Part shown: positions 1-64,000 of the stretch, one piece after another
Layout: each line of letters begins with the position of its first letter
Numbering within the stretch: position 1 is the stretch's first letter
Assembly (NCBI GenBank): GCA_964388185.1
Contig: CAYLYJ010000001.1
Coordinates: 25,873-89,872 of the forward strand
DNA length: 64,000 nucleotides
DNA from: an uncultured Coriobacteriaceae bacterium
GTDB lineage: Bacteria > Actinomycetota > Coriobacteriia > Coriobacteriales > QAMH01
Direction: 5' to 3'
Position numbers and translations under genes: made by a program
Notes under the pieces: generated by a model
The model's input: the letters and a program-made list of their open reading frames with translations, nothing else
What the model was told of the DNA's origin: nothing
The model's database searches: none

Positions 1-3000
1 TCCATAACTGGAACATGAATGCCGGCACGAGCTATACCAACATGTTCCTCAATGACCTCAAGCTGACGCGAATCGATCTTGGCCCCCAGACCTCGTTTGG
101 CCATGACGCCGTCATCCAGTCAAGCACCTGGGGCAATACCGAGGGTTATGCGGCCAATGCCTCCCAGACCTGGACCATTACCCCGACTGGCAATGGCCCC
201 GTGACCATCACCATCGCTCCTGGCTCCGCCACCGAGTCTGCCTCCTACGACTACATCCAGTTCTGGAAGAACGTGACGAGCGCCAATCCCAGCGCCACGG
301 GCAGTGCCTCGGGTAAGCTCGGCGGTGCCAACATCGCTGGCAAGACCTATACCTATAGCGGTGTCTCGAGCCTCGTGGTGAGCTTCCGCTCCGACGGCTC
401 GGTGCAGAAAGCCGGCTTCAAGCTTTATATCACCGGCGGCAAGGTCACGGCATCCACGAACGGTGGCGTCTACGCTAATGTGGGCAACGATCTCGGAGTC
501 TTTGGCCCGCAGTATCCGCTGTGCGACGAGGGCAAGGGCGCCTGGCTCGAGTACCATCGCAACCCGGTCGAGGAAGATCCCGATACCTACGACACGATCC
601 ATCGCGATTATGGCGATTGGTTCGGTGCTCGACTTGCTCTTCTTGAGCACCACAAGACCACCAAGGGTCGCTACACGTACGTTTGGGATAAGGACTTCAT
701 GGGTGGCCGTCTGGCTGGCAACGACCACGTGTGGTGGTACTACACCGAGGAAGGCCATACGCGCCCCGAGGGCTACGTCGTCAAGCCGAACTCGCTCGTG
801 ATCGGTGCTGACGAGGGCTATCCGCCCGAAGACCTGACCGTCGACCTGGATCGCGCCACGACCAAGTTGCCGTGGGAGAAGATTGTGCCGGCTGGCGTCG
901 TCAAGCACGTGGCCACCATCGGCGGCTGGCGCGCGATGACGCTCAACCAGTGGTTCGCGGGCAATCACGACTTCCTGGCCGACGGCCTGCTCGACAAGGC
1001 CAATTGGGGCAATTCGGGCTTCAACTACATCAGCATTTCCAACCCCGCCAGCAACGCCGTTGATTTCAACTTCTACGACAACAATGGCGATGGCGCTGCC
1101 TGGCTCAACATTGGCAATCTGCGCGCTGGTGAGACGTATTACCTGCACATGACCTATTACTGGGATGCTTCCAGCATGAACCAGTGGAACTACCAGAACA
1201 ATCGTGGTTCCAACAGCAACGTGAATTTCCGCATTGCGATGGGTAGTTGGACTAACCAATGCCTGGGCCAGGCGCTGTACACGAACCGCACGAGCGGCAA
1301 TGGCGGCCTTACCAACTGGTACAAGCTCACCCCGACGGTGACCGGCACCTACTACCTTGGCTTCACGCTGCCGGGCAACGTCAACTTCAGCTGGAGCTCC
1401 ACGCTGCACCTCAGGGACCTCGAACTCGTCTACACTGGTAATACGAACAGCCCCAACCTCGTGTCCAATGGCAACGAGTACTTCAGCTACGAGAGCTTCA
1501 GCACTAAGCTCAACACGCGCTACACGACGAGCGACGGCAGGAACTACACCTCGCTTTCCTCCGTGCAGGACTATGTGGCCAAGCATCCAGGTGTTACCTA
1601 CACGGACACCTCGTACTACACGTATCCGCGCTCCACGAGCTCGAGCTACGTGACGGCCTACAATCGTCCGCCGGGATTCTTCGAGAACCTCGAGACCTTC
1701 GACGGCTCGGGCATCTACATGGACGACTGCCGCAGCGTGAACAAGATCTTCGAGGATTGCTCGAAGCTCACGGAGATCAACATCCGTGGTTGGTCCATCG
1801 ACGATGACGTGACCACCAAGGGTGCCTTTGACGGCGTCAATAAGCTCCAGCGCATCATCACGGACAACGGCACCTCGCTCACCGTCAAGAACGACGGCTT
1901 CATCAAGCAAATCCCGACGCACAATAACGGCGCGTGGATCGCCACGGAGGTTACGACCGACGATGACAACCCGAAGTACGACAGCGGCAAGAACCGCGTC
2001 TACGAGGGCATGCCCGTCAAGACCGTGACGCCGACCACCTCCACGAAGCGCAGTCTCGAGACGCTGTACGCCTACACCAATGGCGGCACCGACCACGGCA
2101 TCGTCACCTGGGAGTGGAAGTACGGCACGATCGTGAGCTTCGACGCCGTGCACCCGGCTGCCGCCGGCGAGATCCCCGAGGTCTTCCTCGAGGGTGGTCA
2201 GACCATCACCTTCGTCGAGAAGGATGACAAGAGCAAGTGGGTCGTATTCCCGAGTGGCGAGGAGTACCCGGTCTTCACCATGGACGGCTACGTGCTGCGC
2301 TACTGGAACACCGTGGCCAACCCCGCGACCGACAAACACGGCCGCCCGACGCAGGGCAAGGAATACGCCTACGGCGACAGTTACACGGCCCCCAACGTGG
2401 GCAACGACGACGCCGAGGAAGTCACCTTCTACGCGCAGTGGTACAAGGACGCCGACGTCATCGTCAAGTTCGTCATCGACGAGAAGGGCGGCGTGACCGG
2501 CGGCACGAGCGAGAGCAACGTCGGAAGCGACAAGGACATCACGACCGGTTACCTCGAGATCTCCGGCATGAAGGTGGGCGACACCTTCACGCTGTTCAAC
2601 GGCAAGGATTCCGGCCTGTCCATCTACGACCCGGCGCTGGGCTACAACGTCGACATGGACAGCTACGTGCACTTCAACCGCCCGGGCTACAACCTGATCG
2701 GCTGGAGCTTCTACGTGCGCCACGTCAACTCCGACGGCACCGTGACTGGTGGCACGTACAGCATCTACTTCAACGAGACCGACCAGACGACGCGCCTGTT
2801 CCTGCCGTTTGACGCGAGCGCCACCGATACCGTGGTCGTCGACACCTTCTACGCCCTGTGGGCGCCGAAGACCGGCTACACCGTCGAGTACATCGCCCCG
2901 GAGTCGAGCTACAAGCTGCCGAACAAGACCGGCGTCTCCTACACCGGCACCAACCTGCTTCCGTCCAACACCTCGCAGCTCGTGAACCCCGGCTACCGCC

Positions 3001-6000
3001 TGAAGGGCTGGTACGCGCTGGATGCCGCTGGCAACCGCATGACCTTTGCCGATGGTAGCGACCTGGTCACCAACGCCATGCGCTTCCGCGACCTGGCTCT
3101 CTCCGCCGACACGGGTGACGTGCTGCGCCTGTACGCCGAGTGGGTCGAGGGCGACATCACGATCAGCTTCGTTCCCAACAACAGCAACTACGGCAGCGTC
3201 TCCAAGCCGAGCCTGGACGTGCGCCTGACCAACGGCGATGCGGCCAACGGCTTTACCGTCGCGGCCCCCTCCAAGAAGGGCTACCACTTCCTGCACTGGA
3301 TCAACGATCGTGACGACGCCACCTACACCAACTACGTGCTGACCGGCGACCAGATCAAGGCCGTGGCCTACCTGGGTGGCAAGTGGTACACGACGACCTT
3401 CACGGCCGTGTTCGCCCCCAACGAGTACACGATCACCTTCGATCCGGGCGAGGGCGGCCAGGGCAGCATGCCCGACCAGAACGCCACCTTCGGCGTGAAC
3501 TTCGTCGTGCCGAGCGCGGGCGACACCACCGGCATCTACCGCGATGGCTACGTGTTCTTAGGCTGGATGACCGACGAGCCCGAGAACCCGAGCGACCCGA
3601 CGACGCCGCGTCAGCTGGCACCGGGCGCCAACATCGCCGACTTCCTCGCCGCGCACGGCGCTACGATCACGCTGACCGCCCTGTGGAAGCCGCAGGACAT
3701 CACCGCGACGTGGATTGCCGGCAAGGGCGGCAAGGTTGCCATCGCCGGTGCCGAAGGCAACGCGACGGGCAGCATCACCAAGGGCTACACGCGCAACGCG
3801 CCGGCGCTGGACAACGTACGCGCCATCGCCGATGCCGGCTACCGCTTCGTGGGCTGGCACATCACCGGCAACGACGACGTGCTGTCGACCGAGGCGCTGC
3901 TCAAGCTCGTGCGCCCCGACACGGGCCTGTGGCCGCTGTCGCAGAGCTTCACGGCCGTGTTCGAGCCCATCAAGTACATCATCGACTACGACTGGAGCCG
4001 CAACCCGCAGGGCGACCAGCTGGCCGAGGGCACGCTGCCCAGCCAGCAGGAGAAGACCTACGGCGTGGAGATCACGCTCGGCTCCATCACCGACCCGGAC
4101 ACCGGCGAGAAGGTTCTCGAGCGCGAGGGTTACATCTTCGCCGGCTGGGTGACGCGCGATGGCCTGCATCTCTTCGACGAGAACGGCAAGCTCACCATCG
4201 ACCTCTCCACGGTCGAGGGCGAGGTCATCTACCTCTTCGATAGCTGGACCCCGACCACCTACACCGTGACCTACTACCGCGGCAGCGACACGGCCAAGGG
4301 CACCATGCCGGTGCAGACCTTCACCTACGACGTGCCGCAGACGCTGCTCACCAACCAGTTCACGCGCAACGGCTACCGCTTCGTGGGTTGGTCGAAGAGC
4401 CTGTATGGCCCGATTCTGTACACGCAGGATTCCAACGGCGTGGGCGCCATCGTGACCAATCTGGGCAAGGACGGCGACAACATCGTGCTGTACGCACGCT
4501 GGGAGAAGGTCGATAGCTACTTCGTCACCTTCGACATCGACGACACGTCCAAGAACATGGCCACGATCGTCATGCCGCCGAGCTACGACCCGTACTACGG
4601 CGTGCAGGTCAAGAACGAGGGCTTCGTGTCCTCGGCCCAGGAGCCGACCTTCAACCAGACCCAGGACCAGATCGACAAGGAATACTACCTGAGCTTCTGG
4701 CGCTACACGATCACGCACGAGGACGGCACGGTCGACACCGGCATCACGCAGGATGTCAAGCGCATCGCCATCACCGGCGTCGCGCACTTCTCCGCGCACT
4801 TCACCTCGGGCCGCAAGTACATCGTCGTGTACGAGCCGGGCGAGCAGGGTATCTTCCCGGCCGTCGACAACAAGACCTACTTCTGGGATCTTGAGCCGAG
4901 CCTCGAGGGCCATCCGAGCTACGTGCCCGCGTTTGGCGACCAGCAGGCCGGCAGCAGCTACGACCCGACCTTCTTCGACACCGCGCAGTCCAACCCGAAG
5001 AACATCAACAAGCCCAAGGGCACGCCGGGCTACGAGTTCCTCGGCTGGAAGTGGACCGACAAGGACGGCAACACGCGCTATAGCTACGACGTCACCGACT
5101 CGACCGGACTGGTCATCATCGCCAAGACCCCGTTCCCGGCCGAAATCATCGATCAGAGCTACACCTTCATCGCCATGTGGCGCGCCTCGGAGGTTACGGT
5201 TTACCTCGACCCCAATGGTGGCGGGTTCATCCTCAACCCCGACGGCACTCTCACCAACCCGGATGCAGCCGGCGACTTTAGCATGACGCCTGGCGAGGTT
5301 CTCGCCACCGCCACGCAACTCACCGGCAATGCCGTGCTGCTTCCGGGTACCATCGACGCTGACGGCAACGCCCACGTGGACGGCCTCATGGAGCGCGAGG
5401 GCTTCAAGTTCCTCGGCTGGACCGACAAGCCGACCGGCGAGGTCATGTGGCAGCCGGGCGAGAACGTGCTCGCGCACTACGGCCTCGTGATCTACGCCGT
5501 CTGGGAGAAGTACACCTACGTCATCCACTTCAACAGCAACGGCGGCACGGCCGTGCCCGACAAGCGTGGCGTGGCGTGGGCCGACCGCAACGTGCTGGCG
5601 GGCGTGACCGAGCCCAAGAAGGACGGCTACACCTTCGACGGCTGGTACGTCGTCAACCCGAACGACCCGAAGTTCGACCCGACGCTCGACAAGATCTCCT
5701 ACACCGTCCCGTTCGCCGACCTGGCCCGCTACATCAAGCTGAGCTACATCGACGCGCTGGCCGACGGCGTGACGCTGTACGCCAAGTGGCGCGAGAACGA
5801 GGGCGTCATCAAGTACGTGCCCGCCATCCGCAACGAGGACGGCACCTTCACCGAGACCGCCGGCGGATCCGTGAACCCGAAGGAAGAGACGATCTTCATT
5901 ATCAGCCCGCTGGCTGCGCAGGGCTCCACGGCCAAGGCCGGCACCGGCTTCCACTTCGTGGGCTGGTACGACGCGGCCGGCAAGCTGCTGTCCACGTCGC

Positions 6001-9000
6001 TCGAGTTCGCGCCGACCAAGGGCGAGTACAACACGACGGGCCAGTACTGGGGCGATGAGGACCACGCCATCTACTACGCGGTGTTCGCTCCCAACAGCTA
6101 CATCATCGAGTTCGTCGTCAACGGCGGCATCGGCCGCATGGAGGCCATCGAGGTCAACATCGGCGAGGCTCGCAACTTGCCGCTCGTCGAGGGCCAGATG
6201 GCCCGCGTGGGCTACGTCTTCGACGGCTGGTGCACGCGAGCCGACGGCAGTGGCGTGCACTACGCCGATGGCGCGCAGATCTACAACCTGACGACCATCA
6301 ACGGCGGAGTCATCACGCTGTACGCCACCTGGAAGGGCCTCGACTTCAAGCTGACGCTCAACTCCAACGGCGGCAACCCCAACCCGTGGGACGGCGTGGC
6401 CAACCCGCCCGTGAGCTACGACGTGTCCGGCAACGTGGTCTACACGATGACCGCCGGCAGCTCGATGCGCCTGCCCGACGTGATGACCTTCGTGCGCGAG
6501 GGCTACACGATGGACGGCTGGGTCACGACGCCCAACGGCGACGACCTGATCGAGCCCGGCAGCATCTTCTGGATGCCCGGCGGCGACGTGACGCTGTACG
6601 CGCACTGGGTGCCCATCGACTACATCATCCGCTTCCAGCCGGGTGCGCCCGACGTCGAGGGCGCTGAGGACATGGTCGACGTGACGGCCAGCTTCGACCG
6701 CACGCTGTACCTGCCGGCCAACACCATGACCCGCGAGGGCTACGCGTTCTACCACTGGACCACGAAGATCAACGGCGTGACCTACACCTTCGAGGACATG
6801 GAAGGCGTGCTCAACCTGACCAAGACCGCCGGCGAGATCATCACGCTCACCGCCGTGTGGACCGCTCTGCCGCACAACGTCACCTTCGATGCAGGCGAGG
6901 GCGGCACCTTCGAGGGCATCGCCAACCCGCAGGAAGTCAAGAACGGCGACACGCCCGACATGAGCGGCTTCAAGGCCGAGCGCGAGGGCTACCAGCTCGT
7001 CGGCTGGACCTACGAGATGAAGATGGGCGGCAACCATGTCGAGACCGGCAGCACGTCCGATCCGTCCACCGTCAAGATCTGGGGCGACACCGTGTTCACC
7101 GCCGTGTGGGGCGGCCCGCGCGTCGTCGTCTACCTGCCCGGCAACCACGGCACCTTCGATCCGTACATCACGACCACCGGCTTCGAGACGATGTACACGG
7201 AGCTCCCCGCGGGCGCGACCGGCGAGCGCTACCAGTTCCACGGCACGATGACCGAGGACGGCATCCCCACCGGCGACGAGGGCTGGACCTTCGTCGGCTG
7301 GATCCGCACGGCGCTCGACCATGACGGCAACGACATGGGCGAGAAGCTGCTCATCCCGTACGACGAGTGGCGCGACGATCCGATCGACGTGCTCGGCAGG
7401 ATCGGCGACGACGAGTACACCGTCGTCTTCACCGCCAAGTGGTACAAGCCCTTCACGCTGACCTACGACCTGCTGGGCGGCGGCGAGTGGAAGCCCGACT
7501 ACGACTTCGGCTACGAGCGCCAGGGCGACGACCTGCCCGTCAAGCTCACCGTGGGCGCGGGCGAGATCGTGAACGTGCCGACGGCCGAGGCGCTGCTGCG
7601 TGCCGGCTACATGTTCGAGGGCTGGGCCACTTCGGTCGAGAACGCCGAGAACCACATCGTCGCCTACCCCGGCTTCGACGAGGACGGCAACCTGTGGACC
7701 GAGTTCGAGATGCCCGAGAACGACATGACGCTGTACGCCGTGTGGACGCAGCGCGAGTACCGCGTGCACTACGCGACCGGCGGCGGCACCTACATCGGCG
7801 TGCAGATCTTCCACTGGGATGACGATCACCTGATCCCCGCGGACGATCCGATCTGGCCGGGCTACGCGTTCAACAACTGGTACACCGCCGACAACTCCGA
7901 CACGGCGCCCGCCGACGGCCCGAAGGGTCAGCGCATCTACGACACGACCAAGATCTGCGACTTCCTGCTCAACGAGGAGATCACGGACATCATCCTGTAC
8001 GCGTGGTTCGTGCCCGGCAACGCCACCATCCACTACCTGGTGGACGGCGAGGGCGGCACCGTCACCAACCCGCGCGACGTGGACATCTCGGCTTCCGATG
8101 GCGTGCCGACCGGTTCGACGGCCGTGTCTGCCCCGGGCTACCAGTTCATGGGCTGGTACGACGCCAACGGCAAGCTCGTCGCCACGACCGAGAAGTTCGT
8201 CCCGCAGAAGAACGCCGACGAGGCATGGCTCGACGGCCTGACCTTCTACGCCAAGTTCGTGTACCAGCAGTACACCATCATCTTCGACTCCAACGAGGCG
8301 ACCGAGGGCAAGCTGCCCGACCAGCTCGTCGCCTTTGACGAGGTCGTCACCCTGACCCCGAACGCCGACCGCGTCAAGCGCGACGGCTTCAAGTTCATGG
8401 GCTGGACCAAGCAGCAGCTGCCCGCCTTCATGACGATGGACGAGCTCAACGACGCGCTGGCCGCTGACAACCTGACGCTGTACGAGGACGCCGCCACCGT
8501 CATCAACCTGCCGGACGGCAAGAACCTCGTCGTCACGCTGTACGCCGTGTGGGTCAACGTGGGCCACAAGGTGCACTACAACCTGGACGGCCAGGAGGAC
8601 TTCAACGATGACCGCTTCCTCGGCTACATCGACGACGAGGACAACGACATCCTGCACCAGACCGGCACGAACGTGACGACGCTGGCCAAGGACAAGACGC
8701 ATGGTGCGCACCGTAACGGCTACAACTTCGTCGGCTGGCGCTACCTGGATTCGATGGGCGATTGGCAGAACATCGGCTTTGGCGAGGACTTCGTCATGCC
8801 GAACCACGACGTGACGCTCACCCCGCTGTGGGAGCCGATTAGGTACACCGTGGTCTTCGTTCCCGGCGACGCCGCCATCGACCAGGACACCGGCGAGGTC
8901 ACCATCGGCAGCACCTTTGCCTACGACGTGCTCGGCCAGTACGCCAGCGACGTCTACCTCAACTACGACGCGAGCGGCAAGCCGTACTTCGCGGTCCAGG

Positions 9001-12000
9001 TCAGCTTCGGCGAGCTCTTCGACGCCAACTCGCGCTTCTTCCGCCCGAGCTACGACTTCCTCAAGTGGAACGTCACCGGCACGAACGGCTGGGGCGAGAG
9101 CAAGGACGGCGAGTACGAGGCCGGCTGGTACCAGGACTTCTCGAACCTCGACGGCTCCTACGTGCTGTTCACGGCCGTGTGGTCCGGCAAGAAGGTGACC
9201 GCCAAGTTCGAGAGCTATGACGAGGTCACGGGCGGCAAGATCACCGGCCAGACGACGCAGAGCGTCTACACCGGCGAGCCGGTCGACTACGACGCCATCA
9301 TCATCACGCCCGAGTACAAGAAGGCCCTGGCCTACTGGATCGCCCGCGTCACGCTCGTGGCCGAGGACGGCACCACGTCGGTCAAGGAGCTCACGCTGCT
9401 GCCGAGCGAGATCGCCGAGTACGCGCTCGAGGGCAACACCGTGTTCACCGCCTACTGGACCGACGCCAACGAGGTGTGGTACTTCGAGGGCACCTTCGGT
9501 GACTTCTACGAGGATCACGGCCATCTGGCCGGCCACGGCAGCGGCGAAGAGGGCAAGACCCGCTTCACGCACGCGGTTGCCGGACAGCCCATCCCCGCCT
9601 ATGACGGCATGGCCAACGGCCTGCCGCGCTCCGTCGTCGTCGAGCGCGACGGCAAGGAAATCGCCTACGCGTTCCTCGGCTGGGCGCTCGCCCTCATGGA
9701 GGACGGCAGCGTCAAGCGCGACGCCGAGGGCCATGCGATGTACCAGACCAACGCCGACGGCACGCCGTACTTCTTCCGCGACAAGGACGGCAACATCGTG
9801 ACGGCCGCCGACCTGTCGGGCTACGACCTGACCGGCGACCTGTTCCTCGTGGCCATCTGGAAGGAAGGCGACTTCACGATCGAGTTCGATCGCAACGACC
9901 CGCCGCAGCCCAACGCTTCGGAGCTTTCCGGCGTCGACTTCAACACCGGCGAGATGCCGAGCCAGGTCATGGCCTACGAGACCGTGCTGCCGCTGGCTCC
10001 CAACCAGTACAACGCCATCGGCTACGAGTTCGTGGGCTGGGCCACGATCGCCCAGAGCCCGTACGCGAAGGACTGGAAGACGGACAACATCGAGGCCGAC
10101 ATCCTGAGCAAGCACGGCAAGTTCTACGAGAACCAAGCGCTGTTCGGCCCCGAGACGCTGGCCACCGTGCCCTACGGTGACTCCGTGCAGCTCTACGCCG
10201 TGTGGCGTGTGCGCAGCTTCACCGTGACCTTCCTGGTCTCCGGCGACAACTACGGCGGCGTGCTCACCGACAAGAGCGGCAACGTCTTGAACGAGGGCGA
10301 CCCGCAGCTCACGCAGAACGTGCCGTACCTGGGTCATCCGAGCTCCGAGGACCTGCGCCTGCGCGCCAACGAGTATCCCGACCTCAACGCCTACTACGTC
10401 TTCGCCGGCTGGAACTACGAGGTGACGCTGCCCGACGGCACGAAGATCACCGGTACCTTCCCCGAAGAGGGCGAGATTTCCTCCATCACCGTATACGGCA
10501 ACACCATCGTGCGCCCGATCTGGGAGCGCCTGCACACGCTCGTGTACCAGCCCGGCGAGTACGGCGACTGGGCCGAGGACTCCATCTACCAGATCAAGCT
10601 GCGCGCCGAGAAGGATCACCTCGTCGACTTCAAGACGCTCGGTGGCCCGCTCGACCCGACCTTCACTACGCCGCTTGACTACGGCGACGGCAAGGGCGCC
10701 CTGGTGCGCAGCATGCCGCGCTCCAACAACCCGGACTACATGTTCGATGGCTGGGTCGGCAACGACGGCAGCTTCTACCAGACCGTCGAGGAAGTCGTGA
10801 ACGCCTACATGACGCGCGGCGACCTCGAGCTCACCGCCAACTGGGTGCGCAAGCCGGTCATCATCCACTTCGACGTCAACGGCGGCACCCCGACGCCGGG
10901 CTCCACCGCGACAGAAGACCGCGAGGCGATCCCGTACGAGCACATCACGCTGCCGTTCAGCTCGACGCTGACCAAGGCCGGCTACTACCTGGCCGGATGG
11001 ATGTACGACGGCAAGCTCTACAAGGTGGGCGAGCACAGCTCCGACGAGTTCGCCGTTCCGCGCCTGGGCGCCACGCTCGTCGCCTACTGGGCCGAGAACC
11101 TCGCCCAGCTCACCTTCAAGGCCGAGGCCACGAACACGACCGGCGCCGGCTACATCGTCTCCGACTACGGCTACAAGACGACGCATGATCCCGGCTGCGG
11201 TGCCGACGGCAAGGTCGGCAACGGCTGGTGCTACTGGCACGGCCTGCAGGGCTGGTACTACGACGACGCCGAGGGCCATCGCGTGGTCAAGGTCTCCGGC
11301 TTCAAGGACGAGTGGTGGCACGGCAACCTGGGCACCGTCGACATGGTCATCAACCCGGCCGTGCAGCCCGACGGCTCGATGTACCAGAAGTGGTACGACA
11401 CGCTGCAGTTCCGCGTGAGCGGCATCACGGGCGAGACCCGCGGCTGGCTGCCCGAGGACTCCACGCTCAAGATCCAGGACACGCCGATCAGCATCACCGC
11501 TGTCGCGCGCACCGGTTATCACTTCCTGCACTGGGTCGACGTGCATGGCGTCGTCGTGTGCGAGACCCCGACCTTCGTGGCGCCGGCCGGCTCCTCGGGC
11601 GTGTGGGTGGACGCCACCTACTACGCGATCTTCGCCGAGGACCAGGACGTCACCATCAAGTACGAGGTCGACGATCCCGACCATGCGTGGCTGAGCCGCG
11701 ACAAGGAGACGATCGCCCCGTCGACCGGCACCGCCCAGGGCACGAACGTGCGCCTGCTGCCGGGCTACGAGGTCATCGGCTGGGCCGTCGACGGCGACTT
11801 CGACAACCTCATCACCGGCGTGGGCCCGTCGCTCAACGACTTCATGCCGCCGCGCTACGGTGCCGGCCTGAACCCGGGCGCCCAGATCTTCTACGATCCG
11901 GCTGACCCGACCAAGGGCGGTCACACCTACACGGCCGTCATCAAGCCGCTGCCGCACATCGAGTTCACCGTCAACCACTACTTCCAGAAGACCGACGGCT

Positions 12001-15000
12001 CGCTGAGCTTCGACCTCAAGCTGACCGAGCAGCTCGACGGCCCGTACGGCACGCGCGTCGACGTGCGCGCCGAGGACGTGGTCGAGGGCGGCCAGACCGT
12101 GCGCAAGTGGCACATCTACCAGATCGACGACGCGGGCAACATCGTGCTCGACGGCTACTACGACGCCAACGACCGCATCGTGTCGTACCTCTCCGCCGAT
12201 GGCTTCAACTGGCTGTACGCGCAGGACATCAGCGCGCAGACCGCCACGGGCATCATCGGCCGCGGCGCCGACGCCCTCGTGCTCGACCTGTACTACCTGC
12301 TCGACCCGCGTAACGTGGCCACCATCGGCTACCAGGTCATCAACCTGCCGCACACCGGCAATGACCCGTACGGCAACGGCGACTACGGCTCCACCGAGCC
12401 GACCTTCGAGCTCATCGCCGCCGGCGCGGCGGGCCGCCCGAACGGCTCGACCGTGACCGTGCCCGACGGCTATGACTTCCTCGGCTGGTTCGCGCACTCG
12501 CTGGCCGACATCGAGGGTGGCATCCCGCCGCTGTCGACCGACCTCACCTTCGTCCCGACGCTTCCCGCCGAGGGCCTGAAGGCCGGCGACGTCGTCTACT
12601 ACTACGCGATCTTCCGCGAGAAGACCGACATCGTCATCGACTACAACTTCGCGCCGAGCAACGGCGGTTCCGTCTCGCTCGAGCATGACAGCTTCGCGCC
12701 GGTGACCGGTCACCCGCAGGCCGTGTACGCCACGCCCAAGCCCGGCTACCGCTTCAGCCACTGGGTGCGCGACGACGGTCTGTGGATCGCCGCCAACGGC
12801 GCCGCCATCGATGGCTCCGATGCCTGGACGAGCGTGCCGCAGGGCACCTCGCTCATGGGCTCGACCTTCTTCCCGCAGCACATCGACGGCTCCTACATGA
12901 GCTACAACGGCCACACCTTCACCGCGCGCTTCGTCATCGACGACGTGAACTTCACCGTCGTGCGCTACAAGGTGATCGAGGGCCACGTCGTGACGATCAA
13001 CGACGACGGCACCATCAACTGGGACGTCAACACCCCGACCGAGACCGTGAAGCTGTCGGCTCCCGCCAACTCGCGCGTCAAGGTGCTCTACGATGACGCG
13101 ACCGCCAGCTACTACATCGCCGGCGTCGACATGGCCGGCACGAAGCTCGACGGCGGCCTCGAGCACTTCTTCACCGACTGGCTGGGCTACCACTACCTGC
13201 CCAACTACGAGCTCTCCGTCGAGAGCGGCGTGGTCGTGGCCGACGGCAGCCTGACGCTGCGTCTGTACTACGAGGCCGACCCGAACATGCTGTTCAAGGT
13301 CGAGCGCTGGGTCTACAACACCGGTAACCCTGCGAGCCCCGTGACCGACCCCGTGCTCTTCGACACGACCAACTACGGCGGCGAGTTCAACAACAACGGC
13401 GCGTCCACTGACACGTGGCGCACGCTGCAGCTGCTCGCGAACGCGGGCGAGACCGTGCTCGCCGGTAACGTTGGCATCCTGGCCCCGGCCGGCTACCAGT
13501 ACAAGTCCGACCCGCTCGAGGTGCTCACCGGCATCGTCGCGGGCGACGGCAGCCTCGTGCTGCGCATGTACTTCGAGGCCATCGAGAACGGCTCGAGCTT
13601 CAAGGTCGAGCACTGGCTCGTCGACGGCCAGCACAACGCCAAGCTCGCCGACGGCGACCCGCAGACCGTCACGGGCGTGACCGCCGGCACGATGGTCACG
13701 ACCGACCCGAGCACCTTCATCCCCGCCGAGAACGGTCACCCGGGCTACACCTACGCGCCCGAGGCGCAGATCTGGATCAACGGCACGCTCACCACCGTGA
13801 AGTCGCAGACCTACGAGCTGTACGTGCGCGGCGACGGCACCACGGTGCTCAAGCTCTACTACGTGGCCGATGACCGCAAGCTCGCGTTCGACCTCGGCGA
13901 TGGCGACTGGGCCGACACCTTCGAGGGCGACCGCGGCCCGCGCGACATGCAGACCGGCAGCAAGACGACCCTGCCGACCACCGGCGACCTCAACCGTACC
14001 GGCTACACCTTCGTCGGTTGGTACATCACCAACGAGGGCACCGACGTCTCCGGCACGACCTCCATCGAGATCGCCGACCGCCTGAGCGACCCGACGCAGA
14101 CCACGAGCGGCTTCTTCGTCCCGGGCAGCGACTTCGTGATGCCCGAGCTCGACATCGACTCCGAGTTCCTGCAGCTCATCGGCACCGACTACGTGTACAC
14201 GCTGCACGCGGTGTGGCGCGCCATCCCCGCGACCTACACCGTCGAGGTGTGGAAGCAGAACGGCGACGGCTCGCTCGAGCGCGTCGAGATCGAGTTCGAG
14301 GAGGCCGACGACGATGGCCTGCTGACGGGCGTCTTCGGTGACACCATCGACTTCAATGACCCGAGCAATCCCTTCCGCGCATGGGGCGTGGGCGGCAATA
14401 GGCAGACCGAGGCACTGGGTGACAGCTACAAGATCACCGCGCCTCTGGGCTATGCCTTCAACCCGAACCTGGTTCTCACCGGCAACGAGACCATCAGGGG
14501 CTTTGACAAGACGCTGCCCACCCTCAACTCCGTGAACTCGCTCGTGCTCGACAAGGTGTCCGGCAACGTGCTGTACCTGTTCTTCACCGCCATCCCCGAC
14601 GGCGTGGAGTACACGGTCAACCGCTACATCGTCCTGCCGGACAAGTCGACGACCTACGAGGTCGACAAGAACGGCAACCGCCTGTGGCGCAACGCCGACG
14701 GCGAGGTGCTCGACGGCGAGAACGGCAACGTCGTGCCGAAGGAGGAGCTGGGCAGCTGGCTAATCATCGTGCGCGCCACCGCCGGCGAGGTATGCCGCGC
14801 GGTCACGACCGACGTGCTCGACGCGCTGGGCATCCCCTACAACCCGACCGATGACCATGTCGTGTACGACGGCGTGAACTACTTCATCGTGCGCAACAAC
14901 ATCCCCGGCTTCGCCTATGCCGTCGACCTGTCGAGCTTCCACAACGTGGGCCGCGTCGAGGGCGACAGCTCCACCGTGATCAGCCTGTACTTCGACGCGA

Positions 15001-18000
15001 AGAAGCAGGACCTCGTGTTCGAGCTCGGCGACGGCGACTGGACGCTCAACAACCTCAACCGCGACGACGGCATGTTCGACGGCACGCTCAACCGCGTCTA
15101 CACGATGCAGGACGTGAACGTGCCGACGAAGGGCAACGTCACCCGCGACGGCTACGAGCTGGCCGGCTGGGCGACGAGCGAGGCCATCCGCGACGCGGCG
15201 ACTGCGAGCGGCGACTACAGCGCGCTCATCGCTCCGGGCGCCCGCTGGAACGTCCCGGCCAACGAGACCGAGCTCGACTACGAGGGCTTCGGCATCGTGA
15301 GGCTGTGGGCTGTGTGGAAGGCCCTGCCGAGCCCCTACATCGTCAAGGTGTACCGCGTCGAGGGTGGCAAGGTCATCCGCGACAAGGAATTCGAGCGCGC
15401 GACGAGCTACACCGACCCGTCCGGCCAGCGCCAGACCAAGCCGGCCTACATCGATGCCGACGACGAGACGCTGCTGCAGGCCCCGACCGGCCAGACCGTG
15501 GGCTTCTACAGCTCGATGGTGCAGGGCCTGCACGGACATCTGCAGCCGCATCGCGCGGGCTACACGCTCATCACCGACGAGACCTACTCCACGGTCTACG
15601 GCAACGCCAAGCTCGAGGGCGAGGTCACGGCTGACGGCCGCATGACGCTCACGCTCTACTACGTGGCCGTGCCCGGCGGCTCCAAGTACACGGTCGAGTA
15701 CTGGTACTGGGATGCCATCACCGGCAAGCCGATGAAGTTCGACGAGGCCGTCGCCCCGACCGTCACGCTCAACGGCACCGCGGGCCTCATCGCCAACGCG
15801 AACACCGCCGGCATCAACAACGCGCCGGGCGTGCTCGACACGACCATGGCCGATGCGCCGGTCGAGGACCTCACGACGAACTACACCTCGCTGTCGTGGA
15901 TGTGGAAGGACATCGAGGGCTACATCAGCGCGGCCGCCTCGACGTGGCGCTACACCGGCAACAGCTACGACTACACCTACGCCACGACCGTCAACGGCGA
16001 GATCGTGAACCGCACCATCACCATCACGAGCGACACCTCGTGGAGCTCCACGTACTCCGGCATGATCATGGGCGACCCGAACAACATGCTCACGCTGCGC
16101 ATGTTCTACATCCCGGCGCCGCGCGAGGTCATCTTCTCGCCGGAGGCCGGCACCTGGACCGCGGGCAGCGACACGTTCAGCTCCTCGGCCACCGTGCAGT
16201 ACACGACCGGCCAGGTCATCAACATCCCGCGCGGCGAGAACATCACGCGCACGGGCTACACGCTGCTTGGCTGGACGACCGACAAGGCCAACCTGGATGC
16301 CTGGAGCGCGAACGCGAGCCGTGACCTGGACGGCCTGAAGGCGCTGCTCGGCGACAACTGGGCGGATTCGCTGTTCACCAGCAGCTACACGGTGGGCACG
16401 ACCACCCCGCAGACGCTGTACGCCGTGTGGGGCCCGTCGGCCACGACCGTGACCGTCGAGCACTACCGCGTCGTGTGCGACTACACGAGCAACCCCGACG
16501 GCAGCCGCGTGCTCACCAACGTGCTGCGCGTCGACACCGACCCGGTGTACACGACGACGCAGAACGCCACGACCGAGGGCGCCTTCACCCGCGAGATGCT
16601 CAAGTACATCACGCCCGACCAGTACGCGGCGTTCCCGCTGCTCAAGGGCTACGAGTACTTCGAGGGCTTCAACATGCCGTTTGGCACCGAGAACTACGCC
16701 GAGGTCGTCGAGATCCCGAGCGTGGCCGGTGACGGCTCCACGACGCTCAAGATCTACTACGTGAGCGTGCGCGTGGCCTACACCGTCGAGTTCTGGCAGG
16801 TGTCCGGCGAGGGCGTCGCGACCCCGATCAAGAACGCCGACGGCACCAACCTCGTGATCCGCCACGACGGCAACGAGAACGACGAGCATCCGATGGGTCT
16901 GACCGGTGCCTACGCCGCGGCTGACGCCCATAAGGATGGCAGCGGCAACTGGCTGCCCGTCGGCCCGTACGTGGATGCCGACGGCAACACCATCGTCCCG
17001 ACCGAGCTGTGCGACGGCGCCTACTACTTCGACGGCCAGATCATCGGTTACCACTTCGCGCCGGGCACTTTCACGATCAACGACGTGAGCTTCACCTCCG
17101 ACCAGTACAAGATGATCGAGGGCGACGGCTCCACGGTGCTCAAGCTCTACTACATCCCCGACACCTTCCGCCTGGGTCTCATCCTCAACGGCAACACCTA
17201 CTCGGATGCCACCTGGATCAAGAGCTACAACGGCGCCGGTAACGGCTTCGTCCAGACCGGCAGCCTGCAGGTCTCCTCCGGCCAGCAGCTCTACCTGCCG
17301 GGTAGCGCTGCTGCCAAGCGCCCGGGCTACAAGCTCATGGGCTGGTACGCCGCCGACACCTACATCGACGTCAAGGGCGCCGCCTCCATCGAGCGGTACA
17401 ACAAGATGCTCGCCGACGCCGACCCGGACTTCTTCGCCGCGGGCAGCCTCTTCACCTGCCCGAACGTCGACCAGGATGGCGAGTACTTCCTGTGGGCCGT
17501 GTGGGTTGCCGAGGAGTCCAACTACCGCGTGCAGTACTACAAGGTCGACTCGAAGGGCAACGCCACGCTCGAGTACACGAACGCCAACGTGGCCTTCAAG
17601 TACGCCACCGGCGACACCTTCGATCTGCGCGAGTACGAGACCGACGGCACGACCGTGAAGGGCCTCAAGGCCATCTACGCGCTGCCGACCAACGCGACGT
17701 TCTCCGACAACGGTCGCACCTACGACTTCCGCGGCTACACGCTCGACCTCGACAACATCGACTCGATCCTGGCCGCCATCATCAACGGTGACCCGAACAA
17801 CCCGACGACCTTCAAGGTCTACTACCAGGCCAACACCGACACCCAGTACAAGGTGCATCACGTCTTCGTCGACGGTGACGGCAACACCTTCGAGGTGCTC
17901 GTCGAGATGCGCCTGGGCGAGACCGACTCCGAGGTGCAGCCCTCCGACATCGGCCTGGCCTACCAGAACAAGAAGAACACGATCCGCGGCGAGATGAAGG

Positions 18001-21000
18001 GCAACGTGCTGTGGCTGTCCTACATCGCGGGCGAGGGCACCGAGTTCCCGTACGACTTCACCGGCTTCATGTTCCATCCGAACTCCGACGGCACCGTTCC
18101 GGGCACGAACCTGCAGACGAGCCTCGCCGCCAAGATCGCGGGCACGGGCCTCACCGAGTTCACGCTGTACTACATCGCCGACGAGCTGCCGCTGAACCTG
18201 TTCCTGGGCGACGCCGCCACGTCGACCGACATGGACAAGCGCAACTGGATGAGCGGCAGCGCCAACATCTCCGGCAACTACAAGGTCGGCAAGACCATCA
18301 CGCTGCCGGGCCGCGACGCCGCGAGCCGCAACGGCTACGAGCTCGTCGGCTGGTACTCCGGCCCCGACTTCGCGCTGTTCACCAACCTCATGGGCGCCAA
18401 CTCCGTCACCGCCGCGGCCTGGCTGTCGCAGCAGCAGACGATGGACCCGTACGGCGTGAACCGCCTGTTCATCCCGGCCGGCGGCGAGTTCAAGATGCCG
18501 CAGGGCGTCACGAACCTGTACGCCGTGTGGCGCGCCAAGCAGATCACCTTCACCGTGGACCGCTACCAGATCACCGGCGGCACGCAGGCCGACAAGCTCA
18601 CGACGCTCGAGTTCAAGGGCTACGCGGGTGACGAGGTCAGCTTCATCGACCCGGAGACGCCTGTTGCCAGGAGCATCGTGTACGAGACCTACACCGACGT
18701 CGACGGCGTTGAGCGCATGCGCGTCAAGATGGTCGACGACGGCACCGGCACGATGATTCCGCTGTACGAGAGCCGCGTCATGACCGGCCCCGAGGACGTC
18801 AACAACTGGCACGTGCCCGGCATCCCCGGCTACCACCTGTACCGCGACGCGAGCAAGGGCGGCACCGACACGCCGGCCGACGCCACCGTCCTGGGCGTGG
18901 ACTACAGCGCCAAGATCGTGACGACGGGCTGGATCACCGAGATCGCCGGCATGCCGCTGGGCGACCCGAAGATCGTCCTGGTCTTCGTGCCCGACACCGA
19001 CACGCCGTTCAAGGTCTTCCACCACCTGGTGCAGGGCGACGGCGACATCTACGACATCAAGGACGCATCCGGCGAGCTGTTCTTCACCATCGGCACCGGC
19101 AAGACCGGCCAGTTCATCGACGAGGCCACGGGCCGCACCTTCGAGCTCGGCAGCTGGCTGGACGCCCTGGGCGTGAGCCATGCCGACCTCATCGCCGGCT
19201 ACACCTTCGGTGACTACGCCGACCAGAAGCTCACCGGTACCATCCTGGCCGATGGCACCATGGAGCTGCACCTGTACTACCTGGCCGACCGCCAGCAGCT
19301 CAACTTCGAGCTCGGCACGGACGCGACCGGCACCGGCGCCAACGTGAACGACCCGTACGACAACGGCGCCTGGTGGCGTGGCGACGACCCGTCGACCGAC
19401 ATCTACCACAGCGCCGAGAAGGTCACGCTGCCCAACGCCACCGCCGGCATCCGCCCGGGCTACGAGCTGTACGGCTGGTACGAGAGCATCGACGGCTCCA
19501 TCGTCGACGTCGACGGCAACACCGTCATCCCGAGCAACCTGACCGGCGCGGCCGCCAACGAGTGGATCAAGAAGAACGCCAGCCTCATCAAGCTCGCGGG
19601 CGAGACCCTCGGCTTCTCGATGCCCAACCACGAGACGACGCTGTACGCCGTGTGGAAGGCCGTCGAGAGCGACTACAAGGTCATCGTCTACGTCAAGCAG
19701 GGCGACGGCTCGCTCGAAGAGCTCACCGTCTACGAGCGCACGGGTCTCACCGGCAACTGGCTCGACTACCGCACGCCGGGCAAGCCGGGCGAATACTTTG
19801 GCGACGACCACACGAAGATCTACGCCTGGCTCGACGCCATCACCATCCCGGCCGGCTACGAGCTCGTGCTGCCGAGCGACTACGACGCCATCCTCGGCGC
19901 GGGCGTGGCGCTGGGCGACCCGTTTGGCACCCTGAACGCCACGGGTGACGACGCCGACGCCGCCGGCATCGACAAGACGCTGCTGTACCTGTACCTGCGC
20001 GCCATCCCCAACGGTACGAAGTTCTTCGTCGAGCGCTACACCGTCGACGTGAACGACGACGGCGCGCTGCAGCTGCCCAAGCTCGTCGACCGCACCGAGC
20101 ACAACGGCACCGCCGGCCAGTACGTGCGCGTCGACGCGCTGTTCGATGGCATCGGCAACGTCGACCCCGAGATCGGCTGGCTGTACAAGGCACTGGCTGG
20201 CGTCATCACCGGCTTCACCTACGATCCGAGCTTCAGCAAGAACCTGCCGGAGAACTCGACCGTGGCGCAGCTGTACGCCACGAGCGCCACGGGCCGCATC
20301 ACCGGCATCGCCCTGGACGCCCAGTACACCGCCGAGGGTGCGCTCATCCTCAAGCTCTACTACACGATCGACAGCTACACGCTCACCTACAAGAGCCTCG
20401 GCGGCGAGATCACCGAGCCCGACGGCACGAAGGCCGAGAACGTGGACCGCACCGTGTGGTACAAGCACAACTTCACGCCGCTGGGTGCCGACAAGGTCAA
20501 GAAGACCGGCTACGACCTCATCGGCTGGCTCGACCCCGAGACCGGTACCGTCTACGACATCAAGGCCGACGGCACCTTCGACCCGATCTCCTACATCTGG
20601 GGCGCCAACAAGGTGCTCGAGGCCGTGTGGAAGGCCCAGCCCGCTGACGTCAAGGTCGTGCACGTGAAGGTCAACCATGACGGCGAGGCGCATATCGCCA
20701 AGACCGAGCTGTTCGAGAAGGCCAAGGACGTGGGCCTGACCTGGACCGTGGCCGAGCGTGACAACCTCACGCCGCACGACTCCGAGACCTTCGTCGACCG
20801 CCTGGGCCGCCTGAACCCGAACAAGATCACGACGGCTGCCGACGTCGAGTTCTGGAGGGGCTACACGCACCTGAAGTACGGCCCGTATCTGACGCGCACC
20901 ATCGTCATCGACGGCGTGCCGACCACGATCACGAGCTCCATCGACGCCTTCGGCTACGAGCGCGCCGTGATCACCGCCGACAATCAGACGACGATCTACG

Positions 21001-24000
21001 TCTTCTACTACGCCGGCTACTGGAACAACACCGACCCGACCGACCCGACGCCGATCGACCCGGATGACCCGAACCCGATCGACCCGGATCCGACGGACCC
21101 GTATGACCCGACCGACCCGGACAACCCCGATCCGTTTGGCCCGGACGATCCCGATCCGTACGACCCGGATCCCGATCCGGATCCGAATCCGCCCATCAAC
21201 CCCGATCCGGACAACCCGACGCCCGGCCCGACCGACCCGGACAACCCCGATCCGGACGGCCCGAAGCCCGATCCGAACGATCCGGACAACCCGACGCCTC
21301 CGACGCCGCCGCAGATCGACGACGCCCTGAAGGTCAAGTACGTCGTGAACCGCTACAAGGTCACCGGCGACGGCGAGCGCGTGCTCGTGAGCTCCTACTA
21401 CTACAAGGCCTACGTGGGCGACACGATCTTCGCCGACGCCAAGTACGAGGGCGAGACCGTGCGTCGCGACGGCACGACCGTGTGGCGTGCGTTCGACAGC
21501 GACATCGAGGGCTACACGTACCGCGACAGCCTGCTCGGCACCGCCGACTACTACGCGTCGCATGCCGACTGGGTCACCGTCGACCACGGCACGCTCGCGG
21601 GCGTGACCGGCAACGCCGTCAGCCTCGTGCTCAACCTGTACTACGAGGCCGACGTCCACACGCTCACGCTGAACCTCGATCCGGACACGACCAAGGGCAG
21701 CTTCACCGCGCCGGCTGGCTGGACGATCAGCGATGACGGCCGCAGCATCTGGCGCACCTACCGCACTGGCCAGACGACCGTGGCGCTGCCGAGCGACCTC
21801 GTGGGCACCGACGGCCGCCACGACAACGCTGCCGCCGACCCGTTCCGCAGCGGCTACGAGCTCGTGGGCTGGTCGACCAACGCCGACGCCGCCGGACTCA
21901 TCGGCGAGGCCTCCAAGCTCAAGGCCGACGAGTACCGCAACGACGCGAACCGCCTCGTGGGTGACAAGGCCGACACCTACCTGAACGAGTCGACCGCCAA
22001 TCCGAAGGCCGATGGCATCTACAGCCGCGTGCTCTACACCGAAGACGGCGTGCGCGTGCTCATGCCGGCCACCGACTTGCAGCTGTGGGCCATCTGGAGC
22101 GCGGACAGCAACACGGTGTTCACCGTGAACCGCTACAAGATCACCGGCGAGGGCAACAAGGTGCTGGTGGGCACCGACACGCTGACGGGTTACACCGATA
22201 GCACCGTGACGGTCGACGCCAACTACATCACGCGCACCACCGGCAGCGCCCCGGTCGACACCGACACGCACTTCTACCTGGCGCGCGACCTGGCCATCCA
22301 GGGCTACAGCTACCAGCGCGAGATCGCCGCGACGATCACGCTGCCGGACGGCACCGTCGTCAACGTCCCGGGCGCCGGCACCAAGTCGATCTACGAGGGC
22401 GTCGTCGCCCCGGACGGCAGCCTCGTGCTCGACCTGTACTACGCCTGCTATAACCTGGACGACGACGGCAACCCGATCATGTACAAGATCACCTTCGACC
22501 CGGGCAAGGGCACCTGGAACGCCGACCCGTCCAACGGCACGAGCGACGAGCGCACCGTGTACTTCTTCGCCGAGCAGAACACGGGCACGCTCATGCACGA
22601 CATCGAGCGCGCCGGCTACGACTTCCTGGGCTGGACCACCGAGCAGTTCCACGAGAACAAGGGCAACCAGGTCGAGGTCTCGAGCGCCATGGGCACGCCG
22701 AGCCGCGAGATCTCCAAGGACGGTGACGACCCGATCAACGGCTACGAGGGCTGGGGCACCACCGAGGGCGCCTACCTGACCGCCTCGCTGGCCGGCACGA
22801 GCCTCATCGACGGCAACGCCGACCTGTTCACGCGCATCCTGTACGGCTTCATCATGCCGGGTGCCGACGTGAAGCTGCACGCCGTGTGGTACGCACGCAA
22901 CGACATCGAGTACACCGTCGAGCACTACCGCGTCGACGGCAACGGCAACGTCAAGGACGTCATCACCGAGACGCGCTACGGCGTGACCGATGACCCGATC
23001 GTGGCCATCGACCACGTGGGCGACGCCGACACGATGGCGCGCTACGACGCGGCCGGCCAGCGCTACGTGCGCGACAACGACTTCATCGGCTACGACATCG
23101 TTGCCGACGGCACCGACATCACCTACAAGGACGCCAGCGGCAACACCGTGACCGCCCAGAACGTGCGCTACGGCACGCCGGACGGCTCCACCAGGCTCGT
23201 GCTCAAGCTGTACTACCAGGGCCGTCCGCTCAAGCTCAACTTCGAGGCCGGCCTGGGCACCTGGGATACGATCGACTCGAGCGTCCAGGGCTCGCTCAAG
23301 ACCGTGTACCCGGTCTACACCGAGCAGAAGTTCGACGTCGGCGCCGACTACTTCGACCTGCACCGCGAGGGCTACCGCCTCATCGGCTGGACCACGCTCG
23401 AGTACTTCGAGCATGACGGCAAGAACATCCACGTCGCCTGGGCCAAGGCCTGGGATTCCATCAACGTGTCCATGAACATCATGCCGCTGTACCAGCAGGG
23501 CGACATCTTCACGATGGGCCTGACCGAGACCACGCTGTACGCCGTGTGGGAGGCCAACACCTACACGCTGCGCCTCAACGAGGGCACCACCACCAGCAAG
23601 GACGCCACCTGGACGCCGAGCCACCGCCTGGTGACCGACGAGGAGATCCACCTGCCCGGTAGCACCGTGCTCGAGCGCGACGGCTACGAGCTCGTGGGCT
23701 GGTTCTACAAGCCCACCGTCGAGGTCGAGGTCGACGGCGTCATGCAGACCGTCTACGTGGGCACCTCCGAGGGCAAGATCAGCCAGCTGGCCGCCGCCAT
23801 CGCGATGCTCGAGGCCGGCAACGACCCGGTCACGGGCGGCAAGAAGTTCACCCTCAACGACGCCAACACCGTCTACGTCATGCCGCCGAGCAACGTGAAC
23901 CTGTACGCCGTGTGGCGCGCCAAGGGCGACACGGTCTACACCGTGCGCTACTACAAGGTCAACGGCAACGGCGAGCTGGAAGTGTGGCTCGAGGTCGAGA

Positions 24001-27000
24001 CCAAGGGCATCACCGGCGAGACCTACCAGATCGCCGACCCGAACAACGCCAGCGAGGTCAACAACGCGAGCTACAAGGCGCAGCTGCAGGCCATCGACTG
24101 GCGCGGCTACATGGCCAAGTACACGGCCACGCTGTTCAACGGTAACAAGAACGGCTTCGACGTGACCGACCCGACGCTGACCTGGGGCACGCAGCTCCCG
24201 ACCAGCGCCTTCACCATCGCCGATAGCGGCTGGACCACGACGGTCATCGGCAACATCAAGCAGATGGTGTCCGGCGACGGCTCCACCGTCATCACCATCG
24301 TCATGGAGGCCAAGCCCATCAGCCTGATCCTGGACAAGGGCACCTACGGCCAGTGGAACCGCGCTGACGGCCAGATGCCGGGCGTGTACCAGAACTACCA
24401 GGTGGACGCCGATGGCAAGCATGGCGTGCGCGAGGGCCAGGACCTGGCGCTGCCGGGTAGCGACGTGCTCATCCGCCCGGGCTACACGCTGGTGGGCTGG
24501 TACTACACCGACGCGGCCACCAACCTCAAGGGCAACGCCTCGATCGTGGAGGCCATGAACTGCGCGATGGACATGGGCACGACCGACGGCGTCATCCACT
24601 TCACGCCGCTGGGCAGCACCTTCCACATGCCGAACCACGACGTGACGCTGTACGCCGTGTGGAGCGCCAACACCGACACGAAGTACCAGGTCGTGCGCTA
24701 CATCATCACCGGTGACGGCAAGCGCGAGGTGTACGACACGATCGAGCACTACGGCGTCACCGACGAGGTCGCCAGCGCCATCGAGTACGACCCGAACAAG
24801 CAGCAGTACTGGAACATCGACAACCTGCCGATCAAGGGCTACGAGTACGTGCCCGGCGGCCAGAACGCGTACTACTTCGACGACGCGGGCACGCAGCACA
24901 CCGTGACCTCGATCGAGACCGGCATCCTCGTGGGCCATGAGGACTGGGACACCTGGGATCGCGGCACGAACATCGACGACATGGGCGTCTACGTCATCCC
25001 CGACGGCCAGCAGCTGCTGCAGCTGTTCCTGTACTACGCACCCAAGCAGTTCAACCTGACGATCGACCTGGGTGCCGGCAAGTGGGTGGACGACGCCGTG
25101 GAGACGCGCCCGAACGCCTTCCCGGCCTTCCCGAGCCAGCCGCAGGGCACGAAGGGCTACTACACCGGCACGAGCATCGAGCTGCCGATCGACGTGCGCT
25201 ACAACGGCCTCGTGAGCGTGGGCCTCGATAACCAGAACCGTCCGTACTCGCTGCAGGGCTACGCGTTCGACAACGGCTCGACCGTCATCATCACGCACGA
25301 GGACGGCACGCAGGAGGCCAGGTCGGCTGCCGACGTCATCGCGCTGGCCAGCCAGAAGAACGGCCTCGACAACTTCGTGTACCTGCAGGCCCTCATCGAC
25401 TCGCTGCTGTTCATCCCGGCCAACGACGCCGGTTCGACCTTCAGCATGTGGGCCGAGGACGTGACGCTATACGCGGTGTGGACGCTGTCGGTGCAGCCGC
25501 TGACCTTCGACCCGTCCGGCTATGCCGACATCAACGACCCGGATGACTTCCGCGACGCCCTCAAGGTGAGCGAGGAGCACACCGACAAGGACGCCCAGCC
25601 GGGTGGCGCGTGGTCGCTGCTCGAGCCCGACGGCTCCGTGTCGCTCGACCCGATCACCGGCCAGGCCAAGCCGGGCACGAGCGCGCCGGCCGAGTTCTAC
25701 GACGGCAAGCAGAACAACATCGGCGCCGCAGTCGAGCTGCCGCGCGAGGAGCTGCTCGTCCGCCTGGGCTACACGCTCGTGGGCTGGAGCGTCGACGAGT
25801 ACGCCACGGCGCCGGACGAGGGCCTGGACTACCGCAAGCTGTCGAAGAACGCCAAGGGCAACTACGTGTCGACGTGGACGATGCCGGCTGACCCGGCCAC
25901 GCTGTTCGCCGTGTGGATGGCCAACGACATCACGCTCGAGTTCGACGTCAACGGCGGCGACGACGGCAGCCAGCCCGACAAGATCTACAGCTGGACCGAC
26001 TGCTTCGTGACGATCCCCGAGCAGGAGCCGACCCGCGCTGGTTCGAAGTTCCAGGGCTGGGCGCTGGCCAGCGATAGCACCGACGTGTCCTACCAGCCGT
26101 TCGACACCTATCAGATGGTGGCGGCCTGGGACAAGACGCTCGGCGAGGCTAGCGGCACCGAGAACCCGAACGTGCTGTTCGCGCTGTGGAAGAACGAGGG
26201 CTTCACGGTCGAGTATTGGGCGACCTGCGATGATAGCCCGGATGAGGAGATCAAGGTCTTCGAGGTCACGGTGCCGTACGACACGTTCCTGTTCGACGCG
26301 ACCGTGGAGCCGGAGTTCGAGGGCTGGATGATCGAGGGTTGGTTCATTGATACGGCTTTCGGTTTGGCCATCGAGCAGGATTGGACGGCCGACCAGGTTG
26401 TCGAGGAGTATGGCTATTGCTTCCCCGATCCGTGGGATGGCGTGTCGCCCATCCAGGTGCATGCAGTGTGGACTGAGCGTGTCATCACTGTTAACTTCGA
26501 TTGGCAGGGCAATCCGAACGGTCCTGTGTCGACAGAGTTCTACTGGACAAATGGTATGCCTGGATTGACCTCTATCGCCATGAAGGGTTCCGAGTTCTAC
26601 GGCTGGATGACTGACCCGCTGTATGGCCGTTACACCGACGGCCGCTTCAGCCCCGACGAGGATCCCGATCATGAAATGACGCTTGGCGAGATTGTCAAGT
26701 CCATGCTCGAGGACCAGGTTGACCAGTTCTACCTCGAGAACATTACCAAGATCAGCGAGGTCAAGGAGATTACTCTGTACGCCATGTTCAACCCGATGGA
26801 TTACACAATCCATTACGAAACAGGATACGACCTCGAATTGGACGATGTGCATACGCCGTTCGATCTCTCCCAGGTTTACAGTCGTATGCCTGGTAATCGC
26901 GATGGATACGTGTTTGACGGTTGGTATACCGCCGAGGGCGTGCGCATCGATGAATCACAGCAGTATGCAAGCTTGGTTGCCAATGACACTGTTATGGAAA

Positions 27001-27035
27001 CTACCGTGTACGCGCACTGGACTCCGGTCTCGTAA
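1..27035 (+). CDS. Giant secreted/cell-surface repeat protein, 5'-partial (more than 9,000 codons inside the window)
   Basis: The frame of the 15..27035 ORF stays open back to the window edge (codons CAT AAC TGG AAC at 3-14), so the true start is upstream. Stop is TAA at 27033-27035. Translation shows many Listeria-Bacteroides/Flg_new-type repeats (Y-T-[IV]-x-F ... G-Y-x-[FL]-x-G-W ... L-Y-A-x-W) alternating with beta-sandwich (MucBP-like) modules ending L-[KR]-L-Y-Y. It also has N-terminal BspA/DUF285-like LRR motifs, a CUB-like segment (168-437) and a D/P-rich linker (21037-21315). There is no LPXTG, TM helix or other anchor at the C-terminus. Family assignment is by motif recognition only. 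Confidence 0.9.
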   Translation, partial: HNWNMNAGTSYTNMFLNDLKLTRIDLGPQTSFGHDAVIQSSTWGNTEGYAANASQTWTITPTGNGPVTITIAPGSATESASYDYIQFWKNVTSANPSATGSASGKLGGANIAGKTYTYSGVSSLVVSFRSDGSVQKAGFKLYITGGKVTASTNGGVYANVGNDLGVFGPQYPLCDEGKGAWLEYHRNPVEEDPDTYDTIHRDYGDWFGARLALLEHHKTTKGRYTYVWDKDFMGGRLAGNDHVWWYYTEEGHTRPEGYVVKPNSLVIGADEGYPPEDLTVDLDRATTKLPWEKIVPAGVVKHVATIGGWRAMTLNQWFAGNHDFLADGLLDKANWGNSGFNYISISNPASNAVDFNFYDNNGDGAAWLNIGNLRAGETYYLHMTYYWDASSMNQWNYQNNRGSNSNVNFRIAMGSWTNQCLGQALYTNRTSGNGGLTNWYKLTPTVTGTYYLGFTLPGNVNFSWSSTLHLRDLELVYTGNTNSPNLVSNGNEYFSYESFSTKLNTRYTTSDGRNYTSLSSVQDYVAKHPGVTYTDTSYYTYPRSTSSSYVTAYNRPPGFFENLETFDGSGIYMDDCRSVNKIFEDCSKLTEINIRGWSIDDDVTTKGAFDGVNKLQRIITDNGTSLTVKNDGFIKQIPTHNNGAWIATEVTTDDDNPKYDSGKNRVYEGMPVKTVTPTTSTKRSLETLYAYTNGGTDHGIVTWEWKYGTIVSFDAVHPAAAGEIPEVFLEGGQTITFVEKDDKSKWVVFPSGEEYPVFTMDGYVLRYWNTVANPATDKHGRPTQGKEYAYGDSYTAPNVGNDDAEEVTFYAQWYKDADVIVKFVIDEKGGVTGGTSESNVGSDKDITTGYLEISGMKVGDTFTLFNGKDSGLSIYDPALGYNVDMDSYVHFNRPGYNLIGWSFYVRHVNSDGTVTGGTYSIYFNETDQTTRLFLPFDASATDTVVVDTFYALWAPKTGYTVEYIAPESSYKLPNKTGVSYTGTNLLPSNTSQLVNPGYRLKGWYALDAAGNRMTFADGSDLVTNAMRFRDLALSADTGDVLRLYAEWVEGDITISFVPNNSNYGSVSKPSLDVRLTNGDAANGFTVAAPSKKGYHFLHWINDRDDATYTNYVLTGDQIKAVAYLGGKWYTTTFTAVFAPNEYTITFDPGEGGQGSMPDQNATFGVNFVVPSAGDTTGIYRDGYVFLGWMTDEPENPSDPTTPRQLAPGANIADFLAAHGATITLTALWKPQDITATWIAGKGGKVAIAGAEGNATGSITKGYTRNAPALDNVRAIADAGYRFVGWHITGNDDVLSTEALLKLVRPDTGLWPLSQSFTAVFEPIKYIIDYDWSRNPQGDQLAEGTLPSQQEKTYGVEITLGSITDPDTGEKVLEREGYIFAGWVTRDGLHLFDENGKLTIDLSTVEGEVIYLFDSWTPTTYTVTYYRGSDTAKGTMPVQTFTYDVPQTLLTNQFTRNGYRFVGWSKSLYGPILYTQDSNGVGAIVTNLGKDGDNIVLYARWEKVDSYFVTFDIDDTSKNMATIVMPPSYDPYYGVQVKNEGFVSSAQEPTFNQTQDQIDKEYYLSFWRYTITHEDGTVDTGITQDVKRIAITGVAHFSAHFTSGRKYIVVYEPGEQGIFPAVDNKTYFWDLEPSLEGHPSYVPAFGDQQAGSSYDPTFFDTAQSNPKNINKPKGTPGYEFLGWKWTDKDGNTRYSYDVTDSTGLVIIAKTPFPAEIIDQSYTFIAMWRASEVTVYLDPNGGGFILNPDGTLTNPDAAGDFSMTPGEVLATATQLTGNAVLLPGTIDADGNAHVDGLMEREGFKFLGWTDKPTGEVMWQPGENVLAHYGLVIYAVWEKYTYVIHFNSNGGTAVPDKRGVAWADRNVLAGVTEPKKDGYTFDGWYVVNPNDPKFDPTLDKISYTVPFADLARYIKLSYIDALADGVTLYAKWRENEGVIKYVPAIRNEDGTFTETAGGSVNPKEETIFIISPLAAQGSTAKAGTGFHFVGWYDAAGKLLSTSLEFAPTKGEYNTTGQYWGDEDHAIYYAVFAPNSYIIEFVVNGGIGRMEAIEVNIGEARNLPLVEGQMARVGYVFDGWCTRADGSGVHYADGAQIYNLTTINGGVITLYATWKGLDFKLTLNSNGGNPNPWDGVANPPVSYDVSGNVVYTMTAGSSMRLPDVMTFVREGYTMDGWVTTPNGDDLIEPGSIFWMPGGDVTLYAHWVPIDYIIRFQPGAPDVEGAEDMVDVTASFDRTLYLPANTMTREGYAFYHWTTKINGVTYTFEDMEGVLNLTKTAGEIITLTAVWTALPHNVTFDAGEGGTFEGIANPQEVKNGDTPDMSGFKAEREGYQLVGWTYEMKMGGNHVETGSTSDPSTVKIWGDTVFTAVWGGPRVVVYLPGNHGTFDPYITTTGFETMYTELPAGATGERYQFHGTMTEDGIPTGDEGWTFVGWIRTALDHDGNDMGEKLLIPYDEWRDDPIDVLGRIGDDEYTVVFTAKWYKPFTLTYDLLGGGEWKPDYDFGYERQGDDLPVKLTVGAGEIVNVPTAEALLRAGYMFEGWATSVENAENHIVAYPGFDEDGNLWTEFEMPENDMTLYAVWTQREYRVHYATGGGTYIGVQIFHWDDDHLIPADDPIWPGYAFNNWYTADNSDTAPADGPKGQRIYDTTKICDFLLNEEITDIILYAWFVPGNATIHYLVDGEGGTVTNPRDVDISASDGVPTGSTAVSAPGYQFMGWYDANGKLVATTEKFVPQKNADEAWLDGLTFYAKFVYQQYTIIFDSNEATEGKLPDQLVAFDEVVTLTPNADRVKRDGFKFMGWTKQQLPAFMTMDELNDALAADNLTLYEDAATVINLPDGKNLVVTLYAVWVNVGHKVHYNLDGQEDFNDDRFLGYIDDEDNDILHQTGTNVTTLAKDKTHGAHRNGYNFVGWRYLDSMGDWQNIGFGEDFVMPNHDVTLTPLWEPIRYTVVFVPGDAAIDQDTGEVTIGSTFAYDVLGQYASDVYLNYDASGKPYFAVQVSFGELFDANSRFFRPSYDFLKWNVTGTNGWGESKDGEYEAGWYQDFSNLDGSYVLFTAVWSGKKVTAKFESYDEVTGGKITGQTTQSVYTGEPVDYDAIIITPEYKKALAYWIARVTLVAEDGTTSVKELTLLPSEIAEYALEGNTVFTAYWTDANEVWYFEGTFGDFYEDHGHLAGHGSGEEGKTRFTHAVAGQPIPAYDGMANGLPRSVVVERDGKEIAYAFLGWALALMEDGSVKRDAEGHAMYQTNADGTPYFFRDKDGNIVTAADLSGYDLTGDLFLVAIWKEGDFTIEFDRNDPPQPNASELSGVDFNTGEMPSQVMAYETVLPLAPNQYNAIGYEFVGWATIAQSPYAKDWKTDNIEADILSKHGKFYENQALFGPETLATVPYGDSVQLYAVWRVRSFTVTFLVSGDNYGGVLTDKSGNVLNEGDPQLTQNVPYLGHPSSEDLRLRANEYPDLNAYYVFAGWNYEVTLPDGTKITGTFPEEGEISSITVYGNTIVRPIWERLHTLVYQPGEYGDWAEDSIYQIKLRAEKDHLVDFKTLGGPLDPTFTTPLDYGDGKGALVRSMPRSNNPDYMFDGWVGNDGSFYQTVEEVVNAYMTRGDLELTANWVRKPVIIHFDVNGGTPTPGSTATEDREAIPYEHITLPFSSTLTKAGYYLAGWMYDGKLYKVGEHSSDEFAVPRLGATLVAYWAENLAQLTFKAEATNTTGAGYIVSDYGYKTTHDPGCGADGKVGNGWCYWHGLQGWYYDDAEGHRVVKVSGFKDEWWHGNLGTVDMVINPAVQPDGSMYQKWYDTLQFRVSGITGETRGWLPEDSTLKIQDTPISITAVARTGYHFLHWVDVHGVVVCETPTFVAPAGSSGVWVDATYYAIFAEDQDVTIKYEVDDPDHAWLSRDKETIAPSTGTAQGTNVRLLPGYEVIGWAVDGDFDNLITGVGPSLNDFMPPRYGAGLNPGAQIFYDPADPTKGGHTYTAVIKPLPHIEFTVNHYFQKTDGSLSFDLKLTEQLDGPYGTRVDVRAEDVVEGGQTVRKWHIYQIDDAGNIVLDGYYDANDRIVSYLSADGFNWLYAQDISAQTATGIIGRGADALVLDLYYLLDPRNVATIGYQVINLPHTGNDPYGNGDYGSTEPTFELIAAGAAGRPNGSTVTVPDGYDFLGWFAHSLADIEGGIPPLSTDLTFVPTLPAEGLKAGDVVYYYAIFREKTDIVIDYNFAPSNGGSVSLEHDSFAPVTGHPQAVYATPKPGYRFSHWVRDDGLWIAANGAAIDGSDAWTSVPQGTSLMGSTFFPQHIDGSYMSYNGHTFTARFVIDDVNFTVVRYKVIEGHVVTINDDGTINWDVNTPTETVKLSAPANSRVKVLYDDATASYYIAGVDMAGTKLDGGLEHFFTDWLGYHYLPNYELSVESGVVVADGSLTLRLYYEADPNMLFKVERWVYNTGNPASPVTDPVLFDTTNYGGEFNNNGASTDTWRTLQLLANAGETVLAGNVGILAPAGYQYKSDPLEVLTGIVAGDGSLVLRMYFEAIENGSSFKVEHWLVDGQHNAKLADGDPQTVTGVTAGTMVTTDPSTFIPAENGHPGYTYAPEAQIWINGTLTTVKSQTYELYVRGDGTTVLKLYYVADDRKLAFDLGDGDWADTFEGDRGPRDMQTGSKTTLPTTGDLNRTGYTFVGWYITNEGTDVSGTTSIEIADRLSDPTQTTSGFFVPGSDFVMPELDIDSEFLQLIGTDYVYTLHAVWRAIPATYTVEVWKQNGDGSLERVEIEFEEADDDGLLTGVFGDTIDFNDPSNPFRAWGVGGNRQTEALGDSYKITAPLGYAFNPNLVLTGNETIRGFDKTLPTLNSVNSLVLDKVSGNVLYLFFTAIPDGVEYTVNRYIVLPDKSTTYEVDKNGNRLWRNADGEVLDGENGNVVPKEELGSWLIIVRATAGEVCRAVTTDVLDALGIPYNPTDDHVVYDGVNYFIVRNNIPGFAYAVDLSSFHNVGRVEGDSSTVISLYFDAKKQDLVFELGDGDWTLNNLNRDDGMFDGTLNRVYTMQDVNVPTKGNVTRDGYELAGWATSEAIRDAATASGDYSALIAPGARWNVPANETELDYEGFGIVRLWAVWKALPSPYIVKVYRVEGGKVIRDKEFERATSYTDPSGQRQTKPAYIDADDETLLQAPTGQTVGFYSSMVQGLHGHLQPHRAGYTLITDETYSTVYGNAKLEGEVTADGRMTLTLYYVAVPGGSKYTVEYWYWDAITGKPMKFDEAVAPTVTLNGTAGLIANANTAGINNAPGVLDTTMADAPVEDLTTNYTSLSWMWKDIEGYISAAASTWRYTGNSYDYTYATTVNGEIVNRTITITSDTSWSSTYSGMIMGDPNNMLTLRMFYIPAPREVIFSPEAGTWTAGSDTFSSSATVQYTTGQVINIPRGENITRTGYTLLGWTTDKANLDAWSANASRDLDGLKALLGDNWADSLFTSSYTVGTTTPQTLYAVWGPSATTVTVEHYRVVCDYTSNPDGSRVLTNVLRVDTDPVYTTTQNATTEGAFTREMLKYITPDQYAAFPLLKGYEYFEGFNMPFGTENYAEVVEIPSVAGDGSTTLKIYYVSVRVAYTVEFWQVSGEGVATPIKNADGTNLVIRHDGNENDEHPMGLTGAYAAADAHKDGSGNWLPVGPYVDADGNTIVPTELCDGAYYFDGQIIGYHFAPGTFTINDVSFTSDQYKMIEGDGSTVLKLYYIPDTFRLGLILNGNTYSDATWIKSYNGAGNGFVQTGSLQVSSGQQLYLPGSAAAKRPGYKLMGWYAADTYIDVKGAASIERYNKMLADADPDFFAAGSLFTCPNVDQDGEYFLWAVWVAEESNYRVQYYKVDSKGNATLEYTNANVAFKYATGDTFDLREYETDGTTVKGLKAIYALPTNATFSDNGRTYDFRGYTLDLDNIDSILAAIINGDPNNPTTFKVYYQANTDTQYKVHHVFVDGDGNTFEVLVEMRLGETDSEVQPSDIGLAYQNKKNTIRGEMKGNVLWLSYIAGEGTEFPYDFTGFMFHPNSDGTVPGTNLQTSLAAKIAGTGLTEFTLYYIADELPLNLFLGDAATSTDMDKRNWMSGSANISGNYKVGKTITLPGRDAASRNGYELVGWYSGPDFALFTNLMGANSVTAAAWLSQQQTMDPYGVNRLFIPAGGEFKMPQGVTNLYAVWRAKQITFTVDRYQITGGTQADKLTTLEFKGYAGDEVSFIDPETPVARSIVYETYTDVDGVERMRVKMVDDGTGTMIPLYESRVMTGPEDVNNWHVPGIPGYHLYRDASKGGTDTPADATVLGVDYSAKIVTTGWITEIAGMPLGDPKIVLVFVPDTDTPFKVFHHLVQGDGDIYDIKDASGELFFTIGTGKTGQFIDEATGRTFELGSWLDALGVSHADLIAGYTFGDYADQKLTGTILADGTMELHLYYLADRQQLNFELGTDATGTGANVNDPYDNGAWWRGDDPSTDIYHSAEKVTLPNATAGIRPGYELYGWYESIDGSIVDVDGNTVIPSNLTGAAANEWIKKNASLIKLAGETLGFSMPNHETTLYAVWKAVESDYKVIVYVKQGDGSLEELTVYERTGLTGNWLDYRTPGKPGEYFGDDHTKIYAWLDAITIPAGYELVLPSDYDAILGAGVALGDPFGTLNATGDDADAAGIDKTLLYLYLRAIPNGTKFFVERYTVDVNDDGALQLPKLVDRTEHNGTAGQYVRVDALFDGIGNVDPEIGWLYKALAGVITGFTYDPSFSKNLPENSTVAQLYATSATGRITGIALDAQYTAEGALILKLYYTIDSYTLTYKSLGGEITEPDGTKAENVDRTVWYKHNFTPLGADKVKKTGYDLIGWLDPETGTVYDIKADGTFDPISYIWGANKVLEAVWKAQPADVKVVHVKVNHDGEAHIAKTELFEKAKDVGLTWTVAERDNLTPHDSETFVDRLGRLNPNKITTAADVEFWRGYTHLKYGPYLTRTIVIDGVPTTITSSIDAFGYERAVITADNQTTIYVFYYAGYWNNTDPTDPTPIDPDDPNPIDPDPTDPYDPTDPDNPDPFGPDDPDPYDPDPDPDPNPPINPDPDNPTPGPTDPDNPDPDGPKPDPNDPDNPTPPTPPQIDDALKVKYVVNRYKVTGDGERVLVSSYYYKAYVGDTIFADAKYEGETVRRDGTTVWRAFDSDIEGYTYRDSLLGTADYYASHADWVTVDHGTLAGVTGNAVSLVLNLYYEADVHTLTLNLDPDTTKGSFTAPAGWTISDDGRSIWRTYRTGQTTVALPSDLVGTDGRHDNAAADPFRSGYELVGWSTNADAAGLIGEASKLKADEYRNDANRLVGDKADTYLNESTANPKADGIYSRVLYTEDGVRVLMPATDLQLWAIWSADSNTVFTVNRYKITGEGNKVLVGTDTLTGYTDSTVTVDANYITRTTGSAPVDTDTHFYLARDLAIQGYSYQREIAATITLPDGTVVNVPGAGTKSIYEGVVAPDGSLVLDLYYACYNLDDDGNPIMYKITFDPGKGTWNADPSNGTSDERTVYFFAEQNTGTLMHDIERAGYDFLGWTTEQFHENKGNQVEVSSAMGTPSREISKDGDDPINGYEGWGTTEGAYLTASLAGTSLIDGNADLFTRILYGFIMPGADVKLHAVWYARNDIEYTVEHYRVDGNGNVKDVITETRYGVTDDPIVAIDHVGDADTMARYDAAGQRYVRDNDFIGYDIVADGTDITYKDASGNTVTAQNVRYGTPDGSTRLVLKLYYQGRPLKLNFEAGLGTWDTIDSSVQGSLKTVYPVYTEQKFDVGADYFDLHREGYRLIGWTTLEYFEHDGKNIHVAWAKAWDSINVSMNIMPLYQQGDIFTMGLTETTLYAVWEANTYTLRLNEGTTTSKDATWTPSHRLVTDEEIHLPGSTVLERDGYELVGWFYKPTVEVEVDGVMQTVYVGTSEGKISQLAAAIAMLEAGNDPVTGGKKFTLNDANTVYVMPPSNVNLYAVWRAKGDTVYTVRYYKVNGNGELEVWLEVETKGITGETYQIADPNNASEVNNASYKAQLQAIDWRGYMAKYTATLFNGNKNGFDVTDPTLTWGTQLPTSAFTIADSGWTTTVIGNIKQMVSGDGSTVITIVMEAKPISLILDKGTYGQWNRADGQMPGVYQNYQVDADGKHGVREGQDLALPGSDVLIRPGYTLVGWYYTDAATNLKGNASIVEAMNCAMDMGTTDGVIHFTPLGSTFHMPNHDVTLYAVWSANTDTKYQVVRYIITGDGKREVYDTIEHYGVTDEVASAIEYDPNKQQYWNIDNLPIKGYEYVPGGQNAYYFDDAGTQHTVTSIETGILVGHEDWDTWDRGTNIDDMGVYVIPDGQQLLQLFLYYAPKQFNLTIDLGAGKWVDDAVETRPNAFPAFPSQPQGTKGYYTGTSIELPIDVRYNGLVSVGLDNQNRPYSLQGYAFDNGSTVIITHEDGTQEARSAADVIALASQKNGLDNFVYLQALIDSLLFIPANDAGSTFSMWAEDVTLYAVWTLSVQPLTFDPSGYADINDPDDFRDALKVSEEHTDKDAQPGGAWSLLEPDGSVSLDPITGQAKPGTSAPAEFYDGKQNNIGAAVELPREELLVRLGYTLVGWSVDEYATAPDEGLDYRKLSKNAKGNYVSTWTMPADPATLFAVWMANDITLEFDVNGGDDGSQPDKIYSWTDCFVTIPEQEPTRAGSKFQGWALASDSTDVSYQPFDTYQMVAAWDKTLGEASGTENPNVLFALWKNEGFTVEYWATCDDSPDEEIKVFEVTVPYDTFLFDATVEPEFEGWMIEGWFIDTAFGLAIEQDWTADQVVEEYGYCFPDPWDGVSPIQVHAVWTERVITVNFDWQGNPNGPVSTEFYWTNGMPGLTSIAMKGSEFYGWMTDPLYGRYTDGRFSPDEDPDHEMTLGEIVKSMLEDQVDQFYLENITKISEVKEITLYAMFNPMDYTIHYETGYDLELDDVHTPFDLSQVYSRMPGNRDGYVFDGWYTAEGVRIDESQQYASLVANDTVMETTVYAHWTPVS
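168..437 (+). other. CUB-like domain segment inside the giant protein
   Basis: The peptide TWTITPTGNGPVTITIAPGSATESASYDYIQFWKNV...GVSSLVVSFRSDGSVQKAGFKLYITG follows the CUB pattern (W-x-I ... Y-D-Y-[iv] ... s-L-x-V-x-F-x-S-D-x-S-x(3)-G-F-x-[la]-x-[yi]). Recognised by eye only. Confidence 0.35.
21037..21315 (+). repeat. D/P-rich low-complexity linker encoded by a (GAYCCG)n-like hexanucleotide tract
   Basis: Translation reads DPTDPTPIDPDDPNPIDPDPTDPYDPTDPDNPDPFGPDDPDPYDPDPDPDPNPPINPDPDNPTPGPTDPDNPDPDGPKPDPNDPDNPTPPTPP. The nucleotide sequence is reiterated gacccg/gatccg units, and all frames are open here (track ORFs 21017..21337 minus, 21064..21330 plus). Confidence 0.85.
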
Positions 27036-27158
27036 GCAGGGGAAATGGGCATGATGAACATCGTCGAAATATGCGCGAAAAAGATGATTGCTAACGCTGG
27101 TGAAAGCGGAATGCTATCAGGTATACTGCGCGCGCATCGAGAAGGGGAGAGGCAAGGC

Positions 27159-30100
27159 ATGAAGAAGCAGGCATCGTATAGCATGGCGCTCAGGCGCGTG
27201 TTGTGCTGCGTGCTGAGTTTTGCCCTCGTGTTCTCGCTGTCGGGCACGAGCGCATGGGCGAGTGAACTGGCGAACGAGGTCAGCGAACAGGATGTGACAG
27301 GAACGTCAGGCATCCAGTCACATTCGAAGAGCACGAATGTGACAGATGTGCCTGACCCTCTGTCACATCCTGACCCACAGTCACCTTCTGAAACATTGGA
27401 CGGGAGTGCCGAGAGCGAAGCGAACGGCACGAGCGACGCTACTGACGAAGGCGACGCTACTGAGGATGAAGATAGCGATTACGACGATAGGTACATGTTC
27501 GTCAACTCGCGCGTCGAGAAGGCGGCGGGCAACGAGCATGCGGACGTAGCCGAAGTCGGCGATACGATCGTCTACACCGTCATGGTGTGCGGACTGGGCG
27601 ACGATTTCGAGAGCGCGACCGTCAGCGACACGCTGGGCGTGTGGAACGGCGAGAAGGTCTCGAGCTACGGTTCTGATCCGGCGTACGTCGAGTTCGAGGG
27701 TCGTCACGTCGTGAGTGCGCAGGACGTGGCAAGCGAGAGCCTCGAGAACCGCGTCAGCGTCACGGGCTACGAGCCCGCATTCGCATGGGTATCGACGGCG
27801 ATCCCCGCGGCACCTGTACCTGTCGCAGACTATACGGTGGATCTTGCGGGTACGTACGCGCCCGAGCGCAACGTCATCGACTACGACCTCACCATTACCA
27901 ATACGGGCACGCTCGACCTGAGCGATCTCACGCTTTCCACGACGCTTGCCATCAACGACGCGGAGATCGATGCATCGGAGCTGCTGAGCTATCCGAGCGA
28001 TATGGGTGGTCTGCCCGAAAGCATCGATGTGGCCGTGGGTGAGACGCTGACGCTGCACCCGCGCGTGGTTATCCCGTACGATTACTTCGAGGCCGAGCAG
28101 CAGCCCGTGGTGGCGCTCGACGTGATTGTGGGCAATCCTGCTAGCATGGGCCAGACGGCAAGCGCACGCTGCGTCACGAACGCGTACGTCGAGCTCGTGC
28201 GCGACTGGCGCGTGGACGTGGCGACGCACCTGTACGACGCTCTGGGCAACGAGCTTACGGGCGAGAACCCGGCCGTGCCCGGAAACGTGGTGGAATACGA
28301 GTTCACCATCACCAACACCGGCACCGCGGACCTCGATAGCATCGAGGTCACGTCGCTGACGGATCGCCTCGTTCCCGCGAAGGCATGGGAGACGAGTTCG
28401 CTCATGCCCAGTGAGAGCGTGAGCTACGTGGGCCGCTACGTGGTGACGGATGATGATGTGGCCGTGAAGGAAGACGGCAGCATGGGCACGATATACGCCG
28501 AGGCGCGCGTGAGCGTGGACGGCGTCGAGAGCGTGCACGGCAGCGAGGCGTACAAGGTCGCCAACGAGTACGGCTACACGATCAGGTACTGGCTCGACGA
28601 AGGCTTTGACAACGACGAGGACGCCAAGCCGGAGTTGCTCGACGAGGTGAGTGGCGCCGCGGCGTTTGGCTCGGTCATCGAGCTTGCCGGCGGCATGGAG
28701 CCGGGCGAGTTCGGGTACCTGTGCCCCGAGGGCTACAAGGGCGACTACGAGGCGCTCGTGGTGGGCTCGGACGAGGCTAGCAACGTTCTGGACGTGACGT
28801 ACTCGCGTGGTGAGTACGGCTGGCGCGTGAAGTACTACGCAGACAGCGTGGCCGCAGATAACCTGATCGACGTGCGCGAGAGCACGGCGCTGCTCGGAGA
28901 GCGCGTGGAGCTCTCTGTCAACGAGCTGAACGCGGCGTTGCCGGATGGCTACATGGCGCTGGGACCCGAGGCGAGCCAGGCGATCACCGTGGGGCTCGAC
29001 GAGGCTGCAAACGAGATGACCGTCGTGTACGAGCGTGATAGCTTCGATTACACGATCAACTACTATGTGGATGATACCGAGGGCGCGCCCGTGGCAACCC
29101 TGCAGGGGAGCGCGACGTTTGGCGACACCGTGACGGTGGGCCAGGGCACGGAACAAGGCGAGCTCAACTATGCGCTGCCAGCGGGCTACGTGGCGCTCGT
29201 CGAAGCGCAGACGCTGACGGTGGGTTCGGATGAGGCCGCCAACGTGATCGATGTCGTGTATGCGACGAAGCGCAGCGACCTGAGCTTCACGATAGCGTAC
29301 TACGGCGGTGTCATGGGTGCCGATGGCACCGTGACGGCCGGCGAGCTGCTCGACGAGGTGACGGTGGCCGGCGTGGGCACGCTGGGCGAGACCGTGACCG
29401 TGGGTGCCGAGCTGCTCAACCTCGCGCTGCCCGCAGACGGGCGCTATCTGCCGATGGGCGATGACGAGAGCGCGAGCGTGCTCATCGAGGCCGACGAGTC
29501 GAAGAACCGCCTTGAGGTGGTATACGTGCCGGCTTCCTTCGAGTACACGGTGAGCTACTATGTGGACAGCGTGGGCGAGTACAACCTCGTGGGCGAGGAG
29601 AGCGGCAGCGCGCCGTTCGGCTCGCGCGTGACGCCTGATAGCGAGCTGCTGAACCGCTATCTGCCGGCGCTGGGTTACGACGCAGTCGTCGCGAACGAAG
29701 ACGACTACAGCATCCTCATCACGACGGACGTGGCAAGCAATCACCTCAACGTGGTGTACACGCGTGCGAAGTACGACTACGCGGTGAACTACTACGCTGA
29801 CGCCGTGGCGCCCGAGAACCTGCTGGGCAGCTTCACCGGATCGGCTAGCTGGGGACGTCCGCTTGTCGTGACGAACACGTCCGTGAACCGCTACGTGCCG
29901 GACGGCTATGCGAGCCTCGAGGGCACGCGCAGCATCACGATCAGCGAGGACGAGGGCCTCAACGTTATCAACATCGTGTACGGCAAGCGCACCGACCTGC
30001 CGTACACCGTCAACTACTACGTGGATAGCGTGGACGGCGAGCTGCTGGGCAGCGTGGCCGGCACCGGAACCTTCGGGGAGCCGATCCCCTACGATGCCGA

Positions 30101-31886
30101 GTACCGCCTGCCGCGTGGCTACGAGATCGACCCCGCGAGCGTGGCCGAGGTGCCGACGATCGGGACCGACGCGAGCGCGAGCGTGCTCAACGTGGTGTAC
30201 CGCCCCGCGAACTTCGAGTACGAGGTGCGCTACTACCGTGATAGCGTGAGCGACGAGGGACTGCTCGGCGTCGAGCGCGGCACGGGGCTGTATCGCAGCG
30301 AGGTGCCGTACACGGCGGGTGCGTTCTTGCCGGCGGGCTACACGGCCGAGGACGCCCAGGTCAGCGGCAACTTGCGCGTGAGCGACGTGCCGGGCAACAA
30401 CGTGCTCAACGTCGTGTACAGCAAGGACGCGCGCCTATCGTACACGGTGAACTACTACGCCGGCTCGATGGATGGCACGCCGATTGCGAGCGTGACCGGC
30501 CAGGGCACCTTCGGTGATACGATCGAGTTCGACAAGGGCGCGTTCTTGCCGGATGGCTACGCGCTGCCGGCGCAGGTGAGCGGCGCTACGACGATTGGCG
30601 CGACGCCCGAGGAGAGCGTCGTCAACGTGGTGTACCCGCTCGGCAGCTATGCCTACGAGGTGCGCTACTACCGTGATAGCGTGGACGGCGAGCTGCTGGG
30701 CACGACGCGCGGCGTGGCGACGTACCTGAGCGCGGTGCCGTACGAAATGGGCGCCTACCTGCCGGTCGGCTACTCTGCCGATGGTGCGCTCGTGGGTGCC
30801 ACGACCGTGGGTTATGACGACGCGGCCAACGTGCTCAACGTAGTGTACGCGCCCGAGCGCTACGGGTTTACGGTGAACTACTACACGGGTAGCGTGGCGA
30901 CGCGCAACCTGATCGCCAGCGAGGCCGGCGATGCGCGCGCGTACGGGTCCGTGGTGGAGCTCTCCGCCGAGGAGCTGAACGCGAAGCGTCCCGAGGGGTA
31001 TGCGGCGCTGACGGCGGGCGCGAGCGTGACGATTAGCGAGAACGAGGGCACCAACGTGGTGAACGTGGTGTTCTATCCCGACTTCGGCGAGTTCTACGCG
31101 GCGGGCGTGGATGCCGTGAGCGCGACGTACGACGGACGCGCGCACTACGTGGCGCCGCGCGCGAACGGCGTGATCGCGGGTGACGTGATCACGTATAGCT
31201 ACCGGGGCGCGGTGCAGACGCGCGTCGTGGGTTCTGGCGAGGCCGGGCTTGCAATCGACGAGATCGGCGCGGCGTTTTCGGAGGTCACGGACGGCGAGGT
31301 GCCGGTGCTCGTGACGATTACGCGTGCGGGAATCACGTCGAACGCCGTAGCCACGAGCGTGCGGATCGCGCCGGCAGTGCTCGGCGGCGATGACGAGCCG
31401 GGCGGCAACGGCGGCAACGAACAGCCGGGTACGGTGCCGGGCGGCAACGGCGGCGGCGCAGCTGGCGGCGCGGGCACGATTGGCGGCGGGCTTGCGGGCG
31501 GCGAGGTGCCGACGATCGGGCCGGCGATTGCGTCGGCGGTGCTGGGCGCGATTGCGGGCGCTGACGAGGCGGGCACGATCGGGCCCGAGCAGGCCGGCTT
31601 CGAGACGATAGCAGACGAGGAGACGCCGTTGGCGAGCTTCCCCGTGACGAATCCGAATGGACCGCATCAGATTGGATACTTGCTGTTCCTGTTGGGTACG
31701 CTGTGCGTGATCGCGATGATCGTGCTGATGGTGATTCGCCGTCGCTACGACAAGCGTATCGCGACGCTGAGCGCCGGCGAGACCGTGCTGGACCGCTACT
31801 ACGCACGGAGGCTGACGTGGGGCGTGCTTGCGACGTGCGGCGCGGCGATCGTGCTGTACGTGCTGTGGAGCGTGCTGCTGATTTGA
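27159..31886 (+). CDS. Membrane-anchored surface repeat protein (1,575 aa): signal peptide, DUF11-like and 11 MucBP-like repeats, Gly-rich tract, two C-terminal TM helices
   Basis: ATG at 27159 lies 6 nt after GGGGAGAGG (27144-27152). The N-terminus MKKQASYSMALRRVLCCVLSFALVFSLSGTSAWA/SE looks like a signal peptide; the track start at 27045 adds 38 non-signal residues. DUF11/conserved-repeat-like segments are present (PGNVVEYEFTITNTGTADLDSIEV). Eleven tandem ~75-90-aa repeats begin [YFW]-x-[IV]-x-Y-[YW] and end N-V-x-x-V-V-Y (about 28573-31075). After an MBG-like SATYDGRAHYV segment and a Gly-rich tract come the helices IGYLLFLLGTLCVIAMIVLMVI-RRRYDKR and LTWGVLATCGAAIVLYVLWSVLLI. Stop at 31884-31886. 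Confidence 0.85.
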   Translation: MKKQASYSMALRRVLCCVLSFALVFSLSGTSAWASELANEVSEQDVTGTSGIQSHSKSTNVTDVPDPLSHPDPQSPSETLDGSAESEANGTSDATDEGDATEDEDSDYDDRYMFVNSRVEKAAGNEHADVAEVGDTIVYTVMVCGLGDDFESATVSDTLGVWNGEKVSSYGSDPAYVEFEGRHVVSAQDVASESLENRVSVTGYEPAFAWVSTAIPAAPVPVADYTVDLAGTYAPERNVIDYDLTITNTGTLDLSDLTLSTTLAINDAEIDASELLSYPSDMGGLPESIDVAVGETLTLHPRVVIPYDYFEAEQQPVVALDVIVGNPASMGQTASARCVTNAYVELVRDWRVDVATHLYDALGNELTGENPAVPGNVVEYEFTITNTGTADLDSIEVTSLTDRLVPAKAWETSSLMPSESVSYVGRYVVTDDDVAVKEDGSMGTIYAEARVSVDGVESVHGSEAYKVANEYGYTIRYWLDEGFDNDEDAKPELLDEVSGAAAFGSVIELAGGMEPGEFGYLCPEGYKGDYEALVVGSDEASNVLDVTYSRGEYGWRVKYYADSVAADNLIDVRESTALLGERVELSVNELNAALPDGYMALGPEASQAITVGLDEAANEMTVVYERDSFDYTINYYVDDTEGAPVATLQGSATFGDTVTVGQGTEQGELNYALPAGYVALVEAQTLTVGSDEAANVIDVVYATKRSDLSFTIAYYGGVMGADGTVTAGELLDEVTVAGVGTLGETVTVGAELLNLALPADGRYLPMGDDESASVLIEADESKNRLEVVYVPASFEYTVSYYVDSVGEYNLVGEESGSAPFGSRVTPDSELLNRYLPALGYDAVVANEDDYSILITTDVASNHLNVVYTRAKYDYAVNYYADAVAPENLLGSFTGSASWGRPLVVTNTSVNRYVPDGYASLEGTRSITISEDEGLNVINIVYGKRTDLPYTVNYYVDSVDGELLGSVAGTGTFGEPIPYDAEYRLPRGYEIDPASVAEVPTIGTDASASVLNVVYRPANFEYEVRYYRDSVSDEGLLGVERGTGLYRSEVPYTAGAFLPAGYTAEDAQVSGNLRVSDVPGNNVLNVVYSKDARLSYTVNYYAGSMDGTPIASVTGQGTFGDTIEFDKGAFLPDGYALPAQVSGATTIGATPEESVVNVVYPLGSYAYEVRYYRDSVDGELLGTTRGVATYLSAVPYEMGAYLPVGYSADGALVGATTVGYDDAANVLNVVYAPERYGFTVNYYTGSVATRNLIASEAGDARAYGSVVELSAEELNAKRPEGYAALTAGASVTISENEGTNVVNVVFYPDFGEFYAAGVDAVSATYDGRAHYVAPRANGVIAGDVITYSYRGAVQTRVVGSGEAGLAIDEIGAAFSEVTDGEVPVLVTITRAGITSNAVATSVRIAPAVLGGDDEPGGNGGNEQPGTVPGGNGGGAAGGAGTIGGGLAGGEVPTIGPAIASAVLGAIAGADEAGTIGPEQAGFETIADEETPLASFPVTNPNGPHQIGYLLFLLGTLCVIAMIVLMVIRRRYDKRIATLSAGETVLDRYYARRLTWGVLATCGAAIVLYVLWSVLLI
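27294..27366 (+). repeat. Two degenerate REP-like sequences embedded in coding DNA of the 27159 gene
   Basis: The sequences are gtgacaggaacgtcaggcatccagtcac (27294-27321) and gtgacagatgtgcctgaccctctgtcac (27339-27366). Both keep the GTGACAG...TCAC / GTGACAG..CCTGACC.CTGTCAC framework of the island REP. They translate as DVTGTSGIQSH and NVTDVPDPLSH, compared with VTGVRPLSH for an intact REP. Confidence 0.5.
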
Positions 31887-31964
31887 CGCCGCTGCGCGTG
31901 GTGGTGCCGGGGCGGCACCGCTGACGCGGAAAACGGTGGCGCCGCTAACGCGGCTGAGATACAT

Positions 31965-31992
31965 GTGCCAGGGGGCCAGCCCCCCCCGGCAC
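31965..31992. repeat. REP-like palindrome, divergent variant
   Basis: GTGCCAGGGGG-CCAG-CCCCCCCGGCAC is an imperfect palindrome with the same G-run/C-run layout as the canonical REP. It lies 8 nt before a canonical copy. Confidence 0.6.
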
Positions 31993-32000
31993 ACTTTAAC

Positions 32001-32025
32001 GTGACAGGGGTCAGGCCCCTGTCAC
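32001..32025 (+). repeat. REP-like 25-nt palindromic hairpin element (also a plausible intrinsic terminator for the 27159 gene)
   Basis: GTGACAGGGG-TCAGG-CCCCTGTCAC read directly. It is followed immediately by GTTTTGTTTT, and it is the only copy with a clear T-tract. Confidence 0.9.
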
Positions 32026-32058
32026 GTTTTGTTTTGGGTCGCGGGGGCCGGCGGGAAT

Positions 32059-32083
32059 GTGTCAGGGGTCAGGCCCCTGTCAC
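32059..32083 (+). repeat. REP-like palindromic element (1 mismatch)
   Basis: GTGTCAGGGG-TCAGG-CCCCTGTCAC; the left arm has A>T. Confidence 0.85.
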
Positions 32084-32247
32084 ATTCGGGAGGTGCCGGT
32101 CAGGGGTGTAAAGCATGGCTGCTAAGTGGCTGGTCAGAGGGTCACGAGGCGCGGATTTTGGGTGTGTGGATGTATAGCAAATCGGGTGCTATCTCCGCAG
32201 GTCAGAGGCGTATAGCACGGCGATTTTCGAGGATGTGGGGGAGAGAT

Positions 32248-32272
32248 GTGACAGGGGCCAGGCCCCTGTCAC
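32248..32272. repeat. REP-like palindromic element (loop variant)
   Basis: GTGACAGGGG-CCAGG-CCCCTGTCAC; perfect 10-bp arms with loop CCAGG. Confidence 0.9.
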
Positions 32273-32391
32273 ATGGGGCGGCTTCGTCCGCAACCTGCTC
32301 GGGCGGAAGCCGGATTTCGCCCGGAAGAAAACCGGCGATTCCACGATTCCCGTTCGGCGAAACTGTCAGATCCGCTTGCTACGATTGCCCG

Positions 32392-32814
32392 ATGAACGGC
32401 GAGCGCGACATACGGGCCGAGAGGCGAGGACAGGCTTGCGGGAGGGTGATCATCCCGCCGGACGTGAACCTGTGGCCCCACGAGCTCAGGACCGCCGACG
32501 CGCTGGCGAGGGCGGGGCACGTGGTCGAGTTCGTGCGCAAGAACGACACGCCGCACGAAAAGACGGCGGATGCTCTTGTAGACGGCGTCCTGTGGGAGTT
32601 CAAGGCGCCGAGGTCGAGCCATCTGAGCGCCGTCGAGCGCAACCTGAAGAAGGGGCGTTGGCAATCAGAACGCATTGTATTTGACGGCAGGCGCATGAAG
32701 CGGCTGCCTGATTACGCAATTGAGCGAGAAGTTCGCACAAGAGCATATAGGATTCCGCATATCAGGAAGCTGCTTTACGTAAATAAGCAAGGGCAAATCA
32801 TTGACATAAAATGA
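32392..32814 (+). CDS. Small basic protein with a PD-(D/E)xK-like nuclease motif (CdiA-CT/toxin-domain-like), 140 aa
   Basis: ATG at 32392. The upstream 121 codons of track ORF 32029..32814 run through three REPs and are rejected. The sequence ...HELRTADALARAGHVVEFVRKNDTPHEKTADALVDGVLWEFKAP...GRWQSERIVFDG... carries a D-x(n)-E-x-K core (D..DGVLWEFK). From memory it resembles stand-alone CdiA-CT tRNase-like toxin domains. A TACGAT hexamer 6 nt before the ATG is conserved with the copy at 41180-41185, which suggests a possible leaderless mRNA. Confidence 0.55.
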   Translation: MNGERDIRAERRGQACGRVIIPPDVNLWPHELRTADALARAGHVVEFVRKNDTPHEKTADALVDGVLWEFKAPRSSHLSAVERNLKKGRWQSERIVFDGRRMKRLPDYAIEREVRTRAYRIPHIRKLLYVNKQGQIIDIK

Positions 32815-32839
32815 TTGTGCGCCTACAATTACTACCAGT

Positions 32840-32887
32840 AAAGCGCCGGAAAGGTACGTTAGTTACCTCCTCGGGCGCTTTCTTTTT
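32840..32887 (+). terminator. Intrinsic terminator-like hairpin after the 32392 gene
   Basis: AAAGCGCC (32840-32847) pairs with GGCGCTTT (32874-32881) around an imperfect inner stem, followed by CTTTTT. Confidence 0.6.
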
Positions 32888-32898
32888 ATGCGCAGAAC

Positions 32899-32942
32899 GT
32901 GACAGGGGTCAGGGAATGTGACAGGGGTCAGGCCCCTGTCAC
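32899..32942 (+). repeat. Half-REP plus full REP
   Basis: Half site GTGACAGGGGTCAGGG (32899-32914), then GTGACAGGGG-TCAGG-CCCCTGTCAC (32918-32942). Confidence 0.9.
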
Positions 32943-32995
32943 ATAAAGGCAGATCATTGACATTGGAAGAGGTCAGGAGATACAATAACCTCAGT

Positions 32996-33044
32996 AAAGC
33001 GCCGGAAAGGTACGTTAGTTTACCTCCTCGGGCGCTTTCTTTTA
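32996..33044 (+). terminator. Second copy of the terminator-like hairpin (part of a ~156-bp tandem duplication)
   Basis: It has the same AAAGCGCC...GGCGCTTT hairpin plus T-tract as 32840-32887, offset by 156 nt. The flanks also match (ggcaaatcattgacat at 32792 versus ggcagatcattgacat at 32948). Confidence 0.55.
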
Positions 33045-33054
33045 TGCGCAGTAC

Positions 33055-33079
33055 GTGACAGGGGCCTGCTCCCTGTCAC
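33055..33079 (-). repeat. REP-like palindromic element (variant)
   Basis: GTGACAGGGG-CCTGC-TCCCTGTCAC. Confidence 0.8.
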
Positions 33080-33115
33080 ATCGACGCGTTGGCAAGGGCG
33101 CGGCGTCGGATTGGT

Positions 33116-33141
33116 AAAAGAAAAGCCGCCCATGAGGCGGC
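33116..33141 (-). terminator. Rho-independent terminator for the minus-strand 33881-33167 operon
   Basis: The minus strand reads GCCGCC-TCATG-GGCGGC followed by TTTTCTTTT (plus strand aaaagaaaa gccgcc catga ggcggc). Confidence 0.7.
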
Positions 33142-33166
33142 CAGTCAGCACATATGTTCAAGCTAA

Positions 33167-33331
33167 CTATGCTGTGGTAATTTTAGCCGATTCAGCCGTA
33201 ATTCCAGCTTCCTCCTCCGGCTGTTGCGTCGGTGCGTCACCACTGCTTATCTCAGAGATAAAGATGTCACCGTTTCCGTCACTCGGAAACATGTCCCAGA
33301 AAGCCTTTCCGTGATCAGGTAAGTTCTTCAT
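33167..33331 (-). CDS. Possible 54-aa acidic microprotein overlapping the end of the JAB-like gene
   Basis: ATG at 33331 lies inside the last codons of the upstream gene (..ACA TAT GAA GAA CTT ACC TGA). The product is MKNLPDHGKAFWDMFPSDGNGDIFISEISSGDAPTQQPEEEAGITAESAKITTA. It ends 26 nt before the terminator. I recognise no homology. Confidence 0.3.
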   Translation of the reverse strand: MKNLPDHGKAFWDMFPSDGNGDIFISEISSGDAPTQQPEEEAGITAESAKITTA

Positions 33332-33881
33332 ATGTGACACCGTATCTTCGCTCGAGCGCCTTTGCCAGAGTATTGCTCCGGTCTCTCGACTCATAATACA
33401 TCAGATTCCTCAATATGAAGCTGTCTATCTCGTCGCCTCTTCCGGATTGCACAACGTCATTGAGCTTTTCCGCATCGGAGACACGATAGCGGATGACGCG
33501 GCCGTCATGGCAGGCAATCAGTCCGTATCTGAACGATCTGTGACTTACGAGGAGAAAATCCTTGAAGCTCGGCGGCATGCTCTCTGGGTGGTTATGCGCG
33601 GATATGAGGTCGCCGCGTTTTGCATTGTCTATTACGCGGATGTTCTCCCTCGACAGGGCGGCCATCTTTGGTTCCGATGAGGATGTCATCTTCGTGACGA
33701 CAGTCTTGCTACTTGCGCTTATAGCCGCGAAGTCCTCCATGACAGAACCGCTTCTGTGACGAAGCATGTCTCTTGCCGTGTCGCAAGCCGCGTCTCCCAG
33801 TTCATCGTCATCGAAGAAGTCGAATGCTCGCCTATATCCAGGTGAGCCTATTTCATCGAGATTGACGTTTGGGGTACGCAT
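33315..33881 (-). CDS. JAB/MPN (RadC-like) domain protein, 188 aa
   Basis: ATG at 33881 (the track starts one TTG codon earlier) sits after a purine-rich GGAAAGAAAG. The motif ISAHNHPESMPPSFKDF...GLIACHDGRVIRYRVS resembles the JAMM/RadC signature HNHPSGxxxPSxxD...DH, with one residue fewer between HxH and S. Confidence 0.45.
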   Translation of the reverse strand: MRTPNVNLDEIGSPGYRRAFDFFDDDELGDAACDTARDMLRHRSGSVMEDFAAISASSKTVVTKMTSSSEPKMAALSRENIRVIDNAKRGDLISAHNHPESMPPSFKDFLLVSHRSFRYGLIACHDGRVIRYRVSDAEKLNDVVQSGRGDEIDSFILRNLMYYESRDRSNTLAKALERRYGVTYEELT

Positions 33882-33923
33882 CAAATTCTTTCTTTCCTGC
33901 CGCCGTTGTGGTTCCTGGGCTAT

Positions 33924-33948
33924 GTGACAGGGGCCTGACCCCTGTCAC
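33924..33948 (-). repeat. REP-like 25-nt palindromic hairpin element
   Basis: GTGACAGGGG-CCTGA-CCCCTGTCAC read directly; 22 nt from the stop of the 33971 gene. Confidence 0.9.
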
Positions 33949-33970
33949 ATAAGGGTAAGGGAATAGATGT

Positions 33971-34624
33971 TTAGGGCAGGTCTAGTCCATTACTTTCTGC
34001 AACCTGTTTGATAACGAGCAATTTGTCTTCGGGAAGCTCTGCAAGATGGATTCGCAAGGCTTCCTGCTCCTGACAATTCTGTTTAATGAACCTTGGGAGT
34101 TCTCGTACGGCTTCTATGTCTTTAGGACGCTTTGTCTCTGGCCGCCTATTCGGGTTAATAAAAAGCTTGTGCGCGATATAAGATGCGGGGGTTGGGACTA
34201 TAAGGTGGTATCCTCGAACATCGATATTCATCGGGCAAAGCATATCCATATTGTCTAGGCTTTCAGCAGATATCCCTGTAAGAGGCAGTTCGTAAATCCC
34301 TTTTCCTTTGAAGGAGCTCAATAGGAATTCAACTTCTATGCCTTCTTTGAAGAATGAGCTTCCTGCACCAGGGTTTTCATAGAAGATGAATCCACTCTCG
34401 CGCAACGCCCAGCGCAGGTTTTCTGCCCCGTCTATTTCCAGAAAAGGGTTTATGTAGTACACGTCTATGTCATGTGTTCTGATATTGGGCAAAAAGTTAT
34501 CTTCAAAATAGTTCGCATAAAGGTACTCGGCCCAACTGCCGATAACCATGATATTTCTCAGGAATCCCGATTTATCGAGAACATCGATGAGATCCCAGAA
34601 AATGTCTTCGCGCGGTGAGTTCAT
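33971..34624 (-). CDS. Nucleotidyltransferase-fold protein (AbiEii/MNT-like toxin candidate), 217 aa
   Basis: Minimal NTase signature: VIGSWAEY...THDIDVYY (G-S ... D-x-D). The start MNSPRED at 34624 overlaps the upstream stop as ATGA (AAATGAAC), indicating translational coupling. The region is visibly AT-richer than its flanks. Confidence 0.55.
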   Translation of the reverse strand: MNSPREDIFWDLIDVLDKSGFLRNIMVIGSWAEYLYANYFEDNFLPNIRTHDIDVYYINPFLEIDGAENLRWALRESGFIFYENPGAGSSFFKEGIEVEFLLSSFKGKGIYELPLTGISAESLDNMDMLCPMNIDVRGYHLIVPTPASYIAHKLFINPNRRPETKRPKDIEAVRELPRFIKQNCQEQEALRIHLAELPEDKLLVIKQVAESNGLDLP

Positions 34625-34947
34625 TTGTGTCTCAGGGCCTTCTCGATGAAACATTGCTCTTGCTTGAGTCGCTTTAGCGTAAGCTCAAGCTGCTTTCGGT
34701 GCTCGACTTGCTGTCTAAGGCTAGATTCGACCTGTGCAGCGCGCCCGACGTAGTCGGTTACAACACGATTGCCGACGCGATGCTTGAGGTAGCAATATCT
34801 GTGATTGCTCCGCGTCTTGATTGCAACGCTGCCTTTCGGCAGAGAGGCAATCTCGGATTGGTAGGCTTCTTGTGCTCGGATGTTCCGGTCGAGCTCCTCA
34901 CGAAGTGTGTCTTTTATAATGTTAGATTCAGCCAACTGTTGCCCCAC
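34621..34947 (-). CDS. 108-aa coiled-coil/basic protein, putative cognate partner of the NTase
   Basis: GTG start at 34947. The product contains KTRSNHRYCYLKHRVGNRVVTDYVGR and a heptad-like C-terminus. It has a 4-nt ATGA overlap with the NTase gene. A perfect TATAAT lies on the minus strand at 34985-34980, upstream. Confidence 0.5.
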   Translation of the reverse strand: MGQQLAESNIIKDTLREELDRNIRAQEAYQSEIASLPKGSVAIKTRSNHRYCYLKHRVGNRVVTDYVGRAAQVESSLRQQVEHRKQLELTLKRLKQEQCFIEKALRHK

Positions 34948-35023
34948 AATTTGATAAAACGGGTGATTTGTAGGGCAACATTATAGCTAAAGTACAGCGG
35001 AGATAAAACGCAGGTATGCGAAC

Positions 35024-35048
35024 GTGACAGGGGCCTGACCCCTGTCAC
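35024..35048 (-). repeat. REP-like 25-nt palindromic hairpin element
   Basis: GTGACAGGGG-CCTGA-CCCCTGTCAC read directly. Confidence 0.9.
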
Positions 35049-35050
35049 GC

Positions 35051-35800
35051 TTAGCAGCGCTGGATGATGCCCCTGCCTATGCCAGTCATTCGCTCTATCT
35101 GGCGTATTGATAGCCCGCATGCCTTGAGCTTGCAGATCGACGTGTCACGGAAGCGCTTGTCCTTCGTCAAAAGCAGCTCCCTCCACTCCGGGCCAAGCTC
35201 GTGCTCGGCTATCCGCAAGGCCCTGCCGTTGCTTGGCTTTGCGGGTTGCCGGGGTTTTGTCTCGATCTCGATGTGGGCGTCAGTCGCCATTGCGTGAAAC
35301 GCCTGGAAGGCCGCCAGGTTGTCAAACATGCCGCTCACGAGAGTGATATCGCATATGTTGGGCTGGCCCGTGTACTCCTGGTAGCTGCTCCACGCGTAGT
35401 CGAGCGACTCGCAAAGACCGCCCTCGATCGGGTTTCGGTGTATGTAGCGCACGACCGTGAGCAGCTGCTCGTCGCTCTCTATGCCCTGGCTGCCGAACCG
35501 CCCTTGGAAAAGGTGCCCCGTGTGCCGGTGGCATTTGTTGAAATAGCTCGCGTAGGTTGACTGAAGCGTGCGCATGAACGATGAGATGGCCGTGATCGGG
35601 GCTTGTAGTAGCAGATGGACGTGGTTATCCATGAGAACCCACGCGAGGACCGTAACGTGAAGCGAGTCCGAGAAGCGGGCGATCAGCTCTAGGAACTCGA
35701 GGCGGTCGTCGTTGTCTTCGAAGATAAACTGGCGTCCCACACCGCGGTTGAACACATGATAGACGCCGCTTGTGCATTCAGATCGCATGATACGGGACAT
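35051..35800 (-). CDS. rayT: IS200/IS605-family Y1 HUH transposase of the REP-associated (RAYT) type with C-terminal HTH, 249 aa
   Basis: HUH motif in MDNHVHLLL; catalytic-Tyr motif in VVRYIHRNP; overall COG1943-like sequence (YHVFNRG...FEDDDDR...GHLFQGRF). The C-terminal ACGLSIRQIERMTGIGRGIIQRC looks like a DnaA-domain-IV-like HTH. A strong SD (AGGAAGGAGGACC) precedes the ATG at 35800. Confidence 0.85.
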   Translation of the reverse strand: MSRIMRSECTSGVYHVFNRGVGRQFIFEDNDDRLEFLELIARFSDSLHVTVLAWVLMDNHVHLLLQAPITAISSFMRTLQSTYASYFNKCHRHTGHLFQGRFGSQGIESDEQLLTVVRYIHRNPIEGGLCESLDYAWSSYQEYTGQPNICDITLVSGMFDNLAAFQAFHAMATDAHIEIETKPRQPAKPSNGRALRIAEHELGPEWRELLLTKDKRFRDTSICKLKACGLSIRQIERMTGIGRGIIQRC

Positions 35801-35821
35801 GGTCCTCCTTCCTGGACGTAT

Positions 35822-35846
35822 GTGACAGGGGCCTGACCCCTGTCAC
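35822..35846 (-). repeat. REP-like 25-nt palindromic hairpin element
   Basis: GTGACAGGGG-CCTGA-CCCCTGTCAC read directly. Confidence 0.9.
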
Positions 35847-35980
35847 ACCGCGCGCGGGTTTGTGCCGCTGAGCGGGGGAATCGTAGCACGGGAGCATCCG
35901 GGCGAAACACCCCCACAACCTGAACGGGTTCGGGATGATTTCGGTGCAATTTAGGAGTCTGTGCCGAGCGCGATAGGAAT

Positions 35981-36005
35981 GTGACAGGGGCCTGACCCCT
36001 GTCAC
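35981..36005 (-). repeat. REP-like 25-nt palindromic hairpin element
   Basis: GTGACAGGGG-CCTGA-CCCCTGTCAC with AAT/ATT flanks extending the palindrome. Confidence 0.9.
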
Positions 36006-36145
36006 ATTTCGGGGAAGCGCGACCGTTGCAGGAGAGACCTTAAACCGCCCCGCAAAGGCACGAAGCGCGCGTGGGGCGCCTGTTGCGCCGCGATCGGACG
36101 TCCGAGGCCTTCACGTGCGCGATCCGTGCCTTTACGGGGCGGACA

Positions 36146-36239
36146 GAGCCGGGCAAGCGTACCTGGGCTTGCCCGGCTCATCCCACGACAGGGCGAAGGC
36201 GCTGCCGCGGCAGTGCAATTTGCCCTACGCAAATTGCAC
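36146..36239. other. Two perfect hairpins in a gene-less REP-bounded slot
   Basis: GAGCCGGGCAAGC-gtacctgg-GCTTGCCCGGCTC (36146-36179, 13-bp stem) and GTGCAATTTGC-cctac-GCAAATTGCAC (36213-36239, 11-bp stem). There is no convincing ORF between REPs 36005 and 36266. Confidence 0.6.
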
Positions 36240-36265
36240 GTGGCTCACCAACGCGGGCAGGGGAC

Positions 36266-36290
36266 GTGACAGGGGCCTGACCCCTGTCAC
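36266..36290 (-). repeat. REP-like 25-nt palindromic hairpin element
   Basis: Perfect copy; 3 nt from the stop codon of the 36294 ATPase gene. Confidence 0.9.
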
Positions 36291-36293
36291 GTT

Positions 36294-37553
36294 TTAGGGA
36301 GCGAGCGCGGCAAGCGGAACAACGAGAACGCCGTCTTCGCGCTGGTAGGCAGCCGACGTCGCGGTAAGTACCATCAGGAACGAAGGGGCTCCCTCAGATT
36401 CCCGATCCACTCTCTCCGCAAGCTTTCTCAGGTTCTTTGCCGCCTGGTCAATTTGCGCGTTCCCCATCTTGACTTCAACGGGAGCCCATCGTCCGTCTTC
36501 TAGCACGATTACCGCATCCGCCTCGAGCCCGGTCTTATCACGGTAGTGGCACACACGACCGCCCATCGCATCTGCGTAGACGCGCAGATCGCGTATACAT
36601 AGGGACTCGAATAATAGGCCGAAGGTGTTGAAATCACTCATGAGTGTAGTCGGAGATGCCCCGAGTATCGCGATCGCAACCGACGGATCGCAGAAGTGCC
36701 GTGTCGGGCTGGTCCGAACGGCGGTCTTCGACCTTAACCTCGGATTCCAGGCCTCCAGATCATCGATGACGAACGCACGAGCGAGGGCATCGACATAGTC
36801 GGAAACAGTAACCATAGATGGTGGCTCGCCTTGCATGTCGGCCCGGATGGTGGAAAGGGGTGCCTCGGTCGATATATTTCTCGCATATGAGCGCATGATG
36901 GCCCTGAGCCAGGTCGAGTTGCGCCTCGTACCCTCGAGCTCATCTATGTCAGCATCCATCATCTCGTCAACGTAGTTTTTCGCCTGGGCAAGAGCAATCT
37001 TCGAATCATGCTCGATTACCGCCTGAGGCCATCCGCCTCGGCAAAGGGCATACGCGATTCTGTCTATGTCGAATTCAACGAGGGACTCAATTTCGCTGTT
37101 GCTATCAAATAGTTTTCTGAGCGAGACTGCGCCGCTGGACTCTCCCGACTCATACAGGGACATTGTTCGCATGCGGAGGCGAGCGATGCGTCCCACGCCC
37201 GAGTGGACTGGCCGCTTCTTGGGTGTTGCGGAGCCCGTGAGGATATAGGCGCCCTTTTCCCTCGTCATGTCCACGTCGAATCTAACCGCATCCCACAGCT
37301 GCGGCGCCATTTGCCATTCGTCTATGAGTCGCGGCTTCGGTCCCTCTAGAATTGCCGATGGCTTAATATCGGCAAGGGCAAGAAGTGATTGACTCGTGTC
37401 GGGATCCTGGAGAAGGACCGTGCTTGCCGCCCTCTGACGGCCGGTTTCCGTCTTGCCGCACCATTTGGGTCCGGTTATCTGAACGGCGCCCGACGTGCGG
37501 AGCATCCAGTCGAGCGTTTGGTCTGCAACACGCGGGATATACTTCCAACTCAT
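36294..37553 (-). CDS. AAA+ ATPase of the COG1373 type (AAA_14-like N-domain plus DUF4143-like C-domain), 419 aa
   Basis: Start MSWKYIPRV at 37553, after AAGGAA. Walker A is GPKWCGKT and Walker B-like is RLIDEWQ. The C-terminal GLEADAVIVLEDGRWAPVEVKMG carries a D...E-V-K motif. Closest paralog is the 39430 gene. Confidence 0.85.
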   Translation of the reverse strand: MSWKYIPRVADQTLDWMLRTSGAVQITGPKWCGKTETGRQRAASTVLLQDPDTSQSLLALADIKPSAILEGPKPRLIDEWQMAPQLWDAVRFDVDMTREKGAYILTGSATPKKRPVHSGVGRIARLRMRTMSLYESGESSGAVSLRKLFDSNSEIESLVEFDIDRIAYALCRGGWPQAVIEHDSKIALAQAKNYVDEMMDADIDELEGTRRNSTWLRAIMRSYARNISTEAPLSTIRADMQGEPPSMVTVSDYVDALARAFVIDDLEAWNPRLRSKTAVRTSPTRHFCDPSVAIAILGASPTTLMSDFNTFGLLFESLCIRDLRVYADAMGGRVCHYRDKTGLEADAVIVLEDGRWAPVEVKMGNAQIDQAAKNLRKLAERVDRESEGAPSFLMVLTATSAAYQREDGVLVVPLAALAP

Positions 37554-37609
37554 CTGCGTTCCTTTGCTCCGAGCTTTATTACCTTGCATTTTAGCAGACA
37601 ACTTTGCTA

Positions 37610-37665
37610 GTTGGACCGTTTTGAGTTTATGAGTTGGACTGTTTTGAGTTTACAAGTTAGACGAT
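37610..37665. repeat. 2.4 copies of a 23-bp tandem repeat upstream of the ATPase gene, truncated by a REP
   Basis: gttggaccgttttgagtttatga / gttggactgttttgagtttacaa / gttagacgat, then the REP at 37666. Confidence 0.85.
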
Positions 37666-37819
37666 GTGACAGGGGCCTGACCCCTGTCACATTTTGAGGG
37701 CCTGTGAGTGCGCAATGGGGTCTCTATGAGGCGTCGGCTGCTTGCGGGCTTCTGAGGGCGTTCTGGGGCTCCTACAGCCATGTTGCGACGCAACGTGACA
37801 GGGGCCTGGCACCTGTCAC
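37666..37819 (-). repeat. Composite element E1: REP - 104-nt conserved spacer - REP
   Basis: REP 37666-37690 is perfect; REP 37795-37819 is the variant GTGACAGGGGCCTGGCACCTGTCAC. The spacer aligns almost base for base with those at 39305-39408 and 40862-40968, and contains TTCTGAGGGC twice. Confidence 0.85.
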
Positions 37820-37821
37820 GT

Positions 37822-39135
37822 TTAGAGGAAGGCGGCCATGTAGATGGGAAGGTACGTGATGGCGCCTTGTTCCTCGACATTTTGCGTATGCAAAACCACC
37901 GCGCCTTCGAGCTTATAGTTCTTCACTTCGAGCAGCGCATCGAGCGCGGCGTGCTTGTGGGAGGATGCCCCCGATTTGACCTCGATGGGCACAACGAGGG
38001 GGTCTTGAGCCTCGTCAACGAGGAAATCAACCTCGCCGACGCCGCGCTTTTTGTAGTAGTAGATGCGCTCGTGTCCGTGCGCGCGCAGCTCTTGCGCGAC
38101 GGCGTTCTCGAAGACGCTGCTGAGGTTCATGTCCGGGGCCTTCGCCAGGAGCCTCTCGACGTCTGTGGCCGGTAACGTGGAGAACAGGAGCCCAACATCA
38201 GACAAGTAGAGCTTGAAGTGGGAGGCCTCTTCGGAAAGCCCAAGCGGGAACGTGGCTTGTGTGCAACGTCGAGCGGGGATGACGACGCCGGCGTCCTCGA
38301 GCCAGTCGAAGTCCGAGGCAAGGCGCTCGAAACGTCCACCCTCGGTCGCGGCGCTCACGTTGAAGCGGCGGTTTTCCTTGTTCAGTTGCGATGGGATGGC
38401 ATCGTAGATCGTCTTCACCTGCCGTGCACGGGGCTTGCCTTCGATGTAGCGCGTGATGTCGGCACGATAGGTGCTTAGGATGCCCCTTTGTCGGGCGCGA
38501 ACACGCTGCGTGTCCTGCGTGTCGAGCAAAAGCTGCACGGGCTCGGGCATGCCGCCAATGAGGAGGTAGCGCATCCAGAGGTCGAGAAGCTTTTCGTGGA
38601 TGAAGTCGGGGACGGGCGCGCGCGACGCGAAGCATTCGCGTGAGGTGTTCCAGAGGGTCGCATCGAGTCCATGCGCCCAGCAGAACTCCTCGAAGTCGAG
38701 GGGGAACATCTCGAGGATGTCGATGGTTCCCACAGGGAGCGAGCGGAAATCATACGCCTCGATGCCGAGCATGGAGCCCGAATAGATGACGTCGAAGCGG
38801 CTGTCTTGCGCGAGGTAGCGCATCCACGTTATGGCGTCTGCGCAGCGCTGCACCTCGTCGAAGAAGAGGAGCGTCTTTCCTTCGGAGAGGGGTTGGGACG
38901 AGAGGGACGTTATGCGCAGGAGGAGGTCATCAAGATCCTGTGCGGCGCCGATTACCTCGATGGCACGTGGTTGCTCGACGAAGTCGATTTTCACGGTCGA
39001 GTCGTAATGCTCGCGACCGAATGCCTCGATGCTATAGGTTTTGCCGATTTGCCGCGCACCTGTCACGAGGAGGCCCTGGGTGGTTTTTGTAGTGCGCCAT
39101 GCCTCCATTTCTGCTTCGATTTTTCGCTTGAGCAT
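37822..39135 (-). CDS. AAA+ ATPase of the COG1373 type (AAA_14-like plus DUF4143-like), 437 aa
   Basis: Start MLKRKIEAEMEAW at 39135, after AAGGGAG. The 54 upstream codons in the track ORF run through repeats. Walker A is GARQIGKT and Walker B is LLFFDEVQ. The C-terminal GVGEVDFLV...VVPIEVKSG carries a D...E-V-K motif. Stop TAA lies 2 nt from the REP at 37819. Confidence 0.85.
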   Translation of the reverse strand: MLKRKIEAEMEAWRTTKTTQGLLVTGARQIGKTYSIEAFGREHYDSTVKIDFVEQPRAIEVIGAAQDLDDLLLRITSLSSQPLSEGKTLLFFDEVQRCADAITWMRYLAQDSRFDVIYSGSMLGIEAYDFRSLPVGTIDILEMFPLDFEEFCWAHGLDATLWNTSRECFASRAPVPDFIHEKLLDLWMRYLLIGGMPEPVQLLLDTQDTQRVRARQRGILSTYRADITRYIEGKPRARQVKTIYDAIPSQLNKENRRFNVSAATEGGRFERLASDFDWLEDAGVVIPARRCTQATFPLGLSEEASHFKLYLSDVGLLFSTLPATDVERLLAKAPDMNLSSVFENAVAQELRAHGHERIYYYKKRGVGEVDFLVDEAQDPLVVPIEVKSGASSHKHAALDALLEVKNYKLEGAVVLHTQNVEEQGAITYLPIYMAAFL

Positions 39136-39175
39136 GGCGTGCTCCCTTGGTTGGATATCGGGGTTTCTACTGGGG

Positions 39176-39203
39176 AATATAGGCTGGATTAGCAAAAATG
39201 CAA
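39176..39203 (-). promoter_or_regulatory. Sigma-70-like promoter candidate for the 39135 ATPase gene
   Basis: The minus strand reads TTGCAT (39203-39198), a 16-nt spacer, then TATATT (39181-39176). The -35 hexamer is part of the tandem repeat unit. Confidence 0.35.
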
Positions 39204-39263
39204 ACTGAAAACCAGTGATTTTGGCAAAAATGCAAAGTGAAAAGAGGCGATTTTGGCAAAAAT
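39189..39263. repeat. 2.4 copies of a 30-32-bp tandem repeat upstream of the ATPase gene, truncated by a half-REP
   Basis: ttagcaaaaatgcaaactgaaaaccagtga / ttttggcaaaaatgcaaagtgaaaagaggcga / ttttggcaaaaat, then the half-REP. Confidence 0.85.
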
Positions 39264-39433
39264 GTGACAGGGACCAAACGTGACAGGGACCTGGCACCTG
39301 TCACGTTCTGAGGGCTTGTGAGTGCGCAATGGGGTCTCTGGAGGCGTCGGCTGCTTGCAGGGTTTCTGAGGGCGTTCTGGAGCTTCTACGGCCATGTCGC
39401 GACGCGATGTGACAGGGGCCTGACCCCTGTCAC
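39264..39433 (-). repeat. Composite element E2: half-REP, REP - 104-nt conserved spacer - REP
   Basis: Half site GTGACAGGGACC (39264-39275), variant REP 39280-39304 and perfect REP 39409-39433. The TGA stop of the 39430 ATPase gene (39430-39432, minus strand) is the TGA of GTGACAGG. Confidence 0.85.
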
Positions 39434-40734
39434 GTTGTTAGCGTGCGAATCGGGATGACGTAGATCCCATCTTCCACGACGCGCACGTATTCTCCAATGC
39501 CAACTAGCACCGCCATGAATTCGGGAGCGCGCGTCCTCGCCCCTTGCTGTTCGCACAGCTTGTTTCTCAGACGCGTAAGGTTCTTCACCGCTTCGTTGAC
39601 TTTTGACTCGCTCGTCTTTATTTCGATTGCCGCCCATCGTCCATCGACGAGTTCGATGATCGCATCGACCTCGAGACCGGAATCATCGCGGTAGTAGCGT
39701 ATCGGAACGGGTCGAGCTAGTTCCATTGCCCGCGTGTATACGGCAAGGTCACGCATGCAGAGGTTCTCAAAGACGAGTCCAAACGTCTGCCAATCGGCAT
39801 AAAGGGATTCCGAAGACATGCCAAGGGCGGCAATGGCAAGCGACGGGTCAGCTAGATAGCGACGTGGCTTGACCTGCAGCCTCTTCTTCGATCGCGCCGC
39901 CGGTTCCCAGCCTGGGATTTCCGTCGACAGATAGATGCGATTGAGAAAACTAAGATACTCGCCAATCTGCCTATCACTCAGTTGTTCGCCTGTTGCCCCC
40001 AAGGCGTCTTCGCGAATGGTCCTGTAAGTTGCGGATTGTCCCAGGTTGCGAGCGATTGACGCAATGATACGCTCGGTGACAGATGAATCGAGGTCATTGT
40101 CAGGCGCACTCTCATAGCAAACCGCGGCAAGATATTCCCTCGCGATGGTCTGGGCGTTTGTCACTGGCATGTTAATTGCCTCTGGCCATCCGCCACGGCA
40201 AACAATGTCCACAAGCTCTTTTGTGTCCGACGGGGTTTTCTCTGTAGCTGGAGGACCATCAAAAAGCCCTGACAGGGAAACCGAACCCGTGGAATCTTGA
40301 GATTCCGAGAGCGTCATGGGAGCCATCCTGATACGCCCTATACGGCCTGCGCCGCTATGACGCTTGTCTGCTTGCGGTTGTCCCTTTCCATGCTGCGGCG
40401 GAGTCGATGATCCTGTAAGGATCCAGCCGCCGTGCAAGCCTCGTTCCTCGTCTGCGGCATGACGAACCAGATTCCATATAGAGGGGACGCGTTGCCACTC
40501 GTCTATGATATGCGGCTTTTCCCCAACCAACATGAGGGAAGGATCGTCCAGCGCAAGTGCGTATTCCTTGTCTACGTAGCTGATTGACGCCCCGTGTTGT
40601 CTGGCGGTCCACGTCTTGCCGCACCATTTGGTCCCCTCTATTTCGACGGCGCCGAAGATATCGAGGTAGCGCTCGAGCTGCGCGTCGACGATTCGCGGAA
40701 TGTACCCTTTTGGAGCTATAGGGGAGGGTTGCAT
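39430..40734 (-). CDS. AAA+ ATPase of the COG1373 type (AAA_14-like plus DUF4143-like), 434 aa
   Basis: Start MQPSPIAPKGYIPRIVD at 40734, 7 nt after AGGAG. Walker A is GTKWCGKT and Walker B-like is HIIDEWQ. The C-terminus reads GLEVDAIIELVDGRWAAIEIKTS. Confidence 0.85.
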   Translation of the reverse strand: MQPSPIAPKGYIPRIVDAQLERYLDIFGAVEIEGTKWCGKTWTARQHGASISYVDKEYALALDDPSLMLVGEKPHIIDEWQRVPSIWNLVRHAADEERGLHGGWILTGSSTPPQHGKGQPQADKRHSGAGRIGRIRMAPMTLSESQDSTGSVSLSGLFDGPPATEKTPSDTKELVDIVCRGGWPEAINMPVTNAQTIAREYLAAVCYESAPDNDLDSSVTERIIASIARNLGQSATYRTIREDALGATGEQLSDRQIGEYLSFLNRIYLSTEIPGWEPAARSKKRLQVKPRRYLADPSLAIAALGMSSESLYADWQTFGLVFENLCMRDLAVYTRAMELARPVPIRYYRDDSGLEVDAIIELVDGRWAAIEIKTSESKVNEAVKNLTRLRNKLCEQQGARTRAPEFMAVLVGIGEYVRVVEDGIYVIPIRTLTT

Positions 40735-40758
40735 AGCAAGGCTCCTACGTTGGAAAAT

Positions 40759-40818
40759 ACCAAAATCCGAGTCATATTTTACCAAAATCCGAATTCATTT
40801 TCGCAAAAATCCGAGAAT
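40759..40818. repeat. 2.7 copies of a 22-bp tandem repeat upstream of the ATPase gene, truncated by a half-REP
   Basis: accaaaatccgagtcatatttt / accaaaatccgaattcattttc / gcaaaaatccgagaat, then the half-REP. On the gene strand the units end in TGGTAAAAT and TGGTATTTT, which are extended -10-like. Confidence 0.85.
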
Positions 40819-40993
40819 GTGACAGGGACCGACGATGTGACAGGGGCCTGGCACCTGTCACGTTCTGAGGGCCTGTGAGTGCGCAATGGGGTCTCTCTGT
40901 GAGGCGCCGGCTGCTTGCAGGGCTTCTGAGGGCGTTCTGGAGTTTCTACGGCCATGTTGCGACGCGATGTGACAGGGGCCTGACCCTTGTCAC
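40819..40993 (-). repeat. Composite element E3: half-REP, REP - 107-nt conserved spacer - REP
   Basis: Half site GTGACAGGGACC (40819-40830), variant REP 40837-40861 and REP 40969-40993 (CCCTTGTCAC arm). Confidence 0.85.
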
Positions 40994-40998
40994 AATTT

Positions 40999-41049
40999 TT
41001 AGCAGACACTTTGCAAGTTGGACTGTTTTGAGTTTACGAGTTGGACGAT
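40999..41049. repeat. Orphan copy of the 5' region of the 37553 ATPase gene
   Basis: ttagcagacactttgcaagttggactgttttgagtttacgagttggacgat matches 37591-37665 (same leader plus the 23-bp repeat, one unit fewer). Here it has no gene attached, and a REP sits on each side. Confidence 0.8.
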
Positions 41050-41073
41050 GTGACAGGGGCTGACCCCTGTCAC
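41050..41073 (-). repeat. REP-like palindromic element (24 nt, 1-nt deletion in loop)
   Basis: GTGACAGGGG-CTGA-CCCCTGTCAC. Confidence 0.85.
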
Positions 41074-41191
41074 GTAGGCGGGGTTTGGTCGGAATATGCT
41101 TGGGCGGAAGTCGGATTTCGCCCGGTAAAACCCGGTGAATCCGCGGTTTCCATTCGGCGAAACTGTTAAATTTGCTTGTTACGATAGGCCG

Positions 41192-41473
41192 ATGAACGAC
41201 GAGTGCAACATATGGGCCGGCGGACGAGCGAACGTGCATGTGGTCAAGGCGGTGGGGTCTGGCGATCCCGTTTGGCGAGGCGAAGCTACGCAAATGAACG
41301 GCGTGAAGGAGGTAACCAGGCAAATACAAGAGGCGTTTGCCATGCTTGAGATTTGCTCTGCCAAACTTGGTGTGTATAATACATTGTATGGGACTGGTCC
41401 TGTGGACCCTGGTCCTACCTGCGGCGGGGATATTCCCCGCCATTCCTCTTTCATGAGGTGTCCTCTTGCCTGA
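41192..41473 (+). CDS. Hypothetical 93-aa ORF sharing its leader and first codons with the 32392 gene (possible remnant)
   Basis: Bases 41097-41220 align with 32297-32420, including TACGAT, 6 nt and the ATG at the same offset; the sequences then diverge. The stop overlaps the TTG start of the next ORF (cTTGCCTGA). I recognise no domain. Confidence 0.3.
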   Translation: MNDECNIWAGGRANVHVVKAVGSGDPVWRGEATQMNGVKEVTRQIQEAFAMLEICSAKLGVYNTLYGTGPVDPGPTCGGDIPRHSSFMRCPLA

Positions 41474-41810
41474 TCTCGGGATCTTTATAGACGAGTCAGG
41501 CGATGTCGGATCGAACTCCGATTTCTATATCGTCACGCTCGTTCTACATGATCAGTCGAGTTCAATTGGATCTCAAGTTACGAGATTCGAAAATGAGCTC
41601 TCCTACCTTGGGATACCCGCTAATTCGATTATTCATGCTGGTCCGATTGTGCGCAGAGAAGAAGCCTATAAATACATGACGCTCGAGCTGCTGCGATTGA
41701 AAGAACGGCGCGGGGTTGCGCTGAGCCGGTCGGAGCAGATTTTTTTCGAAAGCAAGAGACGTCTAAACAAGGTCTTTCTCAAAACGTTGCGAAAGATCTC
41801 GTTTCAATGA
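41466..41810 (+). CDS. DUF3800-like protein, short/truncated form (114 aa)
   Basis: TTG start after GAGG. The N-terminus LGIFIDESGDVGSNSDFYIVTLVLHD...IIHAGPIVRREEAYKYM matches the DUF3800 pattern (yIDESG ... H ...), but the ORF is about half the usual length. Upstream are TGTGTATAAT and a GGCGGGGA-tat-TCCCCGCC hairpin (41423-41441). Confidence 0.45.
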   Translation: MPDLGIFIDESGDVGSNSDFYIVTLVLHDQSSSIGSQVTRFENELSYLGIPANSIIHAGPIVRREEAYKYMTLELLRLKERRGVALSRSEQIFFESKRRLNKVFLKTLRKISFQ

Positions 41811-41837
41811 TTGACCTAAGAGTGCGAAACGCAGAAT

Positions 41838-41852
41838 GTGACAGGGGGCAGG
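41838..41852. repeat. Partial REP (left arm only)
   Basis: GTGACAGGGGGCAGG with no right arm; 11 nt from the higA stop. Confidence 0.6.
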
Positions 41853-41863
41853 ATCTGGCGCAA

Positions 41864-42157
41864 TTATGCGTTCTTCACGAGGGGTGTGACCTGCGGGAGC
41901 TTGGACGCGTCGAGTAGTTTGAGCTGGTAGGTTGCCTCGAGGTTGAGCCAGAACTCCGGGGTAGTGCCGAGCGCCTTGCTAAGCAGCCAGGCCATTTCAG
42001 GAGTGATGGCTCTGCGGCCGTGGACGATTTCAGATATCGCGGATTGCGGCTTGCCGATTGCCTTGGCCAGGCGGTATTGGCTGATGCCAAGGGGATCCAA
42101 GAACTCCTCGAGCAGGATTTCGCCTGGGCTCGAGATGACATCGCTAATGGTAGTCAC
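41864..42157 (-). CDS. higA: HigA-family antitoxin (XRE-type HTH), 97 aa
   Basis: The GTG start at 42157 overlaps the end of higB by 14 nt. The product VTTISDVISSPGEILLEEFLDPLGISQYRLAKAIGKPQSAISEIVHGRRAITPEMAWLLSKALGTTPEFWLNLEATYQL is the classic HigA antidote pattern. The 233-aa track ORF is a read-through artefact. Confidence 0.9.
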   Translation of the reverse strand: MTTISDVISSPGEILLEEFLDPLGISQYRLAKAIGKPQSAISEIVHGRRAITPEMAWLLSKALGTTPEFWLNLEATYQLKLLDASKLPQVTPLVKNA

Positions 42158-42428
42158 AGAACTCAACTCCCGTCGCCTCGCCGTTTTCCCATGTAAAGCA
42201 CAGGCGCCATTGGCTGTTGACTCGTATGCTATAACGCTCAAAACGGGTGCCCCTGAGCAGTTCAAGCCTGTTTCCCGGCGGAATACGCAGGTCAGCAATT
42301 GCGTGGGCGGCATCGAGCATTTGAAGCTTGCGGTAGAGCGTTTTGCGCAGCTCGGGCGGTACGCGTCTGGGGTGGGACAGCATGGGGGCGTTCCAGAACG
42401 CCTCGATGTCTTTGTCTGCAAATTGCAC
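42144..42428 (-). CDS. higB: HigB toxin (RelE/ParE superfamily, plasmid-maintenance killer type), 94 aa
   Basis: ...LPPELRKTLYRKLQMLDAAHAIADLRIPPGNRLELLRGTRFERYSIRVNSQWRLCFTWENGEATGVEFCDYH matches the HigB-like toxin consensus. GTG start at 42428, 5 nt after GGAG. Confidence 0.9.
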   Translation of the reverse strand: MQFADKDIEAFWNAPMLSHPRRVPPELRKTLYRKLQMLDAAHAIADLRIPPGNRLELLRGTRFERYSIRVNSQWRLCFTWENGEATGVEFCDYH

Positions 42429-42458
42429 GCTCGCTCCATTGTTACGTGGCGCAGGAAT

Positions 42459-42487
42459 ATACTACTGTCGCGCGGAAGTATTGTCAA
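42459..42487 (-). promoter_or_regulatory. Sigma-70-like promoter for higBA
   Basis: The minus strand reads TTGACA (42487-42482), a 17-nt spacer, then TAGTAT (42464-42459). The spacer contains GCGCGGAA (plus strand 42470-42477). Confidence 0.55.
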
Positions 42488-42497
42488 GAGACACGAT

Positions 42498-42522
42498 GTG
42501 ACAGGGGCCTGACCCCTGTCAC
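42498..42522 (-). repeat. REP-like 25-nt palindromic hairpin element
   Basis: Perfect copy with CGAT/ATCG flanks. Confidence 0.9.
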
Positions 42523-42615
42523 ATCGCCGGGGTGAGCGTTGTTGACGGCATGAATATCTCCTCATCTGGGCATACGAAAGACGTTCGGTGTTTTACACCC
42601 TTTTCACTTAGAAAT

Positions 42616-42640
42616 GTGACAGGGGCCTGACCCCTGTCAC
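42616..42640 (-). repeat. REP-like 25-nt palindromic hairpin element
   Basis: Perfect copy with AAAT/ATTT flanks. Confidence 0.9.
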
Positions 42641-42702
42641 ATTTTGAGTATGTAAAGTGGGGAGTGTGATATAGTTATATAAAGTAGTTGAGAGGATGAA
42701 AA

Positions 42703-43863
42703 ATGATTCATCGCGCGTTAAGCGAAACGCTGTTGGAGATGGCGGGGGAGTACCCCGTTGTCGTGCTCACGGGGGCGAAGCAAACGGGAAAATCGACGCT
42801 TGCGAAGTCCTCGTTTCCCGGGTATCGACACATCTCGCTAGAGGATCCGGACGAACGGGAGTTCGCGCGGGATGACCCGCGGGCGTTTCTCGCGCATTGC
42901 GGCACGCGGGTGATTCTGGACGAGGCTCAGTTGGCACCCGATCTGCTCGGCTTCATCTTGCAGGCCCTCGACGCCAGGTGCGAGCCGGGGATGTTCGTGC
43001 TGACGGTATCGGCAAACTCCCTGCTCATAAGGCATATTCTCGAGAAGAACGATGATCGAGTCGGCGTTTTGCAGCTGCTGCCACTGACGTGCGCGGAGGC
43101 GGCGCAGATACGCGTCGAGTCCGATTGGACGTGGATTCTCAAGGGCGGTTATCCACGCATATATGATTTCGATAGCCGGCCAGGCGAGTACTTTCCTCGG
43201 TATATTCGAACGTATTTGGAGCGTGAAGTGCACGCTGACCTTGGCGTTCGGGAGCTAGAAGCGTTCGAGCGGTTCATGCGGGCGTGCGCGGTGCGGATTG
43301 GGAGGCCGCTCAATATCAACGAGCTGGCGCGGGAGTGCGGGGTTAGCGCGAAGACGGCGCGGAGTTGGTTGCGTGCCTTGCAGCGCGGGCAAGTGGTGCG
43401 ACTGGTGCCGGCGTTTTGGGCGGCGATTGGCAAGCGGCTGACGCGGTCGCCGAAGCTGTACTTCTACGACACGGGGCTGGCATGCAATTTGCTCGGGATC
43501 GGGCGGGTTGACGAGGCTGAGCGTGGTGCGTACCGGGGCGTTTTGTTCGAGAATGCCGTGCTGGCGGAGCTGCTGAAGGCGCGAGCGAATACGGGGCGGC
43601 CAGCTAACGTGCAGTATATGCGGGACAGCAATGGGAGCGGTGTAGACTTTATCGTTACCGGGGACGATGGGGCGCTGACGCTGATTGAGGCTGAGGCGTC
43701 GTCGACATATAACGAGTGCTTCTTCAAGCAGCTCGAGAAGTTCGGGCCGCTATTGGGTGTGCCAGTCGAGTCGCGATATGTGGTGTTTGGTGGCGAGGAG
43801 CGGATGGAGGCTCCGGGCGGTCGCGTGCTCGGCCTGCGGCATGTGCACGAGCTCGTTGAGTAG
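42703..43863 (+). CDS. AAA+ ATPase of the COG1373 type (AAA_14-like plus DUF4143-like), 386 aa
   Basis: ATG at 42703 after GAGAGGA. Walker A is GAKQTGKS and Walker B is VILDEAQ. The C-terminal GSGVDFIVTGDDGALTLIEAEAS has E-A-E in place of E-x-K, so the nuclease-like motif is degenerate. Confidence 0.85.
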   Translation: MIHRALSETLLEMAGEYPVVVLTGAKQTGKSTLAKSSFPGYRHISLEDPDEREFARDDPRAFLAHCGTRVILDEAQLAPDLLGFILQALDARCEPGMFVLTVSANSLLIRHILEKNDDRVGVLQLLPLTCAEAAQIRVESDWTWILKGGYPRIYDFDSRPGEYFPRYIRTYLEREVHADLGVRELEAFERFMRACAVRIGRPLNINELARECGVSAKTARSWLRALQRGQVVRLVPAFWAAIGKRLTRSPKLYFYDTGLACNLLGIGRVDEAERGAYRGVLFENAVLAELLKARANTGRPANVQYMRDSNGSGVDFIVTGDDGALTLIEAEASSTYNECFFKQLEKFGPLLGVPVESRYVVFGGEERMEAPGGRVLGLRHVHELVE

Positions 43864-43954
43864 GGCTAAATGTGAGTGTGCAAAATGGATACTAAAGAAA
43901 ATGAATATATAGAGATAATAGATATGCAAAATGGCCATATTCTAAATATCAAAT

Positions 43955-43979
43955 GTGACAGGGGTCAGGCCCCTGTCAC
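43955..43979 (+). repeat. REP-like 25-nt palindromic hairpin element
   Basis: GTGACAGGGG-TCAGG-CCCCTGTCAC. Confidence 0.9.
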
Positions 43980-44303
43980 ATGGGCGATCTCGCGATAAAG
44001 GCGATGCGATGAAGTGGAGAGAAATCTCGACGCATCGTGATACTGGATATGCCAGCAAAGCAAGGTTTCTGGTTATTGGGTAGAGCGACATGGTTGATAT
44101 GACCGTTATTCTTGGAATTGATTAACCGAGTTATGGCAACTTGATCGGATTTCTCGAGAGCCCTCAGAAAATAGCGCGTCAGAATGGCGTGTAACGGGTT
44201 TTTCTGAGTATCTATGAGTACCAAGTAGTTTAAAGATTTCGGGCCCTTAAATGGGCTCTATTTGCTTCACGTGATAAAAGCCCTGGTCAGATAGGGGCAA
44301 AAT

Positions 44304-44328
44304 GTGACAGTAATCTGACCTCTGTCAC
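44304..44328 (-). repeat. Degenerate REP
   Basis: GTGACAGTAATCTGACCTCTGTCAC keeps the GTGACAG...CTGTCAC ends and the CTGA loop core. Confidence 0.6.
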
Positions 44329-44344
44329 GGAAATGTGGATCGCT

Positions 44345-44611
44345 ATGGAAGCGGGAGTTTTTGCAGACACCGCAGAAGTTATGTCAAAAGGCCAGGTCAC
44401 AATACCCAAAGATGTCTGCAGCGCATTGGGTGTATTAACAGGTGACAAAGTCACATTCCTTGTTGAGGGCAGTAATGTGCGTATGGTAAATGCAGCAACA
44501 TATGCCATGCAGACTTTTCAGCAAGGGATGGCAGGCGAAGCTATGTCTTCGGGAATCACGAGTCCTGATGACGTCACTGATCTCGTTTCATCATTGCGGT
44601 CAAACGGATAG
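44345..44611 (+). CDS. AbrB/MazE/SpoVT-family DNA-binding protein (orphan antitoxin-like), 88 aa
   Basis: SKGQVTIPKDVCSALGVLTGDKVTFLVEGSNVRMV is the SpoVT-AbrB swapped-hairpin pattern. ATGs at 44333, 44345 or 44381 are all possible starts. No toxin gene follows; only REPs do. Confidence 0.7.
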   Translation: MEAGVFADTAEVMSKGQVTIPKDVCSALGVLTGDKVTFLVEGSNVRMVNAATYAMQTFQQGMAGEAMSSGITSPDDVTDLVSSLRSNG

Positions 44612-44618
44612 GGAAGAT

Positions 44619-44643
44619 GTGACAGGGGCCTGACCCCTGTCAC
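44619..44643 (-). repeat. REP-like 25-nt palindromic hairpin element
   Basis: Perfect copy, 7 nt after the AbrB-like stop. Confidence 0.9.
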
Positions 44644-44718
44644 ATCCAGATACCAAATGATGTGACGACCCGAGCTCATATCTCATACATTCGAAGCGAA
44701 TGCGATGCAATCAAAAAT

Positions 44719-44743
44719 GTGACAGGGACCTGACCCCTGACAC
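44719..44743 (-). repeat. REP variant
   Basis: GTGACAGGGACCTGACCCCTGACAC; part of a ~53-bp direct repeat (44692-44744 matches 44823-44875). Confidence 0.8.
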
Positions 44744-44794
44744 ATGAGCGCGACGCAAATCAATATCGCACTAATACTATATAGGGGTTCCGAT

Positions 44795-44819
44795 GTGACA
44801 GGGGCCTGACCCCTGACAC
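44795..44819 (-). repeat. REP variant
   Basis: GTGACAGGGGCCTGACCCCTGACAC; shares the right-arm T>A change with its two neighbours. Confidence 0.8.
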
Positions 44820-44849
44820 ATCGGAAGCGAATGCGATGCAATCAAAAAT

Positions 44850-44874
44850 GTGACAGGGACCTGACCCCTGACAC
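44850..44874 (-). repeat. REP variant
   Basis: GTGACAGGGACCTGACCCCTGACAC; second copy of the 53-bp direct repeat. Confidence 0.8.
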
Positions 44875-45547
44875 ATTTCGTCGCTTGACAAACGAGAAAC
44901 TAGCAAATGGTCTAAAAGGGAGTGACCCTTTTGAAGCATTTTGCAGCAACCGTATAGCCAGGTGTATAGGGAGATGTATATGCGATGTATAGAAAGATAT
45001 ACGGAGTTGTAGCAATATAATAGCGCCTGGTCAGAGCAGATTTAATCAGAATTGAAGATAAAGATGAAAAGGGGCCAATTTTGGGCCCCAAAAACGGCCA
45101 TCTTTGTAGCTGATGCAGTATAAAGATGGGGATATTTTGGGACTCAAAATGGGTCGGTTTTGACGTCAAAAGTGGCATCGGAAATGTGGCGAATTGTGGA
45201 GGAATTGTGAAGAGAATCGTGAAAATTGCCACTCACACTCCGAAAATTTGGCCGCCCGCTGACAAAAATCGGCTTTCTTTCGGAACTCTCCGAAGGAGTG
45301 TGGGATGCGAACGCGATCTGAAGGGGTTCCGCGCCTCTTTTCAGATCCCTTCCGCGCTCAAAATCTCACATTAAAGAGAAAAGAACAAAAAAGCGCGGAA
45401 CTCAAGGTCAACACAGGAAATACGCCCAAAACGCGAAAGCGCGGAATAGAAATCTCAGGGCTTCAGGGAGGGGGCTCCGCGTTGGTTTGCGCGGAGGACT
45501 CCGCGCCTCGAACCGGTAAAAAGCGCGGAACCCCAGGTCAGAGCGAT

Positions 45548-45572
45548 GTGACAGGGGCCTGACCCCTGTCAC
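45548..45572 (-). repeat. REP at the centre of a 59-nt extended palindrome
   Basis: CCCCAGGTCAGAGCGAT-REP-ATCGCTCTGACCTGCGG (45531-45589); the arms match at 26 of 27 positions. Confidence 0.9.
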
Positions 45573-45672
45573 ATCGCTCTGACCTGCGGAAATGTGAATG
45601 GAATTTTGTGTCAAGGATTTTGAGCGAAAAAAAGCGCGGAACCCTCGGTCAGCGGCAAGAGGCGCAGAGAAC

Positions 45673-45697
45673 GTGACAGGGGTCAGGCCCCTGTCAC
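45673..45697 (+). repeat. REP-like 25-nt palindromic hairpin element
   Basis: GTGACAGGGG-TCAGG-CCCCTGTCAC. Confidence 0.9.
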
Positions 45698-45725
45698 ATA
45701 GCATCTACCGGGAGAAACGAGAAAC

Positions 45726-45750
45726 GTGACAGGGGCCTGACCCCTGTCAC
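45726..45750 (-). repeat. REP-like 25-nt palindromic hairpin element
   Basis: GTGACAGGGG-CCTGA-CCCCTGTCAC. Confidence 0.9.
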
Positions 45751-46071
45751 GGGGAAGCGCGGAAGGAAAATTGAGGCAAAAGCCCAGGTCAGAGGCCATA
45801 TGAAGATTATCGGATTAGTTGATAAAGCGCTGACCTGCGGGTTTAGGAAGCGCGGAAGCCCGCGTTTTTGAGCGCGGAAATGGCCAAATTGTGCCTCTGA
45901 GCTGGACATCCGCGGAAGCGCGGAGTACTATTCCGTCTGCTTCGCCAAGGAGTGGGCTGTCTCGCTCCTGGCGATTGTCAAGAAGGAAGTCTCGATTCGG
46001 GGGAAGGATCTCGAGTCGGGGCGTTCGCAAGAAATGGGAACGAATTGTACGACCGCAAGGACATAGAGCAG

Positions 46072-49000
46072 ATGGGGCTAGCCAACGCTGGCACCACTTG
46101 TGCTGTGCCTGCGGCCAAGGCTCGTAACCCGCTTGTGGCCTTTATTGCCGTCGTCTTTGTGGCGGCGGCCCTTTTGTTCGCAATGCCTTCTCTTGCGTAT
46201 GCCTCTAGCGAGGCCGAAGCTAGCCCACAAGCTAGCGAAGCGCAGGAAATCCTGCTTTCCCAGAAGGAGAGCAGCACGTCGGCGAACAAAACGCCTGATG
46301 AATCCCCAACACCACCAGGCTACACCGCCCAAGATGCCTTCAACATCGACCTCGGAGCTCAAGCTACCGAGGTCGATCTGGTTTCAGGGGACGGTGCTAG
46401 CAGCTATACACCTGGGGATGATAAGGCATCTATCAATGACAAAGACAGCGATGACGACTCTGATAGCGATAGCAACCAGGGAACTCATGACAAGGCTGAT
46501 AGCAACACTACTGCTGATGAAGACAGTGATGCTACCGCCAACCCCAAAGACGAGACTGATAGCACCGTTGATAGCAACGGTGCTTCTTCGTCTATCACCG
46601 ACGAGAAAGCTGCTGGTAGCGATGCTAACCAGAGTGCTGGTCCAACTGGTGATAGCAAGGCCGACGACGTGATTGCTACTGACCGTGATGGTCAGAGTGC
46701 AGATCAGACTGCCGGTGCCGCCGCGGATAACGCGGGGGAGGTGCAAAAAGAGCAGACCAAGCCGCAGGTACAGCAGCCTGCGAAGTCGCAAGTTGGAACC
46801 GCTAGTACGGTAACTCCTGCAGCAACGTCGGGTACAGTCCATGTTGTTTTCCAAACGTATGCAGCGGGTAGCTATAATTCGCTAGCAGCTGTTCTCGCTG
46901 GTACGCATACCACAATTGGCAATGCGACTGATAAGGTATATAAAACGACAAATGCGTTTGCCGGCTATGCAAATGGCGGCGATTCTTCGGTTACTTCTTT
47001 TGGTATTGGTTCTCCGAACGTTCTTCCTACGTATTACCGTTACGGCTATACGTTGAAGTCTTGGACGCGTGTTATGTGGAACGAGCGTCGAAGCCGGCTT
47101 GTAGTAAATACTTACAATGTTGGTGCTACGACGAATACAACGATTTTCCCTGCTGGTACTGAGGTTGTTCTTTTTGCAAACTGGGAGAGGGTTCAGTATT
47201 CTCTCTCTTATTATCAGACTGGATCGGCGACGATTGTTTGGGACAACAATTCCTCGTCCTCTTACTGGGACACTGTCCTTCCCTCGGAAACTCAAGTTCC
47301 AGTTACCGTTAATCCCGATCCGAATGTTTTCAGCACCTCTGGTGAAAACGGCAAGTGGCATCTCAAACCGCTTCAGACGGCACAGTTCAATAACTATGAT
47401 TTTGGCCTGAAGGTTGCGGATCATGCTGCAGATGGCTCCACGTCTTCTCTCGTTTACTACAATTTCACTCCGGGAAAGCCTTATGCTAACGGCGTACTGA
47501 CTGTGGGCCAAATTATCTCTGCTTATTATCCGCAGGGAGATACGTACGATGCTGCTCTGGGCAGCATTACCAAGTGGGAAGTTTTCCCCTGCTGGAACCC
47601 CACTCCTTCTACTGAATACAAGATTACCTTCGCGATCGGCAGCGGCGACTCCTCCAAGGGCACCGTTACCGGTAAGGAAATCAAAGTTGCAAATGATGGC
47701 ACGGGCAAGGTGACCTCCGCTCTGTGGACGGGCGCCAATGTCAGTGCTTCCGATACTAATAAGACCGATGGTTACCAGCTCAAGGCAAACGCCTGGACTG
47801 GTAAGATCGGCACCAACAGCTACACCTTCAACTCCCTTGCCGAGCTCTATAACTTCGCCGTGTCCGGTGATATGGTGCTCTCTCCGGTCTGGGAGAAGAT
47901 TGCTGGTCCGTTTACCGTGACCTTCGATGCAAACGGCGGCAGCGTGACGCCCGGTAGCGCCAGCGCGACCGAGTTCACCGGCTCCATCACCATCCCCGCC
48001 GCACCGACTATGGAGGGTAAGACCTTCTCCGGTTGGTACACTGCGGCTTCGGGTGGCACCAAGCTCTACAGCGGCGGTGGCACCACCACCTACGCCGACC
48101 TCCTTAAGGCAATCTACGGCTCGAGCAATAACGGCACCAACCAATACAACGAGAACAACAAGAGCGTCACCATCTACGCACACTGGGGTGACGTCGAGTA
48201 TAAGTACCACTTCGAATCCAACGGCGGCAGTGGCATCTACAGCACGGTCGGCAGCGAGTCGACCACGACCTGGAACGGCACGATTACCGTTCCCGCCGCG
48301 CCGACCCCGGACTCCGGCTACAGCTTCGTGGGCTGGTTCACCGAAAAGGACGGTGCCGGCACGCAGGTCGCGACCGGCTCCGCGTACAAGACGCTGGCCG
48401 GCAACAACGCCGCGACGAAGAGCCTCACCTTCTACGCCTTCTTCAGGGAAGACGTCGTGAAGATGGAGTTCAAGGTCGCCGCCGGCTCGACGGGCAACGT
48501 GACCCTCGGCCACGGCTCGACGACCGGCCAGAACAGCATCACCCTGTACGTGGGTGCTGCGACCGGCAAACTCTATACCTATGATGGCGCCAACTACACG
48601 CTTGCCACCGGCAACGTCGGCGCCGTGACCCCGACCTTTGGCAGCAACTACCGCTACCAGAGCATCGGCTGGCTGGACGGCAGCGGTGCCGAGCTCAACT
48701 CCTCGAGCGCCCAGGCCCAGTACGTCACCATCAACACCACGACGGGCGTCTTGACTCCGAAGGCCTATAACGGCACCTACCGTGCGGGCACCTACAGCAT
48801 CAAGGCCGCCCCGAAGCCCTACTACTACAAGGTCGAGTATTACCTGCAGGGTCTCGATGGCTCGTGGGCCTCGACCCCGACCGAGTTCACGAGCGGCACT
48901 GCCAACTACGGCACCGCCGTGCAGGTGAGGAACTTCTCGGCCGATACGACCGCTACGCAGGTCGACCCGAAGACGTACGCCGGCTTCACCTACACCTCGA

Positions 49001-52000
49001 CCGTCATCGGCTCCGTGGGCCGCATTGACGCGATGGGTGTGGGCACGACCTCGAACTACGGCACGAACATCCTCAAGCTCTACTACACCCGCAACCAGCA
49101 CACCGTGACGCTCGACTGGGCAAGCGCGCCTGCTGGCGTTGCGGCTCCGACTTTCACCATCGGCGGCACGTCGATGAACTCCGGTGCTCAGGTGGGCTAC
49201 GGCCAGACGGCCGTGACCGTTCCCGAGCCTGCGGCCGTTCCCGGTTACGTCTTCGTGGGCTGGACCCGCGCGACGGGCTCTGCCGCCGTGACGCTTTCCC
49301 CGATCGGCTCGACCAAGGGCGTCACCTTCACGATGCCTGACGGCAACGTCGTGCTGACCGGCACCTGGCGCGCCATGAAGTACCGCGTCGAGTTCGTCAA
49401 CGACGACCGCACCGACCAGCACAGCTGGGGTTCCCTGAGCACCGGTAATGGCGCATGGAGCGTTTCCGGTTCGGGCATCAACGCCAAGTACACGATCGAC
49501 GTCGACCGCGGCACGCAGATCAAGCCGTCTGGCATGACCGCCATCAGCGCTCCGGGCGCGACGCCGTCCAACAGCAATAACTATTACTTCACCGGTTGGG
49601 AGTACTACAACGCTTCCGGCGCCAAGCAGTTCTGGGGTGCTGGTTCGACCAACAACCTCGTGATCGATCCCTCCAACTTCAGGGTCACGACTACGGGCCT
49701 GCCGAGCGGCATCGATGGCATCATCACCATCACCGCGCGCTGGGGCCTCGTGCGCGTCGTGAGCTGGACCACTTCGACGCCGGGCACCTTCGCCGGCGTC
49801 AACAAGACGCAGATCAAGGACGACGACGCCGGCAACACGCCGACGATGACCGAGGCCCAGGCGACTTTCGACCAGCTCAACGGCCAGAAGGACACCACGA
49901 GCACCAACCCGCGCAACACGGGCAAGCCCATGGGCAAGGTCGGCTACAAGTTCACCGGCTGGCATTGGGAGATGACCGGCGCCGACACCGGTACGCAGTA
50001 CTACACCACGATCGCCTCCGAGAACGGCCTTTCCATCGGTGGCCATCGTTACACGTACATGAGCGAGGCCGACCTGGCCAACATGCCCGTGACCTGCTCG
50101 ATCACCTTCCTGGCCCAGTGGGCCCCGACCAAGCAGGTCGTCACCATCACCAATACGAGTCCGTCCGGCACCGGCACGTGGGCCGCAGGCTTCGATCCGA
50201 CCGTCCCCGACGACAAGCAGAAGACCGGCTCCACCTTCACCCTGCCGACTGCCAGCCAGATCACCAAGCCCGGCTGCACCTTCCAGTGGATGGACAACAT
50301 GGGCAAGACCTACGCCCCGGGTGCGACCTACACCGTGGGCGAGGGCAAGCTGAGCCCCAGCACCGACCCGACGGTCGAGTCGAACTACGTCATCAATATC
50401 TGGCCCGTGTGGGTCGAGGGCAAGGCGACCATCAACTACAAGCTCGGCAACGGCGTTGCCACCGGTGCCGGCGTCCTCACCAAGGCGAGCGAGACCGTGG
50501 ACCTCTCTGGCGGCAACCCCGCTGGCTCGGAGGCCAAGGCCAACCCCCACTACACCTTCGTGGGCTGGTTCACCGACGCCGCCTGCACGCAGAAGATCAC
50601 CGATATGAACTGGGTCCATGACGGCTCCGCGGGCACAGGTACGCACCTCGTCCCCGGCAAGAACGCCTCGACCGGCCTGTTCGATACCGCGACCTACTAC
50701 GCGAAGTTTATCGCGACCACGTACACGATCACCTTCGTCTCCGACGACGACGACCACATCGGCAGCGAGCGCGGCACGGTTGCCACGGTGACCGGCAAGC
50801 AGAACCCCGCGCAGCTGACCTACAGCTCGCCTCTGTCCGGTAACGTGACCGTCACCGCCAAGCCCGGCTTCCGCCACACCGGTTGGAAGTACAGCGAGGA
50901 CGGCGGCACCACGTGGAAGACGATGGACACGGCCTTCAAGAACAGCGAGCACAACAACGCCGTGTGGGGCTCGATCATGCTGTACGCGACGTACAACATG
51001 CGCGATGACCTGAGCATCGCCTTCCGCGACGACACGTACACCTCTGGCCCGATCCACAACAAGAGCTACACCGGCATGTCGTGGGACGACAACGTGAGCG
51101 TAAGGCTCCCGAGCGGCTACGACGTGCGCCCCGGTTACAACTTCCTCGGTTGGTACTTCAACACCAATCCGAATGACGTCATGGACAAGGACATCAAGTT
51201 CTCGGCCGCGGCCGCCAAGTACGCCGCTCCGGATGGCGCGGGCGTCAATGGCCTCACGCTGTACGCCAAGTGGCAGGCCAAGGACGGCTACCAGGTCATC
51301 TACAACACGAACGGCGGTGGCACCGCTCCCGCTTCCAAGAACAACGTCAAGTGGGACCAGACCGGTCTGCTGGCTGCTGACCAGACCCGCGCCGGTTACA
51401 CCTTCCTCGGCTGGTTCGTGGATGACCCGAGCAACCATGACAACGACCGCAAGATCACCGCTGACAACGCCTACAGCGTGCTGGCAGCCGGCGATGACAC
51501 GAAGATGTCCGTCACGCTGACCGCGCACTGGAAGCAGAAGACCTACCAGATCCAGTACCTCGACAACGTGGGCACCACGCAGCTCGGCCATGCCGGCTCG
51601 TCTTCTGACACGCTTGCCAAGGTGCTGTACTGGGACAGCGTCGTTCCGACCTTCACCCCGACCAAGACCGGCTCCACCTTCATCGGCTGGACCTATGGCA
51701 CGGGCACGACCGTTGGCACCACGACCAAGATCTCCGATCTGGCCGGTGGCGTCGATGTCGAGGACGGCCACACGTTCATCGTGCGCGCCTCCTGGCAGGG
51801 CAACCCCACCTACACCATTAACTACTACCTCCTCAAGCGCAACGCTGACGGCACCTACACCGCCAATGGCGCTCCCGAGTCCCTGACCTTCAGCGGCTAC
51901 CTGACGCCGGGCGTCGACGCTGATGCCACGAACCTCCAGGGTGCTGGCGAGAGCGCGGCCGTGAACTACTGGACGAAGTTCGCCAAGGCCGGCTACGCTG

Positions 52001-55000
52001 CCGACACCACCAATATCCATGGCAAGAACGTGATCCGCTTCAACGGCGGCGCGATCATCGCCAACTCCGGTACGAACCACGTGTTCAAGCTGTACTTCTA
52101 CGAGAAGGAGTACACGCTGAAGTACGTCGACGACAACGGCAGCGCGTTCACCCCGCCGGTCGCCGACAAGGTCGTGGGCTGGGAGAGCTCGAGCCTCGCC
52201 CCGACGACTGCCCCGACGCGTCCGGGCTACGGCTCCGTGTCGTGGACCTACAATGGTACGCCCGTCGCGGGCAAGACCATCGCTGACCTCCTCGGCGCTT
52301 CCGGTGAGAACACCACGACCCTCACGCTCAAGGCCGTGTGGGGCGAGAACAAGACCACTATTACCTACACCGTCTCCGGTCCGAGCGGCAGCGCGAGCGT
52401 GACGCCCGGTAGCGAGCAGATCAACTCCGCCACGGGCACGGCCACCGGCTCCAAGGTGACGCTGTCCGATCCCACCAGCTACAAGCTGCTCGGTTGGTTC
52501 TACAACGACGGCGCCGGCGAGGTTGCCGTGGACTCCAACTGGGTTGTCAACAACGCCGACGGTTCCATCTCGATCGTTCCGCAGAAGGAGGGCGGCGTCT
52601 ACGTGGCGCGCACCTACTATGCGAAGGTCGCCGAGCTCTCCGCGCTCAACTACACCGTCGAGCACTACTTCATGAAGAACGACGGCACGTATGGCACCAC
52701 CGCTGACGAGACCGCCAGCGGCTCCGACAAGGAGAACGTGACCATCAACGCCGCTGACAAGAAGGTCACGCGCCAGGGCTTCACCTACGACGCCTCTGCC
52801 GCTGGCAGCATCACGTCGATCACGCTGCTCACCACCGATCCGGATGGCAGCCGCGTGCTCAAGCTCTACTACGTGCGCGATTCCTACACCATCGAGGTCA
52901 TCCCGGCCGAGGCTGGCAAGGACTCCCCGTCGCCGGCGCCGAGCATCGATGACTCGCACCTCACCGACGGCAAGAAGTACATGGGTTCCTCGCAGAACCT
53001 GCCGATCGTGGGCAACCATGACGGCTGGACGCTGACCTGGAAGCTCGACGATGGCACCACGCTTTCCGCCACCGACACCTCCTTCATCGTCCCGTTCGAG
53101 GCCGACGGCAAGGTGACGCTCACCGCCGTGTGGACCCGCAACAAGATGAACGTCTCGTTCACCGACGCCGACAAGCCGTCGACCCCGGCTGGCTTCTCCG
53201 TGACCGCCAGCCCGGTCAAGGTCGACTTCGGCAAGAACCTCTCCAGCGTGTCCGGCTGGAACATGAGCAAGGTCACCGTGACGCAGCCGAGCGAGTGGGC
53301 GCTCGTGGGCTGGGAGGTCTGGAACGCCGACCACACCGTGAAGCTGGGCGACGTCGCCGACCCGATGATCTGGACGATCGACCAGGACACGATCTTCAGC
53401 GCCAAGTGGGCCCAGACGCTCGTCGTCACCTACTACCCGGGTGACCATGCGGCTGCCGGCCAGAACTCCAAGACCTACCAGGACTACAAGTCCTCCGATA
53501 ACGCGCCGATGCCGAGCTGGGCTTCCAAGACCGGCGGCAACCCGAGCGCCGACCATCCCAATGCCGCCACCGGCTACGCCTGGATCGGCTGGAAGTGGAC
53601 GCTCGACGGCGTTGACTACTACTTCTACGCCAACCCGGCCGACGCGCTGGCTGGCACGACCAGCACCGCGATGCCGACCACGGTCGACAACAACTACGCA
53701 TTCACCGCGCTGTACAAGGCGCTTGACCGCACGCTCTCGTTTGACCTGAGCGGCACCGAGACCTGGACCGACGGCGACTCCGCCACGTCCAAGACGATCG
53801 CCACCAAGACCGGCGAGACCATCCCGTTTGCCTCGATGCCGACCCCGCAGAAGGCTGGCTGGAAGTTCGTGGGCTGGAAGGTTTCCGGCACCGATGATTC
53901 CACCGCCATCAAGACTGGCATGAACTACCTCGTGCCCGCCATCGCCGATGACACGATCCACTTCGTGGCCGTGTTCAAGGTCGATGCCTGGTACGTCACC
54001 TACATCGTAGAGGGCGACGGCGGCGTGCGCGACAACGACGAGGACACCGTCTCGCCGACGCTCGAGACCGCCCCGAAAGGCTGCACCGCCAAGCCGAACC
54101 CCGGCTTCAAGTTCGTGGGCTGGTTCTGGCGTGACACCGACGGCACCGAGCATACCGTTGACGAGTCCTGGCTGACCCGCAACGCCGACGGCTCCGTCAA
54201 GATCACCCCGCATGCCGACAGCGGCACGGCCGGTAACTACGTCTGGGCCGAGCGCACCTACTTCGCGCGCTTCACCGCTGGCGACACGAGCTTCAAGATC
54301 TGGTACATGCAGCAGAACGTGGATGGCACCTGGGGCGCCACCGCCGCTGACATCGAGACCGTGACGACGACCACCGCAGGCGCGAAGGTCACGACCGGTC
54401 AGACCTACCAGATCAGCGACTTCACGCTCAAGAGCTTCCTCGGCTTCGTGCTGAGCAGCGACAACAACGGCCAGCCGACCGACGTGACCGTCCTCGGCAA
54501 TGGCTCCAGCGTGCTCAAGGTCTTCCTCGAGCGCGTGAAGAACGACGTTACCTTCGAGTTTGCCCCGGGCGATGCCCCGAGCGGCGTGACCGTGCCTCCC
54601 GCGATGACCGACCAGGTCTTCGGCAGCACCGTCACCCTGCCGACCGTGAGCGCGCCCGGTTACAAGTTTGGCTGGACCGCCAAGTACACGGACGAGAACG
54701 GCGCGGAGCAGACGCTCGCCATCAGCGGCGGCAGCTTCACCATGCCGGCCTTCCCCGTGACCGTGACCGGCACGTGGACCAACCCCGTGTACCATATCGT
54801 CTTCACGACGGACCAGGCCGGCGCCGGCAACATGCCGAACGCCACCAATACTACGGACTTCGACCGTTACAACTCCGACCCGAGCTCGACTGCCAACACG
54901 ATCTCCTGGAACGGCAGCGGCTGGGTGCCCATGGGCATGGACGGCAACATCGTCATCCCGACCTACGATGGCATGACCTTCAAGGGTTGGTACTACAAGG

Positions 55001-58000
55001 ACGCTGCTGGCAAGTACCAGCCGCTGACCGACGACGTGACGTTCGCGATGCTCGCTGGCAACAACCCGAACAACGAGACCGCCTACATCTACGGTAGGTG
55101 GGACAAGGCCCTGTACCTCGTCATCTTCGAGTACGACGACGGCCGCGAGATCGCGACTGACGACGAGGTCGAGTGGGATCAGACCGTGAGCGTGGCCACT
55201 GGCGGCCGCCCGAGCATGCCTGGCTTCAGCTTCGCTGGCTGGTACTACATGAAGGACGGCGCGCAGGTTGCCTACACCGGTGGCAAGACCTTCGAGCAGC
55301 TGGCGGCCGAGCTTGGCCTGACCGCTGCCGACAAGGCCGACACGGGCCGTGGCATCCACCTCATCGCCAAGTTCACCCAGAACCAGACCTTCACTGTCAA
55401 GTTCTACAAGGGCGCCTACGACGAGAGCGGCAACCTGGTTGCCGGCCCGCTGTACGACGAGTCCGACGTGTACGAGATCGCCGACGGCGCGACCATCCAG
55501 CTCGTGCTGCGCGCTGATGGCGACTTCGACCTGGTGCTGACCGGCAACGAGGCCGACGGCTCCAAGCTCCCGAAGCTCATCGAGATGCCGTTCATCTCCG
55601 GTTACGTCTACGACGCCAACCTGAGCCGTGCGCTCGACATCCTCAGCACGACCGACGGACGCTTTGCCGGCGAGCTCGCCATCTACCTGGCGCCGCGCCG
55701 CGACTACAGCATCACGTACGTCATCCAGATGCCTGACGGCTCGACGAAGAACGTGACGACGCGCGCCAACCTGGCGTGGGATTCGACGGGCCACGCTGGC
55801 GTGACCGCCACCGCTCCCGCCGGTTACAAGATCGACGGCGGCTGGTTCTGGAAGAGCCAGTCCGGCAAGACCGGCACGGTGGCCGCGGCCGATGCGTACT
55901 CCGAGCTCGTCAACAAGATCTTTGGCAAGAAGGACACCTCCAAGAAGAACATCACGCTGTACATCAAGGCAGTGGCCCAGACCTACAGCGTCATCTTCGC
56001 CGACGATAACAACGGCGCGGACAACCCGTACACGCAGATCAGCCGCAAGGACGGCATCACGTGGGGCGGTAAGGTCGCGATGACTGCGGCCAGCAAGCCC
56101 GGCTACGAGTTTGCCGGCTGGCAGATCCGCCCGGCTGGCGGCTCGGCCGTCACCGTGAGCGATGGCAACGTCTTCAGCAGCCTGGCCACGCGCCTGGGCC
56201 TGACGGATGTCACCGCGCTCGACACGCCGGTCGTGATCTACGCCGTGTGGAACAAGTACGTGGGCGTCACCATCGAGTTCTACAAGGACAGCGTGAGCGA
56301 CGCCAACAAGCTGCCGCACGTGCAGAAGTACACGGGCGACCAGACCAAGAAGAAGGCCGGCGAGACCTACTCCGTCGCCAAGAGCCTGATCGACAGCCAG
56401 CGTCCGGCCGGTTACACCTCGCCTGCTGGTGCCTCGATGAAGCTTCTGGTCGACGAGGCCAACAACATCATCAAGGTGATTTACACCCTCAACAAGAACT
56501 TCAAGATCGTGCTCGACGCGAACTACACGGGCAAGCCGGCTGACCAGACCGTGAGCGGCCTGGCCTGGACCGAGAAGCCCGACGCGAAGATCACGTGGGC
56601 TCCGAGCCGCATGGGCTACGAGCTGAAGGCCAAGCCGCAGCGCTGGAACACCCGCGCCGACGGCAAGGGCACGAGCATCTCGGCCGACATGACCTATGCG
56701 CAGATCGCGCAGCTGCTGAAGCTGGACGAGAGCGCGGCGCTCAAGAGCGGCCTGAAGCTGTACGCCCAGTGGGCAGTCGCCAACAACTTCGAGGTCCTCT
56801 ACGACCTCAACAACGACCGCGAGACCAACAAGAAGGTCACGACCGCCGTGCCCGACGACCGCACCCCGATCGATGTCGAGGAGCTCAACGAGCACAAGGT
56901 CGCCTGGAACAAGGGTGGCTTCGACAAGTCCAACGACGGCGAGCTCGATGCCGCACCCAATGGCTACGAGTTCGACGGCTGGAACACGAAGGCCGACGGC
57001 ACGGGCCTCAAGATCGACAGCTCCATGACCTACGAGCAGATCTCGAAGTACATCAACAAGAACGCCGCGCAGAAGAGCATCACGCTGTACGCGCAGTGGA
57101 AGGAACTCGTCATCGAGATCACGTACGTGGTCGATAACGAGGCCGCAGGCACCATCGACCGCAAGGTCGACAAGGTGAGCGCCGTCACGAAGCAGGCCGT
57201 GAAGGACGGCTCCTCGGCTGGCACCCAGCTGCACTCCGTGGCGACCGCCAAGCCTGGCTGGCACTTCGTCGAGTGGGTCCTCGTGACCGACGACATGACG
57301 GCCAAGAGCGGCGAGACCTTCGCCAACGTGATGAAGAAGCTGCGCGACGACGAGAGCGAGCTGCAGATTCTGTCGCACGCCAACGACGGACGCCTCTACG
57401 GCGCCACCTACATGGCGAAGTTCGCACGCAACGACAACGCGACGATCGAGTACGATCGCAACGACGACCTTGAGAACAACATCCTGGGCACCGGCGAGAT
57501 CAAGGATCAGACCACCGCCCATGGCAGCCATGTGAACCTGTCCAACGGTTCCGAGTTCAAGCGTGGCCACTACACCCTCATGGGCTGGAACACCGAGCCC
57601 GACGGCTCCGGCACGCACTACGCGCTGGGCCAGACCGGCATCGTGATGCCGGTCGAGGGCATGAAGCTGTACGCCGAGTGGGGCATCAACAACTACGGCG
57701 TGACCGTGAACGGCCCGAAGGACGGCGGCTCCGTGCAGCCCGGCTCCACCACGATCACGTGGGGCGAGAAGGTCCCGAAGGAGTTCGTGGACAGCCTGAA
57801 TCCGTGGGCTGACCTCGGCTGGCACTTCACCGGTTGGGAGTACAGGATGGTCGACGCCGACACGGGCGAGGTCATCACCGGCTTCACGACCGACCCGACC
57901 ACGCTCACCGTCAAGGGCGAGCTGGAGCTCACCCCGGTGTTCGAGGGAGCTGACCTCGTGGACGGCCCGCCGCGCACCGGCGACGACTCCTACGAGTTCG

Positions 58001-61000
58001 AGCTCACGCTGGCCGCCCTGTGGACGGCACTGGCCGCGGCCCTGGCAGCGCTGCTGCTGATGGTGGTGGCCCGCCGCCGCCGTCGCGCCGAGGAGGCGTG
58101 CGAGGCGCTCGAGGCCGAGGCTGCCGGCGTGTACGGCGTGCACGCAGCCGCATGGGGCAACGGGCGCGCGACGCGCACGCTCGCGGCCAGCGGTTACGGT
58201 GCGCATTCGGTGCGCACGGACGGCTCGCGGGTGACGCGCGTGGAGCTGGCGGCTGCGGCGGCCAGCGCGAGCGTCGAGGGCTGCGAGACGCGCGAGGAAT
58301 ATGTGGAGCGCGCGATTGCGTGCGGTATGGGTGCTCACGCCGTGGCGTCGAGCGCCCTTTGCGATGACAACGAGCTGCGCTCGAGCTGCTGCGGCGCCCA
58401 TTCGGTGGCCGCTGCGGGTCGCGGCGCGCATGCGATACCGGTTCTGGCCGACGAGGCCGCCGCTGGCGCCGTGGAGCGCCTGGGCGCGGCCGAAGGAGCC
58501 CACACGGTCTCCAAGGCCGGAGAGAGCGCTCTGGATCGCCTGGTGGCGGCTTACGGCGAGCACAGCGTGCGCCGCGCCGACGATGGCGTCTGGGAGAGCT
58601 TCGACAACGTGGTGGCGCCGGTGCGACCGGCGGCTCCGACGGCCCGCGAGCGCGTGGCCGCTGCGATGCGCGGGCTCAAGCCGCGCGTGAGCGGCGCCGG
58701 TGCGCACGAGGTGGCGACGGCTGGCGAGCAGCTGGCGAGCGTGACAGGGGTCAGGCCCCTGTCACATGTGCAGCTGGCCTGCATTTATGCATGGATGTGC
58801 AATAGTAAACGTGAAATTTTCGGCACCGATTTCGTGGCATACGAAGCTCCGGTGCCTGCGAGCAAGGCGCAGCGCAAGGCTGCAAAACAGGCTGCGAAAA
58901 ACGCTGGCCTCCGCGGTGGACTATTTGGCCGCGGCAACGTGACAGGGGTCAGACCCCTGTCACATAATGGCGAAACCGCAGGTCAGAGCGTATTCGCCGT
59001 GAGAAATTTGCCCTTCGAAGGGGATAACTCTGCCCATTTACGGGCGTACTGTGCCCTCAGCCAGGCGGATGCGGAGCTCGCACCGCCTGTCGCGTATGAA
59101 ATGAACGTTTCCGCCGTTCGACCGCGGTCAAGGCGCATGAAATTAGCCTTGGGCATGCCATCGGTGATCTTGGCGTTGTGCCTGGCCACGTTTGGTGTGG
59201 GTGCGCATCTCTCACCGAGCGTCGCAATGGCCGACGAAACATCTAGTACTAGTGCAGCCGGCGTCGTGGCCGCCGTGATCGGGGACGATTCTACGGCCTC
59301 TCAGGCGTCTTCGGCATCTGGGACGGGTCTGGACAAGGCCCCGGCCTCTAACGGGGCTCAGACGGCAAATACGGGCGTTGCAGGAGATTTGGGCAACGCG
59401 GCTAATAACGCTTCGACCAGCGGAAACGGTACAGATACCGTGACTAAGGGCGAAAATGCCACTCTTAATACCAATGGTTCCGATACCAATACTAAGGACG
59501 TTCAGGACGCCGAGAAGGGCGTCGAGGGCGATTCTGAGGCCTCTGAGGGCCTCGAGAAGGCCCCCGAAGCCACTCCTGGCGAGGATAAGGACGCCGTGAA
59601 GGACGCTGCTGACGCCGATACGAGCGCTGCTGGCGATTCCTCCACCAATAAGGACGCGACCGCGGGGTCCGAAAATACCCCGAATTCCTCCGAAAATAAT
59701 TCCGATCGCCACCAGAATGATGGCGGAAACGACTCCGATTCCAACGATTTCGACGAGCCGGTGCTCCCCGCCGAGGGCCAGCCGACGGCTCCTTCCCCGG
59801 CAGATCAGCCGACCGACGATGATACCTCGACACCCCCATCTAGCGGGGATGATAGCAGCAATGCTAGCTCATTGACCACGCAAGATAGCCTAGCACCGCC
59901 GGGTGCTAGCACCCAATCCGATCCACCTCCATTGGACTCCGGAACGTACTTCATCCGATGGAACGAGCAATCGGACTTTTGGATCGGAGAAAAGGATAAT
60001 CAAGTCGCCGTTTACCACAACCCTGGTACCGGCTTGCCTATTTTCTGGAATATAGACTTCGTGTCTAATTCTTCTGCTTATGTGATCAAGATTGGCGATA
60101 TGTACCTTGGCCGGGCGGTTTCCGACGATGAGTACTCCCTCGTCCTTCTTGACTCCGTGAGCGATGGCCAAAGTGAAATTCTTTGGGATATTTTCGCGAC
60201 CGAGAATCTCGAGCCCGGAACCTACTTCATTTGCGACCCGACGCGTTCCATTTACGTACGCGCGAGGCAGACCGACGAGACCGAGCTGACGCTTCTGGTC
60301 CGTGGCGGCATGGCTGAGGTTCCCGTCGCGAACAGTTACATCTGGATGATTGGTCAGCCTCCCGCGCAGGATTGGTCGATTGAGTACTTCCCCGCGGGCG
60401 CGACTGAGGGTACGACTCCCGAGACGAGTGTTTCCAGCGTCTCCGGTGCTACCATCCCCGAGTGCGGCTACAAGCGCTTCGGCTATACCTTCATTGGTTG
60501 GAACACTGCCGAGGACGGTACGGGCACGGCTTACATGCCCGGCGACTTCGTTCCCGGCGACGGCGTGCTTTCCGAGGACTTCGTGCTGAGGCTCTTCGCT
60601 CAGTGGAAAGAGGCCTTCGTCAACATCACCGTTAGTATTAGTGGGGGCGGCACCGTCAAGGACGACGCCACTAATAAGAAGAGTGACAGCATCACGCAGA
60701 CCGTGAGCTCCGCGACGGGTCTGATCAAGGACACCGCCGACAAGGGCTTGAGTGGCGTGACTGCCGTTCCGGGCCGCGGTTTCCACTTCGGCTCGTGGCT
60801 CATCGATGGCGGCGTTGGCTCGATCGCGGATTCGCTGCGCTTCAACAAGACGCTGACCGCCGATCAGATCATGCAGCTTTCGAAGTTCACCGATCCCGAG
60901 ACGGGCTGGACGCTGTTCCATGACACGACGCTCGTTGCGGACTTCATCGCTAATACTTATATGATCAAGTACGACGCCAACGGCGGCCTGGGTACCATCG

Positions 61001-61659
61001 CCGCGCGCAGCGTCGATTACGGTTCCAGCGCCGTGCTCACCAAGGCCGACGCGCTCAAGCGCGACCGCTACAAGTTCAAGGGCTGGAACACCAAGGCCGA
61101 CGGCAGCGGCATTGCCGTGAGCGATGCCGAGACGCTCGAGCGTCTGCTGGCTGCCGGTGTCCTGGCCGATGCCGATGGTGCGATCACGACGCTGTATGCT
61201 CAGTGGGAGCTCATCCCCGAGGACACGCCCGCTCCTGCGCCGAACACCACTCCGAATGCCACGCCGAGCAACGGCGATGACGGCAACAACTATGGTGGCT
61301 ACCGCGGTTACCGCGGCTGGGGTTATGCGTACGCCGACGAGGCCGAGCTGCCCGCCGCCGAAGAGACCGACGAGATGCTCGACGCCACTCCTGCGAGTGA
61401 CGAGATGATCACGACCAAGGGCGGTAACCCGGTGCTCGACTTCTTCGGCACGGATGCCGGCAAGGTCGTCGCCGTCGTTGGCGGCGCCGCGATTACGGTC
61501 GCGGTTATTGCCGGCATCGCAGCACTCGTCGCCGCACATGGCGCCGCCGGTGCTGCTGGCACAGCCGGCGCGGCTGGAGCCGCGGCTGCAGAGGGCGGCT
61601 TCTTCTCCCGCCTGCGTAGGAGGATCGCGAACTTCTTTGGACGCGGCAAGCAGGGTTAA
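46072..61659 (+). CDS. Giant cell-surface repeat protein ORF, uninterrupted for 5,195 codons; probably two genes fused by lack of a stop
   Basis: ATG at 46072 gives MGLANAGTTCAVPAAKARNPLVAFIAVVFVAAALLFAMPSLAYA/SSE, a signal peptide; the track start at 45952 (GTG) adds 40 non-signal residues. An acidic S/T/D-rich region is followed by many Flg_new-type repeats and MucBP-like modules. A sorting-signal-like PPRTG + TM + RRRRR lies at 57967-58086. There is no in-frame stop until TAA at 61657-61659 (per the ORF track). The frame crosses a GAHxV-repeat tail, two REPs (58741, 58939) and a second signal peptide at 59101/59137. Confidence 0.8.
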   Translation: MGLANAGTTCAVPAAKARNPLVAFIAVVFVAAALLFAMPSLAYASSEAEASPQASEAQEILLSQKESSTSANKTPDESPTPPGYTAQDAFNIDLGAQATEVDLVSGDGASSYTPGDDKASINDKDSDDDSDSDSNQGTHDKADSNTTADEDSDATANPKDETDSTVDSNGASSSITDEKAAGSDANQSAGPTGDSKADDVIATDRDGQSADQTAGAAADNAGEVQKEQTKPQVQQPAKSQVGTASTVTPAATSGTVHVVFQTYAAGSYNSLAAVLAGTHTTIGNATDKVYKTTNAFAGYANGGDSSVTSFGIGSPNVLPTYYRYGYTLKSWTRVMWNERRSRLVVNTYNVGATTNTTIFPAGTEVVLFANWERVQYSLSYYQTGSATIVWDNNSSSSYWDTVLPSETQVPVTVNPDPNVFSTSGENGKWHLKPLQTAQFNNYDFGLKVADHAADGSTSSLVYYNFTPGKPYANGVLTVGQIISAYYPQGDTYDAALGSITKWEVFPCWNPTPSTEYKITFAIGSGDSSKGTVTGKEIKVANDGTGKVTSALWTGANVSASDTNKTDGYQLKANAWTGKIGTNSYTFNSLAELYNFAVSGDMVLSPVWEKIAGPFTVTFDANGGSVTPGSASATEFTGSITIPAAPTMEGKTFSGWYTAASGGTKLYSGGGTTTYADLLKAIYGSSNNGTNQYNENNKSVTIYAHWGDVEYKYHFESNGGSGIYSTVGSESTTTWNGTITVPAAPTPDSGYSFVGWFTEKDGAGTQVATGSAYKTLAGNNAATKSLTFYAFFREDVVKMEFKVAAGSTGNVTLGHGSTTGQNSITLYVGAATGKLYTYDGANYTLATGNVGAVTPTFGSNYRYQSIGWLDGSGAELNSSSAQAQYVTINTTTGVLTPKAYNGTYRAGTYSIKAAPKPYYYKVEYYLQGLDGSWASTPTEFTSGTANYGTAVQVRNFSADTTATQVDPKTYAGFTYTSTVIGSVGRIDAMGVGTTSNYGTNILKLYYTRNQHTVTLDWASAPAGVAAPTFTIGGTSMNSGAQVGYGQTAVTVPEPAAVPGYVFVGWTRATGSAAVTLSPIGSTKGVTFTMPDGNVVLTGTWRAMKYRVEFVNDDRTDQHSWGSLSTGNGAWSVSGSGINAKYTIDVDRGTQIKPSGMTAISAPGATPSNSNNYYFTGWEYYNASGAKQFWGAGSTNNLVIDPSNFRVTTTGLPSGIDGIITITARWGLVRVVSWTTSTPGTFAGVNKTQIKDDDAGNTPTMTEAQATFDQLNGQKDTTSTNPRNTGKPMGKVGYKFTGWHWEMTGADTGTQYYTTIASENGLSIGGHRYTYMSEADLANMPVTCSITFLAQWAPTKQVVTITNTSPSGTGTWAAGFDPTVPDDKQKTGSTFTLPTASQITKPGCTFQWMDNMGKTYAPGATYTVGEGKLSPSTDPTVESNYVINIWPVWVEGKATINYKLGNGVATGAGVLTKASETVDLSGGNPAGSEAKANPHYTFVGWFTDAACTQKITDMNWVHDGSAGTGTHLVPGKNASTGLFDTATYYAKFIATTYTITFVSDDDDHIGSERGTVATVTGKQNPAQLTYSSPLSGNVTVTAKPGFRHTGWKYSEDGGTTWKTMDTAFKNSEHNNAVWGSIMLYATYNMRDDLSIAFRDDTYTSGPIHNKSYTGMSWDDNVSVRLPSGYDVRPGYNFLGWYFNTNPNDVMDKDIKFSAAAAKYAAPDGAGVNGLTLYAKWQAKDGYQVIYNTNGGGTAPASKNNVKWDQTGLLAADQTRAGYTFLGWFVDDPSNHDNDRKITADNAYSVLAAGDDTKMSVTLTAHWKQKTYQIQYLDNVGTTQLGHAGSSSDTLAKVLYWDSVVPTFTPTKTGSTFIGWTYGTGTTVGTTTKISDLAGGVDVEDGHTFIVRASWQGNPTYTINYYLLKRNADGTYTANGAPESLTFSGYLTPGVDADATNLQGAGESAAVNYWTKFAKAGYAADTTNIHGKNVIRFNGGAIIANSGTNHVFKLYFYEKEYTLKYVDDNGSAFTPPVADKVVGWESSSLAPTTAPTRPGYGSVSWTYNGTPVAGKTIADLLGASGENTTTLTLKAVWGENKTTITYTVSGPSGSASVTPGSEQINSATGTATGSKVTLSDPTSYKLLGWFYNDGAGEVAVDSNWVVNNADGSISIVPQKEGGVYVARTYYAKVAELSALNYTVEHYFMKNDGTYGTTADETASGSDKENVTINAADKKVTRQGFTYDASAAGSITSITLLTTDPDGSRVLKLYYVRDSYTIEVIPAEAGKDSPSPAPSIDDSHLTDGKKYMGSSQNLPIVGNHDGWTLTWKLDDGTTLSATDTSFIVPFEADGKVTLTAVWTRNKMNVSFTDADKPSTPAGFSVTASPVKVDFGKNLSSVSGWNMSKVTVTQPSEWALVGWEVWNADHTVKLGDVADPMIWTIDQDTIFSAKWAQTLVVTYYPGDHAAAGQNSKTYQDYKSSDNAPMPSWASKTGGNPSADHPNAATGYAWIGWKWTLDGVDYYFYANPADALAGTTSTAMPTTVDNNYAFTALYKALDRTLSFDLSGTETWTDGDSATSKTIATKTGETIPFASMPTPQKAGWKFVGWKVSGTDDSTAIKTGMNYLVPAIADDTIHFVAVFKVDAWYVTYIVEGDGGVRDNDEDTVSPTLETAPKGCTAKPNPGFKFVGWFWRDTDGTEHTVDESWLTRNADGSVKITPHADSGTAGNYVWAERTYFARFTAGDTSFKIWYMQQNVDGTWGATAADIETVTTTTAGAKVTTGQTYQISDFTLKSFLGFVLSSDNNGQPTDVTVLGNGSSVLKVFLERVKNDVTFEFAPGDAPSGVTVPPAMTDQVFGSTVTLPTVSAPGYKFGWTAKYTDENGAEQTLAISGGSFTMPAFPVTVTGTWTNPVYHIVFTTDQAGAGNMPNATNTTDFDRYNSDPSSTANTISWNGSGWVPMGMDGNIVIPTYDGMTFKGWYYKDAAGKYQPLTDDVTFAMLAGNNPNNETAYIYGRWDKALYLVIFEYDDGREIATDDEVEWDQTVSVATGGRPSMPGFSFAGWYYMKDGAQVAYTGGKTFEQLAAELGLTAADKADTGRGIHLIAKFTQNQTFTVKFYKGAYDESGNLVAGPLYDESDVYEIADGATIQLVLRADGDFDLVLTGNEADGSKLPKLIEMPFISGYVYDANLSRALDILSTTDGRFAGELAIYLAPRRDYSITYVIQMPDGSTKNVTTRANLAWDSTGHAGVTATAPAGYKIDGGWFWKSQSGKTGTVAAADAYSELVNKIFGKKDTSKKNITLYIKAVAQTYSVIFADDNNGADNPYTQISRKDGITWGGKVAMTAASKPGYEFAGWQIRPAGGSAVTVSDGNVFSSLATRLGLTDVTALDTPVVIYAVWNKYVGVTIEFYKDSVSDANKLPHVQKYTGDQTKKKAGETYSVAKSLIDSQRPAGYTSPAGASMKLLVDEANNIIKVIYTLNKNFKIVLDANYTGKPADQTVSGLAWTEKPDAKITWAPSRMGYELKAKPQRWNTRADGKGTSISADMTYAQIAQLLKLDESAALKSGLKLYAQWAVANNFEVLYDLNNDRETNKKVTTAVPDDRTPIDVEELNEHKVAWNKGGFDKSNDGELDAAPNGYEFDGWNTKADGTGLKIDSSMTYEQISKYINKNAAQKSITLYAQWKELVIEITYVVDNEAAGTIDRKVDKVSAVTKQAVKDGSSAGTQLHSVATAKPGWHFVEWVLVTDDMTAKSGETFANVMKKLRDDESELQILSHANDGRLYGATYMAKFARNDNATIEYDRNDDLENNILGTGEIKDQTTAHGSHVNLSNGSEFKRGHYTLMGWNTEPDGSGTHYALGQTGIVMPVEGMKLYAEWGINNYGVTVNGPKDGGSVQPGSTTITWGEKVPKEFVDSLNPWADLGWHFTGWEYRMVDADTGEVITGFTTDPTTLTVKGELELTPVFEGADLVDGPPRTGDDSYEFELTLAALWTALAAALAALLLMVVARRRRRAEEACEALEAEAAGVYGVHAAAWGNGRATRTLAASGYGAHSVRTDGSRVTRVELAAAAASASVEGCETREEYVERAIACGMGAHAVASSALCDDNELRSSCCGAHSVAAAGRGAHAIPVLADEAAAGAVERLGAAEGAHTVSKAGESALDRLVAAYGEHSVRRADDGVWESFDNVVAPVRPAAPTARERVAAAMRGLKPRVSGAGAHEVATAGEQLASVTGVRPLSHVQLACIYAWMCNSKREIFGTDFVAYEAPVPASKAQRKAAKQAAKNAGLRGGLFGRGNVTGVRPLSHNGETAGQSVFAVRNLPFEGDNSAHLRAYCALSQADAELAPPVAYEMNVSAVRPRSRRMKLALGMPSVILALCLATFGVGAHLSPSVAMADETSSTSAAGVVAAVIGDDSTASQASSASGTGLDKAPASNGAQTANTGVAGDLGNAANNASTSGNGTDTVTKGENATLNTNGSDTNTKDVQDAEKGVEGDSEASEGLEKAPEATPGEDKDAVKDAADADTSAAGDSSTNKDATAGSENTPNSSENNSDRHQNDGGNDSDSNDFDEPVLPAEGQPTAPSPADQPTDDDTSTPPSSGDDSSNASSLTTQDSLAPPGASTQSDPPPLDSGTYFIRWNEQSDFWIGEKDNQVAVYHNPGTGLPIFWNIDFVSNSSAYVIKIGDMYLGRAVSDDEYSLVLLDSVSDGQSEILWDIFATENLEPGTYFICDPTRSIYVRARQTDETELTLLVRGGMAEVPVANSYIWMIGQPPAQDWSIEYFPAGATEGTTPETSVSSVSGATIPECGYKRFGYTFIGWNTAEDGTGTAYMPGDFVPGDGVLSEDFVLRLFAQWKEAFVNITVSISGGGTVKDDATNKKSDSITQTVSSATGLIKDTADKGLSGVTAVPGRGFHFGSWLIDGGVGSIADSLRFNKTLTADQIMQLSKFTDPETGWTLFHDTTLVADFIANTYMIKYDANGGLGTIAARSVDYGSSAVLTKADALKRDRYKFKGWNTKADGSGIAVSDAETLERLLAAGVLADADGAITTLYAQWELIPEDTPAPAPNTTPNATPSNGDDGNNYGGYRGYRGWGYAYADEAELPAAEETDEMLDATPASDEMITTKGGNPVLDFFGTDAGKVVAVVGGAAITVAVIAGIAALVAAHGAAGAAGTAGAAGAAAAEGGFFSRLRRRIANFFGRGKQG
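57967..58086 (+). other. Cell-wall-sorting-signal-like segment (PPRTG, hydrophobic helix, RRRRR)
   Basis: Codons read directly: P-P-R-T-G (57967-57981), DDSYEFE, LTLAALWTALAAALAALLLMVVA (58003-58071), RRRRR (58072-58086). The layout matches LPXTG-type signals, but the L is replaced by P and the ORF does not end after the basic residues. Confidence 0.5.
58087..58740 (+). other. Ala/Gly/Arg-rich tail with eight G-[AVE]-H-x-[VAI] motifs
   Basis: The motifs are at 58135 (GVHAA), 58198 (GAHSV), 58330 (GAHAV), 58393 (GAHSV), 58423 (GAHAI), 58495 (GAHTV), 58555 (GEHSV) and 58699 (GAHEV), all in the gene frame. The tail ends at the REP at 58741. Confidence 0.6.
58741..58765 (+). repeat. REP lying in frame inside the giant ORF
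   Basis: GTGACAGGGG-TCAGG-CCCCTGTCAC, translated as VTGVRPLSH. Confidence 0.9.
58939..58963 (+). repeat. REP variant lying in frame inside the giant ORF
   Basis: GTGACAGGGG-TCAGA-CCCCTGTCAC, translated as VTGVRPLSH. It is followed at 58976-58988 by CCGCAGGTCAGAG, a motif also seen at 32195 and, inverted, at 45577. Confidence 0.9.
59101..61659 (+). CDS. Alternative reading: separate surface protein (852 aa from ATG 59101, or 840 aa from ATG 59137) with signal peptide, beta-trefoil-like domain, Flg_new repeats and a C-terminal TM anchor
   Basis: MNVSAVRPRSRRMKLALGMPSVILALCLATFGVGAHLSPSVAMA/DE is a canonical signal peptide in the same frame as the upstream ORF. An S/T/N/D-rich region follows, then a triple [FLI]-W segment (59938-60360) and two Flg_new-type repeats (GYTFIGWNTAEDG...LFAQW; YKFKGWNTKADG...LYAQW). 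The C-terminus has the hydrophobic VVAVVGGAAITVAVIAGIAALVAA and a basic tail RLRRRIANFFGRGKQG. Confidence 0.55.
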   Translation: MNVSAVRPRSRRMKLALGMPSVILALCLATFGVGAHLSPSVAMADETSSTSAAGVVAAVIGDDSTASQASSASGTGLDKAPASNGAQTANTGVAGDLGNAANNASTSGNGTDTVTKGENATLNTNGSDTNTKDVQDAEKGVEGDSEASEGLEKAPEATPGEDKDAVKDAADADTSAAGDSSTNKDATAGSENTPNSSENNSDRHQNDGGNDSDSNDFDEPVLPAEGQPTAPSPADQPTDDDTSTPPSSGDDSSNASSLTTQDSLAPPGASTQSDPPPLDSGTYFIRWNEQSDFWIGEKDNQVAVYHNPGTGLPIFWNIDFVSNSSAYVIKIGDMYLGRAVSDDEYSLVLLDSVSDGQSEILWDIFATENLEPGTYFICDPTRSIYVRARQTDETELTLLVRGGMAEVPVANSYIWMIGQPPAQDWSIEYFPAGATEGTTPETSVSSVSGATIPECGYKRFGYTFIGWNTAEDGTGTAYMPGDFVPGDGVLSEDFVLRLFAQWKEAFVNITVSISGGGTVKDDATNKKSDSITQTVSSATGLIKDTADKGLSGVTAVPGRGFHFGSWLIDGGVGSIADSLRFNKTLTADQIMQLSKFTDPETGWTLFHDTTLVADFIANTYMIKYDANGGLGTIAARSVDYGSSAVLTKADALKRDRYKFKGWNTKADGSGIAVSDAETLERLLAAGVLADADGAITTLYAQWELIPEDTPAPAPNTTPNATPSNGDDGNNYGGYRGYRGWGYAYADEAELPAAEETDEMLDATPASDEMITTKGGNPVLDFFGTDAGKVVAVVGGAAITVAVIAGIAALVAAHGAAGAAGTAGAAGAAAAEGGFFSRLRRRIANFFGRGKQG

Positions 61660-61700
61660 GCCTGAGCGCGATGCCCGACCATGAGAGTACGTTACGAGAA

Positions 61701-61730
61701 GAGAGACCCGTACTGGGTCCCTCTTTATTT
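61701..61730 (+). terminator. Rho-independent terminator after the giant ORF
   Basis: GAGAGACCC-gtact-GGGTCCCTC (one mismatch in the stem) followed by TTTATTT. Confidence 0.7.
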
Positions 61731-61765
61731 ATGAGACGAGTACATGAATGTGGCTGGGGCAAAAT

Positions 61766-61790
61766 GTGACAGGGGCCTGACCCCTGTCAC
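61766..61790 (-). repeat. REP-like 25-nt palindromic hairpin element
   Basis: GTGACAGGGG-CCTGA-CCCCTGTCAC. Confidence 0.9.
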
Positions 61791-61807
61791 AAGTAAGTAG
61801 GCAAAAT

Positions 61808-61832
61808 GCGACAGGGGTCAGGCCCCTGTCAC
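61808..61832 (+). repeat. REP variant
   Basis: GCGACAGGGG-TCAGG-CCCCTGTCAC; it ends 20 nt before the next gene's ATG. Confidence 0.85.
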
Positions 61833-61852
61833 ATGTGGAGGAAGCAGTTTCG

Positions 61853-64000
61853 ATGGAGCAGTCTGAAACGAAAGAACATGTGTTTCAGATTCACCGGTAC
61901 CGTGCAAAGCGGATCGGGATGCTGGCGCTCGCCCTTGTGTGTGCGCTGCTCTCCGTCGTTATCTTCGCTTACAATTTCGGATTAGGTGCGCGGAATCAAC
62001 AGGTAGCTGTGCAATATGTGCAGCCCGAGCAGGCTGCTGCCGATGTGTTGCTCGTCATGTCGTATGACGAGTCCGAAGTGGGGACTCCGCTCGCACGCGA
62101 TGGCGTGCTTGATGTGATGGGTCGATCCTCGGTGGCCGTCGATGTCGTGTATATGGACGCGTACAATGCGCCGCTCGGCAGTGACGCATACAATGCCTGG
62201 GTATCACAAGTTACGCAAAAGGTTGCACAACATGGGCAATACGATGCCATAATCGCTGCCGATGATGACGCGCTCTATTTCGTAGAGTACAACCATGACA
62301 AGCTGTTCCAGTCGACGCCGGTCGTGTTCTTCGGCGTCAACGACTATAACCATGCGCTGCATGCGACCTCGAGCGGGTACATGACGGGCATGGTCGAGCA
62401 GAACTACGTTGGTTCGGTCATGCAGGCTGTGACCAAGTTGCATCCAGATGCCACGGGCTTTCTGGTGATTGTGGACCAGACACCGGCCGGCATTGGCAAC
62501 AGGTCGCAGTTCGACCTGGCCATGCGTTCCTTCGAGGGGATGGATGTGCACTACTTGGACGCGTCGTATCTCACGCGCGATGAGCTGACGGCAGCCGTTG
62601 CGGGGGCCGAAGCGGGCAACATCGTCTTTTTGCTCGATGCCAACAATGACCTTAACGGCAACGTCTACACCTTGGAGGATAGTGTCGCGGCCATCACAAA
62701 CGCGAGCAACACGCCGGTATATCGCGCGGCAATGGGCGGCGTGGGCAACGGCATTGCCGGCTCGGGCTACCATGATGCCGAGGAGGAGGGCCGCAAGGCT
62801 GCCGAGATAACGATTACCGTCCTCAATGGCGCGCGACCGGCGGATATCCCACTTTCGCTCGACGGCGATCTGGGTTATGTGTTCGACCACAAGGTACTGA
62901 ACGACTATGGGCTGTCCTCGATTGGACTGCCTGCCGGAAGCGCAGTGATCAATCGGCAGATTCTATCGGTCGATACGCTCATACTACTTGCGCTACCAGT
63001 TGCCTTATTGGTCCTCGCGCTGTTGTTCTTCCGCACGGCACATCGCGCAGCACAACGTGAGGCAGTTTCTGCAGCTGCCGTTCAAACAACGGCATCTACG
63101 CTGGTAGATAAGCCCTTACCAACAGCTAATACACGACCTGCAATTGAAGCGCAACCTATTGCTCACCATGAGGAGGCCGATCAGTCGCCACAAGAGGAGG
63201 ATAAAACTGACTGCACCGGCTCTAGTGCAGACTCAACTATTGAGGCAGATGAAGCAAAAACTAATGGCACCATTAAAAACGTCGCGATTCATAAGGCGAC
63301 TCCACGTGATGTGATACGCAAGGACACGAGCGCGAAGCGCTCCGGACGCAGGAATGGCAGTACGCGGCGCGTGCATGGGTCGAACGGCAGCGAAGTGCGC
63401 TCGCTCGTGGGCATCGAGGTCATCAACTACGGAGATATCGTCGATTTGTACGGCAGCAAGGCGGGGGAGGAGACCCTGCGCGTCATCCGCAAGCGCCTTG
63501 AGGGCGTGGAGAACACTGCCTTTATACGCGCGCGTGAGCATGGCTTTCTTGTCGGGCTTGAGAACGAGGTCGTGCGCAGCTCGCCGGAGATCGAGTTCGT
63601 CGACTTCGTGCTACGTCAGCCGCTGAGCATCGAGGATAACGTCATCACGCTCAAGACCTGCGTAGGTGCGATGAACCGCCAGCGCAACATGAACGCCGAG
63701 GAGATGGAAGAGGGTGTCGATTTCGCGATCGAGCAGGCCAAGGAGCTCGGCTTCGTCAACTCCGTCATCTTCTACGACAGCAACATGCAACGCGCGATGG
63801 AGGAGCGCAGTAGAATCACCGCGCTGCTCGAGGATGCCATCGCCAAGGAGGACTTCAGCGTCTTCTACCAGCCGCAGATCGACCTGCGCGACAACGACGT
63901 GTCCGGATACGAGGCACTCGTGCGCCTGAAAGACAAGGAGTACCCGCCGGCACAGTTCATCCCCGTGGCGGAGATGACCGGGCTTATCGTGGATATCGAT
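61853..64000 (+). CDS. Membrane-bound signalling protein, 3'-partial: periplasmic substrate-binding-like domain, TM, degenerate GGDEF-like domain, EAL domain
   Basis: Not in the ORF track because it runs off the window. I translated it from ATG 61853 (MEQSETKEHVFQIHRYRAKRIGMLALALVCALLSVVIFAY...) and found no stop through 64000 (716 codons). It has a second TM helix (LILLALPVALLVLALLFF). A GGDEF-like fold has REHGF in place of GGDEF. The EAL domain begins FSVFYQPQIDLRDNDVSGYEALVRL...FIPVAEMTGLI. Confidence 0.8.
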   Translation, partial: MEQSETKEHVFQIHRYRAKRIGMLALALVCALLSVVIFAYNFGLGARNQQVAVQYVQPEQAAADVLLVMSYDESEVGTPLARDGVLDVMGRSSVAVDVVYMDAYNAPLGSDAYNAWVSQVTQKVAQHGQYDAIIAADDDALYFVEYNHDKLFQSTPVVFFGVNDYNHALHATSSGYMTGMVEQNYVGSVMQAVTKLHPDATGFLVIVDQTPAGIGNRSQFDLAMRSFEGMDVHYLDASYLTRDELTAAVAGAEAGNIVFLLDANNDLNGNVYTLEDSVAAITNASNTPVYRAAMGGVGNGIAGSGYHDAEEEGRKAAEITITVLNGARPADIPLSLDGDLGYVFDHKVLNDYGLSSIGLPAGSAVINRQILSVDTLILLALPVALLVLALLFFRTAHRAAQREAVSAAAVQTTASTLVDKPLPTANTRPAIEAQPIAHHEEADQSPQEEDKTDCTGSSADSTIEADEAKTNGTIKNVAIHKATPRDVIRKDTSAKRSGRRNGSTRRVHGSNGSEVRSLVGIEVINYGDIVDLYGSKAGEETLRVIRKRLEGVENTAFIRAREHGFLVGLENEVVRSSPEIEFVDFVLRQPLSIEDNVITLKTCVGAMNRQRNMNAEEMEEGVDFAIEQAKELGFVNSVIFYDSNMQRAMEERSRITALLEDAIAKEDFSVFYQPQIDLRDNDVSGYEALVRLKDKEYPPAQFIPVAEMTGLIVDID

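What the first reader, a model, noticed from the sequence alone, without database searches (positions are those of the whole stretch)
1..31886. Anchorless giant protein (over 27 kb, start outside the window) followed 123 nt later by a membrane-anchored repeat protein
The first gene contributes more than 9,000 codons here and is still open at the 5' edge, which places it among the largest bacterial genes. It ends in a Flg_new-type repeat with no LPXTG, TM or other anchor. The next gene encodes a signal peptide, 11 MucBP-like repeats and two C-terminal TM helices. A division of labour, with one protein as the anchor or stalk and a giant partner attached non-covalently, is conceivable but purely inferential. 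The central 13-25 kb of the giant gene is a reiterated super-module (one or two beta-sandwich modules plus one Flg_new-type repeat, roughly 1.3 kb) that has diverged at nucleotide level.
Basis: partly seen in the sequence, partly recalled or inferred. Interest (0 to 1): 0.6.

Follow-up and report, generated by a model that had tools for sequence, protein, structure and literature searches.

The report
Giant surface fibre with hypervariable tip
The window holds the last 9,010 codons of a roughly 15,160-residue secreted fibre protein from an uncultured Coriobacteriia bacterium; its final ~250 residues differ in almost every strain, and it is always followed by a membrane-anchored repeat protein, so it looks like a strain-specific surface recognition device rather than an ordinary adhesin.

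Summary
One frame is open from base 3 to a TAA at 27,033-27,035 (9,010 codons, no TM stretch, no C-terminal anchor). After 123 nt comes a 1,575-aa protein with a signal peptide, 11 repeats and two C-terminal TM helices.

Same-species metagenome contigs call the upstream gene at 15,156 and 15,160 aa (complete). Three more contigs give at least 15,067-15,074 aa, cut by the contig edge. One assembly splits it (10,190 aa). The gene is therefore about 45.5 kb. It is under purifying selection (dN/dS 0.05-0.3).

The new result is that the giant's last ~250 aa are hypervariable. Eight strains carry seven alleles, 55-71% identical (one pair 84%). That is as far apart as the allele of another species. 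The preceding 500 aa are 98-100% identical, and diversity falls back to baseline at the stop codon.

The gene pair is conserved in a second species. Gene 2's folded domains are 94-99% conserved, which argues against specific docking of the variable C-terminus onto it.

"MucBP-like" and "beta-sandwich" are not supported. Both repeat families are unannotated. The N-terminus could not be retrieved, so how the giant is retained remains open.

The parts
3..27035 (+). 3' part (9,010 codons plus stop) of a giant surface-protein gene. The full gene is about 45.5 kb (15,160 codons) in same-species relatives.
   Evidence: Open frame. GC3 93.7%. dN/dS 0.05-0.3. Product sizes in relatives.
105..425 (+). 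CUB-like jelly-roll domain (aa 35-141). It is flanked by short DUF285/BspA-type LRR-like segments (aa 1-20 and ~545-650).
   Evidence: Pfam CUB at 22.7 bits against a cutoff of 21.4. Representative-library hits are CUB- and DUF285-rich proteins.
2259..8834 (+). Dense array of about 21 Flg_new / InlB-B-repeat-type domains (aa 753-2944) with 25-50-aa spacers.
   Evidence: Pfam Flg_new 1.6e-78 and TIGR02543. Own iterated HMM finds 47 repeats in the 9,010 aa.
11958..25058 (+). Region holding 21 copies of an unannotated ~100-150-aa module (YTVxxYxVxGDG...GYxY...GDGxxVLxLYY) interleaved with Flg_new repeats. It includes the regular super-modules at 13,956-22,100.
   Evidence: No Pfam, NCBIfam or PDB-sequence match. 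AF2 pLDDT 76.6 with no significant fold match.
21018..21335 (+). Pro/Asp-rich spacer of about 100 aa. It is the only low-complexity segment in the 9,010 aa.
26200..27032 (+). Hypervariable C-terminal tip (last ~250-275 aa, three Flg_new-type repeats). Seven alleles occur in eight strains.
   Evidence: Nucleotide diversity 0.2-0.48 here against 0.01-0.04 on both sides. Identity matrices. dS above 1 in the last 120 codons.
27036..27158 (+). 123-nt intergenic gap, 98% conserved between strains. It holds a promoter-like GTGAAA-16-TATACT (27,100-27,127) that is kept in the other species, and an RBS (GGGGAGAGG) before the ATG.
27159..31886 (+). Gene 2, a 1,575-aa membrane-anchored repeat protein. 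Signal peptide 27,159-27,260. Acidic indel-rich linker to ~27,570. Three DUF11/CLIPPER-type domains, of which one passes Pfam as DUF7507/CLIPPER_2 at 28,272-28,466. Eleven 71-86-aa repeats at 28,575-31,103. An MBG-like segment and a Gly-rich spacer. TM helices at ~31,665-31,745 and 31,809-31,883.
   Evidence: Ortholog P0002 has the same 11 repeats and two TMs.
31998..32028 (+). 14-bp-stem hairpin (a copy of the REP-like palindrome) followed by a T-run. It is the terminator-like end of the two-gene unit.

Best explanation
This is a conserved two-gene surface-fibre cassette of an uncultured Coriobacteriia bacterium, probably gut-associated.

Gene 1 encodes a protein of about 15,160 aa that is acidic and almost entirely beta-rich. 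It is built from dozens of Flg_new (InlB B-repeat-type) domains, 21 or more copies of an unannotated module, and a few CUB-like and LRR-like inserts. I infer that it is exported and forms a fibre hundreds of nanometres long. Its last ~250 residues are three Flg_new-type repeats whose structural core is invariant and whose remaining positions differ in nearly every strain. I read this as the exposed, specificity-determining end of the fibre, kept diverse by frequency-dependent selection (ligand, host immunity, phage or strain recognition). Because the C-terminus carries no anchor and is the variable end, the protein is most likely held at the cell by its unseen N-terminal part. That polarity is the reverse of LPXTG adhesins.

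Gene 2 is a separate membrane-anchored fibrillar stalk protein. It is read through from gene 1 and/or transcribed from its own conserved promoter-like site, and it acts with the giant at the surface in a way not yet defined.

Shown: size, intactness, purifying selection, domain make-up, the hypervariable block and its sharp borders, and conserved gene adjacency. Inferred: export, fibre geometry, N-terminal retention, the selective agent, and any cooperation with gene 2.
For: The open frame of 9,010 codons has no TM or anchor. Relatives give 15,156 and 15,160 aa complete calls and >=15,067-15,074 aa in three more assemblies. dN/dS is 0.05-0.3 and GC3 is 94%. Flg_new scores 1.6e-78, and 47 repeats are found with an own HMM. 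The module family has 21 copies.

Hypervariable tip: seven alleles in eight strains at 55-71% identity (one pair 84%), equal to the distance to another species (61-67%). The 500 aa before it are 98-100% identical among strains and 77-78% to that species. Diversity rises at ~26,200 and drops at the stop codon. 89 of 259 columns are invariant and enriched in G, D and W. One allele is identical in contigs from at least two separate samples, so the alleles are not assembly noise.

The pair is conserved in all nine contexts, including a second species. No terminator lies between the genes, and a hairpin terminator follows gene 2. Gene 2 has CLIPPER_2, a stalk domain of fibrillar adhesins (PMC12617251). 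The taxon comes from the REP element, which is found only in Coriobacteriia MAGs.
Against: The first ~6,150 codons, including any signal peptide or N-terminal anchor, lie outside the window and could not be retrieved. Export and N-terminal retention are therefore untested. One assembly calls the gene at only 10,190 aa, meaning a split ORF or an assembly error. dN/dS in the tip is 0.2-0.3 with saturated dS, so positive selection is not demonstrated; only ancient or exchanged alleles are. There are no expression or localisation data. The fold of the main module is unresolved.
Confidence: 0.55

Rival explanations
1. Division of labour. Gene 2's product is the membrane anchor or stalk, and the anchorless giant is held on it non-covalently through its C-terminal repeats.
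For: Adjacency is conserved in all nine contexts and across two species. No terminator lies between the genes. The giant is the only large surface protein in the window without a C-terminal TM anchor. Gene 2 keeps the same 11-repeat, two-TM design at 43% identity.
Against: The giant's C-terminus is hypervariable, while gene 2's folded parts are 94-99% identical between the same strains. The only variable part of gene 2 is an acidic, indel-rich, low-complexity linker. Both partners have pI ~4. No cohesin/dockerin, SLH, GW, SH3b or other docking domain is found. A promoter-like element conserved across species in the gap suggests separate transcription.
Confidence: 0.2
2. The giant is a released exoprotein (matrix, biofilm or aggregation factor) that is not retained on the producer. 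Gene 2 is merely a neighbouring adhesin.
For: No anchor of any known type is present in 9,010 aa. Anchor-free giant extracellular proteins are known to be found in both cell lysate and supernatant (A. kunkeei Giant1-5, PMC12863079).
Against: It does not explain the strict conservation of the pair. It also does not explain why diversity is confined to the last ~250 aa.
Confidence: 0.15
3. The giant ORF is a decaying or artefactual reading frame: a pseudogene, or a chance open frame in GC-rich repeat DNA.
For: One assembly splits it at about residue 4,970. Very long antisense ORFs also occur here by composition alone.
Against: dN/dS is 0.05-0.3 over 3,300 codons in two strain pairs. GC3 is 94% in this frame. 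The frame is uninterrupted for >=15,067 codons in five independent assemblies. Structural residues are conserved even in the variable tip.
Confidence: 0.04
4. The variable C-terminus is produced by a dedicated diversification system (a diversity-generating retroelement or silent-cassette switching), or it is a polymorphic-toxin C-terminal domain.
For: Hypervariation sits exactly at the 3' end of a surface-protein gene, as in DGR targets and CdiA-CT. A small CdiA_C-domain ORF lies 500 nt downstream of gene 2.
Against: There is no reverse transcriptase and no template-repeat or silent copy in the window or in any locus. Variation spans ~830 nt with indels, not adenine-specific changes over ~100 nt. 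The tip is made only of Flg_new repeats with no toxin domain, and the next gene is not an immunity-sized gene. The CdiA_C ORF stands alone behind REP hairpins and is absent in one strain.
Confidence: 0.03

Closest known systems
Giant (10,000-30,000 aa) Listeria-Bacteroides-repeat proteins of mammalian-gut Clostridia (West-Roberts et al. 2023, bioRxiv 10.1101/2023.11.21.568195)
   Same: Same size class. Flg_new repeats are the dominant recognisable domain. Known from metagenomes only, with a presumed surface-binding role.
   Different: The taxon is Coriobacteriia. Most of the mass here is an unannotated module. It has a hypervariable C-terminal tip, a conserved downstream membrane-anchored partner gene, and no dockerin or YG repeats.
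Gram-positive fibrillar adhesins with tandem stalk domains, e.g. the 7,651-aa Mobiluncus mulieris adhesin (PMC10619420) and CLIPPER-stalk adhesins (PMC12617251)
   Same: Long arrays of small beta domains. Acidic and extracellular. Gene 2 carries a CLIPPER_2 stalk domain.
   Different: Those proteins have an N-terminal adhesive tip and a C-terminal LPXTG or other anchor. Here the C-terminus is anchor-free and is the variable end.
Apilactobacillus kunkeei Giant1-5 (PMC12863079)
   Same: Clustered giant extracellular proteins without TM or LPXTG. Strong local recombination and divergence between strains. Neighbouring genes co-diverge.
   Different: Those are helical/beta-solenoid proteins of 3-8 kaa with a conserved, positively charged SH3b-like C-terminus proposed to bind the wall. 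Here the C-terminus is acidic, hypervariable and made of Flg_new.
Cellulosome scaffoldin plus anchoring scaffoldin (type II dockerin-cohesin). Cited from general knowledge.
   Different: No dockerin or cohesin is detectable here. The docking end is not expected to be hypervariable within a species.
Listeria InlB (founding B-repeat/Flg_new protein). Cited from general knowledge; PDB entries 7pv9 and 7nms appear.
   Same: It has a Flg_new/B-repeat domain and is an anchorless surface protein held non-covalently.
   Different: InlB has one B-repeat, an N-terminal LRR receptor-binding domain and C-terminal GW modules for retention. No GW modules are present here.

Membership tests
Flg_new / Listeria-Bacteroides repeat proteins (PF09479, PF18998, TIGR02543) | Repeats scoring above the curated HMM cut-offs | tested here: met
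   259 and 134 bits against a cutoff of 27; TIGR02543 at 98 bits against 20.95. 47 repeats found with an own HMM.
Giant bacterial genes (>10,000 codons) | Uninterrupted ORF of more than 10,000 codons | tested here: inconclusive
   The window itself shows 9,010 codons, open at the edge. Same-species contigs give 15,156, 15,160 and >=15,067-15,074 aa. One assembly gives 10,190 aa.
LPXTG/sortase-anchored fibrillar adhesins | C-terminal LPXTG-type motif, then a hydrophobic stretch, then a basic tail | tested here: not met
   The protein ends ...VYAHWTPVS*. No hydrophobic window exceeds 1.6. The LPxTG strings are internal only.
LPXTG/sortase-anchored fibrillar adhesins | N-terminal signal peptide | not testable with these tools
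   The start lies ~6,150 codons upstream of the window. No retrieval route worked.
Non-covalent wall-binding proteins (GW, SH3b, LysM, SLH, CWB2, choline-binding) | A recognisable wall-binding module | tested here: not met
   None is found in Pfam scans of the whole 9,010 aa or of the last 658 aa at E<=1.
MucBP repeat proteins (PF06458 / PF17965), for gene 2 | Repeats matching a MucBP HMM at or above the gathering score | tested here: not met
   No hit at E<=0.01 on the whole protein. 2 of 11 repeats touch MucBP_2 at E>=0.066. Profiles of 11 and 22 repeats find no MucBP chain in PDB sequences.
CLIPPER_2 / DUF7507 isopeptide stalk domains, for gene 2 | HMM match above cut-off | tested here: met
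   53.3 bits against a cutoff of 27, at aa 372-436. The match is also precomputed for the orthologs.
CLIPPER_2 / DUF7507 isopeptide stalk domains, for gene 2 | Lys-Asn/Asp isopeptide triad in place | not tested
   This needs a confident 3D model.
Cohesin-dockerin anchoring pair | Dockerin on the anchorless protein and cohesin on the anchored one | tested here: not met
   Neither domain appears in the Pfam scans.
Diversity-generating retroelement target | A reverse transcriptase and a template repeat near the variable region, with adenine-specific variation | tested here: not met
   No RT among the window ORFs. No second copy of the region. Variation includes indels over ~830 nt. The rest of the genome was not seen.
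Polymorphic toxins (CdiA/Rhs-type) | A variable C-terminal toxin domain followed by a small immunity gene | tested here: not met
   The tip contains only Flg_new repeats. The next gene is a 1,575-aa surface protein.

The most novel reading that the evidence does not exclude
The hypervariable C-terminal tip is a strain-identity determinant. Carried on a fibre about half a micron long, it would mediate allele-specific recognition, either tip-to-tip between kin cells or tip to a matched partner or host ligand. That would make this a kin- or strain-recognition system in a gut Actinomycetota, carried by one of the largest bacterial proteins, and organised with the reverse polarity of classical Gram-positive adhesins (anchored N-terminus, variable C-terminal tip).
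Probability: 0.12. Interest if true: 0.8.

Novelty: new variant of a known kind. Interest (0 to 1): 0.55.

Why it matters
Giant Flg_new-rich proteins are common in gut metagenomes but are functionally blank. This locus gives one of them a concrete, testable handle. It has a sharply bounded ~250-aa C-terminal block that is different in nearly every strain, while the other ~3,000 residues examined are almost identical. It also has a strictly co-conserved membrane-anchored partner gene.

If the tip is the specificity-determining end, these fibres would be strain-level recognition or evasion devices. Their polarity would be opposite to textbook Gram-positive adhesins. The locus also defines two unannotated repeat families (21 and 11 copies) that could be turned into domain models.

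Tried and rejected
1. Recovering the N-terminus failed.
- Peptide-pattern scans of genome contigs, metagenome contigs and viral contigs with the window's first 450 aa found nothing useful.
- The word-indexed protein search with aa 1-900 found nothing.
- The exhaustive HMMER search returned only short fragments at 50-60% identity (P0018, P0020, P0024) and unrelated CUB or DUF285 proteins.
- Exact look-ups of window proteins are not on record.
- The giant itself exceeds the 5,000-aa look-up limit.

2. The last protein search, with the giant's C-terminal 441 aa, found nothing. Tip alleles therefore had to be collected through gene 2 look-ups.

3. The AF2 model of a whole super-module with an 8-sequence alignment was poor (pLDDT 57.5). 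Only the Flg_new part was confident, so the model was not used.

5. hhalign shows no relation between gene 2's repeats and the giant's modules (probability 0.7%).

6. The 38-codon in-frame upstream extension of gene 2 was rejected as coding. It is not conserved in frame in the other species; only the promoter-like boxes are.

7. DGR, cassette switching and polymorphic-toxin readings were rejected.

8. Co-variation between the giant's tip and gene 2's N-terminal linker was examined. The linker varies mainly by indels in low-complexity sequence, and the two regions are tightly linked, so the test is uninformative.
Full report
**Observation**

One reading frame is open from the first bases of the window (base 3) to a TAA at 27,033-27,035. 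That is 9,010 codons with no internal stop. The frame is genuinely coding. GC content is 57%, 43% and 94% at codon positions 1, 2 and 3. Nei-Gojobori dN/dS against two other strains is 0.05-0.3 in every 400-codon block. The very long antisense ORFs listed are compositional shadows of this codon bias.

The protein has no hydrophobic stretch; the highest 19-residue Kyte-Doolittle mean is 1.3. It ends '...TVYAHWTPVS*' inside a Flg_new-type repeat. Its only LPxTG-like strings are internal. Pfam finds Flg_new, Flg_new_2 and one CUB-like domain, and no wall-binding or anchoring module.

Gene 2 starts 123 nt later at ATG 27,159, behind GGGGAGAGG. It encodes 1,575 aa:
- a signal peptide;
- an acidic linker;
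- three DUF11/CLIPPER-type domains, one of which passes Pfam as DUF7507/CLIPPER_2 at 53 bits;
- eleven 71-86-aa repeats;
- an MBG-like segment and a Gly-rich spacer;
- two C-terminal hydrophobic helices.

**Size and integrity of the giant gene**

The window's own proteins are not on record. Gene 2 does have a 93%-identical cluster of 25 members and a 43%-identical second cluster. Fetching their contigs gave eight further same-species loci, ~95-96% nucleotide identity overall for the two compared in full (97-100% outside the variable blocks), and one locus from another species.

In those records the gene upstream of gene 2 is called as follows:
- 15,156 aa and 15,160 aa, with both starts internal to their contigs;
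- at least 15,074, 15,071 and 15,067 aa, in contigs that begin inside the gene about 85-93 codons from its start;
- 10,190 aa in one assembly, where the ORF is split;
- shorter edge-cut pieces elsewhere.

The tails I could read (3,291-3,329 codons each) contain no stop. The gene is therefore about 45.5 kb, and the window holds roughly its last 60%. Internal repeats are only 25-35% identical in protein, so repeat collapse is not a concern.

I could not retrieve the first ~6,150 codons by any route. The signal peptide and any N-terminal anchor remain unseen.

**Architecture**

An HMM iterated on the protein itself finds 47 Flg_new-type repeats.
- Residues 1-750 contain a CUB-like domain and short DUF285/BspA-type LRR-like segments.
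- Residues 753-2944 are a dense Flg_new array.
- From residue 3986 to 8352 there are 21 copies of a ~100-150-aa module with the signature YTVxxYxVxGDG...GYxY...GDGxxVLxLYY.
- Between residues 4652 and 7366 this module forms a regular super-module of two modules plus one Flg_new. Flg_new-to-Flg_new spacing is 336-447 aa.
- A single ~100-aa Pro/Asp-rich spacer lies at nt 21,018-21,335.

The module has no Pfam, NCBIfam or PDB-sequence match. An AF2 model built on 20 paralogs (pLDDT 76.6) has no significant PDB neighbour. The weak top hits are beta-grasp folds: PB1, MucBP 3LYY, staphylokinase and the InlB B-repeat. 'Beta-sandwich' is therefore not supported, and the fold remains open.

Gene 2's repeats are likewise unannotated. 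Only 2 of 11 touch MucBP_2, at E>=0.066. Profiles of 11 and 22 repeats do not find MucBP structures. They are also unrelated to the giant's module by hhalign.

**The new finding: a hypervariable C-terminal tip**

Aligning the window with the other strains shows 97-100% nucleotide identity along the giant from ~17 kb to ~26.1 kb. Identity then collapses to 59-76% over the last ~830 nt of the gene. It returns to 98% in the intergenic region and gene 2's signal peptide.

With eight strains, nucleotide diversity per 60 nt rises from 0.01-0.04 to 0.2-0.48 at about 26,200. It falls back to 0.02-0.04 at the giant's stop codon.

At protein level the eight strains carry seven different alleles of the last ~250 residues. 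These are 55-71% identical pairwise, with one pair at 84%. The allele of the other species (L003) is just as distant, at 61-67%. The preceding 500 residues are 98-100% identical among strains and 77-78% identical to that species.

Synonymous divergence in the last 120 codons exceeds 1, against 0.02-0.09 upstream. This is not relaxed constraint. These are old or horizontally exchanged allelic lineages. 89 of 259 columns are invariant and enriched in Gly, Asp and Trp, so the fold is kept while other positions change. One allele is identical in contigs from at least two separate samples, so the alleles are not assembly chimeras.

No second copy, template repeat or reverse transcriptase is present. 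The tip contains only Flg_new repeats. DGR, cassette-switching and polymorphic-toxin explanations are therefore rejected.

**The gene pair**

Every retrieved context of a gene 2 homologue has the giant's tail directly upstream, with a gap of 120-123 nt. This includes the second species, whose gene 2 is 43% identical yet keeps 11 repeats and two TM helices.

No terminator-like site lies in the gap. A 14-bp-stem hairpin with a T-run follows gene 2 at 31,998-32,028. The gap contains GTGAAA-16-TATACT, and these boxes are the parts of the gap that stay conserved in the other species. Gene 2 may therefore be transcribed both by read-through and on its own.

Gene 2's folded domains are 94-99% identical between strains. 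Its only variable part is the acidic linker, which changes mostly by indels.

**Interpretation**

The best-supported reading is a conserved two-gene surface-fibre cassette in an uncultured Coriobacteriia. The taxon rests on the REP-like palindrome, which matches only Coriobacteriia MAGs.

The giant is an acidic (pI 4.4) multi-domain fibre whose anchor-free C-terminus is the variable end, and hence probably the exposed, specificity-determining end. This implies retention through the unseen N-terminal part. That polarity is the reverse of LPXTG adhesins.

The two genes do form a conserved unit, and the giant alone lacks the C-terminal TM anchor seen in the window's other large surface proteins. 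However, a hypervariable acidic C-terminus docking on a conserved acidic partner is not an attractive model, and no docking domains are detectable. I give that rival about 0.2, a released exoprotein about 0.15, and an artefact or pseudogene below 0.05.

**Comparison and novelty**

Giant Listeria-Bacteroides-repeat proteins of 10-30 kaa from mammalian-gut Clostridia have been reported (bioRxiv 10.1101/2023.11.21.568195). Anchor-free giant extracellular proteins with strong local recombination are known in A. kunkeei (PMC12863079). The kind is therefore known.

The differences here are:
- the taxon;
- two unannotated repeat families making up most of both proteins;
- the sharply bounded hypervariable C-terminal tip;
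- the strictly co-conserved membrane-anchored partner.

I rate it a new variant of a known kind, of moderate interest (0.55). The most novel reading not excluded is an allele-specific strain-recognition function of the tip.

Noticed in passing
window 32,001-45,750; 58,741-58,963; 61,766-61,832: A 25-nt palindrome, GTGACAGGGGYCWGRCCCCTGTCAC, occurs 30 times (0 expected by chance). All copies lie between genes. The one copy examined (31,998-32,028) forms a terminator-like hairpin followed by a T-run. Exact copies occur in a few uncultured Coriobacteriia MAGs, which gives the taxon.
   Followed up: partly
window 32,392-32,814 (+): A stand-alone ~140-aa ORF with a CdiA_C toxin-type domain (E=2.7e-10) lies just downstream of gene 2, behind REP hairpins. 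It is called in two related strains (L002, L016) and absent in another (L004). It sits in a variable island with HipA/HTH, NTP_transf_8 and DUF6788 genes.
   Followed up: partly
window 45,952-61,659 (+): A second giant ORF (5,235 aa, Flg_new-rich, with its own signal peptide) has no stop codon where two genes seem to meet. After a TM helix and RRRRR (~nt 57,967-58,100) comes a ~250-aa tail with eight 'GAHxV' motifs. Two REP palindromes then lie inside the frame (58,741 and 58,939). A new signal-peptide-like start follows at 59,137, and the ORF ends with a C-terminal TM. It is unclear whether this is a fusion, a lost stop codon or a multi-pass protein.
   Followed up: no
window 33,300-43,900: The variable region is packed with four DUF4143/AAA_14 ATPase paralogs, an IS200-type Y1 transposase, a nucleotidyltransferase (NTP_transf_8) with a DUF6788 neighbour, and an HTH protein. 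Gene content differs between strains (L002, L004 and L016).
   Followed up: partly
window 41,390-41,438 (+): Rfam match to DUF3800-XI RNA at 43.9 bits against a gathering score of 37.8. It is the only Rfam family hit in the window. No tRNA genes were found.
   Followed up: no
window 120-25,298 (-) and 46,882-58,707 (-): Antisense ORFs of 1,000-3,900 aa lie opposite the giant genes. They are explained by the extreme codon bias of the sense frame (GC3 94%) and are not genes.
   Followed up: yes
relatives' contigs behind L006, L008, L014 and L015: Three independent assemblies all break ~85-93 codons after the giant's start, and their contigs (~50.2-50.4 kb) hold little more than the two genes. 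One assembly (WALL22-1 scaffold_214) calls the giant at only 10,190 aa, implying a frameshift or stop near residue ~4,970. Neither site could be read.
   Followed up: no
window 27,261-27,570 (+): Gene 2's mature N-terminus is an acidic low-complexity linker. It varies between strains mainly by insertions and deletions (an 18-aa repeat unit 'ENVTGDVTEASGTQS' present or absent). This mimics a second hypervariable block at the nucleotide level.
   Followed up: yes

What the first reader, a model, noticed from the sequence alone, without database searches (positions are those of the whole stretch)
31965..44643. REP-delimited cassette array: each gene module of the accessory island is individually bracketed by the same 25-nt hairpin
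Reading left to right, REP copies sit at both ends of every module. In order: [32248 | nuclease-like 32392-32814 | 32918]; [33055 | JAB-like operon 33167-33881 | 33924]; [33924 | NTase pair 33971-34947 | 35024]; [35024 | RAYT 35051-35800 | 35822]; two gene-less slots (35846-35981 and 36005-36266); [36266 | ATPase 36294-37553 | 37666]; [37795 | ATPase 37822-39135 | 39280]; [39409 | ATPase 39430-40734 | 40837]; [41050 | ORF pair 41192-41810 | 41838 partial]; [41838 | higBA 41864-42428 | 42498]; [42616 | ATPase 42703-43863 | 43955]; [44304 degenerate | AbrB-like 44345-44611 | 44619]. REP-to-stop distances are often only 2-22 nt. The content is TA modules, nucleases, small orphans and paralogous ATPases. 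The architecture is single-gene units separated by an ssDNA-foldable palindrome, with one DNA-processing enzyme inside. Both recall sedentary chromosomal integron arrays with attC/VCR sites. The difference is that the only such enzyme here is an HUH/Y1 RAYT-type transposase, not a tyrosine integrase. Whether the REPs merely colonised intergenic DNA or actually mediate cassette gain and loss cannot be decided from one sequence. I am not aware of a described RAYT-driven cassette system.
Basis: partly seen in the sequence, partly recalled or inferred. Interest (0 to 1): 0.85.

Follow-up and report, generated by a model that had tools for sequence, protein, structure and literature searches.

The report
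Genome-wide REP hairpins crowd variable island
The repeated 25-base hairpin is this gut bacterium's ordinary genome-wide REP element, whose RAYT enzyme gene lies in this region; it fills most gaps between genes everywhere and is not a dedicated cassette system, but related strains do lose or swap gene modules with break points right at these hairpins.

Summary
The palindrome GTGACAGGGG-CCTGA-CCCCTGTCAC occurs 31 times in the window (0 expected). 27 copies lie in the 14-kb, lower-GC island of toxin-antitoxin, nuclease and AAA_14/DUF4143 ATPase genes, and 11-12 of its 12 inter-operon gaps are occupied. The 249-aa protein is a RAYT with HUH and Tyr, flanked directly by REPs.

The integron-like reading is not supported as a dedicated system. 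In a housekeeping locus of the same species the same REP occupies 7 of 11 gaps, equally close to stop codons. A sister species keeps that gene order with no REPs. Related RAYTs sit among core genes. The paralogous ATPases are 22-41% identical, yet their REP-spacer-REP units are 88-92% identical.

Across strains, 7 of 8 indels or replacements in the island (ATPase1, higBA, hipBA, the 189-aa gene and others) have a breakpoint within 5 nt of a REP. One REP-to-REP deletion also removes core genes, though it rests on one short contig. Truncated REPs mostly end at one bond, GGGGCC|TGA. That is a C|T, the dinucleotide that E. coli RAYT cleaves.

Verdict: a classical REP/RAYT system in Coriobacteriia, with REPs acting as rearrangement hot spots. 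Interest is moderate.

The parts
31965..31992 (.). Variant palindrome GTGCCAGGGGGCCAGCCCCCCCCGGCAC, a second, related hairpin family
   Evidence: a similar copy is in core locus L039 at 7970
32001..32272 (.). Three REP copies (32001, 32059, 32248) in the gap after the giant surface-protein gene that ends at 31886
   Evidence: conserved in strains L045-L048
32392..32814 (+). Small protein with a CdiA_C (toxin nuclease) domain, followed by its own terminator-like hairpin
   Evidence: Pfam PF18451, E 6e-11; 100% identical protein P0241 in other strains
32899..32942 (.). Half REP (GTGACAGGGGTCA|) plus full REP 32918-32942
32943..33054 (.). Remnant of the 3' end and terminator of a second CdiA_C-like gene, lying between two REPs. 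It is part of the 137-bp REP-to-REP unit (32918-33054) that L045 lacks; L047 and L049-L052 also carry only one terminator+REP copy here.
33055..33079 (.). REP copy
33167..33884 (-). Two-gene unit (75 aa and 189 aa) with no family match. It is partly deleted in L046/L048 by a 676-bp deletion that starts 2 nt after REP 32918.
33924..33948 (.). REP copy
33971..34947 (-). NTP_transf_8 nucleotidyltransferase plus DUF6788 partner
35024..35048 (.). REP copy 2 nt from the RAYT stop codon
35051..35800 (-). RAYT (REP-associated Y1/HUH transposase) with a C-terminal HTH-like extension
   Evidence: Pfam Y1_Tnp, E 4e-15; NCBIfam REP_Tyr_transpos 69 bits; invariant H60, H62, Y119
35822..36290 (.). Three REPs (35822, 35981, 36266) enclosing two gene-less slots. 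Slot 2 (36006-36265) is a strongly structured ~230-nt non-coding element.
36294..37553 (-). ATPase 1 (AAA_14+DUF4143). The 36264-37792 module is absent in L045, L046 and L048, with junctions in or next to REPs.
37666..37819 (.). REP-104 nt-REP doublet
37822..39135 (-). ATPase 2 (AAA_14+DUF4143)
39264..39433 (.). Half REP plus REP-104 nt-REP doublet. A 76-nt stretch of the spacer is absent in L045, L046 and L048; the indel starts 3-4 nt after the REP.
39430..40734 (-). ATPase 3 (AAA_14+DUF4143)
40819..41073 (.). Half REP, then a REP-107 nt-REP doublet, then a remnant of an ATPase1-type upstream region (40994-41049), then a REP with a 1-nt deletion (41050-41073)
41390..41810 (+). DUF3800-XI RNA motif (41390-41438) and a truncated DUF3800 gene (41466-41810). 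The gene is full length (224 aa) in L045.
41838..41849 (.). REP truncated in its loop and fused to the higA 3' flank. The copy is intact in L045.
41864..42428 (-). higBA module (HigB-like toxin plus HTH_3 antitoxin). In L045 it is replaced by an 85%-identical paralogue of slot 2.
42498..42640 (.). Two REPs (42498, 42616)
42703..43863 (+). ATPase 4 (AAA_14+DUF4143)
   Evidence: collinear in L007 and L045
43955..44328 (.). REP 43955 and degenerate REP 44304. The 44304 copy is well formed in strain L007.
44345..44611 (+). MazE/AbrB-like small protein
44619..45750 (.). Seven REPs in the 1.3-kb non-coding stretch upstream of the next giant surface-protein gene
58741..58963 (.). Two REPs outside the island, between two surface-protein genes
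61766..61832 (.). Two REPs outside the island, after the stop codon at 61659

Best explanation
The 25-nt hairpin is the REP of a classical REP/RAYT system (a 'REPtron') that has saturated the intergenic DNA of this human-gut Coriobacteriia species genome-wide. The 14-kb region is a strain-variable island of toxin-antitoxin and defence-type genes next to giant adhesin genes. It happens to contain the RAYT gene.

Every module looks bracketed for two reasons. Most inter-operon gaps in this genome carry REPs, often a few nucleotides from stop codons. And the island is made of very short operons, so it has many gaps per kilobase.

Shown: REPs were inserted into pre-existing gene junctions. REP doublets spread independently of the genes they flank.

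Shown for loss and replacement, inferred for mechanism: once present, REPs act as preferred break and recombination points. Modules are deleted or replaced between strains with junctions in or next to REPs, here and in at least one core locus.

The mechanism is inferred and is one or both of two routes. One is REP x REP recombination, which leaves a single hybrid REP. The other is breakage at a fixed bond in the hairpin loop (GGGGCC|TGA), possibly by RAYT nicking at C|T.
For: - REP statistics and positions.
- RAYT identity: Y1_Tnp, a closer match to REP_Tyr_transpos than to IS200, invariant HUH and Tyr, and REPs 2 nt and 22 nt from its ends, conserved in four other strains.
- Same-species core locus L039-L042: 10 REPs in 15.3 kb, 7 of 11 gaps occupied, REPs 0-39 nt from stop codons of housekeeping genes. 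REP density is 3.0 per intergenic kb (5.2 without one 1.4-kb gap), against 5.6 in the island.
- The other two non-island gaps in the window also carry REPs.
- QZME contigs show REPs beside an unannotated 333-aa gene, modD and a BrnT module.
- The sister species (86% nt identity) is syntenic but has zero REPs. Its MarR and radical-SAM stop codons abut exactly where L039 has a half REP plus a REP.
- The sister species also has a TA island after its giant adhesin and CdiA_C genes, with no such REP and no RAYT within 10 kb.
- RAYT homologues (62% and 42% identity) lie among core genes and are flanked by their own REPs.
- The ATPases are 22-41% identical in protein, but their REP-spacer-REP units are 88-92% identical in DNA.
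- Strain variation: 7 of 8 structural differences touch a REP (P = 1.4e-5, or 0.01 if only intergenic positions are allowed).
- A core REP-to-REP deletion removes DUF8052 and cstA.
Against: - REP density per intergenic kb is still about 2-fold higher in the island than in the one core locus available. Gap occupancy (11-12 of 12 against 7 of 11) is borderline different (Fisher p about 0.07-0.15).
- 18 consecutive REPs (33055-42640) share one orientation, whereas the core locus is mixed. REP saturation alone does not explain this.
- In Pseudomonas, horizontally acquired regions of atypical composition are typically REP deserts (PMC3390384). A REP-dense, low-GC island is therefore unusual for the family.
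- The genome-wide baseline rests on one 15-kb core locus in four strains plus a few short contigs. No complete genome of the species was available.
- Assigning L039-L042 to the window's species is indirect (via ModD 98% identity and shared REPs with QZME contigs).
Confidence: 0.75

Rival explanations
1. A dedicated RAYT-driven cassette system analogous to an integron. REPs play the role of attC sites. The RAYT excises REP-bounded single-gene units as ssDNA and re-inserts them at REPs, building the array by capture.
For: - Modules are REP-bounded.
- 18 REPs in a row share one orientation.
- The only DNA-processing enzyme found among the island ORFs scanned is the RAYT.
- Single modules (ATPase1, higBA, hipBA) are present or absent between strains with junctions at REPs.
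- E. coli TnpA_REP catalyses cleavage and strand transfer between REP-containing ssDNAs in vitro (PMC3333891).
Against: - The same REPs bracket housekeeping genes at similar occupancy.
- REPs were inserted into a conserved gene order.
- Gaps hold 1-7 REPs.
- Modules lie on both strands; at least two have their own terminator-like hairpins, and consensus-like promoter matches occur in the island.
- RAYT homologues in relatives are not in arrays.
- The sister species has a comparable TA island without this REP or a RAYT.
- All observed events can be read as deletions or differential loss. No module was seen at two different REP sites.
Confidence: 0.06
2. REPs colonised the genome as in the best explanation, but the rearrangements at REPs are made by the RAYT itself. 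It nicks the hairpin loop at C|T (GGGGCC|TGA) and joins the end elsewhere. Under this reading the domesticated transposase is an active driver of modular deletion and replacement.
For: - 9 of 12 truncated REPs, at independent loci in the island and in core regions, end or start at the same phosphodiester bond (chance about 5e-9).
- These include a 5' half fused to unrelated DNA (41838) and a 3' half left by the ATPase1 deletion in L046/L048.
- E. coli TnpA_REP cleaves between C and T, and its strong site is GGCC|TACA (PMC3333891).
- One-ended deletions start 2-5 nt from REP feet.
Against: - No biochemistry exists for this enzyme.
- Known RAYT sites lie 5' or 3' of the hairpin or in linkers, guided by GTAG, which this REP lacks.
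- The partner ends of the junctions are not C|T.
- 'Half plus full REP' could be a propagated element variant rather than repeated events.
- Hairpin-loop cleavage by SbcCD-type nucleases, or replication errors at palindromes, could also focus breaks in the loop.
- Two junctions (L045 ATPase1 and the 137-bp unit) look like plain REP x REP recombination.
Confidence: 0.2
3. REPs are retained at each module boundary because they work as transcription terminators, mRNA-stabilising hairpins or insulators between independently regulated toxin-antitoxin modules.
For: - Many REPs lie 0-22 nt from stop codons.
- The hairpin is very stable.
- Roles for REPs in mRNA stability and termination are described for enterobacteria (own knowledge; also the introductions of PMC3333891 and PMC3479197).
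Against: - Only about 4 of 27 island REPs have a T-rich tail on any strand, and it is often on the wrong strand for the adjacent gene.
- At least two modules carry separate terminator-like hairpins between the stop codon and the REP (33124-33142; the hairpin after CdiA_C at about 32840-32885, read by eye).
- Many REPs are start-proximal or occur in multiples.
- The sister species manages the same genes without them.
Confidence: 0.1
4. The array arose by tandem duplication of a [REP-gene-REP] unit followed by divergence.
For: Three ATPase genes in tandem share the same layout and near-identical REP-spacer-REP units.
Against: The ATPases are only 22-41% identical in protein and 55-60% in DNA, while the spacers are 88-92% identical. 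The other modules are unrelated to each other.
Confidence: 0.03

Closest known systems
REPtron / REP-BIME with TnpA_REP (RAYT) of E. coli, Stenotrophomonas and Marinomonas (PMC3333891, PMC8266576, PMC2817692)
   Same: - An HUH/Y1 enzyme gene directly flanked by copies of a short GC-rich extragenic palindrome.
- The palindrome is dispersed through intergenic DNA, often near the 3' ends of genes and often in doublets.
- The REP family is species-specific.
- The breakpoint signature at a C|T matches the known cleavage dinucleotide.
   Different: - The REP has no GTAG (or CGTC) tag. It starts with GTGAC and is a perfect 10-bp stem with a 5-nt loop.
- The putative cleavage bond is inside the loop.
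- The RAYT is 249 aa with a conserved C-terminal HTH-like tail.
- The host is a Coriobacteriia. A full-text search found no paper combining 'repetitive extragenic palindromic' with Coriobacteriia taxa among its top hits.
REPIN/RAYT systems of Pseudomonas (Bertels and Rainey; PMC5581495, PMC3390384)
   Same: - RAYT flanked by REPs.
- REP doublets with a conserved spacer behave as a unit that spreads independently of neighbouring genes.
- In relatives, the RAYT lies in syntenic core context.
   Different: - In Pseudomonas, acquired regions of atypical composition are REP deserts. Here the low-GC variable island is the REP-densest region seen.
- The doublets here are same-orientation REPs about 104 nt apart, not inverted pairs 60-70 bp apart.
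IS200/IS605 family (IS608, ISDra2)
   Same: - Y1 HUH transposase fold.
- Subterminal hairpins recognised as ssDNA.
- A gene lying between two like-oriented hairpins is formally the architecture of such an element.
   Different: - No evidence that the RAYT gene or any REP-bounded gene is multi-copy or mobile as a unit.
- NCBIfam scores the protein closer to RAYT than to IS200.
Sedentary chromosomal integrons (attC/VCR arrays)
   Same: - A dense array of short modules rich in toxin-antitoxin genes.
- Modules are separated by an ssDNA-foldable palindrome, largely in one orientation.
- Module content varies between strains with breakpoints at the palindromes.
   Different: - No IntI tyrosine recombinase, attI or Pc.
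- The palindrome is not array-specific but genome-wide.
- There are several palindromes per junction.
- Modules lie on both strands, and at least two have their own terminator-like hairpins.
- Capture is not demonstrated.

Membership tests
REP/RAYT system (REPtron) | Encodes an HUH/Y1 transposase-fold protein with an HUH motif and a catalytic Tyr | tested here: met
   Pfam Y1_Tnp, E 3.7e-15. H60-V-H62 and R118-Y119-I-H121-x-N123-P124 are invariant in 14 homologues.
REP/RAYT system (REPtron) | Protein matches the curated RAYT model rather than the IS200 transposase model | tested here: inconclusive
   NCBIfam REP_Tyr_transpos scores 69.2 bits, below the equivalog cut-off of 80. IS200 scores only 29.2 bits against a cut-off of 55. 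No PDB sequence match.
REP/RAYT system (REPtron) | RAYT gene flanked on both sides by the repeated palindrome | tested here: met
   REPs lie 2 nt after the stop and 22 nt before the start. The arrangement is the same in L038, L045, L046 and L048. Homologues P0003 and P0085 are likewise flanked by their own REPs.
REP/RAYT system (REPtron) | Palindrome is highly repeated, extragenic and dispersed genome-wide | tested here: met
   31 copies in the window. 10 copies in a 15-kb core locus of the same species. Copies also lie next to modD, an unannotated 333-aa gene, guaA and ferrochelatase in related contigs. No complete genome was available to count copies.
REP/RAYT system (REPtron) | Conserved GTAG (or CGTC) tetranucleotide tag at one foot of the REP | tested here: not met
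   The REP foot is (A)AY-GTGAC. No GTAG or CGTC is present. The tags are as defined in PMC3733652 and PMC8266576.
REP/RAYT system (REPtron) | RAYT is single-copy and binds and cleaves its REP as ssDNA | not testable with these tools
   This needs a complete genome and biochemistry. The only indirect hint is that truncated REPs end at C|T.
Integron | IntI tyrosine recombinase with attI and Pc next to the array | tested here: not met
   Pfam scans of the island ORFs I selected (19 queries) found no integrase.
Integron | Recombination sites are specific to the array, one per cassette | tested here: not met
   The same REP lies in core-gene gaps. Island gaps hold 1-7 REPs each.
Integron | Cassette presence, absence or order varies between strains with breakpoints at the sites | tested here: met
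   ATPase1, higBA versus slot-2 paralogue, hipBA, and the 137-bp unit. Only loss or replacement is shown, not capture.
Integron | Mostly promoterless cassettes in one orientation, read from a common promoter | tested here: not met
   Modules lie on both strands. Promoter-like and terminator-like sites occur within the island, including a terminator-like hairpin after the 75-aa gene.
IS200/IS605 insertion sequence | The whole unit (hairpin-tnpA-hairpin) is present in multiple identical copies or in variable locations | tested here: inconclusive
   There is one copy in the window, at the same position in five strains. Homologues are in fixed core contexts. A whole genome was not available.

The most novel reading that the evidence does not exclude
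The RAYT of this Coriobacteriia species is active in vivo on its REPs. It nicks the hairpin loop at GGGGCC|TGA and joins ends. REPs would then serve as enzyme-defined recombination sites through which gene-sized modules are deleted, replaced and possibly captured. These are toxin-antitoxin, ATPase and nuclease modules in this island, and occasionally core genes. The truncated REPs would be the first natural 'footprints' of RAYT chemistry acting on genes rather than on REPs alone.
Probability: 0.15. Interest if true: 0.7.

Novelty: new member of a known kind. Interest (0 to 1): 0.4.

Why it matters
REP/RAYT systems are well studied in Proteobacteria. I found no description of one in Coriobacteriia, a common human-gut class. 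Here a REP without the canonical GTAG tag saturates a genome, while a sister species at 86% identity has none in the 20-kb core locus and the 20-kb island locus examined. That gives clean filled-site versus empty-site pairs for studying how REPs invade.

Several practical points follow:
- Such REPs fragment short-read assemblies. Many contigs here end at or close to REPs.
- They can rewrite stop codons and gene 3' ends.
- They mark most structural variation in this accessory island.

If the loop C|T breakpoint reflects RAYT nicking, it bears on a long-standing question: what domesticated RAYTs do for the host. It would link them to modular genome plasticity. As it stands, the finding is mostly explained by known biology.

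Tried and rejected
- Exact-sequence look-ups of three window proteins (RAYT, ATPase4, NTase) found nothing. I reached strain relatives through homologue searches instead.
- The single genome-contig scan with the REP found only 5 isolated copies in fragmented MAGs. The metagenome scan found 23 mostly single-copy loci. Neither gave a complete genome of the species, so the genome-wide REP count could not be made.
- The PDB sequence search with the RAYT gave no match.
- I tested whether stop-proximal REPs always present the same loop strand in the mRNA. This holds in the island but fails in core locus L039, so I dropped it as a rule.
- I tested whether REPs are intrinsic terminators. Only about 4 copies qualify.
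- I rejected tandem duplication of ATPase cassettes on the identity contrast.
- I considered chimeric assembly at REPs as an explanation for the junctions. It remains a caveat for the short QZME contigs L013 and L026. It is unlikely for the L046/L048 junctions, which are identical in two independent samples and assemblers, one of them at k = 141.
- RNAalifold on slot 2 gave a very stable fold, but there were too few sequences to assess covariation.
- 'JAB-like' for the 189-aa protein could not be confirmed.

Full report
**1. The observation**

The palindrome GTGACAGGGG-CCTGA-CCCCTGTCAC (or its complement, with loop TCAGG) occurs 30 times at <=3 mismatches, against none in 100 shuffles. At <=4 mismatches there are 31 copies. 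27 copies lie between 32001 and 45750. Two lie at 58741/58939, between two surface-protein genes; the 5235-aa ORF 45952-61659 is a chance read-through of at least two genes. Two more lie at 61766/61808.

The sequence also shows a copy with a 1-nt deletion at 41050 and half copies at 32899, 39264, 40819 and 41838. The palindrome usually extends by RAAY/RTTY. It folds as ssDNA at about -14.7 kcal/mol, z about -7.

- CdiA_C domain protein
- NTP_transf_8 plus DUF6788
- Y1_Tnp RAYT
- four AAA_14+DUF4143 ATPases
- HigB with an HTH_3 antitoxin
- MazE/AbrB-like protein

'JAB-like' has no family support. The island has 55% GC against 62-65% in the flanks. Eleven of its twelve inter-operon gaps hold at least one full REP, and the twelfth holds a truncated one.

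**2. Organism and enzyme**

RAYT homologues and REP-bearing contigs come from uncultured Coriobacteriia/Eggerthellaceae of the human gut.

The RAYT has invariant H60-x-H62 and Y119 (YIHxNP), plus a conserved C-terminal HTH-like tail. It scores 69 bits on NCBIfam REP_Tyr_transpos (cut-off 80) against 29 bits on IS200. REPs lie 2 nt from its stop codon and 22 nt from its start codon. This arrangement is conserved in strains L038, L045, L046 and L048.

**3. Is the bracketing special to this island? No.**

I took a housekeeping protein (ModD) from a contig of the same metagenome whose other contigs match the window at 93-97%. With it I retrieved the modD locus from four samples.

The best contig, L039 (15.3 kb), carries 10 copies of the identical REP. 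They occupy 7 of 11 inter-gene gaps among radical-SAM, PAP2, modD, DUF8052, cstA, marR, spoVA and DUF1846 genes. They lie 0-39 nt from stop codons, and some supply the stop codon itself. REP density per kb of intergenic DNA is 3.0 (5.2 without one 1.4-kb gap), against 5.6 in the island.

Housekeeping genes are therefore bracketed in the same way.

A sister species (86% nucleotide identity, 2.04-Mb contig) has the same gene order and no REP at all in the syntenic 20 kb. Its MarR and radical-SAM stop codons abut (TAG|CTA) exactly where L039 has about 50 nt containing a half REP plus a REP. REPs are therefore insertions into a pre-existing gene order.

The sister species also has a toxin-antitoxin island directly after its giant adhesin and a CdiA_C homologue: PhdYeFM-ParE, Gp49-HTH and PDDEXK_2. 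That island has no GTGACAGGGG REP and no RAYT within 10 kb. It does have its own different palindrome.

Related RAYTs lie in core contexts, each flanked by its own REPs:
- The 62%-identity homologue lies next to pyruvate carboxylase, nusB and dxs.
- The 42%-identity homologue, from Curtanaerobium respiraculi, lies between a GerE regulator and shikimate dehydrogenase.

In other MAGs the identical REP sits singly between an amino-acid permease and guaA, between ferrochelatase and ligT, and next to an MFS transporter.

**4. REPs spread independently of the genes**

The four ATPases are 22-41% identical in protein. The three REP-104 nt-REP units between them are 88-92% identical in DNA. This excludes recent tandem duplication of cassettes. 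It fits a REP doublet that spreads, or is homogenised, on its own, as described for REPINs and BIMEs.

Only about 4 island REPs resemble intrinsic terminators. At least two modules have separate terminator-like hairpins: one after the 75-aa gene and one after CdiA_C, read by eye.

**5.

A 100%-identical CdiA_C protein led to eight same-species contigs covering the island. Alignment to the window gave the following differences.

(a) The ATPase1 module (36264-37792, 1529 bp) is absent in L045. The junction there is a single hybrid REP: left flank of REP 36266, REP of the 37795 type, right flank of 37795.

(b) The ATPase1 module is also absent in L046 and L048, but with a different junction: REP 36266, then gttta, then a 3' half REP (TGACCCCTGTCAC). 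These two contigs come from independent samples and assemblers, SPAdes scaffolds and MEGAHIT at k = 141. This is a separate deletion that ends in the loop of the next REP.

(c) A 137-bp unit (REP 32918 to REP 33055, enclosing the 3' remnant of a second CdiA_C-like gene) is absent in L045.

(d) A 676-bp deletion in L046/L048 starts 2 nt after REP 32918 and ends inside the 189-aa gene.

(e) A 76-nt spacer indel starts 3-4 nt after REP 39280.

(f) higBA (about 41848-42615) is replaced in L045 by an 85%-identical paralogue of 'slot 2'. The replaced segment is bounded on the left by a REP that is intact in L045 but truncated in its loop in the window. It is bounded on the right by REP 42616.

(g) In metagenome contig L013, the REP after the CdiA_C gene is followed by a hipBA module (Couple_hipA plus HTH_3) instead of the window's neighbours.

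(h) A 320-bp indel inside the DUF3800 gene has no REP.

Thus 7 of 8 events have a breakpoint within 5 nt of a REP. The chance probability is 1.4e-5 over all island positions, or 0.01 if only intergenic positions are allowed.

Other stretches are collinear between strains: 34713-36005 at 97.5% and 43393-45803 at 93-96%, with REP-adjacent indels.

The same kind of event occurs in the core genome. Contig L026 lacks DUF8052 and cstA, with one REP at the junction and the 3' flank of the distal REP retained. L041 has one extra REP in the cstA-marR gap.

Caveat: L013 and L026 are short, low-coverage contigs. A chimeric join at a repeat cannot be excluded for those two.

All events can be read as loss or differential loss. 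Capture of a module was not observed.

**6. A mechanistic hint**

Twelve truncated REPs were found at different loci, in the island and in core regions. Nine end or begin at the same bond, GGGGCC|TGA, which reads TCA|GG on the other strand. The chance probability is about 5e-9, or about 5e-8 if two paralogous sites are counted once.

Most are a 5' half followed after 2-6 nt by a full REP. One (41838) is fused to unrelated DNA, and one is the 3' half in L046/L048.

The bond lies between C and T. E. coli TnpA_REP cleaves C|T, with GGCC|TACA as a strong site, and it catalyses strand exchange between REP-containing ssDNAs (PMC3333891). Related enzymes cleave CT or CA, guided by the GTAG tag (PMC8266576).

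This fits RAYT nicking but does not prove it:
- The REP here lacks GTAG.
- The bond is in the loop rather than beside the hairpin.
- The partner ends are not C|T.
- Hairpin nucleases or replication errors at palindromes are alternatives.

**7. Comparison with known systems**

The system has the defining anatomy of a REP/RAYT 'REPtron': an HUH/Y1 enzyme flanked by the dispersed extragenic palindrome. It fails only the GTAG/CGTC tag.

It fails the integron definition on four counts: the integrase, the site specificity, one site per cassette, and cassette architecture. It resembles integrons only in having TA-rich modules whose presence varies at the palindromes.

It differs from Pseudomonas, where acquired regions of atypical composition are REP deserts (PMC3390384). 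Here the low-GC island is the REP-densest region seen.

A run of 18 like-oriented REPs remains unexplained.

A full-text search found no paper among its top hits that combines 'repetitive extragenic palindromic' with Coriobacteriia taxa.

**8. Verdict**

The array is best explained by genome-wide REP saturation of a short-operon accessory island that houses the RAYT (confidence 0.75).

REPs are real hot spots for module loss and replacement. A dedicated RAYT-driven cassette-capture system is unlikely (about 0.06). The narrower idea, that RAYT nicking at the loop C|T drives these rearrangements, is open (about 0.15-0.2).

Novelty: a new member of a known kind. Interest: 0.4.

Noticed in passing
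window 41390-41438 (+) and 41466-41810: An Rfam DUF3800-XI RNA motif (43.9 bits, gathering score 37.8) lies just upstream of a truncated DUF3800 gene (114 aa). Strain L045 has the full 224-aa gene; the window lacks 320 bp, lost between short direct repeats.
   Followed up: partly
window 36006-36265; L045 18067-18417: 'Gene-less slot 2' is a GC-rich, about 230-nt element with three long hairpins (consensus fold -130 kcal/mol). A second copy at 85% identity replaces higBA in strain L045. It could be a non-coding RNA or another small mobile element. There were too few sequences to assess covariation.
   Followed up: partly
window 33055-42640: Eighteen consecutive REPs share one orientation (loop CCTGA/CCTGG on the + strand). 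The 9 full copies (excluding a 4-mismatch one) in the core locus L039 are mixed, 5 to 4. Neither the direction of neighbouring genes nor REP saturation explains this.
   Followed up: partly
window 32899, 39264, 40819, 41838; L039 714, 5257, 8491; L015 1120; L046 9431: Truncated REPs recur and end or start at the same bond, GGGGCC|TGA. Most are a 5' half followed 2-6 nt later by a full REP.
   Followed up: yes
window 45952-61659: This 5235-aa ORF is a read-through of at least two surface-protein genes. A sortase-type PRTGD motif, membrane anchor and RRRRR lie near residue 4050. About 1 kb of stop-free intergenic DNA follows, containing two REPs that translate as VTGVRPLSH. A new signal peptide starts near 59138.
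   Followed up: partly
window 45300-45930: A second short repeat family, AAGCGCGGAAC-N(4-6)-GGTCAG, occurs about 8 times in the non-coding stretch upstream of the giant surface-protein gene. It is conserved in strain L007.
   Followed up: no
window 32801-32885 and 32957-33050: A near-consensus sigma-70 promoter match (TTGACA-17-TACAAT, 11 of 12) overlaps the last codons of the CdiA_C gene. It points into the terminator hairpin about 10 nt downstream. It is duplicated with the gene remnant. No immunity gene follows the toxin domain.
   Followed up: no
L053 9286-11820 (sister species): In the sister species, each of the first three island modules is preceded by a repeated leader of about 250 nt. 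Its 3' part (CGTTCGGCG...) resembles the sequence upstream of the window's CdiA_C gene (32290-32392) and its copy at 41100-41192. The sister species also has its own palindrome, CCGTAGGGCGCG...CGCGCCCTACGG, in both island and core gaps.
   Followed up: partly
L039 8476-8531, 5257-5301; L026 136-160: REP insertions have replaced the last codons and now supply the stop codon of housekeeping genes (radical SAM, modD), compared with the REP-free sister species.
   Followed up: partly
L039 5908-7743 versus L043 11464-13314: cstA is inverted between the two sister species within an otherwise collinear locus. It is absent, together with DUF8052, in contig L026, where the junction is at a REP.
   Followed up: partly
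window 31965-31992; L039 7970-8000: A second, related palindrome family (GTGCCAGGGGG...CCCC..GGCAC) occurs in the window and in the core locus. It resembles the REP that flanks the 62%-identical RAYT of another species (GTGTCAGGGGGTCAGACCCC..GACAC, L029).
   Followed up: no
L029 10840-10921: The contig ends with an inverted copy of the RAYT 3' end immediately after a REP doublet. This is probably a fold-back assembly artefact at the palindrome. Many contigs carrying these REPs end within about 150 nt of one.
   Followed up: no

What the first reader, a model, noticed from the sequence alone, without database searches (positions are those of the whole stretch)
31965..61832. One 25-nt perfect palindrome occurs more than 30 times, and its loop orientation tracks the direction of the adjacent gene
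The core is a 10-bp stem (GTGACAGGGG / CCCCTGTCAC) with a 5-nt asymmetric loop, so orientation can be scored as CCTGA or TCAGG on the plus strand. I located 32 full or near-full copies, plus one divergent variant, one partial copy and three half sites. They lie in 31.9-45.75 kb, at 58741/58939 and at 61766/61808. Copies just downstream of plus-strand genes read TCAGG on the plus strand (32001, 32059, 32918, 43955, 58741, 58939). Copies just downstream of minus-strand genes read CCTGA on the plus strand (33055 variant, 33924, 35024, 36266, 37795 variant, 39409). The transcript would therefore almost always carry GUGACAGGGG-UCAGG-CCCCUGUCAC. The exceptions I saw are 44619, after the plus-strand AbrB-like gene, and 61766, after the giant ORF. 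This points either to strand-specific insertion, as expected for ssDNA HUH chemistry, or to selection for an RNA-level role such as 3'-end stabilisation or termination.
Basis: seen in the sequence. Interest (0 to 1): 0.6.

Follow-up and report, generated by a model that had tools for sequence, protein, structure and literature searches.

The report
Palindromic repeats with their own transposase
A 25-31 bp hairpin-forming repeat occurs about 33 times around the gene for its probable single-strand DNA transposase in a gut Coriobacteriia genome; it is a new member of the known REP/TIR repeat kind, it marks where defence-gene modules come and go between strains, and its loop follows gene direction only as a moderate bias.

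Summary
GTGACAGGGG-N5-CCCCTGTCAC occurs 30 times with at most 2 mismatches (0 expected), and there are three divergent copies and four half sites. The repeats flank both ends of a Y1 HUH transposase gene (35051-35800, minus strand). Its modelled fold matches E. coli TnpA-REP best. It has the class-2 Y---NP motif and an extra C-terminal helical domain. The hairpin contains GGGGTCAG, which fits the published GGGGWSAS motif of TIRYT-flanking inverted repeats. I read each repeat as two such repeats joined head to head. This is a REP-like family in Coriobacteriia and a new member of a known kind.

The orientation claim is only partly right. By nearest gene, 23 of 31 copies are co-oriented. All 14-15 copies in the minus-strand block agree, but the plus-strand contexts are mixed (9 versus 8). 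In other loci, 8 of 11 independent sites agree. Loops are inverted at orthologous sites between strains. The two RNA orientations differ by 1.2 kcal/mol, and most copies lack a U tract.

A related strain differs from the window by whole gene modules cut exactly at the repeats, so the repeats are junctions of a shuffled defence and toxin-antitoxin island. What causes the orientation bias is unresolved.

The parts
31965..31992 (+). Divergent related palindrome GTGCCAGGGGGCCAGCCCCCCCCGGCAC
32001..32025 (+). REP copy, loop TCAGG, followed by a T-rich tail. It lies 114 nt after the 1613-aa gene and looks like a terminator.
32059..32083 (+). REP copy, TCAGG, 1 mismatch
32248..32272 (+). REP copy, loop CCAGG. 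It starts a 175-nt leader shared with 41050.
32899..32908 (.). Half site GTGACAGGGG
32918..32942 (+). REP copy, TCAGG. It lies inside a window-specific duplication that is absent from the orthologue L067.
33055..33079 (-). REP variant (CCTGC, T in the stem). The orthologous copy in L100 has an inverted loop.
33924..33948 (-). REP copy, CCTGA on the + strand, 22 nt after the stop of the NTP_transf_8 gene
35024..35048 (-). REP copy 2 nt after the stop of the transposase gene
35051..35800 (-). Y1 HUH transposase gene (RAYT/TIRYT-like, 249 aa). Motifs: HUH = NHVHLL, Y118-x3-N122-P123, WSSY; C-terminal helical domain at residues 190-247.
   Evidence: Pfam Y1_Tnp E 4e-15. NCBIfam REP_Tyr_transpos 69 bits, below the cut-off of 80. 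Alignment A1. AF2 pLDDT 89.6. Best PDB fold match 4ER8, E 2e-8.
35822..35846 (-). REP copy 21 nt upstream of the transposase start codon
35981..36005 (-). REP copy
36266..36290 (-). REP copy 3 nt after the stop of PDC-S01 gene A
36291..37794 (-). REP-to-REP module (gene A, one REP and the 104-nt core) that is present here and absent from the related strain L100
37666..37819 (-). Composite element e1: REP (37666), 104-nt core, variant REP (37795, 2 nt after the stop of gene B)
39264..39273 (.). Half site
39280..39433 (-). Composite element e2: variant REP (39280), core, REP (39409, whose GTGAC supplies the TGA stop of gene C)
40819..40828 (.). Half site
40837..40993 (-). Composite element e3: variant REP (40837), core, REP (40969)
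41050..41073 (-). REP copy with a 4-nt loop (CTGA). Its left flank is shared with 37666 and its right flank with 32248.
41838..41847 (.). Half site
42498..42522 (-). REP copy 69 nt upstream of the HigB start
42616..42640 (-). REP copy 62 nt upstream of the plus-strand PDC-S01 gene D (discordant)
43955..43979 (+). REP copy 91 nt after gene D
44304..44328 (-). Degenerate copy (4 mismatches). The orthologue in L057 is well preserved.
44619..44643 (-). REP copy 7 nt after the AbrB/MazE-like gene (discordant)
44719..44874 (-). Three tandem copies (44719, 44795, 44850) with repeated flanks (discordant)
45548..45572 (-). REP copy nested in a palindrome that extends 14 bp on each side
45673..45697 (+). 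REP copy, TCAGG. It forms a pair with 45726 that has inverted loops but directly repeated flanks.
45726..45750 (-). REP copy, CCTGA
58741..58765 (+). REP copy at the point where the coding signal of the giant gene ends. It is read in frame as VTGVRPLSH.
58939..58963 (+). REP copy, loop TCAGA, in the same open frame
61766..61790 (-). REP copy, CCTGA, between two plus-strand genes (discordant)
61808..61832 (+). REP copy, TCAGG. It shares the directly repeated flank GGCAAAAT with 61766.

Best explanation
The palindrome is a REP-like repeat family that belongs to a RAYT/TIRYT-type Y1 HUH transposase encoded at 35051-35800. Each copy is best read as the two inverted-repeat ends of that transposase's element joined head to head: GTGACAGGGG, a short loop, then CCCCTGTCAC. 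On single-stranded DNA it folds into the hairpin that enzymes of this family bind and cut. Shown here: the repeat family exists; the transposase gene is flanked by copies on both sides; the protein has a TnpA-REP-like fold and motifs; homologues carry related flanking hairpins or inverted repeats; and a related strain differs from the window by whole modules whose ends lie exactly in the repeats. Inferred: the enzyme, or recombination between the repeats, spreads copies mainly to nearby DNA on the same strand and joins or removes gene modules at the repeats. This would build a defence and toxin-antitoxin island in which almost every gene is bracketed by copies. Loop orientation is a weak strand marker. 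It is inherited with the module or set at copying, and it is then eroded by hairpin-templated loop inversion and mismatch correction. This gives a moderate (about 75%) rather than strict agreement with gene direction. I do not consider a dedicated RNA function necessary to explain the data.
For: There are 30 copies against 0 expected. The Y1_Tnp gene is flanked at 2 nt and 21 nt by copies with the same loop sense. NCBIfam scores REP_Tyr_transpos above IS200. The family alignment shows HUH, Y---NP, WSSY and a conserved C-terminal GLSIRQIERxTGIGRG segment. The profile's best PDB hit is 4ER8, and the best fold match is also 4ER8, with E 2e-8 and TM 0.72. The 62% homologue is flanked by TGTGTCAGGGGGT-CAG-ACCCCCTGACACA. 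The Curtanaerobium homologue is flanked by GTGACAgCCAACCG / CGGTTGGtTGTCAC, and the Acetoanaerobium homologue by true 24-bp inverted repeats containing GGGACGGT. The hairpin contains GGGGTCAG, which fits the GGGGWSAS motif of TIRYT repeats (PMC3733652). The architecture with a C-terminal helix-turn-helix corresponds to subclass 2.1 of PMC6006769. The three 155-bp REP-core-REP elements are 89-90% identical, while the flanking genes share 0-40% protein identity and essentially no DNA similarity (only three short fragments between genes A and C). The window module 36291-37794 is absent from L100, where a single REP carries the outer flanks at 96% each. Conversely, a 1.8-kb REP-bounded module with another PDC-S01 gene is present only in L100. 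Neighbouring genes change at the REP in sites S1, S3 and S4 of other genomes. Flanks are mosaic between copies 37666, 41050 and 32248. Loop inversions occur at orthologous sites.
Against: No activity of the protein on this hairpin has been shown. The protein scores below NCBIfam's RayT cut-off (69 versus 80 bits). The repeat lacks the GT[AG]G tag of canonical REPs. Pfam finds no significant helix-turn-helix in the C-terminal part. The module differences between strains could come from ordinary homologous recombination between 25-31 bp repeats without any transposase. The uniform orientation of 14-15 copies in one block, despite observed loop flips, may point to a directional force that this explanation does not supply.
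Confidence: 0.72

Rival explanations
1. The loop orientation is selected at the RNA level. Transcribed copies act as 3'-end stabilisers or U-tract-independent terminators, and the UCAGG form is the functional one, so copies end up co-oriented with the upstream gene.
For: Copies lie 0-3 nt after the stop codons of four minus-strand genes, and all of these are in the UCAGG sense. Across the window and other loci, 12 of 15 copies within 35 nt of a stop codon are co-oriented. Copy 32001 has a T-rich tail and looks like a terminator. The minus-strand block stays uniform although loops can flip.
Against: UCAGG and CCUGA hairpins differ by only 1.2 kcal/mol. Most copies have no U tract. Copies upstream of genes show the same orientation as copies downstream of genes. 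In plus-strand contexts the split is 9 against 8. The discordant copies in 44.6-45.8 kb are conserved unchanged in the related contig L057. In the Clostridia MAG that has the same stem, I saw no consistent orientation relative to genes (roughly equal numbers either way, by eye).
Confidence: 0.13
2. Orientation is set by replication. The HUH enzyme inserts copies into the lagging-strand template in a fixed sense, as IS608 does, and the agreement with genes only reflects the excess of genes on the leading strand.
For: 70% of window copies share one orientation regardless of context. Insertion of IS200/IS605-family elements into the lagging-strand template is established (PMC6006769). An overall concordance of about 73% is within the range that gene strand bias could produce.
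Against: Within one 64-kb window, which is presumably one replichore, all 9 CAG-on-plus copies lie in plus-strand gene contexts and none lies in the minus-strand block (Fisher p 0.004). At site S1 the copy follows the adjacent 416-aa gene, not the majority gene direction of the locus. The direction of replication could not be determined because GC skew here follows the coding strand.
Confidence: 0.12
3. The apparent rule is a by-product of history. Copies spread locally on one strand around the transposase gene, which happens to lie in a run of minus-strand genes, and elsewhere orientation is essentially random.
For: All uniformly oriented copies lie within -2 to +7 kb of the transposase gene. 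Outside that block the window shows 9 against 8. The external independent sites give 8 of 11, p 0.23. Many copies are linked through composite elements, tandem arrays and duplications.
Against: The four copies at 32001-32918 switch sense exactly where gene direction switches. The stop-proximal copies in other genomes also lean towards co-orientation (12 of 15).
Confidence: 0.3

Closest known systems
TIRYT / TIRtron repeats (Di Nocera et al. 2013, PMC3733652), which correspond to TnpA-Y1 subclass 2.1 (Quentin et al. 2018, PMC6006769)
   Same: A RAYT-like Y1 protein with HUH and Y---NP motifs, a serine motif after the tyrosine and a C-terminal helical or HTH-like extension. The gene is flanked by inverted repeats that carry GGGGWSAS (here GGGGTCAG). 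The repeats form a moderately abundant family arranged as dimers and clusters, as described for the self-complementary S. maltophilia 1152 repeats.
   Different: Here each repeat is a short, near-perfect 25-31 bp palindrome present at very high local density. The host is a Coriobacteriia genome. Quentin et al. found no REP-like sequences for subclass 2.1, and in their sample Actinobacteridae (a different actinobacterial lineage from Coriobacteriia) carried only subclass 1.1. Placement in subclass 2.1 rests on architecture, not on a phylogenetic tree.
Canonical REP / RAYT (REPtron, REPIN, BIME) of Proteobacteria, e.g. E. coli TnpA-REP (PDB 4ER8)
   Same: Short extragenic palindromes in many copies, mostly between or after genes. 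A single Y1 transposase gene is flanked by them. The protein has the same fold. REPs close to stop codons and REP-mediated rearrangements are known in this system.
   Different: There is no 5' GT[AG]G tag. The protein falls below NCBIfam's RayT cut-off. The main doublets are direct pairs with a conserved 104-nt core, not inverted REPINs. The stem is a perfect palindrome, so only the loop marks orientation.
Integron attC sites and cassette arrays (including the Vibrio VCR repeats)
   Same: Near-identical repeats separate unrelated, mostly co-oriented accessory genes, including toxin-antitoxin genes. Strains differ by whole repeat-bounded modules. The presumed substrate is a folded single strand.
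   Different: No integron integrase gene is present in the window. The repeats are 25-31 bp perfect palindromes without the attC R''-L''/L'-R' structure. The associated enzyme is an HUH transposase.
Intrinsic transcription terminators
   Same: A G+C-rich hairpin placed just after stop codons. Copy 32001 has a T-rich tail.
   Different: Most copies lack a T tract on either strand. Many copies lie upstream of genes or in arrays.

Membership tests
Canonical REP/RAYT (REPtron) | Short palindromic repeat in many copies, almost all extragenic | tested here: met
   30 copies against 0 expected. All lie outside confident coding sequence, except 39409, which overlaps a stop codon, and 58741/58939, which lie in a read-through frame.
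Canonical REP/RAYT (REPtron) | 5' GT[AG]G tetranucleotide at the foot of the hairpin | tested here: not met
   The element starts with (A)AY-GTGACA. GTGA is neither GTAG nor GTGG. The criterion comes from PMC6006769.
Canonical REP/RAYT (REPtron) | Y1 HUH transposase gene flanked by the repeats | tested here: met
   Copies at 35024 and 35822 bracket gene 35051-35800. The homologue in L094/L095 has the same arrangement.
Canonical REP/RAYT (REPtron) | Protein reaches NCBIfam NF047646 (RayT equivalog) cut-off | tested here: not met
   69.2 bits against a cut-off of 80. This is still well above the IS200 model at 29 bits.
Canonical REP/RAYT (REPtron) | Inverted doublets (REPINs) | tested here: inconclusive
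   The pairs with inverted loops, 45673/45726 and 61766/61808, have directly repeated flanks. The common doublets (129-159 bp apart) have their loops in direct orientation.
TIRYT / TnpA-Y1 subclass 2.1 | Class-2 motifs: HUH, Y---NP, and a downstream serine motif | tested here: met
   NHVHLL, Y118-IHR-N122-P123, and W136-S137-S138-Y139, all invariant or nearly invariant in 35 homologues.
TIRYT / TnpA-Y1 subclass 2.1 | C-terminal helix-turn-helix-like extension | tested here: inconclusive
   There is a conserved C-terminal segment, GLSIRQIERxTGIGRG, and the model shows a confident helical domain at residues 190-247. No Pfam HTH family reached significance.
TIRYT / TnpA-Y1 subclass 2.1 | Flanking inverted repeats with the GGGGWSAS motif | tested here: met
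   GGGGTCAG occurs in every CAG-sense copy. The motif comes from PMC3733652.
TIRYT / TnpA-Y1 subclass 2.1 | Phylogenetic placement inside subclass 2.1 | not tested
RAYT/TIRYT in general | Strand-specific binding and cleavage of the hairpin on single-stranded DNA | not testable with these tools
   This requires biochemistry.
Intrinsic terminator | G+C-rich hairpin followed by a T/U tract | tested here: not met
   Only about 5-7 REP copies have a T-rich tail on either strand.
Integron cassette array | Integron integrase next to the array, and attC sites with R''-L''/L'-R' architecture | tested here: not met
   Pfam scans of the island's ORFs found no tyrosine recombinase. The repeats are 25-31 bp perfect palindromes.

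The most novel reading that the evidence does not exclude
The hairpin repeats and their HUH transposase form an integron-like, single-strand-based cassette system. Any gene lying between two like-oriented repeats can be excised and re-inserted at another repeat. This would assemble and reshuffle defence and toxin-antitoxin genes, with loop sense marking the processed strand and being kept co-directional with the cassette's gene.
Probability: 0.12. Interest if true: 0.8.

Novelty: new member of a known kind. Interest (0 to 1): 0.45.

Why it matters
REP-type repeats and their domesticated HUH transposases have been studied almost entirely in Proteobacteria. For the large HTH-bearing subclass 2.1, no associated high-copy hairpin repeat had been found. 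This locus provides a clear case in gut Coriobacteriia. Related hairpins carrying the same 10-bp stem occur in several Firmicutes MAGs, which suggests a conserved recognition sequence. Two related strains differ by whole PDC-S01 defence-gene modules cut exactly at the repeats. This makes testable the idea that such repeats organise the gain and loss of accessory genes. Practically, these repeats break metagenome assemblies: several public contigs end exactly in them. They also create spurious ORFs (VTGVRPLSH, DRGQAPVT) and can supply or remove stop codons.

Tried and rejected
- Literature search for the stem sequence returned only unrelated primers.
- Rfam has no family for the hairpin or for the 175-nt leader. 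The only hit is DUF3800-XI.
- CRISPR was rejected: spacing is irregular (53-1529 bp) and whole genes lie between copies.
- Tandem gene duplication as the source of the repeated intergenic elements was rejected. The elements are 89-90% identical, whereas the genes are 0-40% identical at protein level.
- A long secondary structure for the 155-bp composite element has only weak support, z = -2.0.
- The window's own genome could not be extended. Two window proteins are not on record, and the repeat is absent from viral contigs and plasmids. A genome-wide count was therefore impossible.
- Replication direction could not be inferred, because GC skew follows the coding strand.
- My first codon model was dominated by the giant genes and was retrained on annotated loci. 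It recovers about 80-85% of annotated genes, so gene contexts in other loci are approximate.
- The Y1 homologue in L012 is only a fragment and gave no information.
- The Collinsella homologue (36% identity) shows no obvious matching flanking repeat.
- B-gene homologues at 72-73% identity in other species are not flanked by this repeat, so that test of cassette mobility gave no support.
Full report
**1. Observation**

A search for GTGACAGGGG-N5-CCCCTGTCAC allowing two mismatches finds 30 copies, 20 of them with perfect stems. None appeared in 100 dinucleotide-preserving shuffles. All copies lie at 32001-45750, 58741, 58939, 61766 and 61808. Relaxed searches add:
- a copy with a 4-nt loop at 41050;
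- a degenerate copy at 44304;
- a divergent relative at 31965;
- four half sites at 32899, 39264, 40819 and 41838.

When copies are oriented by their loop, the only flank conservation is aAY on the 5' side and RT on the 3' side. These usually pair with each other, so the element is a 29-31 bp palindrome. In the TCAGG sense the loop can close with a T.G pair, giving an 11-bp stem and a CAG triloop.

**2. Gene map**

- The window carries three giant surface-protein ORFs on the plus strand: 15-27035, 27045-31886 and 45952-61659.
- Another plus-strand gene begins just after 61832 and runs off the window.
- Between the giant genes lies a 14-kb island of lower G+C. It contains:
  - a CdiA_C-domain gene (plus strand);
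  - an unknown 189-aa gene, an NTP_transf_8 gene with a small partner, a Y1_Tnp gene, and three AAA_14/DUF4143 genes (all minus strand);
  - a DUF3800-XI RNA and a short DUF3800 ORF (plus strand);
  - higBA (minus strand);
  - a fourth AAA_14/DUF4143 gene and an AbrB/MazE-like gene (plus strand).
- The four ATPase genes match PADLOC's candidate defence family PDC-S01.
- Nearly every gene or gene pair is bracketed by copies of the palindrome. A copy lies 2-3 nt after the stops of the transposase gene and of ATPases A and B. In ATPase C the TGA stop lies inside the GTGAC of the repeat.

**3. The associated enzyme**

- ORF 35051-35800 (minus strand, 249 aa) matches Pfam Y1_Tnp.
- In NCBIfam it matches REP_Tyr_transpos at 69 bits (cut-off 80) and IS200 at only 29 bits.
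- An alignment of 35 homologues shows invariant HUH (NHVHL) and Y118-x3-N122-P123, a WSSY motif and a conserved C-terminal GLSIRQIERxTGIGRG segment.
- A profile of the family finds E. coli TnpA-REP (4ER8) as the best solved relative.
- An AlphaFold model (pLDDT 89.6) matches 4ER8 best (E 2e-8, TM 0.72), ahead of the IS200, IS608 and ISDra2 transposases. It has an extra helical domain at residues 190-247.
- The named homologues come from Coriobacteriales, Eggerthellaceae and Curtanaerobium. Public contigs carrying the closest ones are about the length of the gene, as expected if assemblies break in flanking repeats.

**4. The link between repeat and enzyme holds in relatives**

- A 62%-identical homologue is flanked on both sides by TGTGTCAGGGGGT-CAG-ACCCCCTGACACA, with CAG in the gene's sense in locus L095 (in L094 the upstream loop reads CTG), matching the window.
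- The Curtanaerobium homologue is flanked by the inverted half sites GTGACAgCCAACCG and CGGTTGGtTGTCAC.
- A 33%-identical homologue in Acetoanaerobium is flanked by true 24-bp terminal inverted repeats containing GGGACGGT.
- Di Nocera et al. described RAYT-like 'TIRYT' genes flanked by inverted repeats sharing GGGGWSAS. Some of those repeats are self-complementary and moderately abundant (PMC3733652).
- Quentin et al. equate these genes with subclass 2.1: long proteins with a C-terminal HTH. They found no REP-like sequences for this subclass (PMC6006769).
- The window's hairpin contains GGGGTCAG. I therefore read each copy as two such ends joined head to head.
- This reading also fits the genome scan. 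The same 10-bp stem occurs in 53 stretches from Coriobacteriia and from several Firmicutes and other MAGs. Loops there include ACNGT, which makes a 12+1+12 palindrome. One Clostridia MAG has about 25 copies arranged as inverted doublets.

**5. Orientation**

I scored each copy by the strand on which the loop reads N-CAG-N.

Within the window:
- All copies in the minus-strand block 33055-42498 (14-15) are co-oriented with the genes, whether they lie before or after a gene.
- The four copies at 32001-32918 are co-oriented with the plus-strand genes.
- From 42616 onward, where genes are on the plus strand, 5 copies agree and 8 do not.
- Overall, 23 of 31 copies agree.
- Context against orientation gives Fisher p = 0.004, or 0.0055 after collapsing composite elements and the tandem array.
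- The concordant minus-strand copies are one contiguous block centred on the transposase gene.

In other loci from the genome and metagenome scans:
- I used a codon model that recovers about 80-85% of annotated genes.
- After merging orthologous sites, 8 of 11 independent sites are co-oriented (p = 0.23).
- Of copies within 35 nt of a stop codon anywhere, 12 of 15 are co-oriented.
- The bias is therefore real but moderate.

**6. Loop sense is labile**

- At the site after a conserved 416-aa gene, L090 reads CCTGA where L066, L068 and others read TCAGG between the same flanks.
- L100 8826 reads CCTGA where the window's 33055 and L067 read the CAG type.
- Within the window, directly repeated flanks carry opposite loops in four cases:
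  - 32918 and 33055, inside a duplication that is missing from L067;
  - 45673 and 45726;
  - 61766 and 61808;
  - 32248 and 41050.
- Single-position variants (CCAGG, TCAGA, CCTGG, TCTGA) are what correction of the T.G or C.A mismatch in a hairpin would produce. This is my inference.
- Some copies sit in longer palindromes with unrelated arms: 45548 and L036 each extend 14 bp per side. Inference: this fits hairpin-templated extension, or insertion into existing hairpins.
- By contrast, all nine copies shared with L057 keep their sense at 93-96% identity.

**7. RNA-level tests**

- The two orientations fold with -23.2 and -22.0 kcal/mol as RNA, and equally as DNA.
- Only about 5-7 copies have a T-rich tail.
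- Nothing in the sequence distinguishes a functional from a non-functional orientation in RNA. A loop-specific factor cannot be excluded.

**8. The repeats are module junctions**

- The three 155-bp REP-core-REP elements between the ATPase genes are 89-90% identical. ATPases A, B and C share 0-40% protein identity, and DNA similarity is limited to three short fragments between A and C. Tandem gene duplication therefore did not create these elements.
- L100, the same island in a related strain (91-98% identity), lacks window segment 36291-37794 (core, one REP, gene A). At that point a single REP carries the 5' flank of 37795 and the 3' flank of 36266, each at 96% identity.
- L100 in turn has a 1.8-kb REP-bounded insert at the position of 40969. 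The insert holds another PDC-S01 gene and an inverted copy of the 261-bp spacer.
- In other genomes, the neighbours on one side of an orthologous REP differ (sites S1, S3 and S4).
- Copy 41050 shares its left flank with 37666 (96%) and its right flank with 32248 (77%).
- Whether the enzyme or ordinary recombination makes these joints is unknown.
- A perfect palindrome is both a direct and an inverted repeat of every other copy, so both deletions and inversions are possible at these sites. This is my inference.

**9. Verdict**

The feature is a REP-like family tied to a TIRYT/RAYT-type HUH transposase. It is a new member of a known kind, in a phylum and an enzyme subclass where such repeats had not been described. 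The candidates are strand-specific processing, local same-strand spread, inheritance with modules, and RNA-level selection. The most interesting open reading is that the repeats act as cassette boundaries in a defence island.

Noticed in passing
window 45952-61659, especially 58000-59400: The 5235-aa ORF has no stop where its coding signal ends. GC3 falls from about 0.9 to about 0.6 at 58740, exactly at a REP. The frame stays open through both REPs (each read as VTGVRPLSH) and about 600 nt of non-coding-like sequence, and then enters a second gene with its own signal peptide in the same frame. Either the first gene lacks a stop codon (a non-stop or fusion product) or there is a sequence error.
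   Followed up: partly
window 58000-58740: After the transmembrane anchor and an RRRRR stretch, the tail of the giant protein carries about seven repeats of a G-A-H-x-V motif.
   Followed up: no
window 41390-41438 and 41466-41810: A DUF3800-XI RNA (Rfam RF02975, 43.9 bits) lies directly upstream of a short 114-aa ORF with a DUF3800-like N-terminus. The ORF had no Pfam hit and may be truncated.
   Followed up: partly
window 32255-32428 and 41056-41228: A roughly 175-nt sequence, 77% identical between the two sites, starts at a REP and lies upstream of the CdiA_C gene and of the DUF3800 RNA. No Rfam family matches it. It may be a shared leader or regulatory RNA.
   Followed up: partly
window 36294-40785 and 42703-43863: Four divergent AAA_14/DUF4143 ATPases match PADLOC's candidate defence family PDC-S01. 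Together with higBA, an NTP_transf_8 pair, a CdiA_C-domain gene and an AbrB-like gene, they form a defence and toxin-antitoxin island between giant adhesin genes.
   Followed up: partly
L001-L052 (Clostridia MAG RGIG8523, JAGAKK01): The same 10-bp stem forms a separate repeat family in a low-G+C Clostridia MAG. Loops are GCAGC, TCAGA and GCAGA, and A and T runs flank the hairpin as in bidirectional terminators. Inverted doublets lie 108-116 bp apart, resembling REPINs.
   Followed up: partly
L014, L016, L024, L046, L053 and others: Lachnospiraceae, Desulfotomaculum, Dethiobacteria, Atribacterota and a Prevotella MAG carry single copies of GTGACAGGGGAC-N-GTCCCCTGTCAC, a 12+1+12 palindrome. Conservation of this stem across phyla is unexplained beyond the GGGGWSAS link.
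   Followed up: no
window 45300-45900: A second short repeat, AAGCGCGGAAC...GGTCAG(A)GC, recurs several times near the REPs in a stretch without convincing genes. It is conserved in L057.
   Followed up: no
window 39140-39260; L101, L102, L104 upstream regions: Repeated TTTGCATTTTTGC(C/A)AAA motifs precede the PDC-S01 B gene and its homologues in other species. They may be an operator or promoter element.
   Followed up: no
L101 (1497 bp) and the short (~1 kb) public contigs listed for the closest transposase homologues: L101 begins and ends inside REP copies, and the contigs carrying the closest transposase homologues are only about gene length; the repeat appears to fragment metagenome assemblies.
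   Followed up: no
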